Source: Raillietiella orientalis (Eukaryota). From it: a stretch of 64,000 nt of DNA. Made by a program: the position numbers and the translations under genes. Positions 1 to 64,000 of this stretch are shown here, piece after piece (position 1 is the first letter of the stretch; every line of letters begins with the position of its first letter). The DNA is taken from positions 2,604,001 through 2,668,000 of the forward strand of contig JAYWIR010000017.1 in NCBI GenBank assembly GCA_036172245.1. Direction: 5' to 3'. A model generated the notes under the pieces. It was not told where the DNA came from, ran no database searches, and saw nothing but the letters and a program-made list of their open reading frames with translations.

Positions 1-3000
1 AATACCAAGGAAGTTGTAACGTACATATTAAATCCTTTCGTCCACACCTTTTCGAACTGTGCAGACCAACTTCTCCCTAGGAAGCTGCATGCAGATGAAG
101 TGTCGCAAAAAGGTCTCTGGAAGCATTACTCGGAATTCTGTCTCGGAATTTTCTTAGAAGCGATCAAGAGTGAGTGAGGGCATCTCGAAGGCATCTTCGC
201 TTGCTCCATTGCTCCTCGCTCTTCTCCGAGCGTTCCAAAGTCACCAATCGTTGGCATATCAGAGAATCAGAAAATGATGAGAAGAAAAAAAAAAAACATA
301 CATGGAGGCACAGGACGATCCTATTTGCATGATTCCCGGCAGACAACGCGCATAACTGGAGCCGCGCGTATCAGTTGAAAAAACCTGACCTGCCTCTGGA
401 GCGGTCTCCTGTTTTGCATTGGCCGGGATCTAGAGTTTTGGTCCCTCAAGCTGATGCGCAAGCGAACAAGCAGCCTGGAATCTCCTTTGCACCTCTTACA
501 AGACCCTCCCAGCTACAGGAATTTGCGATCAGATTGCCTCAAGTACGTTCTTAATGACAACCGTGATGCGCCTGTTTGCGATCTGTTTGCAGCCACACTC
601 AAAGAGTCGCTTCTGCCTCACAGTCCTTCGTAGTTCCTAGACGAAGGGTTTCGCTAGGTTGTCAGGTCATAAGGTGAATTAAAAATGCTTTCTTTTACAG
701 ATGCATCTTTTGACGGAAATGTTCTGCATTCTGTCGTTTTGAAATCAGAAGTCTACTCTTGTGGATTCATCAATGCGCACAATCGATCTTGGCATGCTGA
801 AACCTTCTCCCCTTCCCCTTTCTTCGAGTGCGACCGCACCCTACCCAGGCTTTTCTTAGAAGTTGCGTCCAGTAGGTGTGGACCGACTCGTTGGACCTCT
901 CTCCTTTCAGGAGTTGAGTTCACTTTCGCCCTCAGTCCTCCGACTCTCTTAGAGTCGCTGCTTGAAGCAGAGGACCTCTAGGCTTTCTCCTTTTGCTGCA
1001 TCATCCTACCTTTGTCACTGAAAGTCATCCGAAACGCTGTGGGCTTCATGCCCCAGCATCCGGCATGCAAGTCATAAGAATCTCCTCTTCGGCAGCATTG
1101 AGACACTGGAATGGGTCTGCAGAAGACTTTTCATCATTGAAGACTAAGTTAACATACCTTGACTGACTTATTCTTGGTTCTGGGCTGGTTGGTTGCTTTC
1201 GATTCCCCAGTCTTGCAGTTTATTGGTAGATCGCCTTTTTCGAGGAAAAACCAAGTTCCTACAGTAGTTCTACATATACAGTATTCAATCTACATATATA
1301 GAATAGTACACTTATGTAACTTTGTATATCTAGATCAAAATTAATTCAATTCTAAATTAATTCCGCTTCAGTGATCGACGTTTCCTAACATATATAACGC
1401 GCTTCGAGATTAAATATTAATTTGAATTAAATATATTTGTATTGCACCTAGCACATTATATGAGACTCATAATGACGACTTTGAGAATTAAAAAGAGGCT
1501 TTTATTTATTTCTAGTGAATGTTTGGAATATCCAGACTATTTATGAATACAAAGCACTCTATAAAGTAGGAACAATGAAAAGGATGCTTTCCTGTCCGTG
1601 CTGAAGGTTAATCCAGAATGTCTCGATAAAGAATTGCCAAATTATTTTCTCCTCGCTTCCCAGATTTGTTTACATCGGCCTTTTCACATAAAAATGAAAA
1701 GAAAAGAAAAAAGTGATCAATTTCCTGTTGGACTGAACTTTCCAGTCTATTGAAAGCGCAGGCAGAGGTCACCTTTGCGTATTCATAGCAGGAAGAACTG
1801 CTTTCACTGATGCTTCAGATTGCATGCGGGGATAACGCTTCGCAGCGTTGAAGCAGAGGAGAATTCGATAATTCTTCCTGACTGGCAATATGAAGAAAAA
1901 GATTCGTTTGCATCTGATGCGATGCGATAACATCTTTAAAGAAATTTCACCGATCGTGTCCACTGGAATTCACATCAAAAGAATGGGACCTTTGATATCC
2001 AAGGCAGAGATTGCAGACTGCGATAGCAGCTTTCTCGAAACCGATATGCAAAAATCGTGGAAAACAGTATCTCGGATGATGGGGAAGGGGAAAGAAAAAA
2101 AATGCAATAATAATACAGACGTCCGTGCTGCAGATGCTATTGATCCTTCGGCAATTACTGGACAAACCCGGCTCCCCACGTGAAGGAGTGAACCTGTACC
2201 GAATCACACTTTAGAATTCGAAAACCATAATTACGAGCAATGAGTTTGTTCAATAGAATGGTTTCCTATAAAAGGCAAAGAAGAATTCTGAAGGGCGATC
2301 TATATTAAGATTCAAGTTTGCGCAGCAAAAAACAATCATCGCGAGTGTGACCAGTGTGAACAAGCGACAAGATAAAAATGAGATGGCAGGAAAAAAACTT
2401 TGGTAGGAAACTTGAGGGTGGAGATTCGAATTTTGCCTTCATGTCAGACGGCTTTAGGCAATAAGCAAGGATTCTGCAAGCTTGTGCAACAACTAAGAGT
2501 GAGTTGCAAGTTTTCATTAGGAGGACTGGCAAAGAGCAACTACAATTGCTCACCATCAAACTGGTCAGCTGCACTGGATTCAATCTTCTACGAAGTCTGA
2601 AAACATTCCTTTCATTTGCTAAACTTTGGTAAAATCGAGTTCACCAGTCCATTTGATCAGGTTCGCTCTTGGTCAACTGGAACTTGGCTTCTTCGCAGCT
2701 ACGCAAGCTGTTGGAAAAACAGTCCCCCCTCGAAGACTTGTATGCACCACTGTCAGGCGACTTCACTAAAAATAACTTTCCGAACACCTTTCATAAGCTG
2801 AAAGGTGTTTGGGAAGTTGTTTTTGTGCTTCCGACGGCAGCCCTTTCTCATAATCCCTAACATGAAAACCAACTGCTGGAAACGAAGAATGCGAGGTGTA
2901 CAAAATACGGAGGAGATGCAACTTAGAAAAAAAAACGATAATACTGAACATTTCGAATTCCTGCTATCAATTTGCTGTTCTTCACATGTAGCTTTATGCA

Positions 3001-4319
3001 GTGCAACAACAGGGAGACAAACAGCATGATGGAAAATCTCCAATATTGAAGAAGGTGAGAAGAGTCGCAGTGCGTCCGTTCGGAATGTTACGAAAAGGTG
3101 GTCCCTGGAAAAAATCCCCTTACTGACAGTGCAGTGTCTAGTAACTTGGCAACAGAAGCAACATGTGTTGGCCACTCAAAGACAAGTCATCTTCTAGAGC
3201 AGCACTTGAATTTGTAGGTGCAGACGTCGACAGGTCAATCCAATCCATGGAAACCATTCTGAGATGCGTCACTTGTACTACATGGACAGCAGTGTGCCGT
3301 ATCTCAAGAATGGTTGTTGCAAGCCGAAAAAGGCAAGCAGATGAGGTCCTTGAATTACTCTCGCAGATCGGAATGCGGTCTTCCCGACACCACAGGCTTA
3401 TCTTTAACACACCTCCTTTCCGGAATGCACAGTGATTACAAAATGATGCGGGTAAAGATCAAGATCACAATAACGTCAACAAATGGACCCTCCAAGTTAC
3501 TGTCTGTAAGAGGATTCTTGCCAGTCTTCGCTACTGCCTGTAAAGATGATGGTTCGAAAACTTTCCAATATAAGACGCAAAACACGCTGACTTTTTGAAT
3601 CATTACTTATATCCCGGACAGCATTTAGGAGTTGTGGCCTCGGCCACGAACCTTACATTCAGCTGACTATGGAAAAATGAAACACATCCGTCTGACCAAA
3701 CTAACCGTCCTTTGATGATCTCCACTTCTTGATCCGCTGACGAGATCACCTCCTCTCTGCAGGAGGGAGACACTCAAGTGTTTATGATCTTGTGGTGTGG
3801 TTTACATAACGTTGGATTTGTAAGGACGCCGCGAATAGCTATCCTTGTGAAGAAGCCTCGTGATCCTTGTGAAGAAGATTATGAACAGCATAATTCTGTG
3901 ACGATGCTTGCAGCGATCTGCAAGCGTCGTCATGGAAGTATGCCTGTCAGCTTGCTGACGACTTTCCTTATTCTTGGCTCTCGCTGTTTTTGCTACGTCG
4001 CTTTATTCACCAATTCATTCATCCTTGTTTGTTTTTTTTTTAATTTCCAAGGCCGACCGAATCCGAAGAGCTCAAGGTTTACTGAGACATCAGTTACGCC
4101 TCAGTTGCTCTCTTTTCAGGGACGTAAATCTTTCTCTCTAACAAAGATTTCCTTCTATGAATCTCTCTACGTATTCATTTATTGGTTGCCCTGATTTATA
4201 GTGCTGCGTTTCACATGACTGTTGTTGCTGTGGCAGCCAGAAAAGAGAGATAAAATAGCATACGAGGCCGAAATTTCATGAGCACAGGATTCGGCCAAAA
4301 GACACTCAGAGAACCATGT

Positions 4320-5200
4320 GATTAGCTTTCAAGATTCCCGACATCCACTCTCCACCCTTTCGCCACTGAAGATTTTGGATCTCGGCTCACCACTAAAGGG
4401 GTAGTTGGGAAGATCGTGCGCCAAGAAGGGAGAAGGATCGCTCCTGCACGAGCAGCCGCGTGTGGGAAGGTGCTCTGCCTCACACAACAGATCATTTCAG
4501 CAGGCACTTCTTTCGCGTGGGAAGGCATGAATCCCTTAAAAGAACGTGTTGAGAAAGCTGTTGGCAGCATATGCAACCTTGTACTCTGCGAACACCTGGA
4601 ATGGGTCGCCTCCCATCCAGGCTCGTTCTGCTTAGGGGTGTCCAGTCCATAAGCCTCCACGTCCGCGGCTCGTCTCAGCGTACGGCAACTGCACTTAGGA
4701 TGGCTTGGAAAGGAATGCCCACAAGGCATGCAGGAATAGCACTCGGGGTTGCGGAGGCAGGATCTCAGGCGGCGCAAGGGTCGCCCGAGAGCAGAAGACC
4801 CCGAAGCATGGATCCTCGAAATGACGAGTTCCCAAGGGAACTTGGGATTTCCAACACATATCTTCCCAGCACTGGGAATCACGGATGTCCACTGTGGCAG
4901 GGACATCTGTGGAACACGTCGACTGGGGTTTCCTCCAGATGAAGACCCAAGTGGAGCACCAGAAAGCGCTCAGAAGAAACCCCACGTGCGAACATCCGAT
5001 CCAGATTGTTTGGCGACATTGGGAGCTGATCCATCCGATCCTTTCCTTCGTATTCCGATGCTGGAGGACAGGATCAGCACGATGAATCCTGCAGCTCCGT
5101 GGAAACCGCCTCTTGCACTGCCCATATCATCCTGCGCAAGCGTTCGGACGCGATCCGCTTGCATTTTTATATGAAGGAATTGAGAGGATGGATTTTTTTT
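4320..5200 (-). mobile_element. L1/Tx1-like LINE relic, ORF2 C-terminal region
   Basis: Degenerate FPWELVISRIH followed by a Cys-containing segment typical of the region before the zf-RVT/CCHC motif. Heavily decayed; limits approximate. Confidence 0.45.
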
Positions 5201-7079
5201 TTTTTTGGTCCATCGTCATGAAACTGTCTACCTTCACGGCTGTGGATCGCTTTTTCGTTGTTCCTCTACTAATAAACGGTCGTAGTTTGAAGGAAATTCT
5301 TAGGGGAGAAGCGAAAACTGAATGAATGTTGTGAGGACTCATCTTGAGAGCAGCCCACTGAAACATCGGCAACCACTTTGTAAACCAAAAAATGGCCGAA
5401 AGTTGCCTCCGATCGCTTTACACTGATTCGAATTGAAGAGAAAACACGGGCACGGGGCTTAGTTGATTCCATCTCTTCGCTGTTTCCTCTGGAGTTCGAA
5501 CAGAAGATGCTGTTGTTGCCATTTACGTTAGAAAGAAGTGCGAGCAGTTTTCTTTCCTCCTTTGAAAATCGAGTTGCTTCTCATCGAGAGAAGAAGAAAA
5601 TCGAAGAATTTTTGTTTGTTTTTTTTATCCTTCCATCAAAATCATGTGCAAGTTTCCTCGTCAGCATTCTCACACCACTGTAGGTTTGCATCAGGAATTT
5701 TTTCATCTCGCTTCAGCCTTGGCGAGTTGCCAAGGAAACGTAGCTGGAGAAACAAGAATTTTCTCTTACAAAAGTGAATAACGGCAAATTTTCGCTGCAA
5801 AAATCTCTGTAATGTTCACTGGTTCCTGAAAATGTTGGGTCCGGACTTCTCTTCGGGACCCTAGGACGAATCAGTTCCCCCTAGGTGTAACCCGATGCTA
5901 AGAACAGTCACGGAGCTGGAAACTTCCAGGAGGATTTACGGCTTCCATTTTTTGATAGTTCGAACTGCCAGCACCCGTCTAGGAAGTGAATGTGCCTTAC
6001 TGTTCTCATAATTCCCTCTCGTTCCCTTATTTCCGATCACTAAAACCCTTTCCATGTGCAACGGTAGACTTCCACGCTGATTCCTTCGAATTTTCGCTAT
6101 TTATTGTAATTATTATTATTCCATTATAGGAAAGTTGCTAAGTTGCTCTGAAATCACTGCAAGAATCCCTGCTTCCCATAGACTGCGGCTCATGGGGAAG
6201 CTCCTTGAATATCTGACACCATCATCCGTCACTTCCGCTACACGTAGGATCGTGGTCCTGTTCTTTGCTTTCCTGTCTTATTGGACTCTCAGTCCCGAAC
6301 TTTTCGGGACGCAGCCGGGATAGCGTGCAGCTTCATTCCGCAAGAGCTCCTGCATCAGCATCCGGTGGTTATTTGTCCTCCGAAGCGACTTCGAGGAATG
6401 TCTTTCCTTGTCTCGAGCCGCGACTCGAATCCCAGCTCGCTCCTCGCGGACGTTGCCGAGGCTGCTCTCTCGCAGAAAATCTCGCCTGTGTGCTTCCCCA
6501 CTCCCCCCACCCCGTCTACCACGCAATTGAATTTCCATGAGAGGAGGAAGGAACTCGCAAGTTTTTCCTTTCTTTCTTCCCACTCATTGTTCTCCGAGAA
6601 GAGGCACGCATGATGAGCGCGATGTGTTTCGTCCGCAACGTCCTCTGCAGCGTCCTCCCTTTCAGACTGCGGTGAAAACGGACAAAATTCTCAAAGGAAG
6701 CTGTACTGGGCATCACGCTCTCGTCGGAAAACGTGCTGCATGGTCTTGCGCGTGCGCAAGCAGGGACACCCTTCTTCGCGAGACAGCCGTCTTCGTGTGA
6801 CATCGGCATGCTGATGGCGTCGGGGGCTTCCCCATTCTTCTCGCTCCCTTTTCCGAGTTGCCAGCAGATTCCGGAGCTGGTCGTTGAAGCCAGCAGCAAT
6901 GGCAACGCTGAAAGGAAGCTGAAATGACTGCCTCGTTTTTCGCTCAGCCTGATGGACGGCTGCGTTTGAGAACATGTGCGCGACGCGCGATCTTCACTGA
7001 AGCGCATTGGCTGCAGAGAAGATTGCGTGGTGGATGCTTCATCCAATCTTATCCAGCTATGTATGCAGAAGTGCCGTGC

Positions 7080-7760
7080 ATGTCCTGTTATTGGGAAACC
7101 ATTTCAACTTTCTCCCTTTTTTTCCTTCATGGTTTTGGGTTCGGCGTTGCTTATCGTTTCATTCTGTTCGCTGATTCTGCGGTCCATATCGGAGGGCGTG
7201 GGAAGTCCAAGAGTCGGCGTCATTCCTCATTCACAATCCAGTGAGCAGCTCCACTTCACTGTAGACTCCAGCTAGCTGTTTGTAGGGGACCATCTGGGAG
7301 AATTTCGGCACTGATCTCAAATCGCCATCTTGGTTTCAAACAAGCTGAAAGTTTGGACACCTTCTTGATCTTGCTTCACTTCAGTTGCTTCAATATCATC
7401 CATAACGTGGCAATCTTCTTGCATTTGCTACCACCTTCAACGAAAGTCCGGCTTTCCTCAGACGTACAGTTCGGAAGCAGCAGGATTTAAGTATTTCTCA
7501 GCAGGCAGCATCGAAATATTTCTCAGATACTTGGGGGTTCGTTTGAGACCAAATAGCAGATGAGGAGTAAACTTACATCAGTAGCGACCAAGAGCCAATC
7601 ACAGTATCGAACGTCGCAGTGCGACAGTGCATTTCATCTGGGAAATTCATTCGTGATGGCTATTCCACCATCCCCACAATCAGCCCTGCTTCTCCATTTC
7701 ATCCTTTTGTTCACTTTATCCTTATCTCCTGTTTCATTCTTTCCTACGGCCGGTGGCCCA
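7080..7760 (-). mobile_element. RTE-like LINE relic, RT thumb and C-terminus
   Basis: Across frames: KDKVNKRMKWRSRA (~EIKRRI), ILLLPNCTSEESRT (~ILPxLTYGSETW), KWSC...MRNDADSWTSHALRYGP (~KWAGHxxRMxxxRWTKxxLxWxP). Confidence 0.5.
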
Positions 7761-7779
7761 TACGTCCGTTGTATTTCCG

Positions 7780-10700
7780 GTATATGAACGGAAGTATTGA
7801 GCATTCGAGCTCACCATCTCTTTGCCCCCCAAGGGCGTCCAGCGTCCTTTGGGATGCAGATGCACCTCACGGAGTCGTTTGGCCCGACCCCATGGTCCCG
7901 GAGACCAGGCCACCATCGCTCGTGCTGCCACGTGGACTCCAGTGGAGCCAATCCACCACACTTGCTCGCTCCTTCCGCAGTCTGGCCTTTTGGGAAGCCC
8001 TCCGCGGAGTTTTTGCAGGAGAGACGATACCTGTCTTTTCTTTGCTACGGAGCACCAGATCCCGCCGAAAAAGTTGGCTTCCAACTCCGCTCGGGACTGG
8101 CCACCCAGAAACAACCAGCTCACGTTCCTTGATCCGAGCTACCAGTCCGTCGCGCGTCTTTTGGGAATCATGGCCGCGTTGCTCGCTTGAGGGATTTTTG
8201 CCACCTCCTGTTGTTGCGGCGGCCGCCAGCATCATCAGAAACGAGCGACGCACACGCAGGCATGACTCCAGGAATTGCGTAAAAATGAAGTAAAGATCCT
8301 TGCTGTTCGTCCCTTGCTGAAGAAAAAAGCCCTTCTGAGTTCATCTCAACTGCCTTTATCTAAAGGTGTTTCTAGCTAAAAATCTTGGTCCTCGTGTTCT
8401 GGTGAATCGAAAGGATAGAGGACCAGGAAAACGAAAGGCGAAAAAAGATCTGAAAGAAACGATTTTGGCAGAGAATGTATTACAAATGCATTCCTAATGT
8501 ACTGAATGCCAAAATCATCATTCAATCCTAATGAGAGGGCAAAACGAGAAAGCGGATTTTGTCTCATCACGACCATCAAAAGGCATAGACCATCTGATCG
8601 ATAAGCGTAGCACCCTAAGAGGAAGACTATCTGAGGCACCAGAAGACCCTCTCACCTCTCATGAAATGAGTCCAGCCATTTATATCTAACAATTTCTGGA
8701 CTACACAGGAGGCCGATTTCTTGTCTTTGGAATCCGTTTTTGCCTTCTCGTGTCTCATTCTAAGAAGGAGATGGAGTTGTGACTGTGATTTTGCCTTAGC
8801 CTTTTTCTGTGATATCCCGTAAGTGGGTTTGCGAAAATTTCGATTGAATACCGGCTTTCTGTGAACCAACGATGCACCCGAACATTTAATGGCAGAGGCA
8901 CCTGAAGAAATTCCTCAGTCCTCATTCTCTGTCTGAGAATCCTGTCTGGAACTTCGAACGAGATTGCCTTCGTCATTCGACTTGGTCTTCGCTTCACTGT
9001 CACTAGATCTGTGACGCACCAGACGGCAGCAGAGCGAGGAAACAGAAAGTCAGAATTCTCTCCTTCGATACAGCAAGCAATTTGAGTTCTCTGGCCTTTG
9101 GAGACTTTTTGATCCAGTGTCTTCGTGGCTGGCCAATCCACACTCCCTTCTTTTGCATCTCAGTTTACTAAGAGCAAATATAGTAGTTCCAGATATCCAA
9201 CGGCGCAGGCCGAATGCAGGTGCCACCTACCCTCTGTTTCTGGACGCTGAGGAAAGAAAAGTCCTTGAGATGTCGGTCCGCCCAAGTTTGCCTGGTGCCA
9301 AACGATTATCAACATGAATTTCGGAAAATATAGGGTCAATAATCTCTCTGGCAAGCGGTACAGCATTGAATCGGCATCTGTGGACGATAAAGCTGAGAAT
9401 TTCTTCGGGTTTATTCCAAGCTGAAGAGTCGAGAACAGAAAGGATGAATCGGTGGCACTTTAAGCCACCTTCATGGTCAACATGAAGAATCAACGATTCG
9501 TTACTGACTACTGGAGGATGAGCCTCCATCTTGCGTCTTTTTGCATTCCAGAAGCTCCGTCGTAGCTCCCGAATGACTAGCTTTCCTAACCATGGAAGAA
9601 ATGACGCGTCCAGATATGGAAGTATCCAATCATGGATGATGATGGAAACATCTTGGTTTGCAGATCATTCCGTGATAAAAAGGAAAGAACGAAAAGGCAG
9701 CACTCGTGAGAGACCTTGAATCTCAGCCAAGGCTTGGCTTAGCAGAAGCTCACAAGAGGAGATCCATCGCGAAATGCAGCATTCCTCCTCTTGAGTGAGT
9801 GGTTCCAAAACTGTGATCCGAAAAAGAGGAGCCCTCTCGCATGCTGGAAGCCTGACTGGATGGGTCCATTCGGGAAGTACAAATCACACACGCGACGGGA
9901 ATTGAGCCGTATCAGCTCCGCAAAGATGAATCTTGCCTTCACGACCTCTGTACTGTGGATCCACCGCAGCAATAGAAACAGCGTATCCCTGAACTCCCAG
10001 GAGCCTGGAGGGGTGCACACTTGACCAAGGTGGACCTGCCTGAATTGCCATCGGCCCTCTTCCGATTGTCAAGAGGACTCCTGCTCGTAGAGTCCACCAG
10101 GATTCTGCTTTTTAGTCCATCCTTGGGAACCTGTGGAAAACGACCACAGGGATATTCCCTGCATGTCGTCAGCAACCAAGCGCTGATGGTTCCCTCATCC
10201 AACGAGGGACGACTTTGAACCGACCGGAACTACATCGCCAGCCGAACTCGACCGAGCCTTTTCTCCCTGCTTGACCCTATCGTGGTACGCGCTCGCCGTG
10301 GCCAACGCTAGAGAGTGCAGGCCAAGTTCGCCCGCATCGGTGTCCGTGTCGGCTGACGCCGCTTGTCACAGCGCGGGTTCGACGAAGAGCACCGCCGCGC
10401 GCGCGCGTGCGTTGCTCTTCGCCGAGCATCAGCTGGTAGCCACGCCCCCTCCATACCTGCTTTCGGAGGAGGCGATCACCGAGGCACAGTTGAAGGCGCG
10501 CCGTGTCGCAGCTCCGGAGCGCCATCACAGAGGCAGCCGGTGGAAGGCGAAAGCCATGCTCCTTTGAGGCACCAAGACTTCCCGCGGGCCTTGGCTCGAT
10601 GGGGACGGCCAGCGAGAGCGTTCAGCTGCCCCGCCATGAAAACCGCCACCTCCTCCAGGTCTCTCATCTGCGTCCGCGTCTTCCTCCCTGCAACCGGCCA

Positions 10701-10850
10701 GGAGCGCTCCTCTCCCTCCCAGAACCGGGCGGGCGCGAAGGCACGCACCAGGCGGGCCTCGCGGGCCGGACGAGGCGCACAGTTCCTGACCACCTCCGCG
10801 TTACATGAACCACTAGCAACATCACTGTCGATGATCCACAGGGTTGCGGT
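7780..10850 (-). mobile_element. L1/Tx1-like LINE relic, ORF2 (APE endonuclease and RT)
   Basis: In the expected order on the minus strand: endonuclease end LFSDH (~9815), LSSTDADSML/APGKLG (~9300-9400, ~KAPGPDG), MTKAISF (~DMxKAFD), GYHRKRLRQNHS (~GVRQGxPLS), CYAYRSD (~YADD). Multiple stops and frameshifts; 5' limit uncertain. Confidence 0.6.
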
Positions 10851-11660
10851 TTCCGCGCGGATCGTCCGACGGGCTACAGCTCGTCCCCAGCAACGGCGAG
10901 ACAGGGAGGGTAGGAGGGGCAATTCGACGCCGCAATGCTGAAGCGATGTTGGGTGCGCCTTGCGCCGCACCCAACTCCCCCGCGGTGTTGCCGTGGCAGC
11001 GGCGAGAGCCTTGCCGTTGCTAGGGACGCCGCGGCTGCACGTCCGCATGTTCGCCCTTTCCTTGCTGCTGGTGAGACCGCCGCACGGATGCGCTCGCTGG
11101 GAGTGCGGCAGCACCGCCTGCCCTCGGGACGGCGCCCTTTCTGCGCCGGCGCAGCGCGCGGAGGGGGGAGGGGGCAAGGACTCCCGAGAATGCGAGTGCA
11201 GAGTGCAGATTAGGCTGGCCGTCTCGGAGTCTCCCGGAAAAAATCCCCGGAAGCTATGCGACATCTCGTCTGCTGTCCGAAGCGTCCCATAGCCGGCAGC
11301 AAATCAGCTGTTTGCGTTTCACCCCTCGAGCGTGCGGCAAGGCGCAGACAGACCCCAGCTCGCCCTCTTCACCGGCCCTTCTCCAGGTCAGCAAGTTTGA
11401 TGCATTCAGAGCATCCTCTTTCCGCTCGGCGCCCGGGAGTGGACGCCTCGGAGGCTCTTCGACCCACTCCCGGAAGAACTGTGGCACGGAGGCGGGAAAG
11501 AGAACGATCCCCACGCGCTCCAACGGCCTGCCGCACCCTACCCTCCCTCGCGACCTCCGTTCGGCACCACCACTGGCACCCGAGTGCCGACGTCGCCCCG
11601 CCCTCAGCAGCCCGGCCGAGGAGGCGGTGCCGCCCGCTTCGGCGGCCTTCGAATCCCAGG

Positions 11661-11874
11661 GTGAATAACTCGAGGCGACCACGGCAACCCCTGACGCGCG
11701 GCGCCTCTCTCGTCTCCTCGCGCCCCCTCTCTCTCCTCGGAGAAGAAAAATCTCCTCCGGACGCTCCCATCCTCCTTTCCTGCGATCATACGGCCCTCGT
11801 GGCTGCCCGCTCTCACCCACGGGAGTGCGTGTGCGTGTGCGACGCGCTGGAAGATCTCGCGTGGATGGGACAGG
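11661..11874 (+). repeat. 214-bp direct repeat, copy 1
   Basis: Identical by eye to 14428-14641 (GTGAATAACTCGAGG...GTGGATGGGACAGG). Confidence 0.95.
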
Positions 11875-14427
11875 CGTTCGCGCAACCGTCTCCCTCTTCC
11901 TCCTCTCGTCCCTCCGCGGATATTGCAGCGCAGGAGGGGGAACGGGCGGTGGCGCAGACACACCCGCCGAAGAAACGCCGGGAGAAAAGGAAAGGAAAGG
12001 GAGGGCGGGGTTACCGCAGGGGTGGACACCCCCGACCCTCATCGAGGTCCTCGGACTTTCGAGGACCCATCCGCGGTCCGATGACAAGCGCCACGAAGAG
12101 GGGGAAGAGATAACAACCTACTTCTGGAAAGTTCCGGGAAGCCTCCGAACTCATCGGCGGGCTGTCCGTCCTTCCCGAGCCTTGTCTGACCCCAAGCACG
12201 CCAGGTCGCGACTCTTCCGCTAGGTCTATGACTTTCCCCGGGCCGAACTCTGTACGCGAGCGCCGCTGGGCGAAGACGAGGCGGCCCCAGCCGGAAAGAG
12301 GGCAGGAGGGAAACCCCACACTAGAGGAGCGGAGTCCGTCGGCGATGGCCAGGCGGAAAGGAGGGAGGTATCGCGTCTTCCCTGCTGCCTCCTCCGCGGA
12401 ACGGTCGTCCGACCGCGGAGCGTGCGGCGGGCGCTACTAGAGGCTTCTTCTTCCCGGCTGTTTCTCTCGCGCTGCTCTTCGACGGGCAGTCTCAGGTCTT
12501 TATGGGGAAGGGGGGATGCTTCCTCCAACTGGCCATCGCAAGCACTGCCTAAGCTGCGGTGTGGAGGGCACCACCGACACGACCTGTAACGGAATCTCGA
12601 AGGCGTACGCCCGCGGAACTGCGAGGATCGACCGGAGGAGCAACAGCACCTCCGCGTGGCTTGCAAAGCGAGCGAGTCCGAGCTCTATGGGAACACTTCG
12701 TCGATGTCGGCGGAGGCGGTGGTTGGCGTTGTTGCTGCTGCCGCCGCACCGAACGTTCCCCTCTTTCTCCCTTTCTTTCCTTCTGTTTTTTTCTTTTTCG
12801 TTCTTCTCGCGCTGACGCCGATTAGCGGGAGCTCACCCGGAAGCAGCGGGCGATCTCCATGAAGCCATCCCGTCCGGTGTGCCGTGGAAATACGCGCGTT
12901 CCCTCCCCCAAGAAAGCCCTTGGTAAGCGCCGGTCTCCAACGTGGAGGCGAGCCGCAGCCCAAACATTCCGCGAACATGCCCCGAGGGCACACCCAGCTC
13001 TCTCTTTCTCTCTTCCTCGCGGCGGGGCGCGACGCGTCCGGAATGAATCGCGCGCGGGTGCGATGGCTCCGCCGCCGCAAATTGGGGTCGCCTGCTAATC
13101 GCCTCCGCGACCCCGTGCAGACGGGCTGGGCCGCGTTGGACGCGGGGCCCTTCATTAGGACGACTCTGCCTGCGCGCCTTTCCGTTCTTCGCCGGTGGCG
13201 AAGCGCGAGATCTCGAGGCGATCTCCGCAGAGTAATGAAGGGCTTCGAGGAAACTCACCTCTCCCCCCTCTCTCCTCCTCCCTTTCCCTCCCTCCTCACG
13301 CACGCACCCTTCACCCGGGAGGAATGAACCTCTCTCTGGCGTCTTCACCGTCAGTCGGTGAAAGCATCGCACGCCACGCATCATCCTACTGCCATGAAGA
13401 CAGGGCCAGCCGTCCACGGGGAGGAATGACGGACGGAGAAGATCCACCATGACCGGATGGAGAGTTCCTGTCCAGCGTTCGCTTCCTGTCCACTTGCTGG
13501 CTCATGCCCGTGAAGGAACGGGCGCTTTAAGGGAGGTGCGTGGGAGTGTCTCGCCTAGGGAGGACGAAGGAAAGAGAAAGAGCCTCCCCTTGCCCTTCTT
13601 CCTCCCACCTTGGAGAAGGCTCCCTCTGGACCCAAAGGTCCCCCCCCGCGGACCCTCCTCCTCCTCTTCATCCCTTTCTCCTCCTCCTTGTCCTTCTCCC
13701 TTGCTCATCCTCCCTTCCTCCTCCTCCTCTTCCATGCCGTGGCACCTCCGCCTCCTAAAGTAAGCGCCGGAGTACGCGCTCGCTGAAGAGCGAAAGGAGG
13801 CGGCTCTTCAGGAGGAATAGGCGCCCGGCAAATTTAGAACCTCCGAGACACGAGATGGACCACCTTCCACCACGAGATGGAGGGTTTCTCGTCAGTTCTT
13901 CACCGTAGAGTCATACAACCACGAAGCGGAGAAGCCACCACCACCTTCGCCATCTCCATGGGCACCGTTCGCCTGGATTCGGAGGAGACTCACAAGGGGT
14001 GTGCTTCGTCTGCTTCTCACGTTGGTCTCGGACCCTCTTCCTCACGCGCTGACAGCCGGGACAGCACGCCGCCGCTCTTCGCATGCCGCTGCTTACCCGT
14101 CACAGGCACCGACAGCATCCCTGCTTAGGCGGGACGAGGAGGGGGAGTTCCCGGCGAGGAGCAGCCGCCTCGGTTCACTCATTGGTCTGGAGGGACGCTG
14201 GAGCGCCTCGGAAGCAGCGACCGTCGCCAGTCACCCCCCTTTCTCTGACTCTCCGGGACTGAGCCTCTCAGGCAGACATGTCCGGGGTGCTCAGCGTGGA
14301 CTCCTCGACGGCAGGCGACGCTGCGCGCCTTCCTTCCTCCCAGGAGAGTCTCCTGACCTACAGATTCCCTCAATTCCCCGGGAAAAGTTCGCCTTCCTGA
14401 GAGCCGAGGGATTGATTGGTGGGATCA

Positions 14428-14641
14428 GTGAATAACTCGAGGCGACCACGGCAACCCCTGACGCGCGGCGCCTCTCTCGTCTCCTCGCGCCCCCTCTCTC
14501 TCCTCGGAGAAGAAAAATCTCCTCCGGACGCTCCCATCCTCCTTTCCTGCGATCATACGGCCCTCGTGGCTGCCCGCTCTCACCCACGGGAGTGCGTGTG
14601 CGTGTGCGACGCGCTGGAAGATCTCGCGTGGATGGGACAGG
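14428..14641 (+). repeat. 214-bp direct repeat, copy 2
   Basis: Identical by eye to 11661-11874. Confidence 0.95.
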
Positions 14642-14849
14642 TGGGATCTCCCCCCCTGGTAGAATCTTCCCGGAGTTCCCGGTGGCAGGGGAGTGGCGGA
14701 TTCCTGTTCGTGCGCCGCAGCGCTTGGGAGCAGCGCGGTGGCCCCATTCGCGGTTCCCGTGGAGAGAGGGCCCACCTTTTGCCTCCGCGCCTCGTTTTCC
14801 TGCCTTCTGAGAGCCCGAGGGGTTTTCCCGCCCGCTCGCATCTTTCGCT

Positions 14850-15500
14850 CACCGCTGGAAGCCACGACAACGCACTCGCTCCTGGCGCGACCCTTTCGGG
14901 GCAGATCTGACCGCTCAAGAGTTCCCAAGAGTTTGGGTCAAGAGTTTGGCATTTGGGGCGGCGTCTTCTTCCCGACGGCACGCCTTGGCTTCGTTCCTGG
15001 GTCCCAAGCTCGCAGAGAAGATGCAATTGCCAAGAACTCACTCACTCCTACGCGCCCTCAGGGCACTGCCGTGCTCCTTGAAAAGAGGCGGATGCTGCTG
15101 AGCAGATCTTTGTTCGTGGGTCTGTGCGCGTCCCGGACCCAAGAGGAGAAGTCCGGGAGCCGCTCCCGAGCAGGAGAGCCATGCAGTCATCCCAGGGTTC
15201 GAGTAGGGTAGCAGGCGAGAGCCGAAGGAGTCGCCTGCGGGCAGAGGGCGTCAGCTCGTTCGTCGGGGGAAATTCCTCGGGATGTTGCATGACCTGGGCA
15301 GGTTCTCTTGGAAGCTCCTGCATCACCGGCCTCTCCAAGAGGGCTCTCCCTCGCGCGGGAACCAACCCGCAGGAGATCCTCGGTGGCACCCATCGGATTG
15401 TCTTGAGCTCGTGCTGCCGGCAATTTGGCAGCGACCGCTGCTGGCCGTCTTCGTCCCCGCGTGTCCTCTCTCAGAGATCAGCAGGGCGGGACTCCGTAGG
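14850..15500 (-). mobile_element. L1-like relic, ORF2 C-terminal zinc-finger region
   Basis: HPEEFPPTNEL (~HxxLPTxxRL) followed by WQLHLLCEL (~ETxxHLFxxC); degenerate. Confidence 0.35.
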
Positions 15501-17329
15501 CGAACTCAGGATCCGGACCAGCACTGAGGGGCTCGCACTCAGCACCCCTATCCGTTCCGCTTCTTCCCCCGCTTCCCCCCCTACCTCATTCACCGAGGTC
15601 GTGCAGGCCGCCTGCTGCTGCCACCGCGGCGGACGGTCCAGAAAAAAAGCGCCTCAGCCCCGTTCAGCGTCTCCTGTCTTGGATGGGAAAAAGCATTCCT
15701 CCCACGTGAGAGGCGCGGACGACGGATGCCGCCGCTCCTGATGACGGCGACTGCTGTCCGTGTCCCCGACGCGGAAGTGCGATTCCAGTCGGGCTGATTT
15801 CTTGGGCAGCCCCGTCGTCCCCGGAATATGCCCGCCCACCGAGTCTGACTTCCCCGTACGGAGCATCTCCTTCAGAGCGGGAGGAACCGCTCGCAGATCA
15901 GGGAGCTTCGGGAAACTTCGGGAAAACCGAAACGTCCCGCGTGAAGCGTTTGGAGCGACCGAATACTCTTCCCGTGTTCCCGCCCCTGGCGACTCCTCAG
16001 AGATGAAGACAGGTCCCATCCCCTCCTCATCATCATCCTCGTCTTCCTCCTCCCTTCCTCCTCTTCTTCCTCCTCTTCCTCCTTCTCTCCTCCTCCTCCT
16101 CTTGTTCACCGCGGCCACCGTCGCCGAGGCAACGCGGAGGAGGCGCTTCGCTCCAGCTTTCCCCATTCCCTCAGGGACAGGCGGGACCCGCGCGCCTGCA
16201 ACGAGACACAGCCTGCCTGGGGGGTCGCAGCTGAGGTCGCCACGCGGTCGGCAGAAGCGCGCACATGCCCTCCAGGGCCCTCCCCCGAGGTGCCGGAGCC
16301 GCTGGCTACGGAGGCTGCCCTCGGGCCCGGGATCGCGGGCGCTGGCGTCGGGGACTCACTGGTTCCCAAGGCGACAACGACCACGCGCATCCCTCTCCCG
16401 GAAGAGGTAAGGGAAGGACTTTTCCTAGATCGGGAAGCAACGTCGAGGGATCTCAGAGGATCGACGACCGCGCGCGCGCTCCGGGATTGCCTCACTCATC
16501 CCCCTTCAGTCCCTCTATCCCTAGTCCGCATTTTTCCTCGCCCTTCGCTGCCCCGCGCCCCGCCCGCACGAAATACCCCACAAGCTCCATCCCTGGGGCT
16601 CGATGCACGCGCAACCTTCCACTCCCCTTGGCCGCGAGCGCGCGCAGTCATTCCGGTCCGGAACGCCTGGACAAGGGGGATGGTGGGCGTCGCCATCCCC
16701 CCTGGGGCAGGGGGAGTCCTTTGGGCCACGAGAAGGGGAGGCTGACCGGAGCTCCGCGCGCCATGTGGAGGAGGGTTGCTCGCCTCCCCTCTCCGCCCCC
16801 TGGAGCGAAGGACACCAGGCTCGCGCCAGGTGCGATGGGGCGGTCCGGGGGGGAGGACCTCATCACGGTCCAACTCGCGGGCCGGAAGCCTCGGACAGAC
16901 CCCGCCGCCTCCTTCAGACAGAGGCCGCTGCCTCCGAGCGAAGTAGGAGGCCAGGTCCCCGCCGCCCTGAGAGAGCAGAGAGTGTTTCGAGCCTTGCGGG
17001 GGGGCTCAGGAGCGACCGACTCCCTTTCCCTGTGCGAAGAGCGCCTACTGGAGGAGGGAGGGTCACCGGGAGGTGTTGGTGGCGGCTCCCTTAGGCGCGC
17101 TGTCGAAGAGCCGCACCCGGAAGGGAGGAGATCCAAGCCCGGCTCCGGAGGCCTCCCGTAGCTCGTACCGCGCAGACCGGGGGCGCCAGCGGATTCCCCG
17201 AAAGGGCCCGTATGCCTCCCTTCGTGCCCTCGCCACAGTCCCCTGGCCCCTCCCGATAGCAGAGACGACTGGTGACGTCATGCAAGGCGGCCTCCGCCGC
17301 TCGTTCTTTTTTTCTCTTCAGGGGGCGAA

Positions 17330-17995
17330 TTAGCGGACTCCGGGGCCGAAGGGAAGGTCCTCGGGGCCCAGAACCATCACCTCCACCACGCGGTTGGCCT
17401 TGTCCGGGACGAGGTTCAGCTGCGGTGGCTGGTCCAGGAAACGGTGGACGCGGGGCGCCTCGGCGCTGCCGCAGGGCTCCTCCGCCGCCCGGGATAGGCC
17501 GCGGGCGCCCGGGTGGCGGGTAGGAGGCGCCCTCGAAGGGATACACGCGCAGGAGGAAGAGGGGCTGAAGCTCCGCGGCTCCTCCTCCTCTGCGGGGTCC
17601 GCGCGATCCGGATGCTGCGGGCGACCGCCCTGCAGCATGGCCGCCAGCGTCGCGATGTACCTCATCGCCATGCGCAGGGTCGTGATCTTGGTGACCTTGC
17701 AGTCGTCCCCCGAGGAGGCAGGAGGCGCCGGGACGCCCGGGATCATCAGGCGCAGCGCCTCGAACGCCCGGTTGATCTCCAGCATCCGCCGCCGCTCCCG
17801 CGCGTTCGCCGACTTCCGCCGGTACTTGCTGAGGGCGGGGGCTTTGGGGCGGGGCCTCCCCGCGCGGGAGCCGCTCTCCCGCGGCTCCGAGGAGGGTCGG
17901 GTCCGGCCCGGGCGCGGGCGCAGCTCGTATTTGCCTCCCCCGGCGCCGCAGTGCTCGCGGGGCGGGTCGCGGGCGGGCTGCTCGACGTCCGCCAT
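17330..17995 (-). CDS. dei: Delilah/Taxi-family (atonal superfamily) bHLH transcription factor, 221 aa, apparently a single coding exon
   Basis: Intact ORF with basic-helix1 LSKYRRKSANARERRRMLEINRAFEALRLMIP and helix2 KVTKITTLRMAMRYIATLAAML (about aa 55-120). The SKYRRKxANARER and KxTKITTLRxAM signatures are those of the Delilah/Taxi family. Start context is gcaATGG, and there is an in-frame stop at about 18280 with no intervening ATG. The C-terminus is unverified. Confidence 0.88.
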   Translation of the reverse strand: MADVEQPARDPPREHCGAGGGKYELRPRPGRTRPSSEPRESGSRAGRPRPKAPALSKYRRKSANARERRRMLEINRAFEALRLMIPGVPAPPASSGDDCKVTKITTLRMAMRYIATLAAMLQGGRPQHPDRADPAEEEEPRSFSPSSSCACIPSRAPPTRHPGARGLSRAAEEPCGSAEAPRVHRFLDQPPQLNLVPDKANRVVEVMVLGPEDLPFGPGVR

Positions 17996-18099
17996 TGCCG
18001 TCTGCGACGCTGCTGCTGCTGCTGTGTCTGCTGCATCTGCTGCTCCTGGCGGCGGGGACGGTGGGGGAGGAGGGAGGGGGCCGGCGGCCCACTCCGCTC

Positions 18100-18275
18100 T
18101 GAAAGAGGCGCGCCGTGGGTGGAGGGCCGGAAGCCTCCGGGGGTTGCCCGCCCGTCCTCCCGCCCCCTCTTGGTGGGGGGAAGGAGCGGCCGAGCGTCGC
18201 GAACCCCCGCGCGGATCGGCGCCCGGAAGCCCGCCGGAAGGGCCTCCGGGAAGACAAGAAGGCCAAAGGGCTTAC
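18100..18275 (-). other. Putative 5'UTR intron of the bHLH gene
   Basis: Minus-strand donor AG|GTAAG at about 18275 and acceptor ctctttCAG| ending at about 18100. An in-frame TGA lies just before the donor, so the upstream exon would be non-coding. Prediction only. Confidence 0.35.
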
Positions 18276-19699
18276 CTCTCAAGAGAAGGAGGGGGAGGCG
18301 TCGCCAGGAGCTCGCGCTCCCGCGTGCCCCATGGGGCCGCGGGCGCCTTCCTCGCCGAAAGACCTCCTACCGTGCTGCGCCTTCCGGCGGAGGGGTCGCT
18401 GCTGCTGCTGCTGCTGAAGCGCCGCTAAACGTCATGAGCCACTCGGGGGGTCCGCGGGGGGGAGCTCCGATCCCGGGGCGTCTTCTCCGGGGTAGAGGGA
18501 GGGAGGACAGGGGGAGGCGCTTCCTCTTTCCTTCTTCCTCCCTAGGCAGTCCACTCCACTCGCATCCTTCGCGCACGAGCGCGTGGACCGAGACGGGCGG
18601 GTGGGCGGTCGTCGAGCGGGCGAGGACGGCCGGCGCGGGATTGCGGCCTTCGCGCGCGGCCGCGGCCGCCTTATGGACTGCGGGCGCCCCGGGCGAGAGT
18701 GACCGCCGCCGCTGCCATTGAGCGGCATCCCCTCCTCCTCCTCCTCTTCCTACCAATTTTTCATCACACGCGCGCGCGCATGGACCGCGTCTTCTCCTCC
18801 TCCTCCTTTTCCTCCTCCCCCACGTTTTTTCCTTTCTCCCCTTCCCTCGCCTCACCCGTCCTCGGAGGGGGAGGCGAGGGGAAGAAGGAAAGTGGTCAGC
18901 CCTCTTCGAGACTGCCTCCTCCCTTTCCTCCTCCCTCCTCAGCAGCGCTTCCGTGCCTCAGGAGAGCGGGGCCTCGTTTGGAGCTCCCAGGGTCCATCAA
19001 GGAGGAGACAGGGAGACGAGGAGGGATGAGGAGAAAACCTTCCTTCCTTTTTCTTTCTTTCCTTTCGTCCCTACCCTTTTTCTTGCCTCCTCTTCACCCC
19101 GCCCGCCCTACCCTCTCCCGCACCTCCCGACGGAAGCGCGCAGGGCACTCAGCCCCTTCCCTCCCGCTCCGTGACTTCTCGGGAATCCCGGAGGGCAAGC
19201 GTGTCTCGTGCCATGGGCTCTGAGCTCGCTGCCTGGCGCGCGCGAGAGCCGCCGCCGCCGCCGAGGGTAGCGGTGGGAGGCCGTGGGAATCCCAGAGACG
19301 GAAAGGCGACCCCTTTCGCCCACCGCGCGAGGCGGACGCGCGTCCAGCAGTTACGGGCAGGACGTGCCGCCGCCACTGAAAGGGCCGACACTACCCTGGA
19401 TGATGGCTGACAGGGTGGCCATCCCCAGGGTGATGGTCAAATCCCCCGAGGAGGAAGAGGGGGATCGTTGTGAAGGCAACCGTCCCCCTTTTCCTTCACT
19501 TCGGGGCGCCCGGGACGCTGACCCGGAAGGACACGGGAAGCCGAGGGAGCACCTCGGAAGCTCCTGGCGTCTCGGGAGGAAAATGGCAGCGTTAGGGCAC
19601 CCACCGTCTTCCTACGCGCTCCCTGGACAACGAGACATCTTGCTTCTTCCGTGACTTCATCCTCTAGCATGGGTCCGCGCGGACTACCAGCCGGTCCAC

Positions 19700-21880
19700 A
19701 GGAGACGTTCGTCGCTGCGCCGCCCCGTGGAGCCCTCAAAGAACTGGCTGGCTGCCCCTGGCCTCCCGTTGCCTGAAAGACGCTTTGGGAACGTCTCAGA
19801 CTGGCACAGGGTCACAACTCAGCCTTGTCTTCGATAGAGAGACAGAGGGAAGCAGCTTGAGGCACAGTTATCGTTCCGGCAAGGGCGCCTCCGCCGAGCA
19901 GGTCAAAACGCGGGGAAATATTGCCTCGACCAAAGGGCGTAATGCAGGTGCGCCAGAGGAAGGAGACGGAAGAGAGGGTGGGGGGAGCGGTGTATCCCTG
20001 CGGTTATCACCACCACGACGGGCCGCAGGAGGGATTTGAACGGAACTCGTGAGCAAGAAATCGGCACGCGACCCCAAAGGGTAGGCGAGGAAGAAAAGGG
20101 CAGCGGCCCGACTGCCTCAGCTCCAGTTGGAAAGGCGTTGTTCAGGCATTCGCCGGGAAGATGAATGCGCCAGGGGGAAGGAAAGATGCTAGCCGGAAGG
20201 AGCAGGAGCGTGGGCGCAGTTTCCGGAGCGGTGGAGCAGCACCAGTAGCAGCAGCGCGCTCAGCTCAAGACACCCCTCATTATCATCATCATTATCTTTT
20301 TCCTTTCCACCATCGTCGTCACGATGCCCAGTTGTCATGGGCGGCAGCGCTAGCGAAGAAGAAAAAAAGAGATGGAGCCGCCGGCTTCAGCTCAGAGAAG
20401 CTGCGCGCCGTCTAGTTGATCTTCCGTGCGTGTCCGGAGAGGCGTTCCGTGCCTCTCATGTGGACGAGCTGAGGAGGCAGAAAGGTGGAAGGGAGGGGCT
20501 TGAACTGCGAGGTCCAGCGTCACCTAGAGACTGCGCCGCCTCCGACGAGCCTCGGCAGCCGCTTGGTGGCAGTGGCAGCGGCATCGCCGCTTTGCTCGTG
20601 ACTGGAGAAGACGAGACGATGGCTCGCGTTTGCAAGGAGGAGGCCACCCAGGGGGTGGCAGTTTTCAGAATGACTAGGACTGCCGTCCGAAAACACCTGG
20701 CGTCCCGGACACAGATCGGGAAACAAACGGCCTTACGTGCTTGCCCGGGGGCATCCCTTGCGGCGGCAGCGACTGCACGGCACCGTCGGAAGCTCCTCTG
20801 AGAGGACGGAACGGTGTCACGCGTGTGACGTGCGGAAGCGTTCCCCCCAGAGTGGGGACTGCCGTCGCACAGGCAGGGGAAAGGGGTGTTCGATTCGGGA
20901 TCCAAAGTGGGAATGGATTGTTCACGGGAGGAGCCAAGTGCCCCGCTCCTGCATGGCATTCACGCAGGGGATTCGCCACAGAGATTCTTGACCCCAAGGG
21001 AAGAGATGAGAGCTCGCTCTTCCCCTGTGTGACCGCATCGGCTTTCAGGGAGTCTTCGTTCCCGTCGAAGAATCCTGCGCTTTTGGCTTCTGCGCCTGCC
21101 GCTGAAGCGCACAGCGCTGCCCGTGTCGAGTTGTCAGGTTGCGTCCCGGCCGAGCTCGAGTCCTGCCCCTGGAGTTTCACTGAAAGCCACCAGGGTCCGG
21201 AATCGTGGTTCCGGATCTCGGGTTGCCACGACAACACCCACACGCTGGATCTACCGTGTTCCTCGGTCTATGCTGTTTGTTTGTTTCTGGTTGTTTCTTT
21301 CTTTGCTTTCTGAACGATCCGCAGATCGAAACCTGGCAACGGATTTGCAACTTTGGAGATAGGATGACAGAGATGGCATTACGCAACCGGGAGACTTCGA
21401 ACACTCTGGTGGATCTCTGCTGCGAATCGTGCAGTATTTGTCAGTGTCTGGCAGTATTGTCTCTCGTTCCCTCAGACTCTGCATGCCCGGCCTCGTTCGG
21501 TTTTTCTTCGCAGAAGAACAGAGAGCTACTGGAAGAAAGTCTGGAAAGCGGGACATGCTCTGCTTTTCTCCCCGACGGTGCAGTGGGTACCCTTGTTCGC
21601 TGTTGTTGGTGTTTGTGTTGCTAGCGACGAAGATGATGATGATGCTCAAGGGACAGACATTTTTTCCTTCTCAATTTGCTGCAATTTTTCCCGTGGCAGC
21701 CTTCCCTTCCCCTCTTTCTGTTGACCCCGTCGTCCGGAGAAGCCAAAAGACTCTGGCTGAGATAACCCCGCTGACCGCAGGCCGGCGGAAACGCGGGGCT
21801 CCGCCCGGAATATCCTTCGAGCAGGGGGGCATTCAACAGGAAAGGCAGGCCTGCAGGCCATTCAGCGTCGTCCTGCGGGG
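19700..21880 (-). mobile_element. L1/Tx1-like LINE relic: ORF1 zinc knuckle and endonuclease
   Basis: EGYSGRSPAFPPACGQRGYLSQS at about 21750-21820 (~YxGQxxxCxxCGxxGH). This is followed by QRVGVVV (~RGVAIL) and DSGPWWLSVKLQGQ...ALCASAAGAEAKSAGFF (~DxxGRxxxV...NVYAPxxxxERxxFF) at about 21080-21260. Confidence 0.6.
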
Positions 21881-21924
21881 AAGTGGGGGACTCGAAACCT
21901 GAGACTCACTTGTTTCTCAGTATT

Positions 21925-22000
21925 GATCCTCCACGTTGGGATTCGAACCCGCGGCGTCTGGTGCCACGTGCGGCGACCGCGGCCACGCGGCCTCCAAAGC
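21925..22000 (-). mobile_element. tRNA-derived SINE-like head or tRNA pseudogene fragment
   Basis: Minus strand carries an A-box-like TGGAGGCCGCGTGG and an exact B box GGTTCGAATCCC (21938-21949) at tRNA-like spacing. No closed cloverleaf. Confidence 0.55.
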
Positions 22001-22010
22001 GGGCAAATAA

Positions 22011-22060
22011 TTTATTCTTCATTTTATTTTATCTTTATTTATTTATTCATTCATTTATTT
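22011..22060 (+). repeat. Degenerate (TTTA)n/(TTCA)n microsatellite
   Basis: tttattcttcattttatttttatctttatttatttattcattcatttattt. Confidence 0.7.
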
Positions 22061-22899
22061 CGGGAGGGGAATGCAGGATTGATTCTGGGGTCGCTGAATG
22101 CACAGGAGCCTCCAAGTTTCAGCATTGTTCCATGTGTTCCAAATGTCCCCATATCTCCCTAACTGCAAGAACACCTTTGGTAGTGATTTTTTTCCGAATA
22201 CACCTGGGTCCTCTGCTGGCGGCCGTGTGACCACGGCGTCCGCGCGAAACACCAAGTGCCTCGGTTCGCATTCCCGTAAAGGGTCGACGCTCAGTTTTGG
22301 ATGCGTCGAAGGTTTCGGGTCTCCGCGTGATGACGCTGGCTCTGGGATGGCTCCACGATTCTGATGTGCACGAGTAGGGAGAGGTCGCTTTTACGGCCGG
22401 ATCAGTTCCGTTTACCTGGAGCCGGAAACCCGGAGTGTATTGTCCGGGGTCCCTTTTCTCCCCTTCGCGCTCATCTCGGGTGAGTGAGAGCATTGAGAGT
22501 CTTCGATGTCCCTACGGGATGATGCAGCGCACTTGGCCAACGGAAGAAGAAAAAAATGGAAAAGCTGGAAGGGCGGACGTGGGAAGCAGCAGCAGAACGT
22601 CATCATCTCTTAATGACCCTAATAGCAGTCGATGGCCACTAAAGTGGTTTGGTTAGTTGCATCAAACGAGCGTCGAGATCCGTAGTGTCAGACTGTGCAA
22701 CCTGTGTCCATCTCGGAAGAGTTCCACTGTCGCATGCTGGAAGTCAGCATCATAAGATGGCATTAAAGTGAGATGTGGATGTTGTTTTATCCGGTTTGAA
22801 TCAAGCTGGTGAGAATGCACGTGATCCAGAGTTGAATATCAAATGTGGGTGGTGTACATCCGTCCAGATACTCCTCGCGACTCATCTCGAAAAGGAGGC

Positions 22900-25600
22900 G
22901 CAGGATGCACATAGGGAAGAAATCGCACAGTCATCAAAAACGGAGGAATTCTTAGAGAAAACGAGGTGGGACTCAGGATTCAACCAGGAGAAAGGACCCG
23001 CAGCTTTTCTGCATCCGCTCTTTGAACATCACCGATGATCTGCTGGGTATCAAAGAAGATGGGTCAGGTGGAATCAAGATTGAGGTTTTCATCCAGCAAA
23101 AAATCAGTCCCTGTTAGAGGGACTGCTTTTGCAGTCCATCTGTGGTATGAGAGCGTTCTTGACGATCAACAGAGCTGGCCTCTGGCACCAAGAGCTGCAA
23201 GGCAGTGAATATCTTTCTCACCCTACATACCCAGCTGGAAGATTTGTATTGAGATGGCAAGAGCGTACGTGGATAAGTTGACCAAGGCTTGGTCATCGAC
23301 AGTTGCAAGCAACCAGAATCATACTGCAACTTTAGCTGCATCCATCATTCATAGTGTTAAAAAGCAAAGTCTGTGTTTTCTGTTCTGTGCTGAAACTGTG
23401 AATTCCATAAATCATTCATGTTTTCTTCTCAGCTTCCATGCACAATGTGTAATCTTCCGATGCTTTTGAAGTCAAATGTTTTGTTGGACCATGCTATCGG
23501 TCATGGATGTTTGATCTTTCACGGTTTCTTTTGTGTTCTTCTGGAAAATCTCTCAAACGAATCGCACAAAGTCAACCTTTGTAGGATACAGCGTCAGCAT
23601 CCAGCCCGCCGAAAGTATCCTTGGCTAGCTGGAGAATGGAATGTCTGCTTGTCTGATTCTGAGATTCCAAGAGTCTTATCGCCTTCCTCCTGGGGGATTT
23701 TGGGGGACAAGTATTCCCTATGGATCTGTGCTTTCATCCTCCTGCAAACACCTTACACACTTGCATGGATTTTCATTTATGCAGCCACGGAAAGCAAATT
23801 ATCAGTTCCACATTCCTAGAGCATGCATGCGCTGACCAGTAATTATGAAACCTCGGAAAATTTCTTCATCATCTCATTACAAGAGAGGACCAGACTTGCT
23901 AGCGATTAGGACGTCATGGCTTCAGCATTCTTCCATCTCAATCAACCTTTTCTTCTGCTTGAATTCTTTTCCCTTCCATTTTCTAGCATTTTCTAGAGCT
24001 GCTATGCACAGAGTGCGTGCAGAATAAGCATCTGATGTGTGGAAACACACGCGCAAACAAGCCTTCACATATTTCATATTGCACGTTTGCAGCCGCGTGC
24101 ATGTGTATCCACGTGCATATTCACCTGTATGTAATATGACAAATTTGTCCTGGCATAGGGTATGCGTGAAAATGAGTGCATTTGTAGGCATGGGCACTGT
24201 GAATGCTTCCTTTCAGAGCTTTTTGTCTCCCAGGTAGGCCAGCGTGGAGTTCCTTGTGGAAAAGAGAAATCGATGCTACCTCCCTCGTTCTCATACATCA
24301 CTCCAGAAGTTTTTCCTGGTTGCAGAAATGCTGCAACTCCTGAAATAAAAGTCATTTTGAGCTCCTCTGTCTTTGTGAGCGATGGCTCACAGACAAGCGA
24401 ACCTTGAAGGTTCCAGAATATCGTGACGATCCTCTTTGTTTGAGATCTTCATCTACCTTTAGGTGTAGCATCTACCTTACTTTTAAAGTGAGGTAGATGG
24501 AGATCTTCAAACTAAACTGGTTGAGAATGTAGCCCTACTGCTCGGAAAGCTGAAGAAATCTGCTCTCTCACTCCCTCAGGAGTGATGGGACTCGAGAAAC
24601 GGATACAATTTCTCATCAATAAGGGACCATGGACGATTTCATCATTACAGGCTGCATAAGTTTTCAGATCGGTACAGTCAGGTGAGCGTACAAAAGGAAG
24701 CGTTAAAGAACTGAGGGATGTGGATGGGAAGTCCTCAGCTGGCTCTGATGGGACCCTGAGGTCATCCGAGCCGAAATTTCTGAAGTGGTACTCGTGGGCA
24801 CAGATCGAATGTCACGGATGTTGTGCGATCTTATCCGACATGTTGCACCGATTCCAGGGCAGTGGATGAAATGGAACTTCGCCTGGATATGTGTGTTGCA
24901 ACCGAAAAGTGGCTCAGTGCCACAAAAATGATATCACTGCAATGGTTGATGGACTTGAAGGCTCTGTCGCAAAAGAGTTTCTTCTCAGAGAACAGCGATG
25001 AGACTTCTGATGAGAAGCATCCCTGAGGATGAATTTCTTCTCATGCTAGCTTATTGTTTTCCTTTCCGAAAGTTGTCCAGTCTGTTTTCGGAGCCATGAA
25101 GAGCCCTATCCCAGTTGGGATGCGTCAGCCAGAAGTACGGCGGAACGAGTGGCAGCCACATTACAGAACAAGAGGGAGGCCTTAGATATGATGTTAACAA
25201 AGAGTCAGCACTCAAAGACTGAAGACACTGCTTTGTCAACGAAGGTGGCAATACACAAGCTGTGGAGAAACGCCTCCACAGGAGATGCTGAGGTGCTGGA
25301 CCTCTTCTCAGACTACCGGGTGATTAAATTATGGAAACTTCGTAAAGGGTAAAGTCGCAGAAAAGATCGCAGAGTAAAGAGAGATTTAAGGATCTTCGGA
25401 CGCAGGCACGCTGCTTAAGCAGCTAGAATGTGTGGAAAGACAACAACGGATCGAATGTTATTAGAGAACTGATTCTTGCATTTGCGAGCCATGCCGGATG
25501 CAGGAAGACTGGATTTCTCATGAGACTGGGGATGATGGAACCTAGAAAATAATGAGTTCGTGATGAATTCCTAGGCACTCAGCGTTTGCGGGGCATGCTT
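22900..25600 (+). mobile_element. Mosaic of RTE-like LINE fragments (endonuclease, RT N-terminus, C-terminus)
   Basis: KEDGSGGIKIE (~KAPGPDGI, ~23055), KAWSST (~23285), LDMCVATEKW (~LDxxxLSETW, ~24890), ALDMML...EVLDLFSDYRVI (~IDYIL...SDHRLV, 25180-25325), and an xAGTLL-like (~WAGH) segment near 25400. Scrambled order implies several fragments. Confidence 0.45.
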
Positions 25601-26299
25601 TGGACGCGCACCTGCTGGACCATCAGCTGTGACAAGCGAGCTTCATGTTAGCGGGGACCAGGAACGACTTGAAGACTGGTGGAACCGTGGAGGAAGCGTG
25701 GATATGGTGGAGAGTTCCCAGTCAATGTCTACTGTGATGCATCTGTTATGATTTTGTGCACCTGGATGCGAATGCTTGAACACACAAAATGCATCTGGAT
25801 GGGCTAACCAGGTCAAATGGACCACGAGCAGGAAACTGCTGCTGTACTTTGCCTTCCAGACTCGAGTTGTTCTGCCTCACAGGCTTAGCTCCTCTTTCCG
25901 AAGAAACTGCCAAGGAACTGCCACATCACAATACCTTTCAGAGTTCAAATAGAATCCACTTTTAAGGTGGAAATCGGAGTGTGTGTTTCCTGTTATTTGA
26001 CTGGATAAGCGTTGAGGAAGTGTTTTCTAATGCATTAAGGAAGATTGGAAAGGAACAAACTTGAGGGCGGCCCCAAGGTGTTTCCCACTGACTAGATCAG
26101 GGAAAACAATTCCAGGGCGTATTTCCGGGAAAGTGCTGTAGGGGAGAGGCTAAGTTTAACGAGCGGGTCATCGGACATTCATTGCTCCCAAAAAATGCGA
26201 AAAGAAATAACAAAAAAAAAAAGCACGCGTGCTGCTGCTTCCGATTAGCCGGAACGGCTCGCCATCTGACACGAGATGCACTTGGACTGCTCAGAATCC

Positions 26300-29050
26300 G
26301 CTGTCTGAGCGGTTCTCCCGGATTTTCTGACTGCCCCTAAGTTCTCTCCAGAGAGTGATGATGCAAGGAGGTGCGAAATGTCCAAATGAAGCAAATCCGA
26401 GCCAGCAAGCTTCGAGGGCGGGAGGTCGAAAAGGAGAAAACCAGAAGTATGACGTGAGCGTGGCAAGGAGTTCCCTCTGGAGCAAGAAAAGACAGAGAAG
26501 GATCGCTGCAGGAGATGCGGACGGGCAGCAGAGGGTTGAACGGCCGTCATGCGGAGGCTCCGGTAGCATCGCGATCTCATCTCCCTAGCTGGCTTCGAAG
26601 AGGGACAATCGAAAGAGATTCAGTAGACAGACCGCAGTCCGATAATGATGTTTGATTGATTTGGACCGGAAAGTAAATTCCGGGAACGGTCCGGCACCTC
26701 ACTCATCTTTCCTCTCCTCTTTGCTCGCGCTGTTCTCTAGTGGACTCTGTAGGAAATCTCTTCGAAGGAAATCCACGCGCTTGGATTTTGCAGGTCCATT
26801 TCACCTCCTTCCTTTCACTCAGTGTGGTTTCCTTCCGCCTCCCTTCCTTCCCTCCTGGAGACTTGCTGCTGCAACTCCGAGTTATCTCTTCCGCGAGTGG
26901 AACATGGAGCTCCCTCAGGTGCTCTTACAAGGCACCTACTCCAATCCAGCCACCTGGAACTCATGCTGCGCTGTTCCCAACTCGAAAAAGATCCAGGCAG
27001 GGTTGCCCCTTTCGAACTCACTTCGAATCATAAGGAGTCCTGCGACGGACGCATCGGTGTGGATGGAGGATGTTTCTGCACTCGGGTGTAGGTTGCTACC
27101 GATCCGAAATCGACCTTAACTTTGACTTCCTTCGGAGCGCGGTCCACCTGATTCCTCTTGTTCACCTCACCCTGAAGGCATCCGCGAGGTCCATGGCACG
27201 GATTCTGAAGTCGTGCGAGTTTCTTCTCATGTCACCCAGATGTGGCTGCAGAGCAAAGGCGTGTTCCATACATCTGTCAAAGGATGCGAAAAAGACCTTC
27301 CCCCCTTTCCTTCGGGAAGGCCACCTTCTGACCCACCGTTATGTCGCGGAACCTGAGAGAGGCAGAGATTTCTCCTAAAGTCTGTGCATGCAGCCTCTGA
27401 TGGATGCTAGTCTCAGGTCCCGGATACATCTTGACGCCGAGGAGCAATCGTACCATAATGTTTGCATCACCAAGGTTCTCTTCTTTCACAGGCAGGTGTT
27501 AAAAGTAGGAGTCGTCAAGTCAGCTGTGTGTATTTTCATTACGGCCAGGAGAGGACCACTCTGTTCTCTTCCAGTGGATGCAGAGAGTCTACTGGGGGAG
27601 CCGAATTCTTTCCTCCGATTTTAGTATATGTACCGTCGAAGCAGGTACCGATGGTGGTGTTGAGCGTCCAGCTCTGCGCCCGCCATGAGTGTGACCTCTA
27701 ATGCCTGTGCTAAGTCTTTTGCATTAGGCAGCTAGTAAGCCTGCAAAAACAGGCTCATTCTTCGTCTCCGGTCGGCTCTCGTGAAACTCCTGGATTTCAG
27801 CCTCGGCGGCAGGATCGGTGTACCTCCGACGGACCTATTCTTCGCTCTCCAAGGCTTTCACTTTCAACCTTCCTCAAGACCACGGTTCTAAAGTAAATTT
27901 CACAGGGGATATATTCGTTGAATGGTCCAGGGTACACCGACTCCCAACATCAGGTCATCCTATTTTGGATTGCTTCAAATGATTTTAGTGGCTCTGGTTG
28001 TTGCACAGCCTCTTCGTTCTTTTGCGCGATGTGTATTTTCCTGCTCTCGTTCAGGAATTTCATCCTTTCATTCACATCGCTTGCTGCTTTCTCTGTACCT
28101 CTTTTCTTTCTCTGACGACGCAACATTTGATCTTTGCCCGAGATGTGCCATTCGCCTTCGACGTTCTTCCAGCTTCCTCAGGACAGGGCTTTTTTTCTCA
28201 TGATGACTGCCCAGATATTCCGCTCCTCTCCGAACGGAAGTGTTCTTGGGGTAATCCTGAAGAAGATTCAGACACTCCTCCCTCCGCTGACGATGACGAG
28301 GGATTCTCGGAACGCACCAAGAATTTCAACTTCCGTCTGCTGGCTGCCATGTTTCCGTAGTAACACCTGAAGGTGTTTGCAAAGATGAACACTCTGAGCG
28401 GCGATCTTCGGATCGGCGCTTGGTGGAGGATGAAAGCTGATTGCTTCTATCTCCCACACCAGTAGGCGTCGAAGAGGACAGGAAAGCGAAGAAAGCAATC
28501 TGAAGACAGCACCTGAGATGCTTCTAGATTGTGGACTGTGACATCCACTTCAGCTTCCATGCAGCTCCAGAGCGGCGCGAGAAACGAGCTCAAACGCGCC
28601 AAATGTTGCCTTTTACTCTTTTCTTGCTTCGAGCTTTTAGGCAGGCATAGGACACCGTGACGGTTTTCAAGAGAGCAGGTCGGTGGTGCTTTTTTTTCCT
28701 TGTAGCCATACAAAGCCTCGTGTATGTGGCGTAACCTTCAGCTTCGTCACAACGTTTCTCGCGGCTGCATCTCCCAGATCAAGGCACAGCTCTTCCGCTG
28801 TGGCCGAGGTAACTGCTCATCTTCATGAGCGTTTAGTTTTTTGTTCATTCCCCCCCCTCCCCCGCTTCCTCCCCCTTCCTGGTAATCCCTCGTGAACCTC
28901 CTTGCCTGCTCATGGACCACCCTGCCCATCGCTTCTCCCGTCTCTCTCTCTTCATTCGATGTAATTTTCGTGTTGACTCCGTAAATGCCTCCTAACGAGA
29001 GCACAACACCAGCGATCCTCTTTCCAATCTTCGCTGTCTCCAAGTTCTTT
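26300..29050 (-). mobile_element. L1/Tx1-like relic: ORF1, endonuclease and linker
   Basis: LSLGGIYGV and YGYKEKKAPPTCSLENRHG (ORF1 region leading into the zinc knuckle, 28650-29000), then decayed endonuclease motifs at about 27090-27520. Confidence 0.45.
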
Positions 29051-29099
29051 AACCTCTGACAGGAATTAATGGGCTGTCATGAGGTTGTGCTCCGATGAT

Positions 29100-30170
29100 G
29101 AATTCTCTGCAGCCTTTTTTGCTAGCACAAGACGAGAAGGGCTGTTGAAACAGTGGAATAAGCTCGAATGAGCAGGGCATTACTTGTCAGAAGCGCCAGC
29201 GGCGGCGCCTTCAAGGAGGCGACTCCGTCATCGCGCGTCGACCCAGAACCGCGGTCCAGGTGTTCGGAAGAGTTGAAAGGCGTTGCCTGCTCGGCGGGAA
29301 GAGAGCGTTTCACGGATCAGCTCACGGATCGTCCGCCGAAGAGCGGTTATGCTGTCTGTGAAGCAACGTGGGCCGATTGGGGAAGTGGAAGAAAGATGCA
29401 TCAATCAACAAGCGAAAACCTCATCTTCGAAACAGCCACCCTCCCTGTACATCTGCGCATCGAGCAAAGAGCTTGCTTTTTCTGGATTCACAATAGTCGA
29501 ATTTCTCTTCCTGTTTCCCTGGAGACGGGAGCCCGTGATGGATCCCATCCGGAGAAGAGGTGCGTGTGGTGGTTGCCAAGAGCAGAAGCTCTCCTCAAGA
29601 AGAACCGGAACTTCCGCTCGATACCGGTAGAGAGCAGCAACAGAACTCTGAAGGGCTTCCGGTAAAGAACCGCAGGAAATGGTGTCAGAAAGCTCGCCAA
29701 GTAGGTTCCCTGGAAGTCTGGAACATTCCGAAGAGATCCCTTGAGCGCGCTGCGCGTCCACCCGCCTCCGCCGCCTCCCAGTTACAGTGGGAAAGAAAGC
29801 AGTGAGTGCTTTCCGCCCACGAGGAGACCTTGGTGCGCACCGGTCCCAGAAAGGGGAGCAGGAGCTGATCACAGTGTTTATCCAGGGAATCAACACCTAA
29901 TTACGTTCACCGATGCGGATTCCGTAGCGGAACAAACTCTCAGAATACAGAATGGATCGCCCAAAGGATCATTATTGACCGAAAGTGAGACGAAATGCGC
30001 TTGAGGGCATCTTCTTCGCTTACGGAGGATTTCCTCTTTTTTTTTCCCCCAGTTATAGGAAGCAGGAAGGACGCCAGTAGGCACCCTAAAAGCAAAAAGC
30101 GAGCGAGTTGATGAACGCCACCAGTCCTCGTTTCTGAGTAAAGGGACTCCTTTGGTGGGGTGACCTGCTT
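29100..30170 (-). mobile_element. L1/Tx1-like relic, 5' region and ORF1
   Basis: ASVNVIR..IPWINTVISSCSPFW...FFPTVTGRRRRRV resembles the Tx1/L1 ORF1 RRM segment (VxVxxxPxxIxxxxIxxxLSxFG...TGxR). Begins directly after the 3' motif at 30173-30205. Confidence 0.5.
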
Positions 30171-30172
30171 GG

Positions 30173-30850
30173 TTTATCACCCGATCACACCGGAACTTTT
30201 ATTATAAAAATAAAAAACTTACATATGTAGGGCCATCGGTCCTACATTGCCCGCAAAGGCTCGGAGCCTGCCGAGTAACCGGCACGCAGGTCGGCGAGGT
30301 TCGCCTTGGCAGAGGAGGGAGAGAGAGCGAACAAAAATAAAAATAAAACGAAAAAATATATACGAAAAATTGGGAGGGTTAGGGAAGGGATGACCAGGAG
30401 CTAGAGGGCGTCCTCTGCATCCTTTCCGGGATGCCGGCAAGTTCCCTCTGAGTAGGCCCCAGGTGGGGCCCCATCTACTTGCCGTCCTCAGTGGCTAGGT
30501 TCTTTGCGTTCACTCACACGCGGTGGGTTGCACGATGACGTCCAGCAGCGAGCGGCTGCTGTAGAAGGGAGTGATGCAGTCGCCGCCGCATCTCCGAACT
30601 CGCTTCGTTGTTCATGGCCCACGTGAGGACGGTTTCCTGCAGCCAGGCATTACCGTTCGTGGGCCGGCAGGAGATCCAGGTGCTCGTTCTGGTCAGCTTA
30701 GCCACTCGCCGGAGCTTTAGTCTCGATAGTGTGCCCCCCGAAGAACTGGCGGTCCCTTGTCTTTGCGTGGACACCTCCGTGTTCCCGCTAGTTTGGAAAC
30801 ATAGCTTCATCTGCCAGAAGTCGCTAGGGAGATCGCCACCATACACAGCC
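30173..30850 (-). mobile_element. L1/Tx1-like 3' end (ORF2 C-terminus, 3'UTR, terminal motif), subfamily 1
   Basis: ORF end ELAGIPERMQRTPSSSWSSLP*, T-rich UTR, AATAAA and terminal hairpin. Homologous to 51173-52380, 33796-34070 and 59590-59875. Confidence 0.7.
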
Positions 30851-30858
30851 TCTTTTAA

Positions 30859-32125
30859 CCTGTTAAGAGAGTTTGACGTGTATGTATGTACACGTTTTGC
30901 GAAGGCGCCACTTTGGTGCGTTTGACAGATATACACACCGTGTGAAAAAGGAAAAATTACCCTTTGCCATCAAAATACGAAATTTGAGCAAAAAGTTGGA
31001 ACCATCTCGTTTATTTTACTTATATTCTGATTGGGACTGCAATGTGCAAAATGTCCTTATTCATTTTTTTATCAAAACACTTTTGAAGTGCCAAGTAAAC
31101 AAAAAATTCTTCTTTTTCTTTTTACATAATTGAAGCTCTAATTGAGGAAAATGATTTTCCTCAATGAAGGCTTCAAATGATCAGTTTGGGCAAAAAGTGA
31201 TCCATGTAGGATTGAACGCAATTCCTGGTCAACAGTTGCAGTTCCCAGAAAACCAAGAAAGAAATGCTCACTTGGTTTGTATGAATTTCTGGATAAGAAA
31301 CCAATGTCCATAATTGTGAAAGGGACTAATTTGTATGCAGGGCAATATGTGGAAATTCATTCGTTGAAGAAACGATCAAGGACGAGAAATTGGAATCGGA
31401 CAAACAACACGGAGATGAAATGTTTCCATCTCAAGACTGATATTTGCAAGGGGTTGCCAGAAAGCCAAAACTTGAGCTGCATTCCTCTAAAAGAAAAGAC
31501 ATATCCACTCCTTTCTTTAGCAAAGTGATGTCCCACCACAGACTTTTGCTGCTTTGCAAATTGATTCGTTCCGAAGATGACCAGAACATGAATTGAAGGA
31601 GCAAAATTTCTAAAACTGAAACTGCTTGGAAGAATATTCGACATAATTGCAAAATTTTTGTATATTCCAGAACAAGGCATTTGTGATGACGAATCCTCGC
31701 TGTCATGGAAAGGGCGACCGTCTCGGAAGCAGTACGTACACCTTCTAAAAGGAGTCGTTTGGGAATGGGACTTCTTGTGCGAAGGTCAATCTGGATACGT
31801 TTGGAATTTCTGTGCATACATCGGCAAAAATACAGAACGAGGTCAAAATCATTCTCAGCTTAAGACAGCGACTCTCATCGTTCTTCAACTTTCTCATCAC
31901 CTGTTAGGCCATGAGAAGACAATTTCTTATGAGTCTTTTTTATTTTTCCCATGTATGAAGCTACAATAACGGAATTTTTATGCTCAATTTTTTTTTCTTT
32001 TTTTTTTTCATTGAAATTTACAATAGATACATTTTCTGTGCGTTTGACTTATATACACTTTTTCGCCAATTTCAAGTATGCACCCACGGGTAGACTTTGT
32101 TAAAAAAAACTACTTGCTTAACAGG
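30859..32125 (+). mobile_element. piggyBac-superfamily DNA transposon, internally deleted and non-autonomous
   Basis: TTAA(30855-30858)|CCTGTTAAG ... CTTAACAGG|TTAA(32126-32129) gives perfect terminal inverted repeats with a TTAA target duplication. A subterminal motif GCGTTTGACnnATATACAC occurs at about 30918 and 32040. A transposase remnant lies inside. Confidence 0.92.
31270..31969 (+). pseudogene. piggyBac (PGBD4-like) transposase pseudogene, N-terminal half
   Basis: Fragments YEFLDKKPMSIIVKGTNLYAGQY...SRTRNW..TNNTEMKCF and YIPEQGICDDESSLSWKGRPSRKQY...LCEGQSGYVWNFCAYIGK match the IVxxTNxYA and DES/WKGR/SGYVWNF motifs of piggyBac DDD transposases. Contains stops and frameshifts; the C-terminal half is absent. 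Confidence 0.9.
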
Positions 32126-32189
32126 TTAAAGAGGGAACTTCACATACCAAAGACGCCTGTCGCCAACCTCCCGTCTTTTTTTTCTTTTT

Positions 32190-32372
32190 CTTTATTGTCC
32201 CTTCCCTCCGTTCCCTACTTTTTGAAAGCCGTCCTGCGTGCCGGTGGTTATCCCGGATGAACTTCTTTTTTTTTTTTTTGTCAACTCTTGTTCTTTGAGG
32301 GGATGCTCTTCTTCCCCTCAAATTTGTGGTTGGTTTTTCGAAATAAACGTCCCCGCTTGGGTCAGGTCAAAA
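32190..32372 (+). mobile_element. L1/Tx1-like 3'UTR fragment, subfamily 2
   Basis: Shares CCGTTCC, TTATCCCGGA, GAACTTCTTTT and AATAAACG-CCCCG blocks with the UTRs at about 47780-47935 and 54400-54560. Confidence 0.5.
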
Positions 32373-32399
32373 CCTAAGAGCAAAAAGGCCATTTCCTCC

Positions 32400-33750
32400 G
32401 TGCGGTTTCGAAAGAGCGAGGAGCCAATTCATCACCTCTTGAAGTCTCAGTTCGATCTTCTGCTGCAGAGCTGGCGAGCTGCTTCGACAGAGTTGATCTG
32501 CATGTCATCGGAGCAGTCCCTGACTTGACACGAAATGGTAAAGTCTTCAAAGAGTCTGACCACGGCACTTTCGCGCGACCTGACCTGCCAACCGCTCGCA
32601 TTCGTCTCGGGTCTGCGGAGATCTCTTCAAACTGCAGGTGCATTGCCGATTATTGGCCAGGGTCCATTTCCTTAATGGTTCCGAAAGATGGATTGCGTCA
32701 CAGACAGAACAAAAAATAAGAAATTGCATCAAGTCGAAGAAGTGCTGACCTCCCCCTCAAGCATTCCTCTGCACCCACGACGCCATGATTCCTTTAATTA
32801 GCATCTTCCCAGTCCATTTGCGAAAGCAATCCTCATTAAGAGAAGATACTCTGATGAGATTTGCTGCGCGATCTCGCAAAACCCAGCTTTCTGCTGTTCC
32901 CATCAGCGGCGCTTGCCACCAGGAAGCACGTGATGAATTGTGTGGGATGGATGGGGAGCCATCGCAGAGGCTTTCCGAAAATGATGGATGGCGAGTTCGG
33001 GATCGTGTAAACAAAAACCGGGTCCCTCCATCGGAGGACGTAGAGACGGCGAAGGTGCACGAAGGAGAGAAGAGATGCCGCCCACAAGCACCCCGGGATC
33101 ACACGGGAACGTTACGGGTAACAGGGACGCGTTTCGTCCTCCGAACACGGGTTTGCCGGTAGATCCGCGCGTCCCGGCCGTGTCCGTTTGGAGGAGGGCA
33201 AGTCCGGGGACGCGCGAGGCGAAACGATGCCCTCATCGGGTCATCGCCGACTTCTCTCTGTCTTCGGGCTCTTCGGCGCGTGCCTGGCACGTTCTCCAGG
33301 AGAGCTGCTAGCAGAAGGAATCTGCGTTCTTCCTTAGACCATCCGACTGATTCGCCCCTGTTCCGACTCTCGGCGGGCAGGGAGGTGGTCCTAGCATTGG
33401 AAGGATTACGGATTTTCAGTGGAGAAAGAGAAGCGGATGACCCTGCTGGGAGTACAGGGAGGGTTCACAGACATCCCGCATCGCTCTCCCCCGACCTCCG
33501 GTTGGGACACGCTGGAAGATCGAGCGGAAGGAAAGGAGACCGCGGATGCTTCAGAAGGTTGCGCATCCAGAAGACCGGCGGCGCAGGCCCGATTAGAACG
33601 ATTCGGCGACCCCCGAATCATCCTGCTGGAAAGAAAGCGCCTTGGGGAGGCCGAGCTCGAGAGAAAGGGGCTGCCTCAACCCATCTCCTCCGGATGCCAA
33701 GGAGGAGGAAGGGAAAAGGAAGGGGACGGGATGAAGAAGAGTTCGAAACG
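32400..33750 (-). mobile_element. L1/Tx1-like relic, endonuclease and linker
   Basis: ALSFQQDD (~IFLQET) near 33625 and PLRKWTLAN (~GxWKLN) near 32665. The start is homologous to the plus-strand endonuclease start at about 36690. Confidence 0.45.
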
Positions 33751-33795
33751 GAGAAAGGAAGGGGGAGGAGAAAAAAAGGGGAGAGGAGGAGGATC

Positions 33796-35750
33796 TTCCG
33801 GTCACGCCGGGGCGTTTTCCGAAAGAGCAAATCAAATTACCACCTGTGGTGAGTGGGGCACGCAGTCCCACCATGCCCGAATCTACAAGAAATCTGCCGG
33901 GTTGCGGCGCACAGATCGGCGAGGCTCACCTCAGCAGCTGTGAGGAGGGACAAAACCAAAAAGAAAATGGAAAAATAAATAAATAAGGAGCACACTCTAA
34001 GGGGGCACGGAGAGGGGTCACTGTCTGCTGGAGGGCATCCTCGGCATCCTATCCAGGATGCCGGCAAGTTGTTGGCATCCTGGCCCAGTCGTTGCTGGAG
34101 GAGGCACGCGTGCGGCCATTCCTACTGACTGGGCAAACTGGTCCGCAGAGACGTGTATCCCAGACAAGGAATCGGGAACGGACGAAACTCCGGTGTCAAA
34201 CAAACGGAGGCTCTGGCTGAACTCCGGAGCGATTGTGGCTCCTTCTGTTTCTTGGAGAGGGAAAGGTCGCACGTTCCCTGTAGGTGGCGCGCGTCCTCCT
34301 TGCGCGTTCCTCTCGTCGTTCGTTTTTGTGGACCAGTTGGAAAATGTTTCTCAGAATGAGGCGGAAGATGGATGTGCATTTGTCAGAGCCCTGGTCCCAC
34401 GAGATTGTGTCCAAGAGATGTCCCTTCCAGCAATCCAACCTCTGTCTGGACTGTGGCGACTAAGGTTCTTCTTGGACGCCTTCAGAAGAGCCGCTTCTCT
34501 TTTCCCCGCCGACAGCTCGTGATCTGTGATGTCGGAGGGTGCTCCGCGCTTTCCACTCGCAGTCCCCAAGAGGTCGCAGACCGCTGCGGCACCTCTGAGC
34601 TGCCTTCGGGGCGTGGGAAGCTTCAGAGATGAGTGCCTTCCTCTGAGCGGGCCCAACCCGGAAGCAGCGCGGGTCCTGACGGCTCTCACCCGACCTTCTC
34701 CTTCCCGGCTCCTCCCCCGAAAGCGACATCTTCATGATCTCGCGTTCTTCAGCACGTCTCTCCACCGGGAAGGGCATCCAACAGCAGGGATGTCAACATG
34801 TCTTGCATCGCAGACTCCAGAAGTCGTCTGCCACCTCCGGAGTTCCCGCTGTCCAAGGCAGTGCGTCACAGCTGGACTAGGTCGCGCCCCCGGCCACTTT
34901 TCCAGCCGGAGAGCGCCTGCGCTTCTCAGACTTCCTCCTCAGCCGCGAATCCTGCCTCGTTCCTCTTCTGGTCCGTGGAAGCAGCAGCCTGGAGGAAGGA
35001 AGGGGATCGCGCACATGGGCAGTCTGGACGAAGAGCCCGCTTCTGCGCCAGGAAGAGGGACACCCCTTTCGGGAACATCAGGAAGGCCACCCACATTCGG
35101 TGGGAGGGTTGGCTGCCAGACACGACCCTCCGTGCCAAGGGTGAACCGGACTGAGAAGCACAACAGGGTAGTCATCCTTGACGACTGTTGCTCCCTTCAG
35201 GAGTACGGCGGCAGAGTTCAAGGAAAGGACCGACGGAGTGTCCGAGGCAGGAAGGCACCTGGGGACTAGAAGGACGAAACGCCTCGAGACATCTCTCCTC
35301 TTGTCCTCCCTGGTTTCGGCGTGAGCACTGGCTGCTGTCGGATCCCTGGGGTCACGAGATATCAGCCAACGTCCGTGACCTGAGGGAGTTGGGATTGCTT
35401 TGATACACGCCGATGGGACGCGGAGAATTGTTGACTCCCTTCGAGCGTTTGGTGCGGCAAGGACTCCTACTGGATCCGTCGACTCGGCCAGGCGAAGGAC
35501 CGGACCACCTTGCGAAGACGCCTGCAAGGCTGCATGTCCTCCCATTCGGGTCCGCTGGGGGCAGCGGCTTTTCCTCTCCCTCCTTCCTTCTCATGCAGAA
35601 GGGAACCTCGTGACCCACCTCTTTTTTTCCGGAGAAGGAGAAGGAAGAGACGAGCGCGCACGCCGGTCCCACCCCCATCGGAGTCCCCTCCGGAGAGAGG
35701 AGACTTCCGTCACCACCACCCCTTTCCCCCACGGGCGCGGTAGAAGCTCA
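33796..35750 (-). mobile_element. L1/Tx1-like relic (endonuclease fragment, C-terminus, 3'UTR, terminal motif), subfamily 1
   Basis: GERGGGDGSLL (endonuclease), SLKLPTPRRQL...CDLLG...DITDH (zf-RVT-like), ORF end LAGILDRMPRMPSSRQ*, T-rich UTR, terminal AAAACGCCCCGGCGTGACCGGAAGA. Confidence 0.62.
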
Positions 35751-36669
35751 GCGCAGCGGGAAAGAACCGAGCAGATCGCGCGCGCGCGCACACCCCCGGG
35801 GTCGACACTCCCTCCGTGGAGGCGCGCGGCGACGGCGCGCGCGCTCCCTCCATTTGTCGCTCGCCCGCGGCGGCACCCGGAGTCAGGCGGCGTCCGCCGT
35901 CCTTTCTTTGTCCGGTTTTCTTGTGAAAGGCGCGCCCGTCGCCATTCGTCAGCGGCAGACGGGCGCGTTTCGGCGTCGCTTCGGTCCCCGCCTGGCTGGA
36001 GGGGGCGACGGTGCGAAAGAGGAGGAGGAGGAGGAGGAGGAGGTCTAAAAGGAAGAAGAAGAGACTCCCTCTTGACGACTCCACGCGGCCCTGGAGCTGC
36101 GCGCCCCTCCGGTGTGACAGCTCCAGCGATTAAAGAGCGCAGTCGTGCGCATCAATCAGCGCGGGGAGGGAAAACAAGGCGGCTCCTCCCTACCGGGTTA
36201 CGCGCACGCACGCGCGCTCTCCCGAGGACACCCGCGATCCTCCTCCGCTTTTCCCCCTTTCGCTTCCCGAAAGCTCCCGGAGGGGGAGGCAAAGGGCGCG
36301 GTGGCAGGTTCCCGCTAGACGCGAGCGCGGGGCGCGGGGCTGCGGGCGCGCGCCCAGATGGCGCGACCGTCCGATCGTCTCCAATTGTTCGCCCGCGTGC
36401 GCGGACGACGCGGCCTTCGCTCCCTTGGCGCGGAGTGAAGGACGACCTCACCCGGGACTTACGGATTCCCGGGACCTCCACTGGACTGCATTCCACGAGC
36501 CGCTCCTCCTCTTCCTCTATCCCCTATTCCTACTTTCCTCCTCCTTTCTTCCTTCCCCTCCCTACCTCCTCCTCCTCCTCCTATACTTCCCCTCCCTTCT
36601 TCCTCCTTCTCCTCTCTTCCTTTCTCTCCCTTCTTCCTCCTCCTCCGCTCTTCATCCCTCCTTTAGCAA

Positions 36670-38200
36670 CCGCAGGAGGTGGATCCACACAGCCCCTTTC
36701 TTTCGCGCTCGACCTCCTCAAGGCGCCTGCAGAGGGATATGGCGCCACGACAAGCGGCGAGAAGCACCCTGAGGCCTCCCCCGGGACGTCTCTTCCGTCG
36801 AGGGAAAATCCGATGGGGGGGATGGACGCTCTCTCGCCCTCCTCAGGAAGGGATGCGGGAGGAAGGAGAGGCAACATGGCCGACCCTAGCGGCGATGGTG
36901 CGGGCCGCAGTCACCCGCCACGAACGCCGACGGCACGAATCCGGGGGCACCAGCAACGGTCCCTTTCTTCTTTCCGGTGCCTTGCGTATTCCCTCCAACA
37001 AGGGTCCCAGGGCCACTCTCGAGGACGCCTGTGGCTTCATCTTGACCACCGTTATTTCCTCAAGGCTGACGGCAGGTCGACACCTCCGAGAGGGCAAAGA
37101 ATCACCCGTCCGTGGTCCTCCCTTTCCCCCTTCTCGTTCCTCCCTATCTGCCCGCGGAGAAGCAGGAGCGTCGGCGCCACTCCTCTCTCCGAGGTCACTG
37201 TTGGCGCCCGAGGGGCCCCCGGAAGACGACAGGAAGATCATAGGAGGACGCTCGGCGTCTGCGGCCCTGGGCGCTCCACACGGCGCCTCCGGCAGAATTG
37301 GCAGCCAAAGTTGCGGACTAACCGGAAGGCTGCGCAGAGTGGGGTGGGAATCCAGGTCGGATCTCGACTACCAGCACCCTCGGAAACTGAAAGACAAGGA
37401 GGGCTTAGGAAGGGGTAGGAAGCGCGTGGCCTCCCGATTTTTCGGCTCATTTCCCTCAGAGGACCGCGGGAACACCCTCACGACTTAGGGAGAGACGACC
37501 CCACGCGAGAGCTTCGCTCCCTAGGGCATGGGTGGCAGGATGAGGAGGAGAGGAGTGCAGCGAGGGAGAGGGGTGGAAGGAAACTGCCACGCGACCCATT
37601 CCGGCCTCTCTGCAATCTTCCCCCTGGATCCTCCTGGTGCTTCCAGCATTCTCGATCTTCCGCTCTCCCTCTCCCGGAGGTGTCACAGCCTCCGATCCGA
37701 CGGCTCCCTAGAGTCGCAGAGCAGCCTTCGGACAAATTCGATTCTAGCGGCGGCCAGACAGGCAGCGGGAGGAAAGCGCGCTCCGTGCGCCTCAGCATCC
37801 GAGGGATGAAGCATGGGAAAAAGGGAAGGGATATCCGCAGTCCCAGAAGCTGCCCCTGACCTTACCCTCCCTTTTGCTTCCGTCTCCCTGGTTTCACTCT
37901 CGCTCCCAACACTCCGGGAGGGAAAAGCACCCGGGAGCATTTCCCTTTGGGTGCTGGGGAAGAGACGAGGTTGCTGTCAAGGAGACTTCAGGAGCATCCT
38001 GCTCCCGAACTCTGCCAGGAACACTGCTCCAAGCCAAGGGAGAGTCTCCGGTGAGCTCAGCTGCGGGATCAGTCGGCCGCCAACTCCAGGCGCGTCCTCC
38101 TCGCGAACCCTTGCCGTGAGGGTCCTCAAGAACGGTCTCGCGGCAACGTCGCGACGGACCCACCTCTCGCCAACCGACTAAGGGGGGGATTTCATTCGGA
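36670..38200 (+). mobile_element. L1/Tx1-like relic, endonuclease and RT N-terminus
   Basis: In order: HLDHRYF (~RLDRxY), PLSEV (~SDH), RQNWQPK (~WKLN), LREGKAPGS (~KAPGPDG), ILLPN, ISRPP, RTLAVRV (~ILAxRL). Confidence 0.6.
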
Positions 38201-38719
38201 ATGCGTGACCGTCCGCTTACACACGAGGAGCGCCGAAAGGAGGACTTCTCGAGAGAGGAGGCCCTTCGACAGTGGTGACCCTTCCCAGAGGTCATGTTCT
38301 TCAGCAGAAAGAGGACGGCGACAGGCAGAAAAGTATGCCCCCTCGGAGGAGGTAGGAGCAGTCTTTCTCCCTGCGAAACGGGAGGGAGAGAAGCGAAGGA
38401 TGAGAGGGGGGGGGGGAACAGGCGCAAACAATCAAAGGAGCTTGGGCAAGAAGAGACAGCAGCAGTATAGCAAGGACAAGGAGCGCAGAAAGGGCAAGAA
38501 AAAGAGCAGGGACAGGAAGGAGAGAAATAAGATGGAAGAAGGGACAATGGGAGCAAAGGAGAGAAAGGGACGGAAGCAGCGAAGGCAAGAGAGAAACGAG
38601 GACCACGAAGACGAGGACACGAGCCCCCACTCTCCTCTCAGCTTGCCTGAGTAGGGCGAGCAGCAGCGCCTCCCACCCGCTGACCCAGAGTCCTGCGAAC
38701 TCTCGTCAGAGCTGATCCC

Positions 38720-40800
38720 TTGAGGTTCCATCCCGGAGGATCCTCAAGAAGAGAGATCACGGAGGAAACGACTCCCACCGGGACATTCTCCGCCTCCCCC
38801 AGTCGTCCTGCTCAACATCCTCCACGCGTCGTGGAAACCACGGCGGGCAGGAGGCGCCGCCTCACGCTGGGTGACGCTGCGCCGCGCCCCTGGAAGCGGA
38901 CCTTCGCTCCATCACCTTCCTCTCCGTGTCGCCACAACAACGTCCTGCGTTCATTTTCCCCTCTCTGGCAGTTTTTCTCTCCCAGGCTTCCTCCTGAAGT
39001 CACTGGACTTCTTCCCGACAGCTCCCTGCTACCTACCGAGAATCCCCTGGGACGATCAGCTTTGACACCCACACAGGGCAGATCAGCGGAGCTAGCCCCT
39101 GAACTCCTCCTTCTGATGCAGGGAGAGGAAAGTCCTTCGTTAAGGAGCTCCCACTCCACGAGTCTGAGGAGGCACGCATGGATCCGAAGGTGCGGTCCGG
39201 ATGCTGCGACCTTTCCGTCTTGCTTCGCCTCCTCCGAAATAGCACACCGGCCCCCTTGGCCTCGCCGCCTCGGGAGCGAGCGTCTTCTTCGGCTCCGCTG
39301 CTAGCTGCGGGAGCCGCCCCGGGCGCCATGAAGAGTGGAGAAAGGAATCCGGCAAGAAGCTGCGCGCGGGGAGACGCGGGGCGCTTCCGGACCAACCCAC
39401 TGCTGCCGACTTCCCGTCCCGGCCCCTGGGACGTAGAGCGTTGCCACGCGCTCGAGTGGGACAGGGGACGGAAGATCTCGCTTACCATCCTTGCGTTAGG
39501 GGGGAGGAACCTCCCGAGCGCTTGCTCCCTGAGCTTCCGGGAAGCCCAGCAAGCGGAGGAGTAGGCGAAGAACAGATGGTCCTGACGGGAGCCTCGCCAC
39601 AACCGCTTCCTGCCGCAGCCCACGCCCATCGGAGTCCCCTCCGGAGATAGGAGGCTTCCGTCACCACCACTCCTTTCCCCTACGGGCGCGATAGAAGCCC
39701 TTGCTGGGCAAAAAATAAGAACATTTTTTCTGGAAGGAAAAGTTTCTTTCCTGTGGGTGTGTCTTCCCGACGAAGAGCACTGGGAGTCTCCGCCCAGCCA
39801 CCGGAGGGAAGAAATGGTGCCAGCAGCGGATGTCAGGGCATCAGAACCTCCCATTGAAGGCGTCCAGACGCATTCGGCTTTCAGCAGGAGGAGAGCGGTT
39901 TGCTCTTCCTGCCCTTCGTGCCCTCTCCTTCTTGGGAATGCCTGGAGCCCGGACGCGAGCGAGGTCCCCCTATTTCTGCTTGACCGCCGCCTCCGCCTTC
40001 GGCGGGAGGGCGTGATGCAAGCCTCGGAGGGCGTCTGCAAGGTAGCGGACGGAAGCAGGGCGTGGCCTCCCGACCAGTCTTGGAGAGTGGATGGGAGAGA
40101 AGCTCCCGATCCTCTTTCTTCCTTTGGCACCGAAGGTAACTCGACGTTCTTTAGAGCACCCGAAACAAAGTGCAGCAAAAGGGGCGAGGCTGAGGATACG
40201 CCCTGAGTGCACGCTGCTCGCTCTTGCGGATGGCCCTTTCCAGCTAAAACCGCCGCCTCTTTCTTCTTCCTTCTCTCTCTCTCTCTCTGTCCGGCGCGAT
40301 TCGACTGCTGGGCGGAGCCATCTACAGAGAAGATTCTGCTCCATGAGCAGCACGTGCGCTCCACGGAGAGCTTCTCTAGCTCCATGGAGACGCCCGTGGA
40401 GAAAGAAAACCTTCTAGCCGATTCGGCAGCGGAGTCGACAATAAGCGGAGATGCCTTCAGAGGCAGGAAGTGCTGACCCGGGTACTCGCGAAGGAGCAGC
40501 ACCGGGACCCTCCAGGGACTCGAAGAGGCAGGCACCCGCATTTTGGAGCCAATGCTGGGGACAGCGCCCGAGGTCTACCGGTACTTGCAGAGAGCATCCG
40601 ACACTGGACTTCATTCCCCTTTAATGTGCGGGTGGATGGCATGAGCGTGGAGCATCTTAGCGGAAGCCGCAGGTGCGTCGAGATGCGGCGTCTTCCTTTT
40701 GCTTTTCCTCGCAGCGCACCAGGAAGACATCAGAGGGATGTTCGCTAGGGGAGGATGAGAAACTGCTGTCCCATTCCTGGGATCTGGAAGAGTCGCACTA
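38720..40800 (-). mobile_element. L1/Tx1-like relic, ORF1 and endonuclease
   Basis: RVPASSS...LLREYPGQHF (ORF1 YPGQ), GERSGGDGSLL (also at about 35700) and LFFAYSS (~NVYAP). Confidence 0.5.
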
Positions 40801-40899
40801 GGAATACTCTCTCTAGAAAAATATGGAACGCGGCGCTCCTCAGATACCTTCACCATTCTCCGGCTTCTCCCCTGCTCCTTAGGCTCTCTACGATGCGCT

Positions 40900-43560
40900 T
40901 GGTTCGCAAAGGTCTACAAATGAACTCTAAATGAATGCCGGCGCCATCGGTCGAGAAGAGACTCTGTCGCAACTGTGCCCCAGGCCCACAGGGAAGTGAT
41001 ATCCCTCACACGCTGCCTCTGCACCATCCGACACCGTTGGCAACGCTCCTCTCCCCCCTTCTCCTCCAGCAGAGACCCTGATGCACCCTAGAGGATACAC
41101 CCTGGACATTACTGCAGCGGCACGGAACTTGCTCCTGCTGCAGCAATGCAAGGCGGGGCTGTGTTCCCGGAGGCTCCACAGCGGGAGCTGGCTGCTCATC
41201 GGGGTCTCGCCAGCAACATTAACCACGTGACGTCTCCACCAGGAAGAAAGCAGACCTGGACAGTTTCCCACACCTGGACAAGAGACCGGAGAAGAACGTC
41301 TTAAGGGTAGCAAAGAGACCGTGGCACTAGACTCAGTGCAGAACCTCGGCTCCACCGTCCTATCTATTTATCCCGTTTGCGACATCGCCTGCCTCGCGCC
41401 GCAGTCAAGTGGTTAGGCGGTTCCCCTTCCAAGTGCTATTGGGCTCAGATAGGGACCATCCCATGAGCGTATCATGAGCTCCTTCGAGAGGTTAGAGCGA
41501 CGAAGACGTCGTCACAAGGGTGAAGAGGTGGGAGGGACTTATTCATCCTGACAGGAGCCGCGGCCTCTCGCTCCCGGGGATTCTCGAGAGACTCGGGTGG
41601 GCATGCTCATCGGGAACTTCCAGGTCAATTCCGAATCATCTCAGGCGGCAGAGGGTGCTACGTGGAAATGAAGTTCCAAGAGCACGACTCCGAAGTCAAC
41701 AGGCAGGTTATCCAAAGGGAGCACAAGCCCCACACCCATCAGACTGAATATCTCGGACTGGAACGAGTTTCTCTTTAGACCGGGCGGCCTTCTCACCCTG
41801 AATCGCCCTCCTTGCTGTGCGCGTTTTTTCCCGACCTGAGCGTCGGCGTTCGCTGAGCCGCGCGCTCCCACGACACGTCAACGTCATGTTCATTGAATTT
41901 CAAGGAGCAGACGTTCCAGCTTGGCCATCTCCTTACCGACTGCAGGGACAATTCATTTCACAAGTACAATTTGTGCGGTTAGACCGGCGCTGACATCTGC
42001 CGGTCTCAAACGCAACTCGGGACGCAACCACCGAGCGAAGGGAGTCCCGCGAAAGACGACAAATAAATGGGAGATGGTGGGGAGAGGACCCGTGGCACCG
42101 CAAGCGATCCATAGGGGCCTTCGTTGGGCAGGGAAGGGAGAGGAGCGAGTCACGATGCGTCCACCGGTTTCGGGATGAGCCCCCTACCGCCACACATTCC
42201 CGATTGGGCCGCCTCGCTGCCCTCCATTTCGGCTGCCCGGCACCGCTCGCACGTGGCGGGGAATCGCTAGCGAGGAGGCGGTTGGCGACCATGGACATGC
42301 TGGCACATCCGCTCAAGCGGATCCTCTGGGTCAGCAGCATCGGGGAGCTCGGGTGCCCACGGGATGCTCCAGCCTTCCTCATTCCGAAAGCGCGTGCAGG
42401 CAGGGTTCCCAACACAGCCTGCAGCGGGTGTACGCTCCCCGAGGCGTCGCGGCGACCGCTCCTCGTTTCGGGGGAGCGCAAGTTGCGTCCCGCCATCAGG
42501 ATGGCAGTCCAATGGTGACAGAGGAACAGGACTGAGACCGGGATGTGGAAGCTTCGACGGGAAGCGCCGGGAAACTCCATCCATCTTTGCGGGTATCCTG
42601 ACCGTGGTCCTTGGGCGGGCTTCGTTCTCCAGCCGAGACGCTTCCCGCCGTGAGATGATGGGCTTGGCGATTCTCGCGCGGACCAGGAGGTCGTGCTGTT
42701 TCCATGACGAGGCCACCGTTTTGAAACGACGGTTTGCGGGAAGCTCCGAGCGCAGGAGCCATCATGACCTCTGTCCACCGCTCAAGCTATTGCTCCGTCC
42801 GTCGTCCAGCAGGCCTTTCCCCACAACCGTAAAGCCGCCTCCTCCCTCGTCGCCTCCGCAGCTTGCCGAGCAATCACGTGACCCGCATTCAAGAGCCGAG
42901 AATGCGCGAAAGCGCCTCCGCACTACGACAGCCACTGAATCCAGAGTCCCGTGGAGGCCGAGTGGCGCCATGGTTCCGTCCGGTCGCCTGTCCCCCTTTC
43001 TGGCGCACCAGTAAGTCCCCAGCATCCCGCGAGGAGAAAGCAGTCCTCGAGCAGAAGGCTATTCTCGCCATCTGGACCTCTCAGTCTACGGTTAGCGAGT
43101 ATTCGAGACGAAGGCGGAAACGCTCAGCGCATCTTCTGGAAAACCACGATGCTTTCTGAGATCAAAGGTGCTCAGGACGGCATGAAGATGGGGGGGAGGG
43201 AGGTCACGAGGGGCAGGGACGAGGAAGAAGGCACTCGGTGTGCAACCCTCCGGGATCGCTACGAGCAGGACGGAAATCTTTCGGACGCTCGAAACGTGAC
43301 GTCACGAGCGCGCCGAGCATGCGTTCCTGGACCACGCCAACCTTCGGTGGACAGGAAGATGAAATCCGTGGACTCCTTCGCACAGCCCCCCATCCGGCAG
43401 CTGACACCCTGACCAGAGTCCGACTCTTCCTCGCTGCGCGCGGCCGCTGAGATCTTCGCTACGAGCCAGCGTGCGGACGCCCGGGGAAGGTGGCTGCGGC
43501 TGCTACCTGCACGCGTCTGAGAAGCCACGCGACCCCAAGTGACCTGCCATGCCATGCCAC
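40900..43560 (-). mobile_element. L1/Tx1-like relic, ORF2 (endonuclease, RT, zinc finger; internally deleted)
   Basis: Endonuclease-like segment at about 43300-43560, SSPMLLTQRIRL...MVANRLL (~RPISLLNxDYKI...LANRL) at about 42270-42350, and a frameshifted CPG-x-ETV zinc finger at about 41260. Confidence 0.55.
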
Positions 43561-44274
43561 CCGCTCGCCCTTCCTGCGACCGAGCGTCCGATCGGAGAGC
43601 CCACTGCTGCTGCGAACGGGCATGTTTTTTTTTCCTTTTTTTTTTTTTTTGTCTTTCCAGGTCATTAATTAAACACGCACGGACACCTCATTCCCGAGAC
43701 CGATTTGTATTTTCCTGGAGACAGCTCTTTCCCTTCCGCCTCTCTGCGCAGTGCCATGATAATTAAGGAAGCACTCCTTTTTTCCTCCTCTTTATTGACC
43801 GATGGCTCTTTCGAAAATCGCATTTTTTTTTTGGTCCTTTTTTTTTTATTTTATAAAATCTTGACAGAATATAAATGGATTTTTTATACTCAGGCCAGAA
43901 GGAGCACAAAGGAAGTCGGTGACGTCGGACACCACCTTTGGAGGACGCCTCTAATTTGTTCGCCTCGTAATAGCAGCCTGTCTCCGCGTTCGAGGAATTC
44001 TCCTGCGCATGGGAAGAACAGGTAGCGGAAGAAACCGCGCGCCCGAGAGTAATTGCTGGCGCCGCGTTTATTTGCGCGTTTCCCGGCGCTGCTGCTGCTG
44101 CTGATGATGATGATGGGGCGCGGCGGCGGCGAAGCCAGCGAGCGCGCGTGAAGCTTCCCCTCGCCGATTTCCTGGAGTAAAAGTTCTTCCCCCCCCCCCC
44201 CTCTTCCCCTATTCGGCGGGACCGCCGGCAGGGAAGCAAGGCAGGAGGGGGCCGTGTACCATTCACTTTGGACT

Positions 44275-44675
44275 CCGTCACGAGCGTTCCTGGACCACGC
44301 CAACCTTGGGTGGGCAGGCAGATGAAACCCGCGGGCTCTCTCCTTGTTCGCGCATTGCCCCCATCCGGCGGCGGAGCTCATTCTTCCGGGCGACGGGCGA
44401 CGCTCTGCGCGCAAGAATCGCACGCGCGCCTGGACAGGACGGGTGCGGGAGCAGGGGAACAAAACTTCCGCGCGCGCGCGACACGCGCGCACATCGGGGC
44501 ACGAAAGACAGGAGGGGAGGCTTTCCCTCCTCCGTGCAGCTGACCTCTTGACCAGAGTCCGAATCTTCCTCACTGCGCGCTGACGGAGACCGCGGCGAAA
44601 TCAACGTGCGAGACGCGTGCTACCTGCACGCGTCCAAGAGACCACGCGAGACCGCAAGTGACCTGCCGTGCCACC
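44275..44675 (-). repeat. Diverged copy of the endonuclease fragment at 43300-43560 with an insertion of about 170 bp
   Basis: Shared blocks GCGTTCCTGGACCACGCCAACCTT, TGACCAGAGTCCGA, TGCTACCTGCACGCGTC and CAAGTGACCTGCC. Confidence 0.8.
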
Positions 44676-46399
44676 CCGGGCGATCCTGTCCAGGGACGCG
44701 CCAGAGGGCGGCTGTCTGGACAGAAGAAACTGCTCCCTTGAGGGCGCACGCGCGAGGCGGTGGCTGGCGCGGAGAGGACGGAGGAGAGCTCAACACGGGA
44801 TGGCGAGCACGAACGGGACGAAGCACTGCCGAAAGCACGGGATACTTGGATAGGCGAGCTCGGTCACGTGGCCACTCGCCGGCACTCGTACAGGACGTGC
44901 GCGCGCGCGCGCAATCGCCGTTCGAAAATAAATACGAGGTCTAATCACACGCTCGCAGCAAGAGCCGCAGCAGGCGCAAGTGCGCCAATAATTACAGGGT
45001 GAGCGGAAGACTTAATGGACGCTCCGCCGGCCAAGTTCTGCTTCCCGGAACAGGGAAAGAGGGGAAGGAAGAAATCACTCTCGACATCCCCGTGGAGCCA
45101 AGCGTCTGCAAGAGATGGAGGCAATTAGCTTAATGAACCGATGGCGCGCTGCGGTCTCTGCGCGGGAGGCTTGCGAAGGGAAGGAAGCACCCTCCCACGA
45201 GGAGGAGGAGGAGGAGGAGGCGGGCCTTTTTCGGTCGAACCCGGAAGTCCCCGAGCACACCGGGGGCTGGAGGAAAAAAAAAAAGAGGAGGCAGCGAAGC
45301 GGAAGCGAACGCGCGCGGGGGCTCGCCGCGTGCGTCCCGCCCCGGGCGAGCCCTCTCCCGCTGGCAGGGCCCGAGCCGGCGGAGGAGGGAAGAGCTGGAG
45401 AGCTCTTCCGGTCGCCTCCGCGTTCTTCCCGGGCGCAAAGGAGCCCGGGAAGCGATGGGTCCCCGCGCGAGGCGCCGCGGCCGCCGCCAGCGGCGAGCGA
45501 CGGAAGCGCACTTCCGCCTCAGGTGCTTCCCGCGCGGCTCTCCGCCCTCTCGGAATGGCTCGGAGGGGAAACGGACGACAGCGGAATCGCCGCTCTCTCT
45601 CTTCGCAGGAGCCCGCCTCGACTTCCCCCCCCCCTCCTCCGCCGCCGCCTCCCGGCGCGCGGAACAGCGAGGCGGATAACTCAGTTTCCCCTTCCTCCCC
45701 GGGTTTGCAGGCGGGGAACGGGAACGGCCTGTCGGAGCCCCGCCGCCGAGACTGGGGTGCCTCCCGTGCTGACCGCTTGCCGCGGGTTCGCCCCGGAAGG
45801 GAGGGACCCCCGGCCGGAGACACGCCGCCAAACAGAGGGGGGGGGGGCGACAAGTCCCTCCGGCGCGGCTGTCGTTCGCGCCAGAGACTCCCGAAGGAAC
45901 CGCTCCTTTCTCGCTGACGCTCTCCTTCCAGCCGCTAGGGGGGAACGCGCGCCGCGTGGGCACCTCCTCGCGGCCCGCGGACCGCGCCGGCTCGCCCGGG
46001 CAGGAAATTGCAAATTTTTCCCCTCCCAAATTGTCGGCTTCCTCCTCTGGCGTCTCCTTCCGGGCGCCTCGATTCCCGATAACCGCAAAAACCCGGGCAA
46101 AAAAGAGAAAGTCGCGTTTAATTTATGAATAAAACTTGTAATAATTAATATTTATTTCCATCTAATTGAGAAATTAGACTTCTTTAATTTATTGCTGCGG
46201 AAAAAGAAAGAAAGAAAAGAAAAGAAAAAAAAAGGGAAGTCGCCCCAACAAAAAAGCAGCTGCGGTTTCATTTCTGACCGAGCTGGTCGGATGGACCCAC
46301 GGACGCAATGGCGGAATTTTTCTAAAAATAAAAGGAAGGCTCTTTGAGGTGGAACAGAGTTCTGGAGATTGGCCGCGGAAGAAAGCGATCGGGACGAGG

Positions 46400-46800
46400 C
46401 GAGCGGAAGAACATGGGAGGGGGGACGGGCGGACGAGGGAATCCCTCATTCTTTCAACAAGTTGGGAATGGTGGCAGAGAATGGGTGGCACGCTGATGCT
46501 TGTGGTAATGACGGTTGCATTGGGGACTATGGTTGCGTATGAGGGTTCATGAGGGTCCATTCGCGCGCCGAGATGTGTTTTTTTGATCAGCGTATGTGAT
46601 GGTGTGTACTTGGTTGAGGATGGGATGATTCTACTGGTGAAGACTGCAGTGCGATGGGATTGTCAGAACGATCTCTCCAGAGTCAAAGTTTATGGAGCTG
46701 TGTATCTGGTTTATGGGTCGTTGCTACTGCGAACTGGTGTGGTGCGTTTCCTGGGGTTGATCGTTGCCGGACGATAAGGATGAGCATGGAGAGATCCCGG
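46400..46800 (-). mobile_element. L1-like endonuclease relic of a different, A/C-rich family
   Basis: Minus-strand translation PQETHH...INFDSGE...HTITYADQK..RR resembles the QETH...DxxGR layout of APE endonucleases. Confidence 0.5.
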
Positions 46801-46899
46801 CTCATTGGCTGGCCGCGTTGCCGTCCAACAAAACGCACCGTTCCTTTCGGCGTCCGGAATCTGTGGGGATTACAAAAGTGACCTGGCAAACAAGGAAGC

Positions 46900-47935
46900 C
46901 TCGTTTTCACGCCCTGAGCTCAAGGAGCGAGGTCCCGAGTAAGGGAACAGGTAAGCAGGATTTTCAAGTGCCCTTGCCTGTGGCCTTCGTTTGCCTGATG
47001 CTCGCGCTTCTTGGCGCACCTGATTTGTCGTTAGCCACGAATTTTAAAGCAGGATTGCCCTGCTCACTGTTTTGAATCAATCCTATTTTCTGGCGGCTGA
47101 TTTTTTTCCTTTTTTCCTCATAGACGCACGAGGATGAACGTGCTGTGTGGGTGGCTGCTAGGTGACAAGGAAAAGTCCAGCTTCTTCGAAGCAAATGTGC
47201 TGCATTTTGAGGCGAAGTTATTCAGGTTCTGGCAGCGACACACTCGCGGAATGAGAACAGGCCTCTTCTTCTCGAACAGGACTGGAGAAACAGAATGAAG
47301 CGAAAAGGACTCTGCACTTGAGCGCCATCATCAATCAGGACCGGTTTCAGTCATCCATCCGTTCTGGAATGAGCACGCCGCCTCTTGGCGCTTCCTTCTG
47401 AACCCGCTGCCTCCGGCAGCAGACCGCAATCTTCCTGGGAGCCTCGAGTCCAGGGAGAGGCGGGCTCTGGAGCATGCTCGAGGAAGAACCCAACACCATG
47501 GGTTGCATCCGCGCCATCATCACGACCCGCCATGTGCTTGAGACGCAGATTGCAGCGAAGGTGGGTCACCCTGGCTGGCGGTCGCCGCCTGTTTGAGGAC
47601 GGCTACTAAGTGACCTCACCTGGAAGAAGGAGATCGCCGATTCTAGAAGGAAGGAGCGGCTGTCCATCCTTTCTTTATCATTTGTTGTCCCCTCCCATGC
47701 AATCCGGACTTTTCCGGTGTTTTTTTTCTTCTTTTTACAAGGAACCAGCGATACCAAAGACTTTTTTATTTATTTTTTTATTTTTTCTCCCATCCGTTCT
47801 GGACTTTTAGTGGCCGACTTTCGTGTCGGTGGATCCTCCACCTGAACTTCTTTTTGCCTTCCGTCGGGAGCAGCGCGCTTCCAACTAGTTTGTTCTTTTT
47901 GAGTAAACGCCCCGAGGCGACCGGATGATAAATTT
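46900..47935 (+). mobile_element. L1/Tx1-like 3' end, subfamily 2
   Basis: IFWRLIF-like segment and a decayed zinc finger at about 47240, then a T-rich UTR and TTCCAACTAGTTT...GTAAACGCCCCGAGGCGACCGGATGATAAA. Confidence 0.55.
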
Positions 47936-48619
47936 CCCTGCACGTGGTTCCCATTCCTTCGACTTCGTCCGAAGACAAAGGAAACTCGCTCTTGTCGACT
48001 GGCTTCGCTGTGGGTCGAATCCACGCACTCCTAGATGATCAGCACACGGTCCATTCCGGGATCTGCGACGCTTCGCGGTCAAAAAAATTTTCGCCGCCGG
48101 ATCGCCCGCCACTGGTCTCCCACTTCCTGGGCAGTGATGAGAGCAAGCATTCCATCCCCCAAGAAACTTCTCTCTAAGCCCACCTCTCGTACCCTCACAT
48201 TCTCGACTCGAGGAGGAACACAACACACTTCAACCACAATCTTATATGTGACGTGACCTCAATCCCCAATAACATGGAAACCCAGGAGCTTTCTTGGCTG
48301 GATGGTGCTCTCTCCCCGTCTTGATTTGCTTGGACGCCTCTTTCGCGCTGCCTCGCAACAGCTCCTGCGTGTAATAAAGGCAAATCTCTGCAGGCTTTTT
48401 TTTTCTATTTATTTATTTTAATTTTGCTCACGGTTGTTGTAACACACATTTCTCTGGTAGCTCCTTTCCTTCCTCCCTCTCCCCCCCACCTTCCACCCCA
48501 GACTTGCATCTCGACCGTCATTCTGCAATATATCATTCCCTTCTTTCTTGTTGGTGGCATTTCTTTTGAAGAAACCCTTCAAGAAAGCCTTTCCTGGCCC
48601 GGCTCATCCAACGTTACAG

Positions 48620-49010
48620 CATAATTCATGCGTTTCCACTGAGGTTCGCCCCGACGAACCACCGACTTCCGAGTAGCGACTTGTGTGGCGATTCAGCTCG
48701 CACTTCCAGTTCCTTGGCGTCGTTCCCACGCGTTCCAGAAAGTACCAACTCGAAAACTGCACTTCAAGGGGACCGGAGATGCTTCGGTGCGTCTTGCCGG
48801 AGACCCTGCTCTCCAGAAGGGTCGCTGGCCGCTCCCACGTCGAAACCCTTGCGTTCCGTTTTGCTTCATGCGCAACGAAGCTAACAGGTCTTCGAGTTTT
48901 GCAGCTTTGGTCTTTTCCTCAAAGTCATCCACCGAGGGGCAAACGAAACCGAGTCTTCTGGTTTTTAACAGGTTGGCTTGAATGAATTTCACTAAGCCAA
49001 CGGAGTGAAG
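48620..49010 (-). mobile_element. RTE-like RT fragment
   Basis: SVDDFEEK...KLEDLLASL...G (~ADD...LQxLLxxL...GL) followed by LEVQFSSWYFL (~LExVxxFxYLG). Confidence 0.3.
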
Positions 49011-49016
49011 CATCAG

Positions 49017-49043
49017 ATGTATGTGTGTGTGCGTGTGTGTGTA
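49017..49043 (+). repeat. Imperfect (TG)n microsatellite
   Basis: atgtatgtgtgtgtgcgtgtgtgtgta. Confidence 0.8.
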
Positions 49044-50799
49044 TGCACATCATTTCGAGCATTCCTCGAGGGTCGATAGAATGGCTCAGTGCCACAGCCT
49101 CCCTTTCTCTCTCTTTTCTCTCTTATCAACCTACACGATGTCAGTCGCATTCTTTCCTATACATTCCAAAAGCGTACGTTCCAAAAGCAGTTTTTCATGT
49201 CCGATTGTTTGCAAAAACTTTTATTATCTCCCACCAAAGATTGATTCTTATTTGATGGCGAACCTACCGGAACGTGGGCCGCAGCTTTCGCGACCAAGCG
49301 GGCGACACGTATTTCATACCCTTCCCTGGAAGGAAAGTCAGCCCCGAAACAGTGAGGGGGAAAAAAAAAAAAAAGCCTTCGGAATAGCTTGATTCGCAAG
49401 CCACTTCAGTGAGCTAAGAGGAGTGGTAGGAGGATGATACGCTGATCCAGATTCTGCTGACTTTGTTGGGATGGTGGTGAAAAAATTCGGTCAAACTCCA
49501 TCGACCCGAAGAGAGGATCACCGCGTGAGTAAAGACCATGTGCTCCGCGGTTTCAAAGCCAATCCCCGATCACCAGTTCCGGGATTGGCTTCGAAGCTAA
49601 GTAAGGAGACGAAGGGTCCATTTCCAGCCTCGGCGACCCTTCCGCAAGTCTCCCTAATCGGCAGCCCTTTGTTCAGAGAGCACCGCGTTCAGAGCGGAGT
49701 GAATCAGCAGCAGCAGGACCTGGGCTGCTGCGGAGGAGCATCAGTGCGCGTGTGCTTCGCTCCGAGCGTCCACTAAATGTTCTGTTTGCGTGCGCCAGTC
49801 ACATAAACGCTTCATGCCAGTCACATAAACGCTCGCGCAGAGACACAGTAGACGGACGCTGTGCACGTCAAGTGCACGCCATTACGCAACCAAGACGCGC
49901 ACACATCTTCTCGTGAGTGGGAACTCATCCAAGATGGTCCAACTCCCGCGGAATGCTTCACCGACCAACTTTCTGAGCGTCCGACACGCAAACTTTTGCA
50001 AAACGTAATGATATTCAGCATCTTTTCGATAATGACGATGTCCACAAGCTCCAACTTTCTAACGCGATGGCCATAAATTGTCTAGCATTTTTTTTTTTCA
50101 TTACGTGCATGTCAGTCAGGGTGGTTATTTAAGATTGCGATATTACGTCGCAAGAGTCACCTGACAGCTGATAGTTAAACGTAAATATTCTCAAGACGTC
50201 TATTAGTAAGTATGTTAAATACATGGCTTTATTAGCTTAGACTTGGGAGTGTTTTCTAAGATGTCATTATCAAGCATTGAGGGAGTGAATTTGAAATAGT
50301 AGGAAAAAAATATCGCTCTTAATTTATGAATTTCGTTTGCCGGGAATGATTTATCAGCTTTCCTCTGTGCGGTTGCTGGACTCAATGTCTTACTTCCAAA
50401 CATGGCTGCTTCAGAACAGGTTTAGGCGGTTGCACGGGCGCTTCGCGTGGGGGAGAGGAGGGAGCGACCGCTGCTGCGAACCCCCGCCCCGTAGAGGGGA
50501 TCTTCCGCAACCACCGCTGCTGCTGCTTCCGAAAACCAAAGGTGGACCCGGCCCCTAAACGCGAGTGGCTTCCTGCTTGTAATTGTAATACCAGTGATCA
50601 TTATAATTTGGATGCCTATGGAGCTTCAACGGGACCCTTAAGCGACAGCCGTTCTCTGCTGCCGCTTATTAGGGGGGAGGGAGACGTTCCAAACTCGATA
50701 GCCAAGGTGGATTGCACCTCCGTGTTCCTCCTTGTCGCTGCCGTGGGAGAGGAAAGATGTGTGCGCGCGGCAGCTCTCCCTCACCCCTGAGGCATCTGT

Positions 50800-52480
50800 C
50801 CTCGTTGCTGCTAGTCTATCCGTGGGTCTCCTGCAGCCCTATAAACTGAAATGCATGGCGGCAGGAGGCTCTCGATAGCTGGACCACCACTTTGGAAGTG
50901 CGCCCAGAGGAACTGCGACCACTGCAGGGTCTCCTACCCAAACCTCCGGGAGATCTGCAAGAATCGACGGAGTAGTTAGCCGTCACACACCTCTCTGCAA
51001 CAATGTCTGCCCTCAGGGCAAGCAATGGCAGCACTCAACCGACGTGATGAGAGTTCTCCTGCAACATTTCAGGAGTCCGAAAACTGAACAGCTGCAAGAC
51101 GAGCGCGCTGGTGAACGCAGCAACATTTCGTTTCCGAGCAAAGAGACTCCTTCGGCGGAGTGACCCGCTTGGTTTATCATCCGGCGTGACCGGGTATGTT
51201 GTATGTTTATCATAAAAAACAAAAAACTTACATGTGTAGGGCCATCGACCCTACATTGTCCGAAAAGGCTCGGAGCCTGCCGAGTAACCGGCACGCGGGC
51301 CGGCGAGGTTCGCCTTGGCAGAGAAGGAGAAAGGGGAGAACAAAAATAAAAATAAAACGAAAAAATACATACAAAAAATTGGCAGGATTAGGGAAGGGAT
51401 CTCCAGGAGCTGGAGGGCGTCCACTGCATCCTTTCCGGGATGCTGGCAAGTTCCTTCTGAGTATGTCCCAGGTGGAGCCATCTACCTGCCGTCCTCAGGA
51501 AGCGCAGGACGAAGCAGATGCCGTCCCTGTCCTCCTCTCGCGTAGCTCCAGATTGCCGCAATCCCGCGAAGGCAGCAAGAAAGGGCTGCTGGGGATGCAG
51601 TAGGTGAGAGGGCATCGCGCAAGAGGCGCTCCATCACGTCCCTGGGATTGTCTGTCTGTGCACCAAGGACCGCTGCCTAACGCAACCACAGGGGCCGGAG
51701 GGCAACACAGTCTACAAGCAGGTGCGGGAGCTGGGATTGCCGCCCCTCTCACCTGCAACAGTTGGGGTCCGCAGCCTTCCGGGTTTAGTGAGACCGGCGG
51801 GCGTTGCATGGGAGACTCAGTGTAGCAGCAAAAGTGCCGACCCCTCCCATTTCAGGAGGAAGGCCCTGTTGTTCTTCAGCGCCGGAGGCCACTCGAGGTC
51901 TTCCTATAGGATTCTCAGCAGCTCATCTCAGCGCAATAGTCCCTTCGATGGGATACTTGGGGTCTCAGCGTCTGTGAGCTGGCCCGTAGTCCAACCACCT
52001 AATTCCTTTGCTATTACACCGATCTCACATCGGACCTCACATTTGGCCAGCTGGTTGCTGCCCAGGTGCTCTCTGAGGGAGGGCAAAGAACCTCCCTAGC
52101 CTCATCGACCGGCTAGGGAGGTTCTTTGCGTCCACGCACGCGCGGTAGAAGAGAGTGATGCAGTCGCTGCCGCATCTCTGGGCTCACTTCGCTGTTCTTG
52201 GCCAACGTGCGGATGGTTTCCGGCGACCAGGCACTACCGTTCATGGGCCGGCAGGAGATCCAGGTGCTCGTTCTGGTCAGCTTGGCCACTCGCTGGAGCT
52301 CCAGTCTGTATGCTCGTGTCCCCTGAAGAACTGGCGGTCCCTTTCCTTTGCGTGGACACCTCCGTGTTCCTCCTACATTGGAAACAGAATGTTCTGCTGC
52401 TTCTGCACAGATTCCAGTGCGACCAGCGCAGGCACCTGGTTTCCGGGAGAGTGGCATCTTTGAACTGTTCAAGGTGCGGG
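50800..52480 (-). mobile_element. L1/Tx1-like junction: ORF2 C-terminus, 3'UTR, terminal motif, then the start of the next element
   Basis: Homologous to 30080-30800 with an insertion of about 610 bp (~51498-52110). FIGLQETHG (endonuclease QETH) occurs downstream at about 50820-50845. Confidence 0.65.
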
Positions 52481-52699
52481 GCGGTGTAATCGCTCGCGCA
52501 CCTTTTCTTAGACTTCAGTGCCCTCGAGGAATCGTGTTGGGGACTCGCTTCGGCGCTCCGGAGACTGCGAACACTGCAGAGACGCGCGCGAATGCGGAAA
52601 GCAGTCTCGTGATCCGTTAGCCTCTGCGGGTCTTCGCTTCTGCCAAGGGAGGAACTCGGAGGCGTCCCCGGTCTCGGCTACTTAACGCCTCTGAGATGC

Positions 52700-54560
52700 T
52701 TGCCGAAAGCGCCCGTCAGTCTTTCCCACTTATCGGCTCGTACAGAAAGCAAAAGAAAACGCTTTCCAGGACTCCGACATCGGATGATCGATGCAACCTG
52801 AAACTGAAAGGGAAGTGGCAGTGGACGGCGACACAGAGCCTGGCTCTTCTGCCGCGGTCAATTAGGGATCTTTGAAAGGAAGACGCCCGAAGCAGCTCGG
52901 ATTTCAGAGCGCAGCAGCAGCCGCGAGCCAGCATGGCCGCTCGGCAGCGTTACCGGCATGGCCAAAATCGAGTTTCCCTGATCGATCCCGGCTTCAGCGA
53001 GATCGATGGATCTTTCTCGAGAGATTCTTATCGCCCCAGACGCGATGCTGCGACTTGACCCTCCAAAAATTGGCGTTTTGCACGGCCGGTCGATGAGGGA
53101 ATCGAAGAGAGTGATGCGTGGTGTCCTGGGCCGCCTCGAGAACCGAGGAGTACGCGCTTCGATCTTCCGGTCCGCAAGGGAAACGATGGAGAAGAGAGGG
53201 TTCCCTGACCCGCCTGCTGCTGACTGGGTATGGGGTGGAGCAACTCTGGAGGATGCTCCGAAAACAATGCATGCAGATGGCCCCACCGGGTACATCTTAT
53301 GCCCCCCATCCTTCAAGATAACGCTGGTTGGCCCACTGGCTTTGGGTGTGGCACTAGTGAAATCCTGAAGCCCCCGGATACCCCGTTGACCTTCCGGGAT
53401 CGGAAGTCGACCCTTTGCGGTCATTCCTGGAATCAAGGAGCCACTTTCTTTCGGGACTAAAGAAGAACAGAAGAGTCCGGGAGACTACTGGTGACTTTCA
53501 CTCATTGATACAGGACGCGGTGAAGTCTCCGACCCTAGCCATCACACCCCTTGCCGCAGCGCTGTCTGCCCTCAGGGCGAGAGACGACCTAGCCAACCGG
53601 CGAGGTGGGAGTTTTCTTTCACCATCACGGGAAATACAGAACACCTCGGTGCCTGGAAGACGCGTGAGTTGGTGGATGCTGCCACTTCGCGTTCGGTGGC
53701 GAAGGGACTCCGTCGGTGGGGCGAACTTTTGAGTGTTGCTCCTGAAAAACTTGTAATCCCTCCCTATTGTGTGGACGGTTCGTTGTTCCCCCTCGCCTGG
53801 GAGCAGGCCGTACTGCCCTCCATCCACTGGGGATTCCAGTGTGACGAGCGGCGGCACCGAGTTTCCGGAGGGGTTGCATCCCCGAACTGTCGTGCCAGAT
53901 GCAGGTCGGCGGAGTCGATCCCGCCGCACCTGCTTTTGGACTGCGGTGCTCCCCTCCAAAAACTGCGGCGGAGGCTGGCAACAGCACTCCTGCACCAGGA
54001 AGACACCGCCCGAGAGTGCTGCGGCAGTTTTTCGCGCCGAGAGGCCTCTCGATGGGCGTTGTTACTGCAACCATAGGTTGCATCCGTGCCAGGCTCTAGA
54101 AACCACCCCGCAGAGAGGGGAGGTCACCAGGATGGCAGCCACCTACTACATCAGGAGGGCTGCAAGGTGGCCTCACCTGGAAAAGGAATCCAAGGAAGAG
54201 ATCACCGGCATCCACTGCCGATTAGATGGACGGTTTGGAACGGTGGACTTTGATGGATCCTTGTCTCCTTCCTCCCTTTATTCTTTGTTTCTTATCCCCG
54301 TCCGACTCCGTAACTTTCTTAGTGCTTTTTTTTTTTTATTCCGGTGAATACGGAGCGAAACCAAAGATCCCTGCCCCTTTCCCACCCATTTTGTTTGTTT
54401 TTGTTGTCCGCTTGTCCCTCCCCGTTCCGGACTCTCTGTTATCCCGGACTGCCTAACGGCAGACGCTCCCTTTTGTTTCTTGCTGTCTTCGGTTTGACAC
54501 TCTGTTCCCAACTGGTTTATTCTTAATAAAATAAATGCCCTGGCGTGATTGGGTGAAAAA
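52700..54560 (+). mobile_element. L1/Tx1-like relic (RT end, thumb, CCHC finger, 3'UTR), subfamily 2
   Basis: PPKIGVL (~KILGV), ILCPPS, SPNCRARCRSAESIPPHLLLDC (CCHC zf-RVT), T-rich UTR, TTCCCAACTGGTTT...AATAAATGCCCTGGCGTGATTGGGTGAAAAA. Confidence 0.7.
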
Positions 54561-54599
54561 CTCCCTTCGCATACTTTCTTCCCCACGACTCCTGTAGGA

Positions 54600-57500
54600 C
54601 CCAGGGACCTAAACAACATTGCTTTAACTTTTCTGTATGCCTACTATTGCAAGTTGCAACAATCGTCACAGCCTGTCCCAAAACACGCCAAAGTGAACCC
54701 ATTTTTCGTGACTTTCTGATTGCCCCCCAGCAGTCCATTTCTTCCCATATCCCCCCTCCCCAATCCCTTTTTTTTCTTTTGGTTCGCTGAGTACCTCAAG
54801 AGCCGTCGCGCCTCTGGCGGCGGCTCACGCAGCTCTTTGACGCTGTTTCACATCACCCGAGAGTGCGTGTAGCCCTTGTAGTTACAGGGAATACCCCGGG
54901 AGGGGACGAATCCCTCCCGGGGTATTCCCAGGAATCCAGGAAGGAATCAATGTCTCTTCCTCTCTCACGCTTGGGGAGGGGTGATCCCTGGAATGGAAAT
55001 CACCTTCACCCTATTGGTCTCCGAGGAGAATCTTCCTTATTCTCTCCGAAGGGACTCCGGAGGGGTCGGCTCCATTTTTTCTTCCCCGAAGGGAACCCGG
55101 AAAGAATCCACTATCAGAAATGTCTTCTCCGGATGGATTCCGCGAGGAAGTCGCTCCGTTTCCTCTCCTCTGAAGAGAACCTTGACCTTCCCCGTCGAAG
55201 CGGAGCGGACGTGTTTTTCCTGCGCTCCGACAGCTCCAGTTCGGGAAGCTTTTTTTCGTTTGAAGAGAACCCGAAGGGACGCTTTCGAAATTCAGAAGGG
55301 CGCTTCCTTTCCGGAGGGACCGGCTCGCTTCCTTGCACTCTTTGGAGAGGTGGTAACACACCTACTCCACGGAAGGGCCACCCTCGAAGGAGGAGGTCCG
55401 TTCCTTTGGACAACCGGAGGGGGAATTCTCAATCCCTTGATTCCTGGAAGGACCCGAAGGTGGACTCCCATTGTCCTGGCTCTCATCGGGAGCATCCGAT
55501 TTGAACCGCTACCAGTGCCGCACCCGGATGAATGTGGACCAACCAGCGTCATCTTTGCAGGAGGAACTCGGAATCCACGACTCACTCCCCATCTCTCGGC
55601 GTCTATTCTTGCCGGTGGTGGTCCACACGCACGGACCGCAACCACGTGATCTCCGACGCGGTCCTCAATCCTCCTGGACGTTGTTTCCCTTTCGCAAGAG
55701 GGGCGAGGCTCAGACGCGTGGAAAGGAGGCAACTCGGAAGGGAAGGAGAAATCCGGCTAGTTCCTCGATCGACTGCTCGAGTCCATCGTACCAACTCCCT
55801 CCACGAAGGAAGGAGAATCAACGGCAACAGACGTCAGCAAACGGGAAGCAGTTGAAGTGTTAACGGTCGTCGGATCGGTGCAGAAGACTCAGCAGCCGAC
55901 AGTAGGGTTCGGTGCCTCGTGCACCTGATACCACTGGATCCTCATCTTTGCGCTCCGCGCAAGGTGTCGGTATGGTAGCGGAAGCAACGATACTGGAAGC
56001 TGGGGAGCGCCGCAATCCGCAGCTCGCTCAGCGTTCCTGCGGATCCTGGAAGTCGCCGTAGTCTCGCGAATATGGTCTCCGGCCTGCTCAAGGGAGAGGA
56101 GGAGGGGGTGTCTTCAGGAAACGGAAAACAGATAGTCGGCGGCGTAGACTTGCAGCCGATCAAAGACAACAGCAGAAAGGCGGCAGCAACAACTGGAAGC
56201 CGGGATGCTGTCTCTCGAAGCGCCTCTTCGGCTCTTCCTGCCCGTTTTTGATATCCGGTTGGAGTTCTCAGTTCTCTGTTCCGTTCGCTCCCTGCCGTCG
56301 CCGCGATTCAGGGACGTCCGCACCCGGAGTGAAGGATGAGGGAGCGAGATTCTCTCGCTGGCTTCCGGTGATGAAATCCAGCACTCGCAAAAGGGGTCCG
56401 CCGAAAGCGCGTTGGTTTAGATTGCGCACGAAAGAGAGAGGAAAACGCTGCCGCAAATCACTGCCGCCGTCCCGTGTGCCTGAAGCGTGTCCATCACAAT
56501 GAGAAGAGTGCGTGCTGCCTCGCAGCTCCCCCTGCTTATTTACCACGCTCGATGGCTCCGGAGAGTCTTGCATCTTAGGGCTGGAGGAGGCCCGGAGGTC
56601 CCTGGGCTCGCGCGCGGCCGCCTCCACGTCCAGGCAGCGATCCTGAGCCTCCGGGAAAAACGGGACGCGTCGCGGCCTTCTCCCGAAGAGTGGGAGGAGG
56701 CTACCTCGGAATCGGCTCCTGCAGCCACCCTCTTCCTGGTGGGAACCCGGGGAGGATCTCCCGTTCCTGAAGAAAGGAGTTCCTCGCTGCTCGAAAGGAG
56801 TGCTGGTGCCTCACCAAGTCCTCCCGAGAAACGAGCGTCAGATCCGTGGGAACGTCGGCAGCGGCGTCGCGCGGCGCCGAGGTTCGCACGCTGCTGAGGA
56901 TCGTTCGCGGCGCTCGGGAGCACAAACTTCCTCGATCGGCTCCTTTCCGAGCGAGAGAGGGGGGAGAGAGGTGGGTGGTCGCGAAAACAGAGGAGCCTCC
57001 TCTTCGCCTGATCTTCGCGCGAACCAACAATCCGGCATTCCTCCACGATAAATCACCTGTTTGCGGCGTCTCGTTTGCGCAGCAGATAAAACACGCGCAA
57101 TCACCTGCATCTAAGCGAGGGGCATCTCCTGATACCCTCTTGTGTCACAGGGAGCGCATGAAACCACCTGCGCGTTGATCAATCTCGCGGGGGAAGCGTC
57201 CTGTCGGTGCCTCCTCCCTCTCCCCTTCCTCCCCGCGAGCGGAGGAGGCAGGAGAATTACTGGCATCGGAGAACTGGAGGTCGCACTAGGGAGGGTTGAC
57301 TCCCATCTCTGGAAACACGAGAGAATTCTCTCGTTTCTGCTTATCGGCCTCCTCTTGTGGTTTTCTTTTCTTTTCGTTCTTTTCCTTTTCTCGGGGATGA
57401 CAAAGGAGTCGCGCGGATCGAAGCTCGATGTCCGCTTCTTCCGCCTTCACTGGCGAGACACCTGCGAGCGTGGACTGAGCAGCACGACTCGACGCTATTG

Positions 57501-57700
57501 GCGTTTCGAAACGCCAGGTCTTCAAGAAGTCCGGCTCCTCACTGCAAAGGAGAACCTTTTAAAGAAGAGGTTCCTTGTTGGCGCGCAGTCTTGCAGCTCA
57601 GGAGTGGCCCGTGAGTGCAGCGCATCAGCTTCCTCTTCTTCCTGTTTTCTTGAGCTGATGCGCGTTCTCCTTACCTCCTCGTCGTTCCTCCAGTTCGACA
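54600..57700 (+). mobile_element. L1/Tx1-like relic (5' region, ORF1, endonuclease)
   Basis: ARFLALFGEVV...WTTGGG (ORF1 LxxFGxV...TG) at about 55320-55420 and RRYWRFET (~GYWKLN) at about 57500. Confidence 0.5.
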
Positions 57701-58199
57701 GTCACCATTGCGTTGCTGCTGGCGAGCGTCTGGAGACATCCTGCTCTGTTCCACTTCCCCTCGCTGTCCGTGCTCACCCATCATTCACAAGCATGCATCC
57801 ATTCAATCTGTCTCCATGGCAACGAAAGCAAGGGAACAAAAGAGCTAAACGCGACTAGGTAAACAACTCTCCAAAAACGACTGTAACAAGCTGGAGAAGG
57901 CAGCAGCTTCCTTCTCATTCCTTCCTCTTCCTCTTCCTCTTGCACCTCCTCTCTCTTGCCTTCCTCGTCCTCAAACCGGTGCCCAACTGGGAAAGGCGGC
58001 AGCAGAGGCTGCTTGCTACCTTTCTCGTGCTGCTCCTGTGATTTGACAGCCCGTGACAGGGTTGCTTCAGCCACTCACAGAGAGGAGCAGGAGAAAGGGC
58101 CGTCTGACTTGAGCGCACTGGCAGTCGGAGGCGAGCATGGAGGAGCGAGCCGGAGGGAATTCGGAGCTGGTTCCAGGCTCGGATGGCAAGGATTCCTCA

Positions 58200-58780
58200 G
58201 GAGAGACTCGCGAAAGCCTCCCTGCCTTGAGAAGCGCAAGGAATGACCCCCGAAATTCCAGAAATCTCGTTTCAAAGAGATTTCTGGGATTCTGCCAGTC
58301 TTACGCGGAAGGCGGAAGCATCTGCAACAGTGAAGTAACAGGACTTCAAGATGCCCGGAAGAACGTGGCGATAGGGATACACCAAGGCGTCTCCCGGATG
58401 ATTCCGGGAATGAGAGATTGAATTAGATGGGAAGTCTCCTGGCACCTTAAGATTCCTTCCCAGATCAAAAGGGAGCGAGGTTCACCAGAGCAGCAAAAAG
58501 AGCGAGTGTGAGGGAAAAAAGCATGCAGTCGACCACGTAAGCGAAGTTGGCTGACGCTGCTCAAGTGCCAAAGACTTCAGCCATGTTGCGGATGACTAAC
58601 GTCTGCTGATCAGTCACTGAGAAAATCGACTTTCCTCTGATCGACTCGACTCGATGAAAGTTTGCTCCGGGACTTCCGGTCAGTAAAGAAAACCCAAAGG
58701 TTCGTAGCGAATAGCCAGGAGGGTCCACGAAAGGAGGCAGAGCGTGGGCGGGGCACTCATGGGAAACCATTCTCTTGCTC
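58200..58780 (-). mobile_element. L1-like RT core fragment, inverted relative to its neighbours
   Basis: VSHECPAHALPPFV (~GVRQGCPLSPLLFV) at about 58730-58770. Confidence 0.4.
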
Positions 58781-58939
58781 TATCCTCGACGTGTGCTGCG
58801 TGCCTTTTCGAAAAGAATCGTAGGCACATTTACTCCTCAAGATCGACACACTATATTCTCCCTACATATAAATAAGTAGATATAACTATATAATCTCCAT
58901 TGAGACACAAACGACCTTCCATGCAAATATAAATAACTC

Positions 58940-59875
58940 CGTTTGAACGTCATGATTGATGACCTCCACGATCCTATTCAGTTGCTACAGAAGAGAACAC
59001 TCAGTGCTCCTCCAAGCCGACCAACTGCTCCGCTATCCTCCCTCGACGCAGCGCTGCCAGCTCACGGAAGATGCGACCCCAAGTGCCTCCCCACGATGAC
59101 TTTTGAGCTGGGGGCGAGCTGCTGGGTATTCCGGCGGAAGATCTGCAGTGGCTTCCAGCGCTTATGGACAGACACACCCTCCCATTAAAGTGGCAGGAGT
59201 CGGCGCTGCTGCTGCTGCCCGGGAGCCTTTCGTGTAACGCCCGGCGGCATCATTGGACGCGGATGTGTGTGGATCCCAACTGTGGCAGGTACGGAGGACG
59301 CGAATCCCTCCTGCACCTGCTAGTGGGCTGTGTTGCCTTCAACCCCTCTAGGAACGCTTTGCAGCGACCTTAGGAATTCCTGGCGGCAACTCTAGGCACT
59401 CTGAAACGCCTCTTCGCTAGGGACGCACTTCGGGCGTCTGCCTCGCTAACAGCCCTCTGCTGCCTACGCGGGATCGTCGTCGCTGTCTGGAGCCACGCAA
59501 GAAGAGGACCCAGCGATAGGAGTGCCATCCGACTCGCCGTCCGATTCATGAGGATGGCAGCAAGATGGACCCATTTGCACAGCAATATCCAGCAAAACCT
59601 CTCCGGCATCCTTCAAAGGATCCAGAGGACCGCCCCCAACAGACAATGATCCCTTCCCACATCCCCCCCAAGATTGTTTTATTTTTGTTTTGTTTCTTTT
59701 TCTTTTTGTTTGGCCCCTCCCCTCTGCTGCCGTGGTGGACCCCACCGGTCTGCGAACCGGTAACGCGGCAGGTTAGATCAAAAAGGAAGGGAGTGGACCA
59801 CTGGTCCAACCTTGGAAATTGTGAATGTTTATTTATTTTATAAATAAATGCCTCGGCGTACCTGGGTGAGGATAT
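58940..59875 (+). mobile_element. L1/Tx1-like 3' end, subfamily 1
   Basis: DPNCGRYGGRESLLHLLVGC (CCHC finger), ORF end LSGILQRIQRTAPNRQ*, T-rich UTR, AATAAATGCCTCGGCGTACCTGGGTGA. Confidence 0.72.
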
Positions 59876-59949
59876 AAGCCCTAGTGGCTTCACCCGAACC
59901 AGAGCCTTCGCAGTGCTCTTTCACCCAATCGCTGATTTCCATCGTGGGA

Positions 59950-60106
59950 ACGAACACCATTATGGTTGAGATTTCTCGGATCGACATCTCGTTTTCCCGG
60001 CCTGTGTCGATAGACCCTCCCCTTTCTTACTCGTATTCGGCGGTTGGGAACTTTGGTTCCTAACTGGTTTATGCAAATAAACGCCCCGGCGTGACCGGGC
60101 GAGAAA
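59950..60106 (+). mobile_element. Short L1/Tx1-like 3' end fragment, subfamily 2
   Basis: CTCCCCTTT...TTCCTAACTGGTTT...AATAAACGCCCCGGCGTGACCGGGCGAGAAA. Confidence 0.6.
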
Positions 60107-60109
60107 TTT

Positions 60110-62522
60110 CTCGGATCGCCGGCGAGGTGTCCTTGGAAAAAAATCGCCACGCGAGGGAAGGACGCGTTCCCTCCTTCAGCCGAAGCCCATGCCTCCCAAA
60201 GGCAAGGATCCTCTTCCGCTCAAAGCGCTACCGTGCCTTCCCCTTTCGGGAAGCCTTGCCAATCTCTCCCTTCTCCCTTTCTTACGATGCACCTGTGAAG
60301 CGTACTCGTTGTCGAGCGGTGCACAGTTGTGTGGGGGGGGACATGCCCCCCACAACTGTGCTCCTGACCTTACCTATTCGGAGTCCTTTCGCTGAGTTAC
60401 CTTTCCGTGTTGCCATCACGCGTCGACGAGATCCTCGGGAAATTTCTGCGGCGCAGATTCGTGACCCCTCGGAGAAGTCACGAAATCCAATTAAGACCTT
60501 CGGTGTTTGTGCAGCTCAAAGTGCCTCAGCGAAAACATCCGGCGTGATGTCATGGCGGCGGATGACAGCATTGCTGGAAAGGGCTCCGGATCGTTCTTCC
60601 TTCCCTCCGTTTCCTTTCTTTTTTTCTCTTCTTTTCGTCTCAGGCCCTGACCGATCTACCAGTCCCTTCAGACCTCCTAACGAGCGTAGGATGACGCTTT
60701 GCCCCGCGCCAAACCACTCGTCACTCACTACGAAACGGACCCAGAAAAGCAAAAAAAAAATGGAAGGGGCAGATCAGACCTTGAGGGTTTCTTTCCGCCC
60801 AGTACCACTCAGCTAGTGGTACTTCGCGGAGCGAACCGGGATTGGTGTCACGTCTCCGGAAATCCTTCACAAAACTTGGCTACTGTACGCATGCTACAGC
60901 CACTCTATAAGTCGGATCTGTCGAACGGTGGTGCAGAATGGATGCGGCCGACATTCGGTGCCGGTTGGATTGCAGCAGAGAGGCTAGAGATGTCCCGGTG
61001 AGGACGCCCTTGCGATTCCCCTGAGCATCGCCACGAGCGTCCCGGGAAAACTCCGCCCGCGAGCACTTGAACCACGCTGGATGGTTTGCTCCCTACGGAG
61101 TTCTCCTCCACATCTAGACCCCAGCATCCCCCCGGAGGAGTTGCCACCTTCGCTAAGAATCGCGTCAGTGAAGGCACCGTCGTTCCAGCTCGCGCCAAAG
61201 TCCTTCCCTGAGCGCATCCACAGGACCATTGCACTTTCCCTGATCTGGGTGCAGATCCTGCCATCGTGCGATGCAGAAAACGTCGGAAGACGGAAACGCC
61301 TTCGTCCCAGTCGTCGGGTGCGAGCTGGATGCTCGAGAGCCAGCGGCGAGAGCACGCACCTAACATTCCGACCCTCTTCAAGATGAGTCAGGTCACAACG
61401 AGAGCGACTCCGCGCCGAGCTTCCCTTGTGTGCTGCCCGGGATGCTCTCTTTCCGCCCGTGCTCCTGCTGATGTGGTCCATCACGGGAGGAGCAGCCGAC
61501 AGCCGAGGGAGTCATGTCTTGTTTCTCGGTGTGACTCTCCAGGTGCCCTTGACAGTCTGTCGCGGCGCTGCTCCTCACTTCTGGAGCCGACCGCCGACCT
61601 CCTCTCTGTTTCCCGTCTGATGCCCTTCCGGAGGGGAGATTAACACGTTGGCCGAGGGTGAACTCGGGGTCCGCATAGGCGCGGCAAGGCGGCTGGAGAC
61701 CCAACGGAAGCCGACGGAGCGCAAGGGCCTCCTCCACCTGGGATGTGCGCCGATCAGGGATTGCCGCGCCTTTCTCCGTCGTGTGGCGCGAGAACCGGAG
61801 ACGACCTTTCGTCCCATGCTGTGACAGAAAGTCTCCTGCGGTTTCCCCTGGAGCTTGGCCATCCTGAAAACGCTTCTCTTCTTGAGGCGGTTTGTTTGCT
61901 TGTTGACCCGTTCACTACGGCACGCGCTTTCGGAATGCGGAAGGCTGGAGCATCCCGTGGGCACCCGAGCTCCCCGATGCTGCTGACCCAGAGGATCCGC
62001 TTGAGCGGATGTGCCAGCATGTCCATGGTCGCCACCCGCCTCCTCGCTAGCGATTCCCCGCCACGTGCGAGCGGTGCCGGGCAGACGAAATGGAGGGCAG
62101 CGAGGCGACCCAATCGGGAATGTGGGGTGGTAGGGGACTCACCCCGACACCGGTGGACTCATCGTGACTCGCTCCTCTCCCTTCCCTGCCCAACGAAGGC
62201 TCCCACGAATCGCTTGCAGTGCCATGGGTCCGCTCCCCACCATCTCCCATTTATTTGTCGTCTCTTGCGGGACTCTCCCTTCACTCGGTGGTTTTGCGTC
62301 CCGAGCGAGGGCAGTTACGTTTGAGGCCGGCAGATGTCAGCGCCGGTCTAACCGCACAAATTGTACTTGTGAAATAAATTGTCCAGGCAGTCGGTGATGA
62401 GATGGCCACTCTGGGACGTCTGCCCCTTGAAATTCGATGAACATGACGTTGACGTGTCGTGGGAGCGCGCGGCTCAGCGAACGCCGACGCTCAGGTCGGG
62501 GAAAAACGCGCACAGCAAGGAG
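60110..62522 (+). mobile_element. L1/Tx1-like relic (5' region, endonuclease, RT N-terminus)
   Basis: Endonuclease-like segment at about 60800-61340 ending GASWMLE (~GxWKLN). RT start SSPMLLTQRIRL...MVATRLL. 61920-62522 is an inverted copy of 41808-42397. Confidence 0.55.
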
Positions 62523-64000
62523 CGGTTAAGGGGACAGTGGAGAGGATAAAAATGAAAGAAATATGGGATGCTGTGAGGAATTGGTTTTACCTCGCTGCGT
62601 GCCATGGCACTGCACAGAAGGTAGAGCGCAGCTTGAGGGTTTTCAAAGCGAATGAAAAAGAAAAATTCGCAGTGGATCCTGGAACGAATGGGCCTGGAAA
62701 AAAAGCAGGTTGGGTTTCCCTCTACAAGATTGGAGATGCTGTTTTAAACTTATGGCTAAGAGCTCACATGACTTTTCCATGAGGGGATCGGTTTAAACAC
62801 ATGTAAGGCCTTTGAATCCGAATGTTAATTATGGCTGTCCTTTTCTTTTCCAAAGTGTTTCAGTGTTCCCGCAAACAAGGTTCACCTTAGAAACGCGTTG
62901 GAGCTCTTCGTGCGCAGCGCAACTCCGCCTGCTGTGGAGATCGCCACCATCCGCTGCTTCCGCAGCGCAGGCATGGCACTAAGCTCAGCCAGAAGGATGC
63001 AGCGCCACAATGACCTCTTTCTTGAGGGGAAGATGGTCCGCCCTCTTGGAACTAGAAAGCGTGGAACTTGCCAGTATCCAGTACAGGATGCAGAAGAGCC
63101 CAGGGGATCGCCGGTAACCCCTCCCCTTCCTCTTGGTCCCTTCCCAAAGTGAGAAGTTATGCACGAGCGTTTTCCTTTTTTATTTCTTGATCTGACACTC
63201 CTTCCTTTCCTTCTCCGAGGTGATGGTCTCCCACTGACAGATCAGCTGGCTTCCTTCCAGCTCATCCGGAATTCTCCTGGTTCGGAAGGACCCAGCAGCA
63301 TCCCAACCTGCGTTCTTTTGTTTCCTCATGTCCCCGTCGTTAGGAGCTGCAACAAACTCTGAGGCGGGATCTGCCGCTGCAACAAGACCCCTCTGCGTAT
63401 TTTGTGAGGACCGGAGTGTGCGGAAGATGACTGGCAGCTACCACGAATGGATGCGAACAAAGGGAGCCATCAGAGCGGCGTTCGGATTTTTTTCTCTTTG
63501 TGCTCATGAAGAGAGAAAAGTTTCCCTTGAAAGTCTGGAAAGCCTTCCCTTCTAGATTCCCGTTCGGCTTCCTGCGGAGAATGAGGAAGGGATGAAAAAC
63601 TGCGGGTCGAAGCAGCAGCCGCAGTGCTTGCATCTTCCTCGAGGGCCTCCTTGCGCGTCTGCGGCGTAGGGCAGCTGACCCATCACGGCGAAAGGATCAA
63701 GCAAACGCAGGCCACGAGCGATCCCTCCCGGAGAAATCCTTGACAGCATTCTCGTCACAATCTTCCCATTGTTCCCGGCTGCTAGGTTTTGCTGATGCCG
63801 TTCCGTGATTCTCGAAGCTTTCTCTGGAGGCCCCTTGCTTGATTCCACCCGATCGTTGCCGAGCGGCGCTCGGGGCGCGAGAACAGGAGGAAACTCCCCG
63901 ATCTCCTAGCAACCCGAATTTGCCCGATTCCCCTACAGGGCTACGAGGGATTGCTGCCGGCCGGTCCAGATCCTGCCCCACTTGATCTGCTTTTCCGCCC

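Follow-up and report, generated by a model that had tools for sequence, protein, structure and literature searches.

The window, a 64,000-nucleotide stretch of contig JAYWIR010000017.1 of Raillietiella orientalis, contains 11 fragments of one repeat family between 30 and 64 kb, and no copies of the family were found in 1 to 30 kb. A class-A bHLH gene is also present in the window. Eight of the fragments (copies A to H) end at a short motif in which AATAAA precedes a 13-nt CCGG-CGTGA-CCGG hairpin core followed by GTGA, and all eight motif sites were read directly in the sequence at the positions claimed for them in the first-pass annotation. Table 1 shows the eight copies, the three fragments without a tail, and the TSD of copy H.

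Table 1. Coordinates of the repeat family in the window
Feature	Positions	Strand	Details
Copy A, subfamily 1	30169..30493	-	Motif 30173-30205; core 30181-30193 (-) CCGGTGTGATCGG; internal hairpin 30279-30294; paralogue of E
Tail-less fragment, subfamily 2-like	30497..30814	+	Duplicate of 52120-52407 (query from 52-kb fragment, E = 7.5e-54); right part is subfamily 2-like knuckle-region sequence; head-to-head against 5' end of copy A
Copy B, subfamily 2, degenerate	32125..32385	+	Motif 32342-32372; core 32353-32365 (+, degenerate); internal hairpin 32229-32244
Copy C, subfamily 1	33788..34136	-	Exact core 33798-33810 (-); internal hairpin 33905-33919; AATAAA lost
Copy D, subfamily 2	47246..47944	+	Core 47912-47924 (+) CCGAGGCGACCGG; internal hairpin 47814-47829; 5' limit uncertain, 47475 (F query) versus 47246 (E query)
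Copy E, subfamily 1	51169..52010	-	Knuckle in decayed ORF end, about 51530-51817; internal hairpin 51288-51303; unit 51181-51193 inverted
Tail-less fragment, subfamily 2-like, knuckle region	52316..52620	+	E = 9.4e-21 (F query)
Copy F, subfamily 2	53645..54571	+	Knuckle region 53720-53950; internal hairpin 54444-54459; core 54540-54552 (+) CTGGCGTGATTGG
Copy G, subfamily 1	59041..59882	+	Best-kept frame 59092-59646, CVDPNCGRYGGRESLLHLLVGC; internal hairpin 59745-59760; core 59853-59865 (+)
TSD of copy H, 5' copy	59968..59983	+	GAGATTTCTCGGATCG; 0/200 shuffles reach its score
Copy H, subfamily 2, 119-nt insert	59984..60102	+	AATAAA 60076-60081; exact core 60086-60098 (+); ends GGGCGA at 60102
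TSD of copy H, 3' copy	60103..60118	+	GAAATTTCTCGGATCG; 15/16 identical to 59968-59983
Tail-less fragment, subfamily 1-like	62872..63230	+	No motif after fragment

By itself, the 13-nt core is weak evidence: five matches with two or fewer mismatches were found where 1.95 were expected, and at least as many turned up in 5 of 100 shuffles. Homology between the motif sites spans 120 to 840 nt, far past the 30-nt motif. Each of the eight sites was recovered by a single-copy nhmmer query from another site, the strongest E value being 7e-75 and the weakest those of copy B (9e-3 with F as the query and 1.3e-5 with D), and self-blastn also supported the homology of the eight sites. The copies were 60 to 72% identical in self-blastn and formed two distinct subfamilies; copy C (subfamily 1) and copy H (subfamily 2) have an identical 20-mer in common. 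Comparison of the copies bore out the earlier description of a T-rich 3' UTR and of two subfamilies whose UTRs otherwise differ. AATAAA, which had been attributed to every site, is exact at five of the eight (A, B, F, G and H), reads AGTAAA in D and GATAAA in E, and is absent from C. The minus orientation assigned to copy E holds for its flanks but not for its 13-nt palindromic unit, which is inverted relative to all other copies.

In the longer copies, a decayed reading frame with a Cys/His knuckle lies upstream of a T-rich UTR of about 250 nt, and the pattern C-x(2-4)-C-x(7-10)-H-x4-C was found in the conserved frame of copies G, E and F and of the 52.3-kb fragment. A Cys/His motif near the C terminus of ORF2 is present in several LINE clades. 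When 1.84 billion representatives were searched with phmmer, a single relative was recovered (P0002, 87 aa), which is 60% identical to the ORF end (E = 3.8e-17), and word-index searches of protein libraries for longer proteins returned no full-length relatives. The sole pointer towards an L1/Tx1 assignment came from a language-model search (Atlas) with the knuckle, which gave zf-RVT clusters at 0.95 (23 of 30 hits); with the Pfam zf-RVT model (PF13966) the knuckle gave no match at a threshold as loose as E ≤ 10, and no structures were recovered when the PDB was searched with a profile of the knuckle. The LINE family described here is apparently undescribed elsewhere. Neither RVT_1 nor Exo_endo_phos was matched in six-frame reads of 28 to 64 kb or in 286 of the 337 ORFs of at least 90 aa in the whole window, the 51 ORFs left out of the domain search lying in 10.4 to 22 kb. 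The longest copies extend only about 850 to 930 nt from the 3' end and are too short to include a reverse transcriptase (RT). Since no catalytic domain was matched, the term LINE refers here to anatomy.

The copies are 119 to 930 nt long, and all eight end at the motif while their 5' ends vary, so that they share the 3' end but are truncated to different degrees on the 5' side. A 16-nt TSD with 15 of 16 positions identical flanks copy H, and none of 200 shuffles was as good. Because this TSD encloses the hairpin, the hairpin is inside the insert at its 3' end, without a poly(A) tail; copy H ends 21 nt past AATAAA, with at most three A residues before the TSD. The same TSD contradicts an alternative that had been raised earlier, in which the hairpin represents the target site or forms the 5' end of the unit that follows. 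TSDs around the monomers had also been proposed as a check; besides that of copy H, none was found at the other six independent copies, the 5' limits of which are imprecise. The reported absence of a long poly(A) was confirmed at all eight sites, with five or fewer A residues after GTGA. The bases that follow GTGA have only a loose NAAA-YY pattern in common, and no common target sequence was found for the insertions. Among non-overlapping pairs of 400-nt downstream flanks, A-E was the sole clear excess over shuffled controls (47 versus 13), while A-B and C-F exceeded the controls by 1 to 3 points; as judged from this comparison, the downstream flanks appear unrelated except for those of A and E.

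Only two small CCGG hairpin islands are conserved between the subfamilies. The between-subfamily identity is 0.62 in the terminal hairpin and 0.60 in the internal hairpin (CCGG-N8-CCGG, about 90 nt upstream of the terminal one), and 0.20 to 0.31 in most other 20-column windows of the alignment. The terminal stem, of just 4 to 5 bp, sits between AATAAA and the element end and has an unremarkable folding energy (-10.8 kcal/mol, with a z of -1.27, matched by 22 of 200 shuffles). A compensatory change was seen in none of the seven predicted pairs among the eight decayed copies, the changes being mostly C to T giving G-U. Because the copies were dead on arrival, their substitutions say little on pairing either way. 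The two conserved islands fit a stringent-type 3' tail recognized by the element's reverse transcriptase. Since the motif lacks poly(A) and is conserved though the subfamily UTRs otherwise differ, the role in RT recognition suggested earlier for the terminal hairpin is plausible, and we regard the hairpin as a putative RT-recognition stem-loop; recognition itself we infer from these features.

The first-pass annotation had read the motif as the head-to-tail junctions of an L1/Tx1-like family that targets itself or forms tandem arrays. Copies G and H do have the same orientation, H starting 101 nt beyond the 3' end of G, and the clustering of all 11 fragments in 30 to 64 kb, with none in 1 to 30 kb, would also suit such a family. 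However, whereas co-oriented element sequence had been reported after about six of the eight sites, a co-oriented family fragment lies within 300, 500 or 1,000 nt downstream at just one of them, G followed by H, and random placement of 11 fragments in 34 kb produces at least one such case with a probability of 0.35, 0.50 or 0.75, respectively. The ORF1 or endonuclease sequence said to follow the motif was likewise not recovered: six-frame reads of 28 to 64 kb revealed neither an ORF1 nor an endonuclease or RT domain downstream of any of the sites. In addition, the downstream flanks are mutually unrelated apart from the A/E duplicate, copy H has its own TSD in non-family sequence, and nothing beyond the loose NAAA-YY pattern is common to the bases after GTGA. 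With co-oriented neighbors no more frequent than chance in the density-based simulation, the clustering and the single G-then-H adjacency reflect ordinary repeat density and not arrays, and the array reading is very unlikely. A single origin of the 30- and 51-kb junctions had been suspected correctly: A and E are one duplicated locus, with 84 to 86% identity that extends about 90 nt past the motif (blocks 30100-30493 with 51100-51498 and 30497-30814 with 52120-52407). This locus, and the location of all fragments within 34 kb, could suggest that one ancestral segment was duplicated locally to give the copies, without transposition. That origin is extremely improbable for the family as a whole, as the 3'-side flanks are unrelated apart from A/E, the 5' ends differ, the copies are only 60 to 72% identical and belong to two distinct subfamilies, and copy H has a TSD.

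The reading of the motif as the terminal inverted repeat of a DNA transposon was rejected on anatomy, and we give it almost no chance. The inverted pairs A(-)/B(+) and E(-)/F(+), 2.2 and 3.4 kb apart, would agree with it, as would the order of subfamilies 1 and 2, which alternates four times with a -,+ orientation in three pairs, and a piggyBac-type DDE_Tnp_1_7 fragment between A and B (31592-31966; E = 2e-9). Yet in each arm the same decayed ORF end is read in the direction of the motif, which makes each inverted pair two copies with their tails outward and not the ends of one element. Copy H, at 119 nt, has a single such end and a TSD of its own; G and H share one orientation; neither a transposase remnant between E and F nor a TSD around the inverted pairs was found; and the A/E homology continues about 90 nt beyond the motif. 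We also consider it unlikely that the family is a relaxed, poly(A)-dependent LINE in which AATAAA acts as the polyadenylation signal, the hairpin between it and the cleavage site has a role in 3'-end processing or in stability and not in RT recognition, and the tails are short or lost. AATAAA does lie 21 nt before the end of copy H, within the usual signal-to-cleavage distance, and three to five A residues follow GTGA at six of the eight sites. But copy H has kept 15 of 16 TSD positions and still has at most three A residues, which makes tail loss by decay unlikely in that copy, and an A run longer than five was found in none of the seven independent copies. Moreover, the internal hairpin island is equally conserved between the subfamilies, which a cleavage-site element would not explain.

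The common 3' end, the decayed ORF with its Cys/His knuckle and the TSD enclosing the hairpin bear out the earlier view that the motif closes the 3' end of elements resembling non-LTR retrotransposons. We conclude that a lineage-specific family of LINEs (non-LTR retrotransposons), represented by old, 5'-truncated copies without poly(A), probably has its 3' terminus at the motif. The window appears to hold seven independent old 5'-truncated insertions, one locus that was later duplicated (A/E), and three tail-less fragments. In full, the tail consists of the decayed ORF end with the Cys/His knuckle, about 90 codons and a stop, then the UTR of about 250 nt with the internal hairpin, AATAAA, CCGG-CGTGA-CCGG, and GTGA. 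Transcripts of such an element would terminate about 21 nt past AAUAAA, and its reverse transcriptase may recognize the conserved 3' hairpin or hairpins, as in stringent-type LINEs. Target-primed reverse transcription would begin on an A-rich target, at the last templated bases or beside them, the target top strand after the insert probably reading NAAA-YY, with zero to four A residues left. The 3' end is now cleanly defined by AATAAA, the 13-nt CCGG hairpin, GTGA, a second hairpin upstream and no A-tail, a definition of use for repeat annotation of this genome and for the search for partner SINEs. With the self-targeting-array claim removed, the motif becomes the tidy terminal signal of an ordinary repeat.

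Among known systems, the Tx1 clade includes site-specific LINEs, and Zepp, HeT-A/TART and R1 are array-forming elements. The present family resembles them as a probable non-LTR retrotransposon with one co-oriented adjacency (G then H). Unlike Tx1-clade elements, it has no common target sequence, and unlike Zepp, HeT-A/TART and R1, it forms no arrays, adjacency being seen at one of eight sites and no more than expected by chance. Neither a poly(A) or A-rich tail, a feature of L1, nor a specific repeated target, a feature of Tx1, was seen here.

Stringent-type 3' tails are described for most LINE clades (PMC4176376), with examples that include eel UnaL2, zebrafish ZfL2-1 and ZfL2-2, the CR1, RTE and Tad1 clades, and R2 and SART1 (PMC4176376; see also PMC1636434). 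The present family is like these LINEs in having a conserved stem-loop at the 3' extremity of the UTR, kept between diverged subfamilies while the remaining UTR drifts, in not depending on a long poly(A), and in its 5'-truncated copies. It is unlike them in that the terminal stem has 4 to 5 bp and stands between AATAAA and the end, and in that we infer RT recognition. No terminal microsatellite repeat was seen on the family copies, and no partner SINE was found in the window.

According to Ohshima (2012, PMC3472496), stringent 3' tails also occur in L1-clade elements of maize and Chlamydomonas, LINE1-1_ZM and L1-1_CR, which have poly(A) repeats at the end, partner SINEs, and a stem supported by compensatory changes. 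The present family differs from these in the absence of poly(A) and of covariation (0 of 7 pairs), and in its host, an animal to judge from the class-A bHLH gene; if the L1/Tx1 guess is right, it would, like them, combine L1-group membership with a specific, conserved structure at the 3' end. That stringent recognition has been retained or regained here in an animal LINE of the L1/Tx1 group, with the two related 3'-UTR CCGG hairpins as the RT handle and synthesis starting at the last templated bases without poly(A), is doubtful. True L1/Tx1 membership would show that stringent, poly(A)-less elements of the L1 group occur in animals, would carry over to animals Ohshima's proposal, made for plants and algae, of an ancestrally stringent L1 group, and would bear on the evolution of poly(A)-dependent ("relaxed") L1 recognition.

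The motif, AATAAA followed by a CCGG-CGTGA-CCGG hairpin, had been annotated as recurring eight times, and it was read at all eight sites (copies A to H), which proved homologous beyond it. The consensus of the eight sites is AAATAAA-YGCC-CCGGCGTGACCGG-GTGA, then few A residues; AATAAA is exact at five of the sites, carries one-base variants in copies D and E, and is lost in copy C. The 13-nt core of the terminal hairpin by itself is unconvincing evidence: it has three exact matches in the window, and with up to 2 mismatches it has 5 matches versus 1.95 expected, a number reached in 5 of 100 shuffles. Metagenome matches to AAAYGCCCCGGCGTGACCGG were found at 10 loci, all on GC-rich contigs with unrelated flanks, and were taken as chance. 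Using self-blastn and nhmmer with single-copy queries, we found that the homology of every site extends far past the motif; queries taken from elsewhere recovered all eight, with E values from 9e-3 (copy B, the most degenerate) to 7e-75. The nhmmer searches also identified three family fragments without the motif (30497-30814, 52316-52620, and 62872-63230) and no family copy in the 1-30 kb part of the window. The copies fall into two subfamilies, s1 (A, C, E, and G) and s2 (B, D, F, and H).

The motif forms the 3' end of all eight copies; the 5' ends vary, giving lengths from 119 nt (copy H) to about 930 nt (copy F). In pairwise comparisons of the 400-nt downstream flanks, with shuffled controls, only those of copies A and E were alike; the score of the G/H pair came from the overlap of their two downstream flanks. 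For copies B, D, F, and G the core had been set 7-9 nt too far 3' in this comparison, so that the flanks began slightly late, with the outcome unaffected. The common 3' end, the varied 5' ends, and the restriction of similar flanks to A and E show that a dispersed repeat has its 3' boundary at the motif. Copies A and E are one locus that was duplicated later; the two segment pairs, 30100-30493 with 51100-51498 and 30497-30814 with 52120-52407, are 84-86% identical, and about 620 nt present in copy E are missing from the A locus. The proposed origin of the 30-kb and 51-kb junctions in a single duplicated event was thus confirmed. On the element strand, the core of copy E (51181-51193) reads CCGGTCACGCCGG, the exact reverse complement of the consensus CCGGCGTGACCGG, whose orientation is kept in its paralogue A (30181-30193) and in all other copies. 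Copy E has undergone a hairpin-sized inversion, later than the A/E duplication. Copy E is bracketed by inverted repeats, each about 115 nt long, at 50821-50936 (-) and 52146-52264 (+) (query X52, E value of 1.5e-5). Its insertion may have been into another repeat, itself palindromic; the 90-nt flank common to A and E would then be accounted for as well.

Copy H is bounded by a target-site duplication (TSD). The two copies of the duplication are identical at 15 of 16 positions, which none of 200 shuffles equalled, and the element ends 21 nt past AATAAA with at most 3 A residues ahead of the duplication. From this anatomy, the hairpin is part of the inserted element, at its 3' end, the integration generated a TSD, as in target-primed reverse transcription, and a poly(A) tail is absent. 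The alternative raised in the first-pass annotation, that the hairpin is the target site or the 5' end of the downstream unit, is contradicted, since the hairpin lies inside the TSD-bounded insert. At all eight sites no more than 5 A residues follow GTGA, in agreement with the annotated lack of a long poly(A), and the subsequent bases fit a loose NAAA-YY. A TSD search for the other six independent copies found none above chance; those copies are older and their 5' limits imprecise. A candidate for copy D (10 of 12 positions) was rejected, as rough arithmetic gives a chance expectation of about 0.3 per search.

Positions of the internal hairpins and of the insertion boundaries of copy H
Feature	Copy	Strand	Position	Sequence or remark
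Internal hairpin	A	-	30279-30294	
Internal hairpin	B	+	32229-32244	
Internal hairpin	C	-	33905-33919	
Internal hairpin	D	+	47814-47829	
Internal hairpin	E	-	51288-51303	
Internal hairpin	F	+	54444-54459	
Internal hairpin	G	+	59745-59760	
Internal hairpin	H	+	59997-60010	
5' TSD copy	H	+	59968-59983	GAGATTTCTCGGATCG
Insert	H	+	59984-60102	Encloses the hairpin; terminates in GGGCGA
3' TSD copy	H	+	60103-60118	GAAATTTCTCGGATCG

Across most of the UTR, the aligned tails of the eight copies had a between-subfamily identity of 0.20-0.31, and the motif is, as annotated, common to two subfamilies whose UTRs otherwise differ. The between-subfamily identity reached 0.60 at the internal hairpin, CCGG-N8-CCGG, and 0.62 at the terminal hairpin, values equal to the within-subfamily identity. 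Since the identity at these positions is as high between as within the subfamilies, the active lineages retained two hairpin islands as the rest of the UTR drifted, which argues for function. The internal hairpin (consensus CCGGCCTGCGTGCCGG) precedes the terminal hairpin by about 85-100 nt in all eight copies, and the two have the signature CCGG...GCGTG...CCGG in common. The predicted hairpin structure is modest. RNAalifold returned stems of 3 and 4 bp (-4.07 kcal/mol), with a compensatory change at none of the 7 predicted pairs among the eight decayed copies, and the terminal hairpin of copy H folds at -10.8 kcal/mol (z of -1.27), with 22 of 200 shuffles folding equally well. Mutations in the stem are mostly C-to-T, giving G-U; since the copies were dead on arrival, their mutations are no test of the stem.

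When translated, the longer arms have a decayed but conserved frame running towards the motif. The frame of copy G contains LSCNARRHHWTRMCVDPNCGRYGGRESLLHLLVGCVAF, and E, F, and the fragment at 52316-52620 have a corresponding stretch; after this Cys/His knuckle come about 90 codons, a stop, and a T-rich UTR of about 250 nt. Several LINE clades typically carry a knuckle of such form ahead of the stop of ORF2. A protein atlas, as a language-model lead only, pointed to zf-RVT clusters (score 0.95, 23 of 30 matches); Pfam PF13966 did not match the knuckle region even at E≤10, and a PDB profile search returned no match. AlphaFold2 with a 4-row alignment gave the knuckle region a mean pLDDT of 41.2, too low for use. 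Among 1.84 billion representatives, phmmer found three matches to the G frame, of which two were low-complexity repeat proteins and one was real: P0002, an 87-aa ORF from a metagenome, sharing 60% identity with the end of the LINE's ORF (E value of 3.8e-17). This singleton comes from a single contig of 2870 bp and, being metagenomic, indicates that the collection contains DNA of a related host. Word-index searches with the G frame and alignment A3 found no longer protein, and a search of viral_contigs with P0002 gave 34 pattern matches, none confirmed. Six-frame Pfam reads of 28-64 kb detected no reverse transcriptase or endonuclease domain, only a piggyBac-type fragment, and neither domain occurred in 286 of the 337 ORFs 90 aa or longer in the whole window, where the piggyBac-type fragment also appeared (the 51 omitted ORFs lie in 10.4-22 kb); the LINE assignment therefore rests on anatomy.

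The motifs were also considered as terminal inverted repeats of a DNA transposon, since A/B and E/F are inverted pairs and the piggyBac fragment lies inside A..B. This reading was rejected: the same ORF end lies on both arms, facing outwards; copy H, bounded by its own TSD, consists of one end only; G and H run in the same direction; and no transposase-like sequence lies between E and F. A Penelope-like or hammerhead element was likewise rejected, as Rfam at gathering thresholds gave no match in the whole window, neither a hammerhead nor a known LINE or SINE RNA element, and the order of the core does not match by eye. The first-pass annotation had also placed co-oriented element sequence after about six of the eight motifs. 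We found a co-oriented family fragment downstream of copy G only (copy H, 101 nt on); neither a domain match nor a shared repeat lies downstream of the other seven sites. With 11 fragments randomly placed in 34 kb, at least one such neighbour arises with a probability of 0.35 at a limit of 300 nt, 0.50 at 500 nt, and 0.75 at 1 kb, and the window thus does not support head-to-tail arrays or self-targeting.

Other features of the window were also recorded. The piggyBac-type transposase fragment at 31592-31966 (+) matches positions 102-214 of the 349-position DDE_Tnp_1_7 profile (E values of 2e-10 to 2e-9) and lies in AT-rich surroundings between the LINE pieces 30497-30814 and 32125-32385. An inverted pair of 615 nt (41796-42397 and 61920-62532, 92% identity), without a Pfam match or relation to the LINE family, is the youngest repeat besides an exact direct duplicate of 214 nt (11661-11874 and 14428-14641, 100% identity, 2.8 kb apart). 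The latter, which may reflect recent duplication or an artefact of the assembly, lies in a GC-rich block (10-22 kb, 59-70% G+C) and adjoins a class-A-type bHLH open frame at 17333-18271 (-) in the same block (Pfam HLH, E value of 1.6e-17), whose nearest clusters in the atlas consist of bHLH proteins from arthropods and chordates. This frame points to an animal genome. Every 8-kb block of the window has a CpG observed/expected ratio of 0.80-1.00 (G+C of 46-61%), hence no CpG depletion, in contrast to heavily methylated vertebrate DNA.

The motif is a real feature whose anatomy was correctly read in the first-pass annotation, and it belongs to a known kind of element. Transcripts of the family would end about 21 nt past AAUAAA; its reverse transcriptase would recognise one or both conserved hairpins in the fashion of stringent LINEs, and would then prime on an A-rich target, leaving little or no A-tail. 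In stringent-type LINEs, as described in PMC4176376, the reverse transcriptase recognises a 3' hairpin. Stringent 3' ends are also known, from PMC3472496, in L1-clade LINEs of maize and Chlamydomonas, so that an L1/Tx1 reading of this family would have precedent.

Follow-up and report, generated by a model that had tools for sequence, protein, structure and literature searches.

We read the stretch at 59604-59810 (plus strand), flagged by an earlier note, as the 3' tail of a LINE-like retroposon in an animal genome, 5'-truncated, poly(A)-less and of the stringent type, whose RNA would be recognised by its reverse transcriptase (RT), a reading drawn by analogy with known LINEs that we hold to have about an even chance of being right. 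Observed in the window (the whole stretch of 64,000 nt that was analysed) were a repeat family, a 3' end common to its tails, one insert with a target-site duplication at its flanks, and hairpins in which pairing was kept through changes on both sides of the helix. A retroposon tail with hairpins that conserve their pairing is a real feature and one of an ordinary kind.

Tail copies and their kinship

Four tail copies were recovered by a blastn self-comparison and an nhmmer profile, at 59500-59868 (plus strand), 30178-30535 (minus), 33795-34167 (minus) and 51187-51557 (minus), with E-values from 5e-106 to 3e-95. The structured parts of the three copies on the minus strand were placed as follows.

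30180-30312, minus strand: copy c30, with the junction domain at 30267-30312, hairpin P4 at 30226-30246 and the terminal hairpin at 30180-30194
33797-33937, minus strand: copy c33, with the junction domain at 33893-33937, P4 at 33852-33872 and the terminal hairpin at 33797-33812
51180-51321, minus strand: copy c51, with the junction domain at 51276-51321, P4 at 51235-51255 and the terminal hairpin at 51180-51194, its loop reversed

Copies were unequal in their 5' extent, which ranged from 119 nt to ~730 nt. The c30 and c51 copies shared 83.9% identity over 404 columns, and their similarity extended ~80 nt beyond the 3' end of the element into the flank, with a second block common to the two loci at 30558-30801 and 52142-52386. 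Because the flank is shared, these two are segmental duplicates, and the four copies counted in the earlier note, all of which are present in the sequence, represent only three independent lineages. The remaining pairs of copies were 66-71% identical (29-34% different).

A covariance model of the junction domain (R1) was scanned across the window and found only these four copies, scoring 65.3 bits in the flagged copy, 73.1 in c30, 59.1 in c33 and 71.1 in c51; the runner-up match in the window reached 14.2 bits. The same model gave 12.8 bits for a partial, decayed copy at 58455-58493 (minus strand), and the decayed fragment at 58455-58520 (minus) retains CUGCUCUGGUGAACCUCGCU, the start of P1 plus P2 (see below), and then diverges. 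The pattern AAAYGCCCCGGCGTGACCGG was matched at 10 metagenome, 9 prokaryote-genome and 0 viral loci, and these are chance hits, since a profile search of those loci matched the motif alone.

A shared 3' terminus and an insert flanked by a target-site duplication

Seven tails, namely the four copies and a second subfamily at 54112-54555, 47562-47927 and 59984-60102, ended in the same way across at least two subfamilies: AAUAAA or a near variant, 1-2 nt, the hairpin CCCGG-CGUGA-CCGGG, and then YGA. This terminal hairpin is the most widely shared element of the family and was absent from the earlier note. The features of the terminus outside the minus-strand copies are listed here.

59843-59848, plus strand: AATAAA, which precedes the terminal hairpin by 2 nt
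59851-59869, plus strand: terminal hairpin CCUCGG-CGUA-CCUGGG plus TGA, the probable 3' end of the flagged element
54538-54553, plus strand: terminal hairpin of a second-subfamily tail, with three C-to-U changes, all kept as G.U
47911-47925, plus strand: partly decayed terminal hairpin region in a further tail of the second subfamily
59984-60102, plus strand: 5'-truncated insert of the second subfamily, 119 nt, ending AAUAAA-C-GCCCCGG-CGUGA-CCGGGC-GA

RNAalifold found a 5-bp terminal hairpin de novo in the seven-tail alignment, where 87.8% of 49 cells were paired. Variation in this hairpin was almost all one-sided, with a single two-sided change, and its covariation showed no excess over shuffles (432/500); the terminal hairpin is conserved, not covarying. 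Its five core pairs comprised 24 Watson-Crick, 8 G.U and 3 A.C cells, and this surplus of G.U over A.C indicates that C-to-U changes were tolerated more on the sense strand, a modest lean towards sense.

A target-site duplication of 16 nt (59968-59983 and 60103-60118, 94% identity), found by a repeat search and a script, bounds the insert at 59984-60102 and fixes the end of the element 3 nt past the hairpin. The 3' end of the flagged copy was placed by analogy, because this insert ends likewise. A 5'-truncated insert flanked by a target-site duplication is the signature of target-primed reverse transcription. With a duplication of its own, this neighbour of the flagged copy is an independent insert rather than a tandem unit. 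Target-site duplications were sought for all seven tails and found for this one, with none for the other six. We also observed that the target of this insert starts GAGA and the element ends CGA, a resemblance that may be microhomology at the priming site.

The location of the AAUAAA fits another account, distinctly unlikely in our judgement, by which the constraint concerns how the transcript forms its 3' end, stays stable or is exported, and not how it binds the RT. Cleavage directed by AAUAAA would then fall shortly after the terminal hairpin, and the hairpins upstream would serve to protect the RNA or to mark it. In five of the seven tails (alignment A5) the hairpin was preceded, at 1-2 nt, by AATAAA or a variant differing in one letter, the element ends ~20 nt past AAUAAA, which is a usual cleavage distance, and A-rich flanks followed the YGA in 4/7 tails. 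However, no poly(A) tail was found on the genomic copies, and this account leaves unexplained an upstream domain that differs between subfamilies next to a terminal hairpin that stays constant.

The loop of the 15-nt terminal hairpin was observed in opposite sense in the two segmental duplicates, as UGUGA in c30 (30180-30194, minus strand) and CGUGA in c51 (51180-51194, plus strand). An 11-nt indel adjoins this loop-flipped hairpin, and in both copies the hairpin lies at a tail-to-tail junction with an oppositely oriented second tail end (GCTTGGTTTATCA...). The flip resembles a small inversion occurring at a palindromic hairpin.

Pairing in the junction domain and P4

Upstream of the terminus, the flagged copy contains two further structured parts, given here with their helices.

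59727-59772, plus strand: junction domain, the subject of alignment A3, of pair counts and energies, and of covariance model R1
59727-59732 with 59766-59771, plus strand: P1, CUGCCG with CGGCAG
59734-59746, plus strand: P2, GGUGG-ACC-CCACC
59749-59751, 59756-59759 and 59766-59772, plus strand: bulged stem (c), mutually exclusive with P1
59791-59811, plus strand: P4, a hairpin with a 9-pair register and a 3-nt loop (alignment A4)

P4, hairpin (d) of the earlier note, has six contiguous pairs in the flagged copy (UGGACC/GGUCCA), and its 3' arm reaches 59811, one base past the end of the flagged stretch. Its pairing had been said to persist though the letters differ, and this was borne out: 31 of the 36 cells were paired (86.1%) and three of the nine pairs had changed on both sides, one position being A-U, G-C and U-A in different copies. 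The P4 stem columns were as variable as unpaired columns and still 86% paired, and 5-7 of 500 per-pair shuffles were as good as the observed alignment.

The junction domain contains P1, P2 and an inner arm. P2, which corresponds to hairpin (b), carries exactly the sequences that had been claimed, with all 20 cells paired; two of its five pairs differ on both sides, the first (U-A, U.G or C-G) with a U.G intermediate and the second reading G-C or A-U. The helix P1 (CUGCYR/YGGCAG) was paired in 22 of 24 cells, and the alternative CTGCYG/CGGCAG pairing proposed earlier is thus real. For stem (c), 25 of 27 cells were paired and one pair had changed on both sides; it is intact as originally written in c30 and c33 and mismatched in the other two copies, with a C.A mismatch in c51 and one U.G and one A.C in the flagged copy. 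Two sites, 54445-54458 (CUGCC-UAAC-GGCAG) and 47814-47829 (CCGAC/GUCGG), were considered as compensated P1 homologues and rejected, as MAFFT aligns them out of register.

Stem (c) had energies of -7.5 to -14.0 kcal/mol versus -17.1 to -21.4 kcal/mol for the minimum-energy folds, and was never the minimum-energy fold of any copy. P1 (CUGCC/GGCAG) closed the domain in the minimum-energy fold of three of the four copies. Together these energies point to a small junction closed by CUGCC/GGCAG as the preferred form. The conformational switch suggested in the earlier note finds no backing here, as stem (c) was never the minimum-energy fold and no evidence of switching was seen in the modelled structures. 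Per-pair shuffles matched the observed covariation in 55/500 trials for P1 plus P2 and in 33/500 for P2 plus stem (c). Column 23 of alignment A3 had two equally good pairing partners, columns 30 and 46, which means that the sample has little power, and the apparent support for both of two mutually exclusive helices, P1 and stem (c), likewise indicates that power is low.

We considered whether the domain could be a self-cleaving ribozyme that frees unit-length RNA from tandem or read-through transcripts, and we hold this to be extremely improbable. Another tail in the same orientation directly follows the flagged copy, and retroposons are known to carry ribozymes, such as the HDV-like ribozyme that the excerpted text of PMC3185411 describes at the 5' end of L1Tc. 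Yet the target-site duplication around the neighbouring tail marks it as a separate insertion, and the domain is set back 80-140 nt from the 3' end, away from any unit boundary. To our knowledge, the HDV-like ribozymes of retroposons are located at 5' ends. The Rfam scan gave 0 matches in the window at gathering score; at E<=10 it gave 1 chance match in the region and 27 in the window, among them no ribozyme family in any copy, so that the self-cleavage raised in the earlier note was not supported.

A broader proposal, very improbable in our estimate, joins several claims: that the junction domain and P4 would form a new class of processing RNA, self-cleaving or acting as a switch between the form closed by CUGCC/GGCAG and the bulged stem; that read-through 3' ends would thereby be defined or licensed; and that the palindromic terminal hairpin would let the RNA prime on either DNA strand. 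Such two-strand priming would account for the tail-to-tail junction and the flipped loop (30180 and 51180).

Statistical support and the folded strand

RNAalifold, which predicts its own structure, was compared with a null of columns shuffled within gap and conservation classes. The structure-anchored alignment gave a sense z of -3.0 (0/500 shuffles as good), and two MAFFT-only alignments gave -3.96 (0/300) and -2.92 (3/300); related sequences may beat such shuffles without structure, and the sequences here come from three independent lineages. Sliding the 3' partners by 1-3 columns lowered pairing from 86-96% to 20-57%, and all eight of the cells changed on both sides in P1, P2, stem (c) and P4 were still paired. 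Pairing was therefore better than in shuffled alignments (0-3 of 300-500 RNAalifold shuffles), the comparison on which the earlier note had staked its claim. With three lineages, this sequence comparison lends moderate rather than conclusive support to a structured tail.

The same data can be read as holding no selected fold, with common descent and chance G+C-rich hairpins, and chance "compensation" in three lineages, producing what we observed; we take this alternative seriously, unlikely as it is. Folded as single sequences and set against shuffles, the copies gave sense z of -0.29, -0.95, +0.50 and -2.53, three of the four being no better than shuffled, and 5-bp helices are expected about once per 100 nt at such composition (an estimate, not a computed value). 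The junction shuffles that matched observation (33-55/500) and the two equal partners of column 23 point the same way, as does a second-subfamily hairpin before AACTGG, which had one two-sided change and did not rise above shuffles (266/500). On the other side, the alifold result was matched by just 0-3 of 300-500 column shuffles, MAFFT-only alignments included, the two-sided changes without exception kept their pairing, and the P4 stem varied as freely as unpaired columns while staying paired.

Antisense alignments folded more strongly than sense ones (z of -5.2, -5.31 and -4.43), and the core helices held 5 G.U cells in sense orientation versus 7 A.C cells. The sense strand, taken in the earlier note to be the folded molecule, is not favoured by these figures from the core. 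They speak for a further alternative, quite improbable in our view, by which the pairing is important at the level of DNA, of the antisense strand or of first-strand cDNA, or reflects templated quasi-palindrome correction during copying. The flipped terminal loop of c30 and c51 also counts towards it, as it implies that DNA-level hairpin events do occur here. Counted per helix, however, the strands were near-equal (98 versus 100 of 107 cells), the terminal hairpin leans towards sense (8 G.U versus 3 A.C), and the open frame, the AAUAAA and the target-site duplication mark the sense RNA as the molecule that was copied. Within the retroposon reading, we infer that it is the sense RNA that folds. 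The selected cis-acting RNA proposed in the earlier note stands in part: a retroposon tail with pairing kept above shuffles was found, and the self-cleaving function was left unsupported by Rfam.

Open frame, stem (a) and coding domains

The 5' part of the flagged copy contains the end of a decayed frame and an unstructured tract.

59605-59623, plus strand: stem (a), GGCATCC-N6-GGATCC, within the last ~15 codons of the decayed frame
59647-59649, plus strand: TGA stop of the ORF-like frame 59107-59649
59650-59726, plus strand: pyrimidine-/U-rich tract with no structure (alifold energy 0.0 on both strands, like shuffles)

A search for GGCATCC-N6-GGATGC with at most 2 mismatches gave 12 matches, which are 6 palindromic sites counted on two strands and include all four copies; shuffled sequences gave 2.4 +/- 1.8 matches and reached 12 in 0/100 cases. 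The 3' arm in the flagged copy is GGATCC, which produces one C.C mismatch. Alifold of the block at the end of the open frame gave z of -2.19 in sense (10/300) and -3.49 in antisense. Stem (a) is thus found in every copy, as had been reported, but it lies inside the open frame and shows no two-sided change, which makes it inseparable from coding conservation.

A fifth, more distant tail was observed at 63003-63330 (plus strand; nhmmer E 6.7e-12). Stem (a) is retained there with U.G replacing C-G, and past its U-rich tract this tail has other hairpins, such as CAGCUGG-N7-CCAGCUG. The terminal hairpin was looked for in this tail and not found.

The frame 59107-59649 contains one internal TAG and, upstream of its stop, a C..C...H....C-like (CCHC-like) motif, which we take to resemble the ends of LINE ORF2 proteins. 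The label "ORF2" used in the earlier note was not borne out by the search for an RT or endonuclease domain in frames and upstream DNA. No Pfam domain of either kind was found in 280 of the 337 open frames of at least 90 aa (the 57 left out being of 90-109 aa), no relevant family for the ORF tail was found in Pfam scans of 9, 146, 134 and 4 frames, and 0 Pfam families were matched by the upstream 3 kb of two copies, read in three frames through stops. A regular expression for the RT catalytic motif found 3 sites, 0 of them with an RT-like context. For the ORF tail itself, a word-index search for longer proteins returned nothing, phmmer returned 3 matches to Myb-repeat or repetitive proteins and 0 that were LINE-like, ESM Atlas gave no usable match, and the PDB gave one chance match (E 0.13). 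The absence of an RT is expected because the copies are short 5'-truncated tails. The element would nevertheless be a LINE on our reading, although no RT domain was found in the frames scanned.

Other features of the window

Between 30 and 64 kb, the window consists of a mosaic of decayed repeats. Two of the tail copies have between them a piggyBac-type transposase remnant (31592-31966, plus strand; DDE_Tnp_1_7, E 2.2e-9), and an inverted repeat of ~610 bp belonging to another repeat family (41796-42397 and 61920-62532, 91.9% identity) has its arms 20 kb apart. ARAGORN found 0 tRNA-like heads. A bHLH gene was observed at 17333-18271 (minus strand; Pfam HLH, E 1.6e-17) as an open frame in a block of 65-70% G+C; 34 proteins matched it at E<=1e-5, and its closest named relatives are arthropod delilah-like proteins, with ~50% identity across a third of the query. 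These relatives point to an animal host, probably an invertebrate. A G+C-rich block also holds a direct repeat of 214 bp with 100% identity (11661-11874 and 14428-14641). On both strands, weak matches to microRNA precursors (E 0.7-9, far under gathering scores) were numerous in the G+C-rich palindrome at 18820-18940, which is probably a simple inverted repeat.

Proposed organisation and role of the tail

Read 5' to 3', the tail RNA would consist of the end of a decayed frame, an unstructured U/C-rich tract and a subfamily-specific G+C-rich domain, in which the CUGCC/GGCAG helix is predicted to close a small junction that contains a variable arm and P2, a triloop hairpin of 5 bp. Downstream of the junction would come the P4 triloop hairpin of 6-9 bp, an A/U-rich stretch with AAUAAA, the family-wide terminal hairpin, and YGA. 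By analogy with stringent-type LINEs, the terminal hairpin may be the family-wide handle by which the RT recognises its own RNA, and the junction and P4 would probably act as subfamily-specific determinants on the same recognition surface. The RT would then begin target-primed reverse transcription at the YGA end.

If this reading is correct, an unclassified invertebrate retroposon family gains a defined two-part recognition module, composed of a terminal hairpin common to all subfamilies and an upstream hairpin cluster that varies between them. It would also offer a natural system for studying how a LINE enzyme separates its own RNA from those of sister subfamilies, and the AAUAAA-hairpin-YGA arrangement would be a practical annotation signature for many short 5'-truncated copies. 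Current understanding of the mobility of such elements would stay unchanged.

Comparison with known systems

HDV-like and hammerhead ribozymes of retroelements are likewise structured RNAs on retroposons. The tails here differ from them in having no match to their models at E<=10, a domain in the wrong position within the element, and no unit boundary at that domain.

The excerpted text of PMC11194090 reports that the R2 protein binds its own structured 3' UTR, with an affinity that hinges on two stem-loops, and the tails here resemble that 3' UTR in being multi-helix. R2 inserts at a single site in 28S rDNA, whereas the present tails lie in differing flanks and have no Rfam match; no rRNA match was found in the window at the Rfam gathering score.

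Tails of the UnaL2/ZfL2 type have short tandem repeats at the extreme 3' end. Unlike them, the tails here end in YGA without such repeats and have an extra multi-hairpin domain, 40-140 nt upstream, that differs between subfamilies. No LINE 3'-element family of Rfam matched at E<=10 in the region or the window. The L2-clade LINEs (eel UnaL2, zebrafish ZfL2-1 and ZfL2-2) likewise have a family-wide hairpin at a poly(A)-less 3' extremity. In the portion of PMC1636434 consulted, the UnaL2 tail hairpin is required for mobilisation, and the stem at 60082-60101 can be extended with a single bulged C in the manner of that hairpin, a likeness that is one of resemblance only.

According to excerpts from PMC4316615, the CR1 3' UTR has a hairpin conserved across subfamilies, together with severe 5' truncation of the elements, and RT recognition has been suggested. 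The present tails share with CR1 both the hairpin conserved across subfamilies and the severe 5' truncation, as far as those excerpts (PMC4316615) describe them. The CR1 hairpin precedes an octamer microsatellite, whereas the tails here have no microsatellite and end in YGA 3 nt past the hairpin.

The LINE hallmarks seen in this family are a common 3' end in seven tails, variable 5' truncation and a target-site duplication in one of the seven. As stated in the excerpted text of PMC4176376, the ORF2 protein of a stringent-type LINE binds the stem-loop in the 3' tail of its own element, and the recognition by a cognate ORF2 protein that we propose here is modelled on that system (PMC4176376). 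As in the stringent type, a conserved stem-loop stands at the 3' terminus of these tails, 3 nt from the end of the element.
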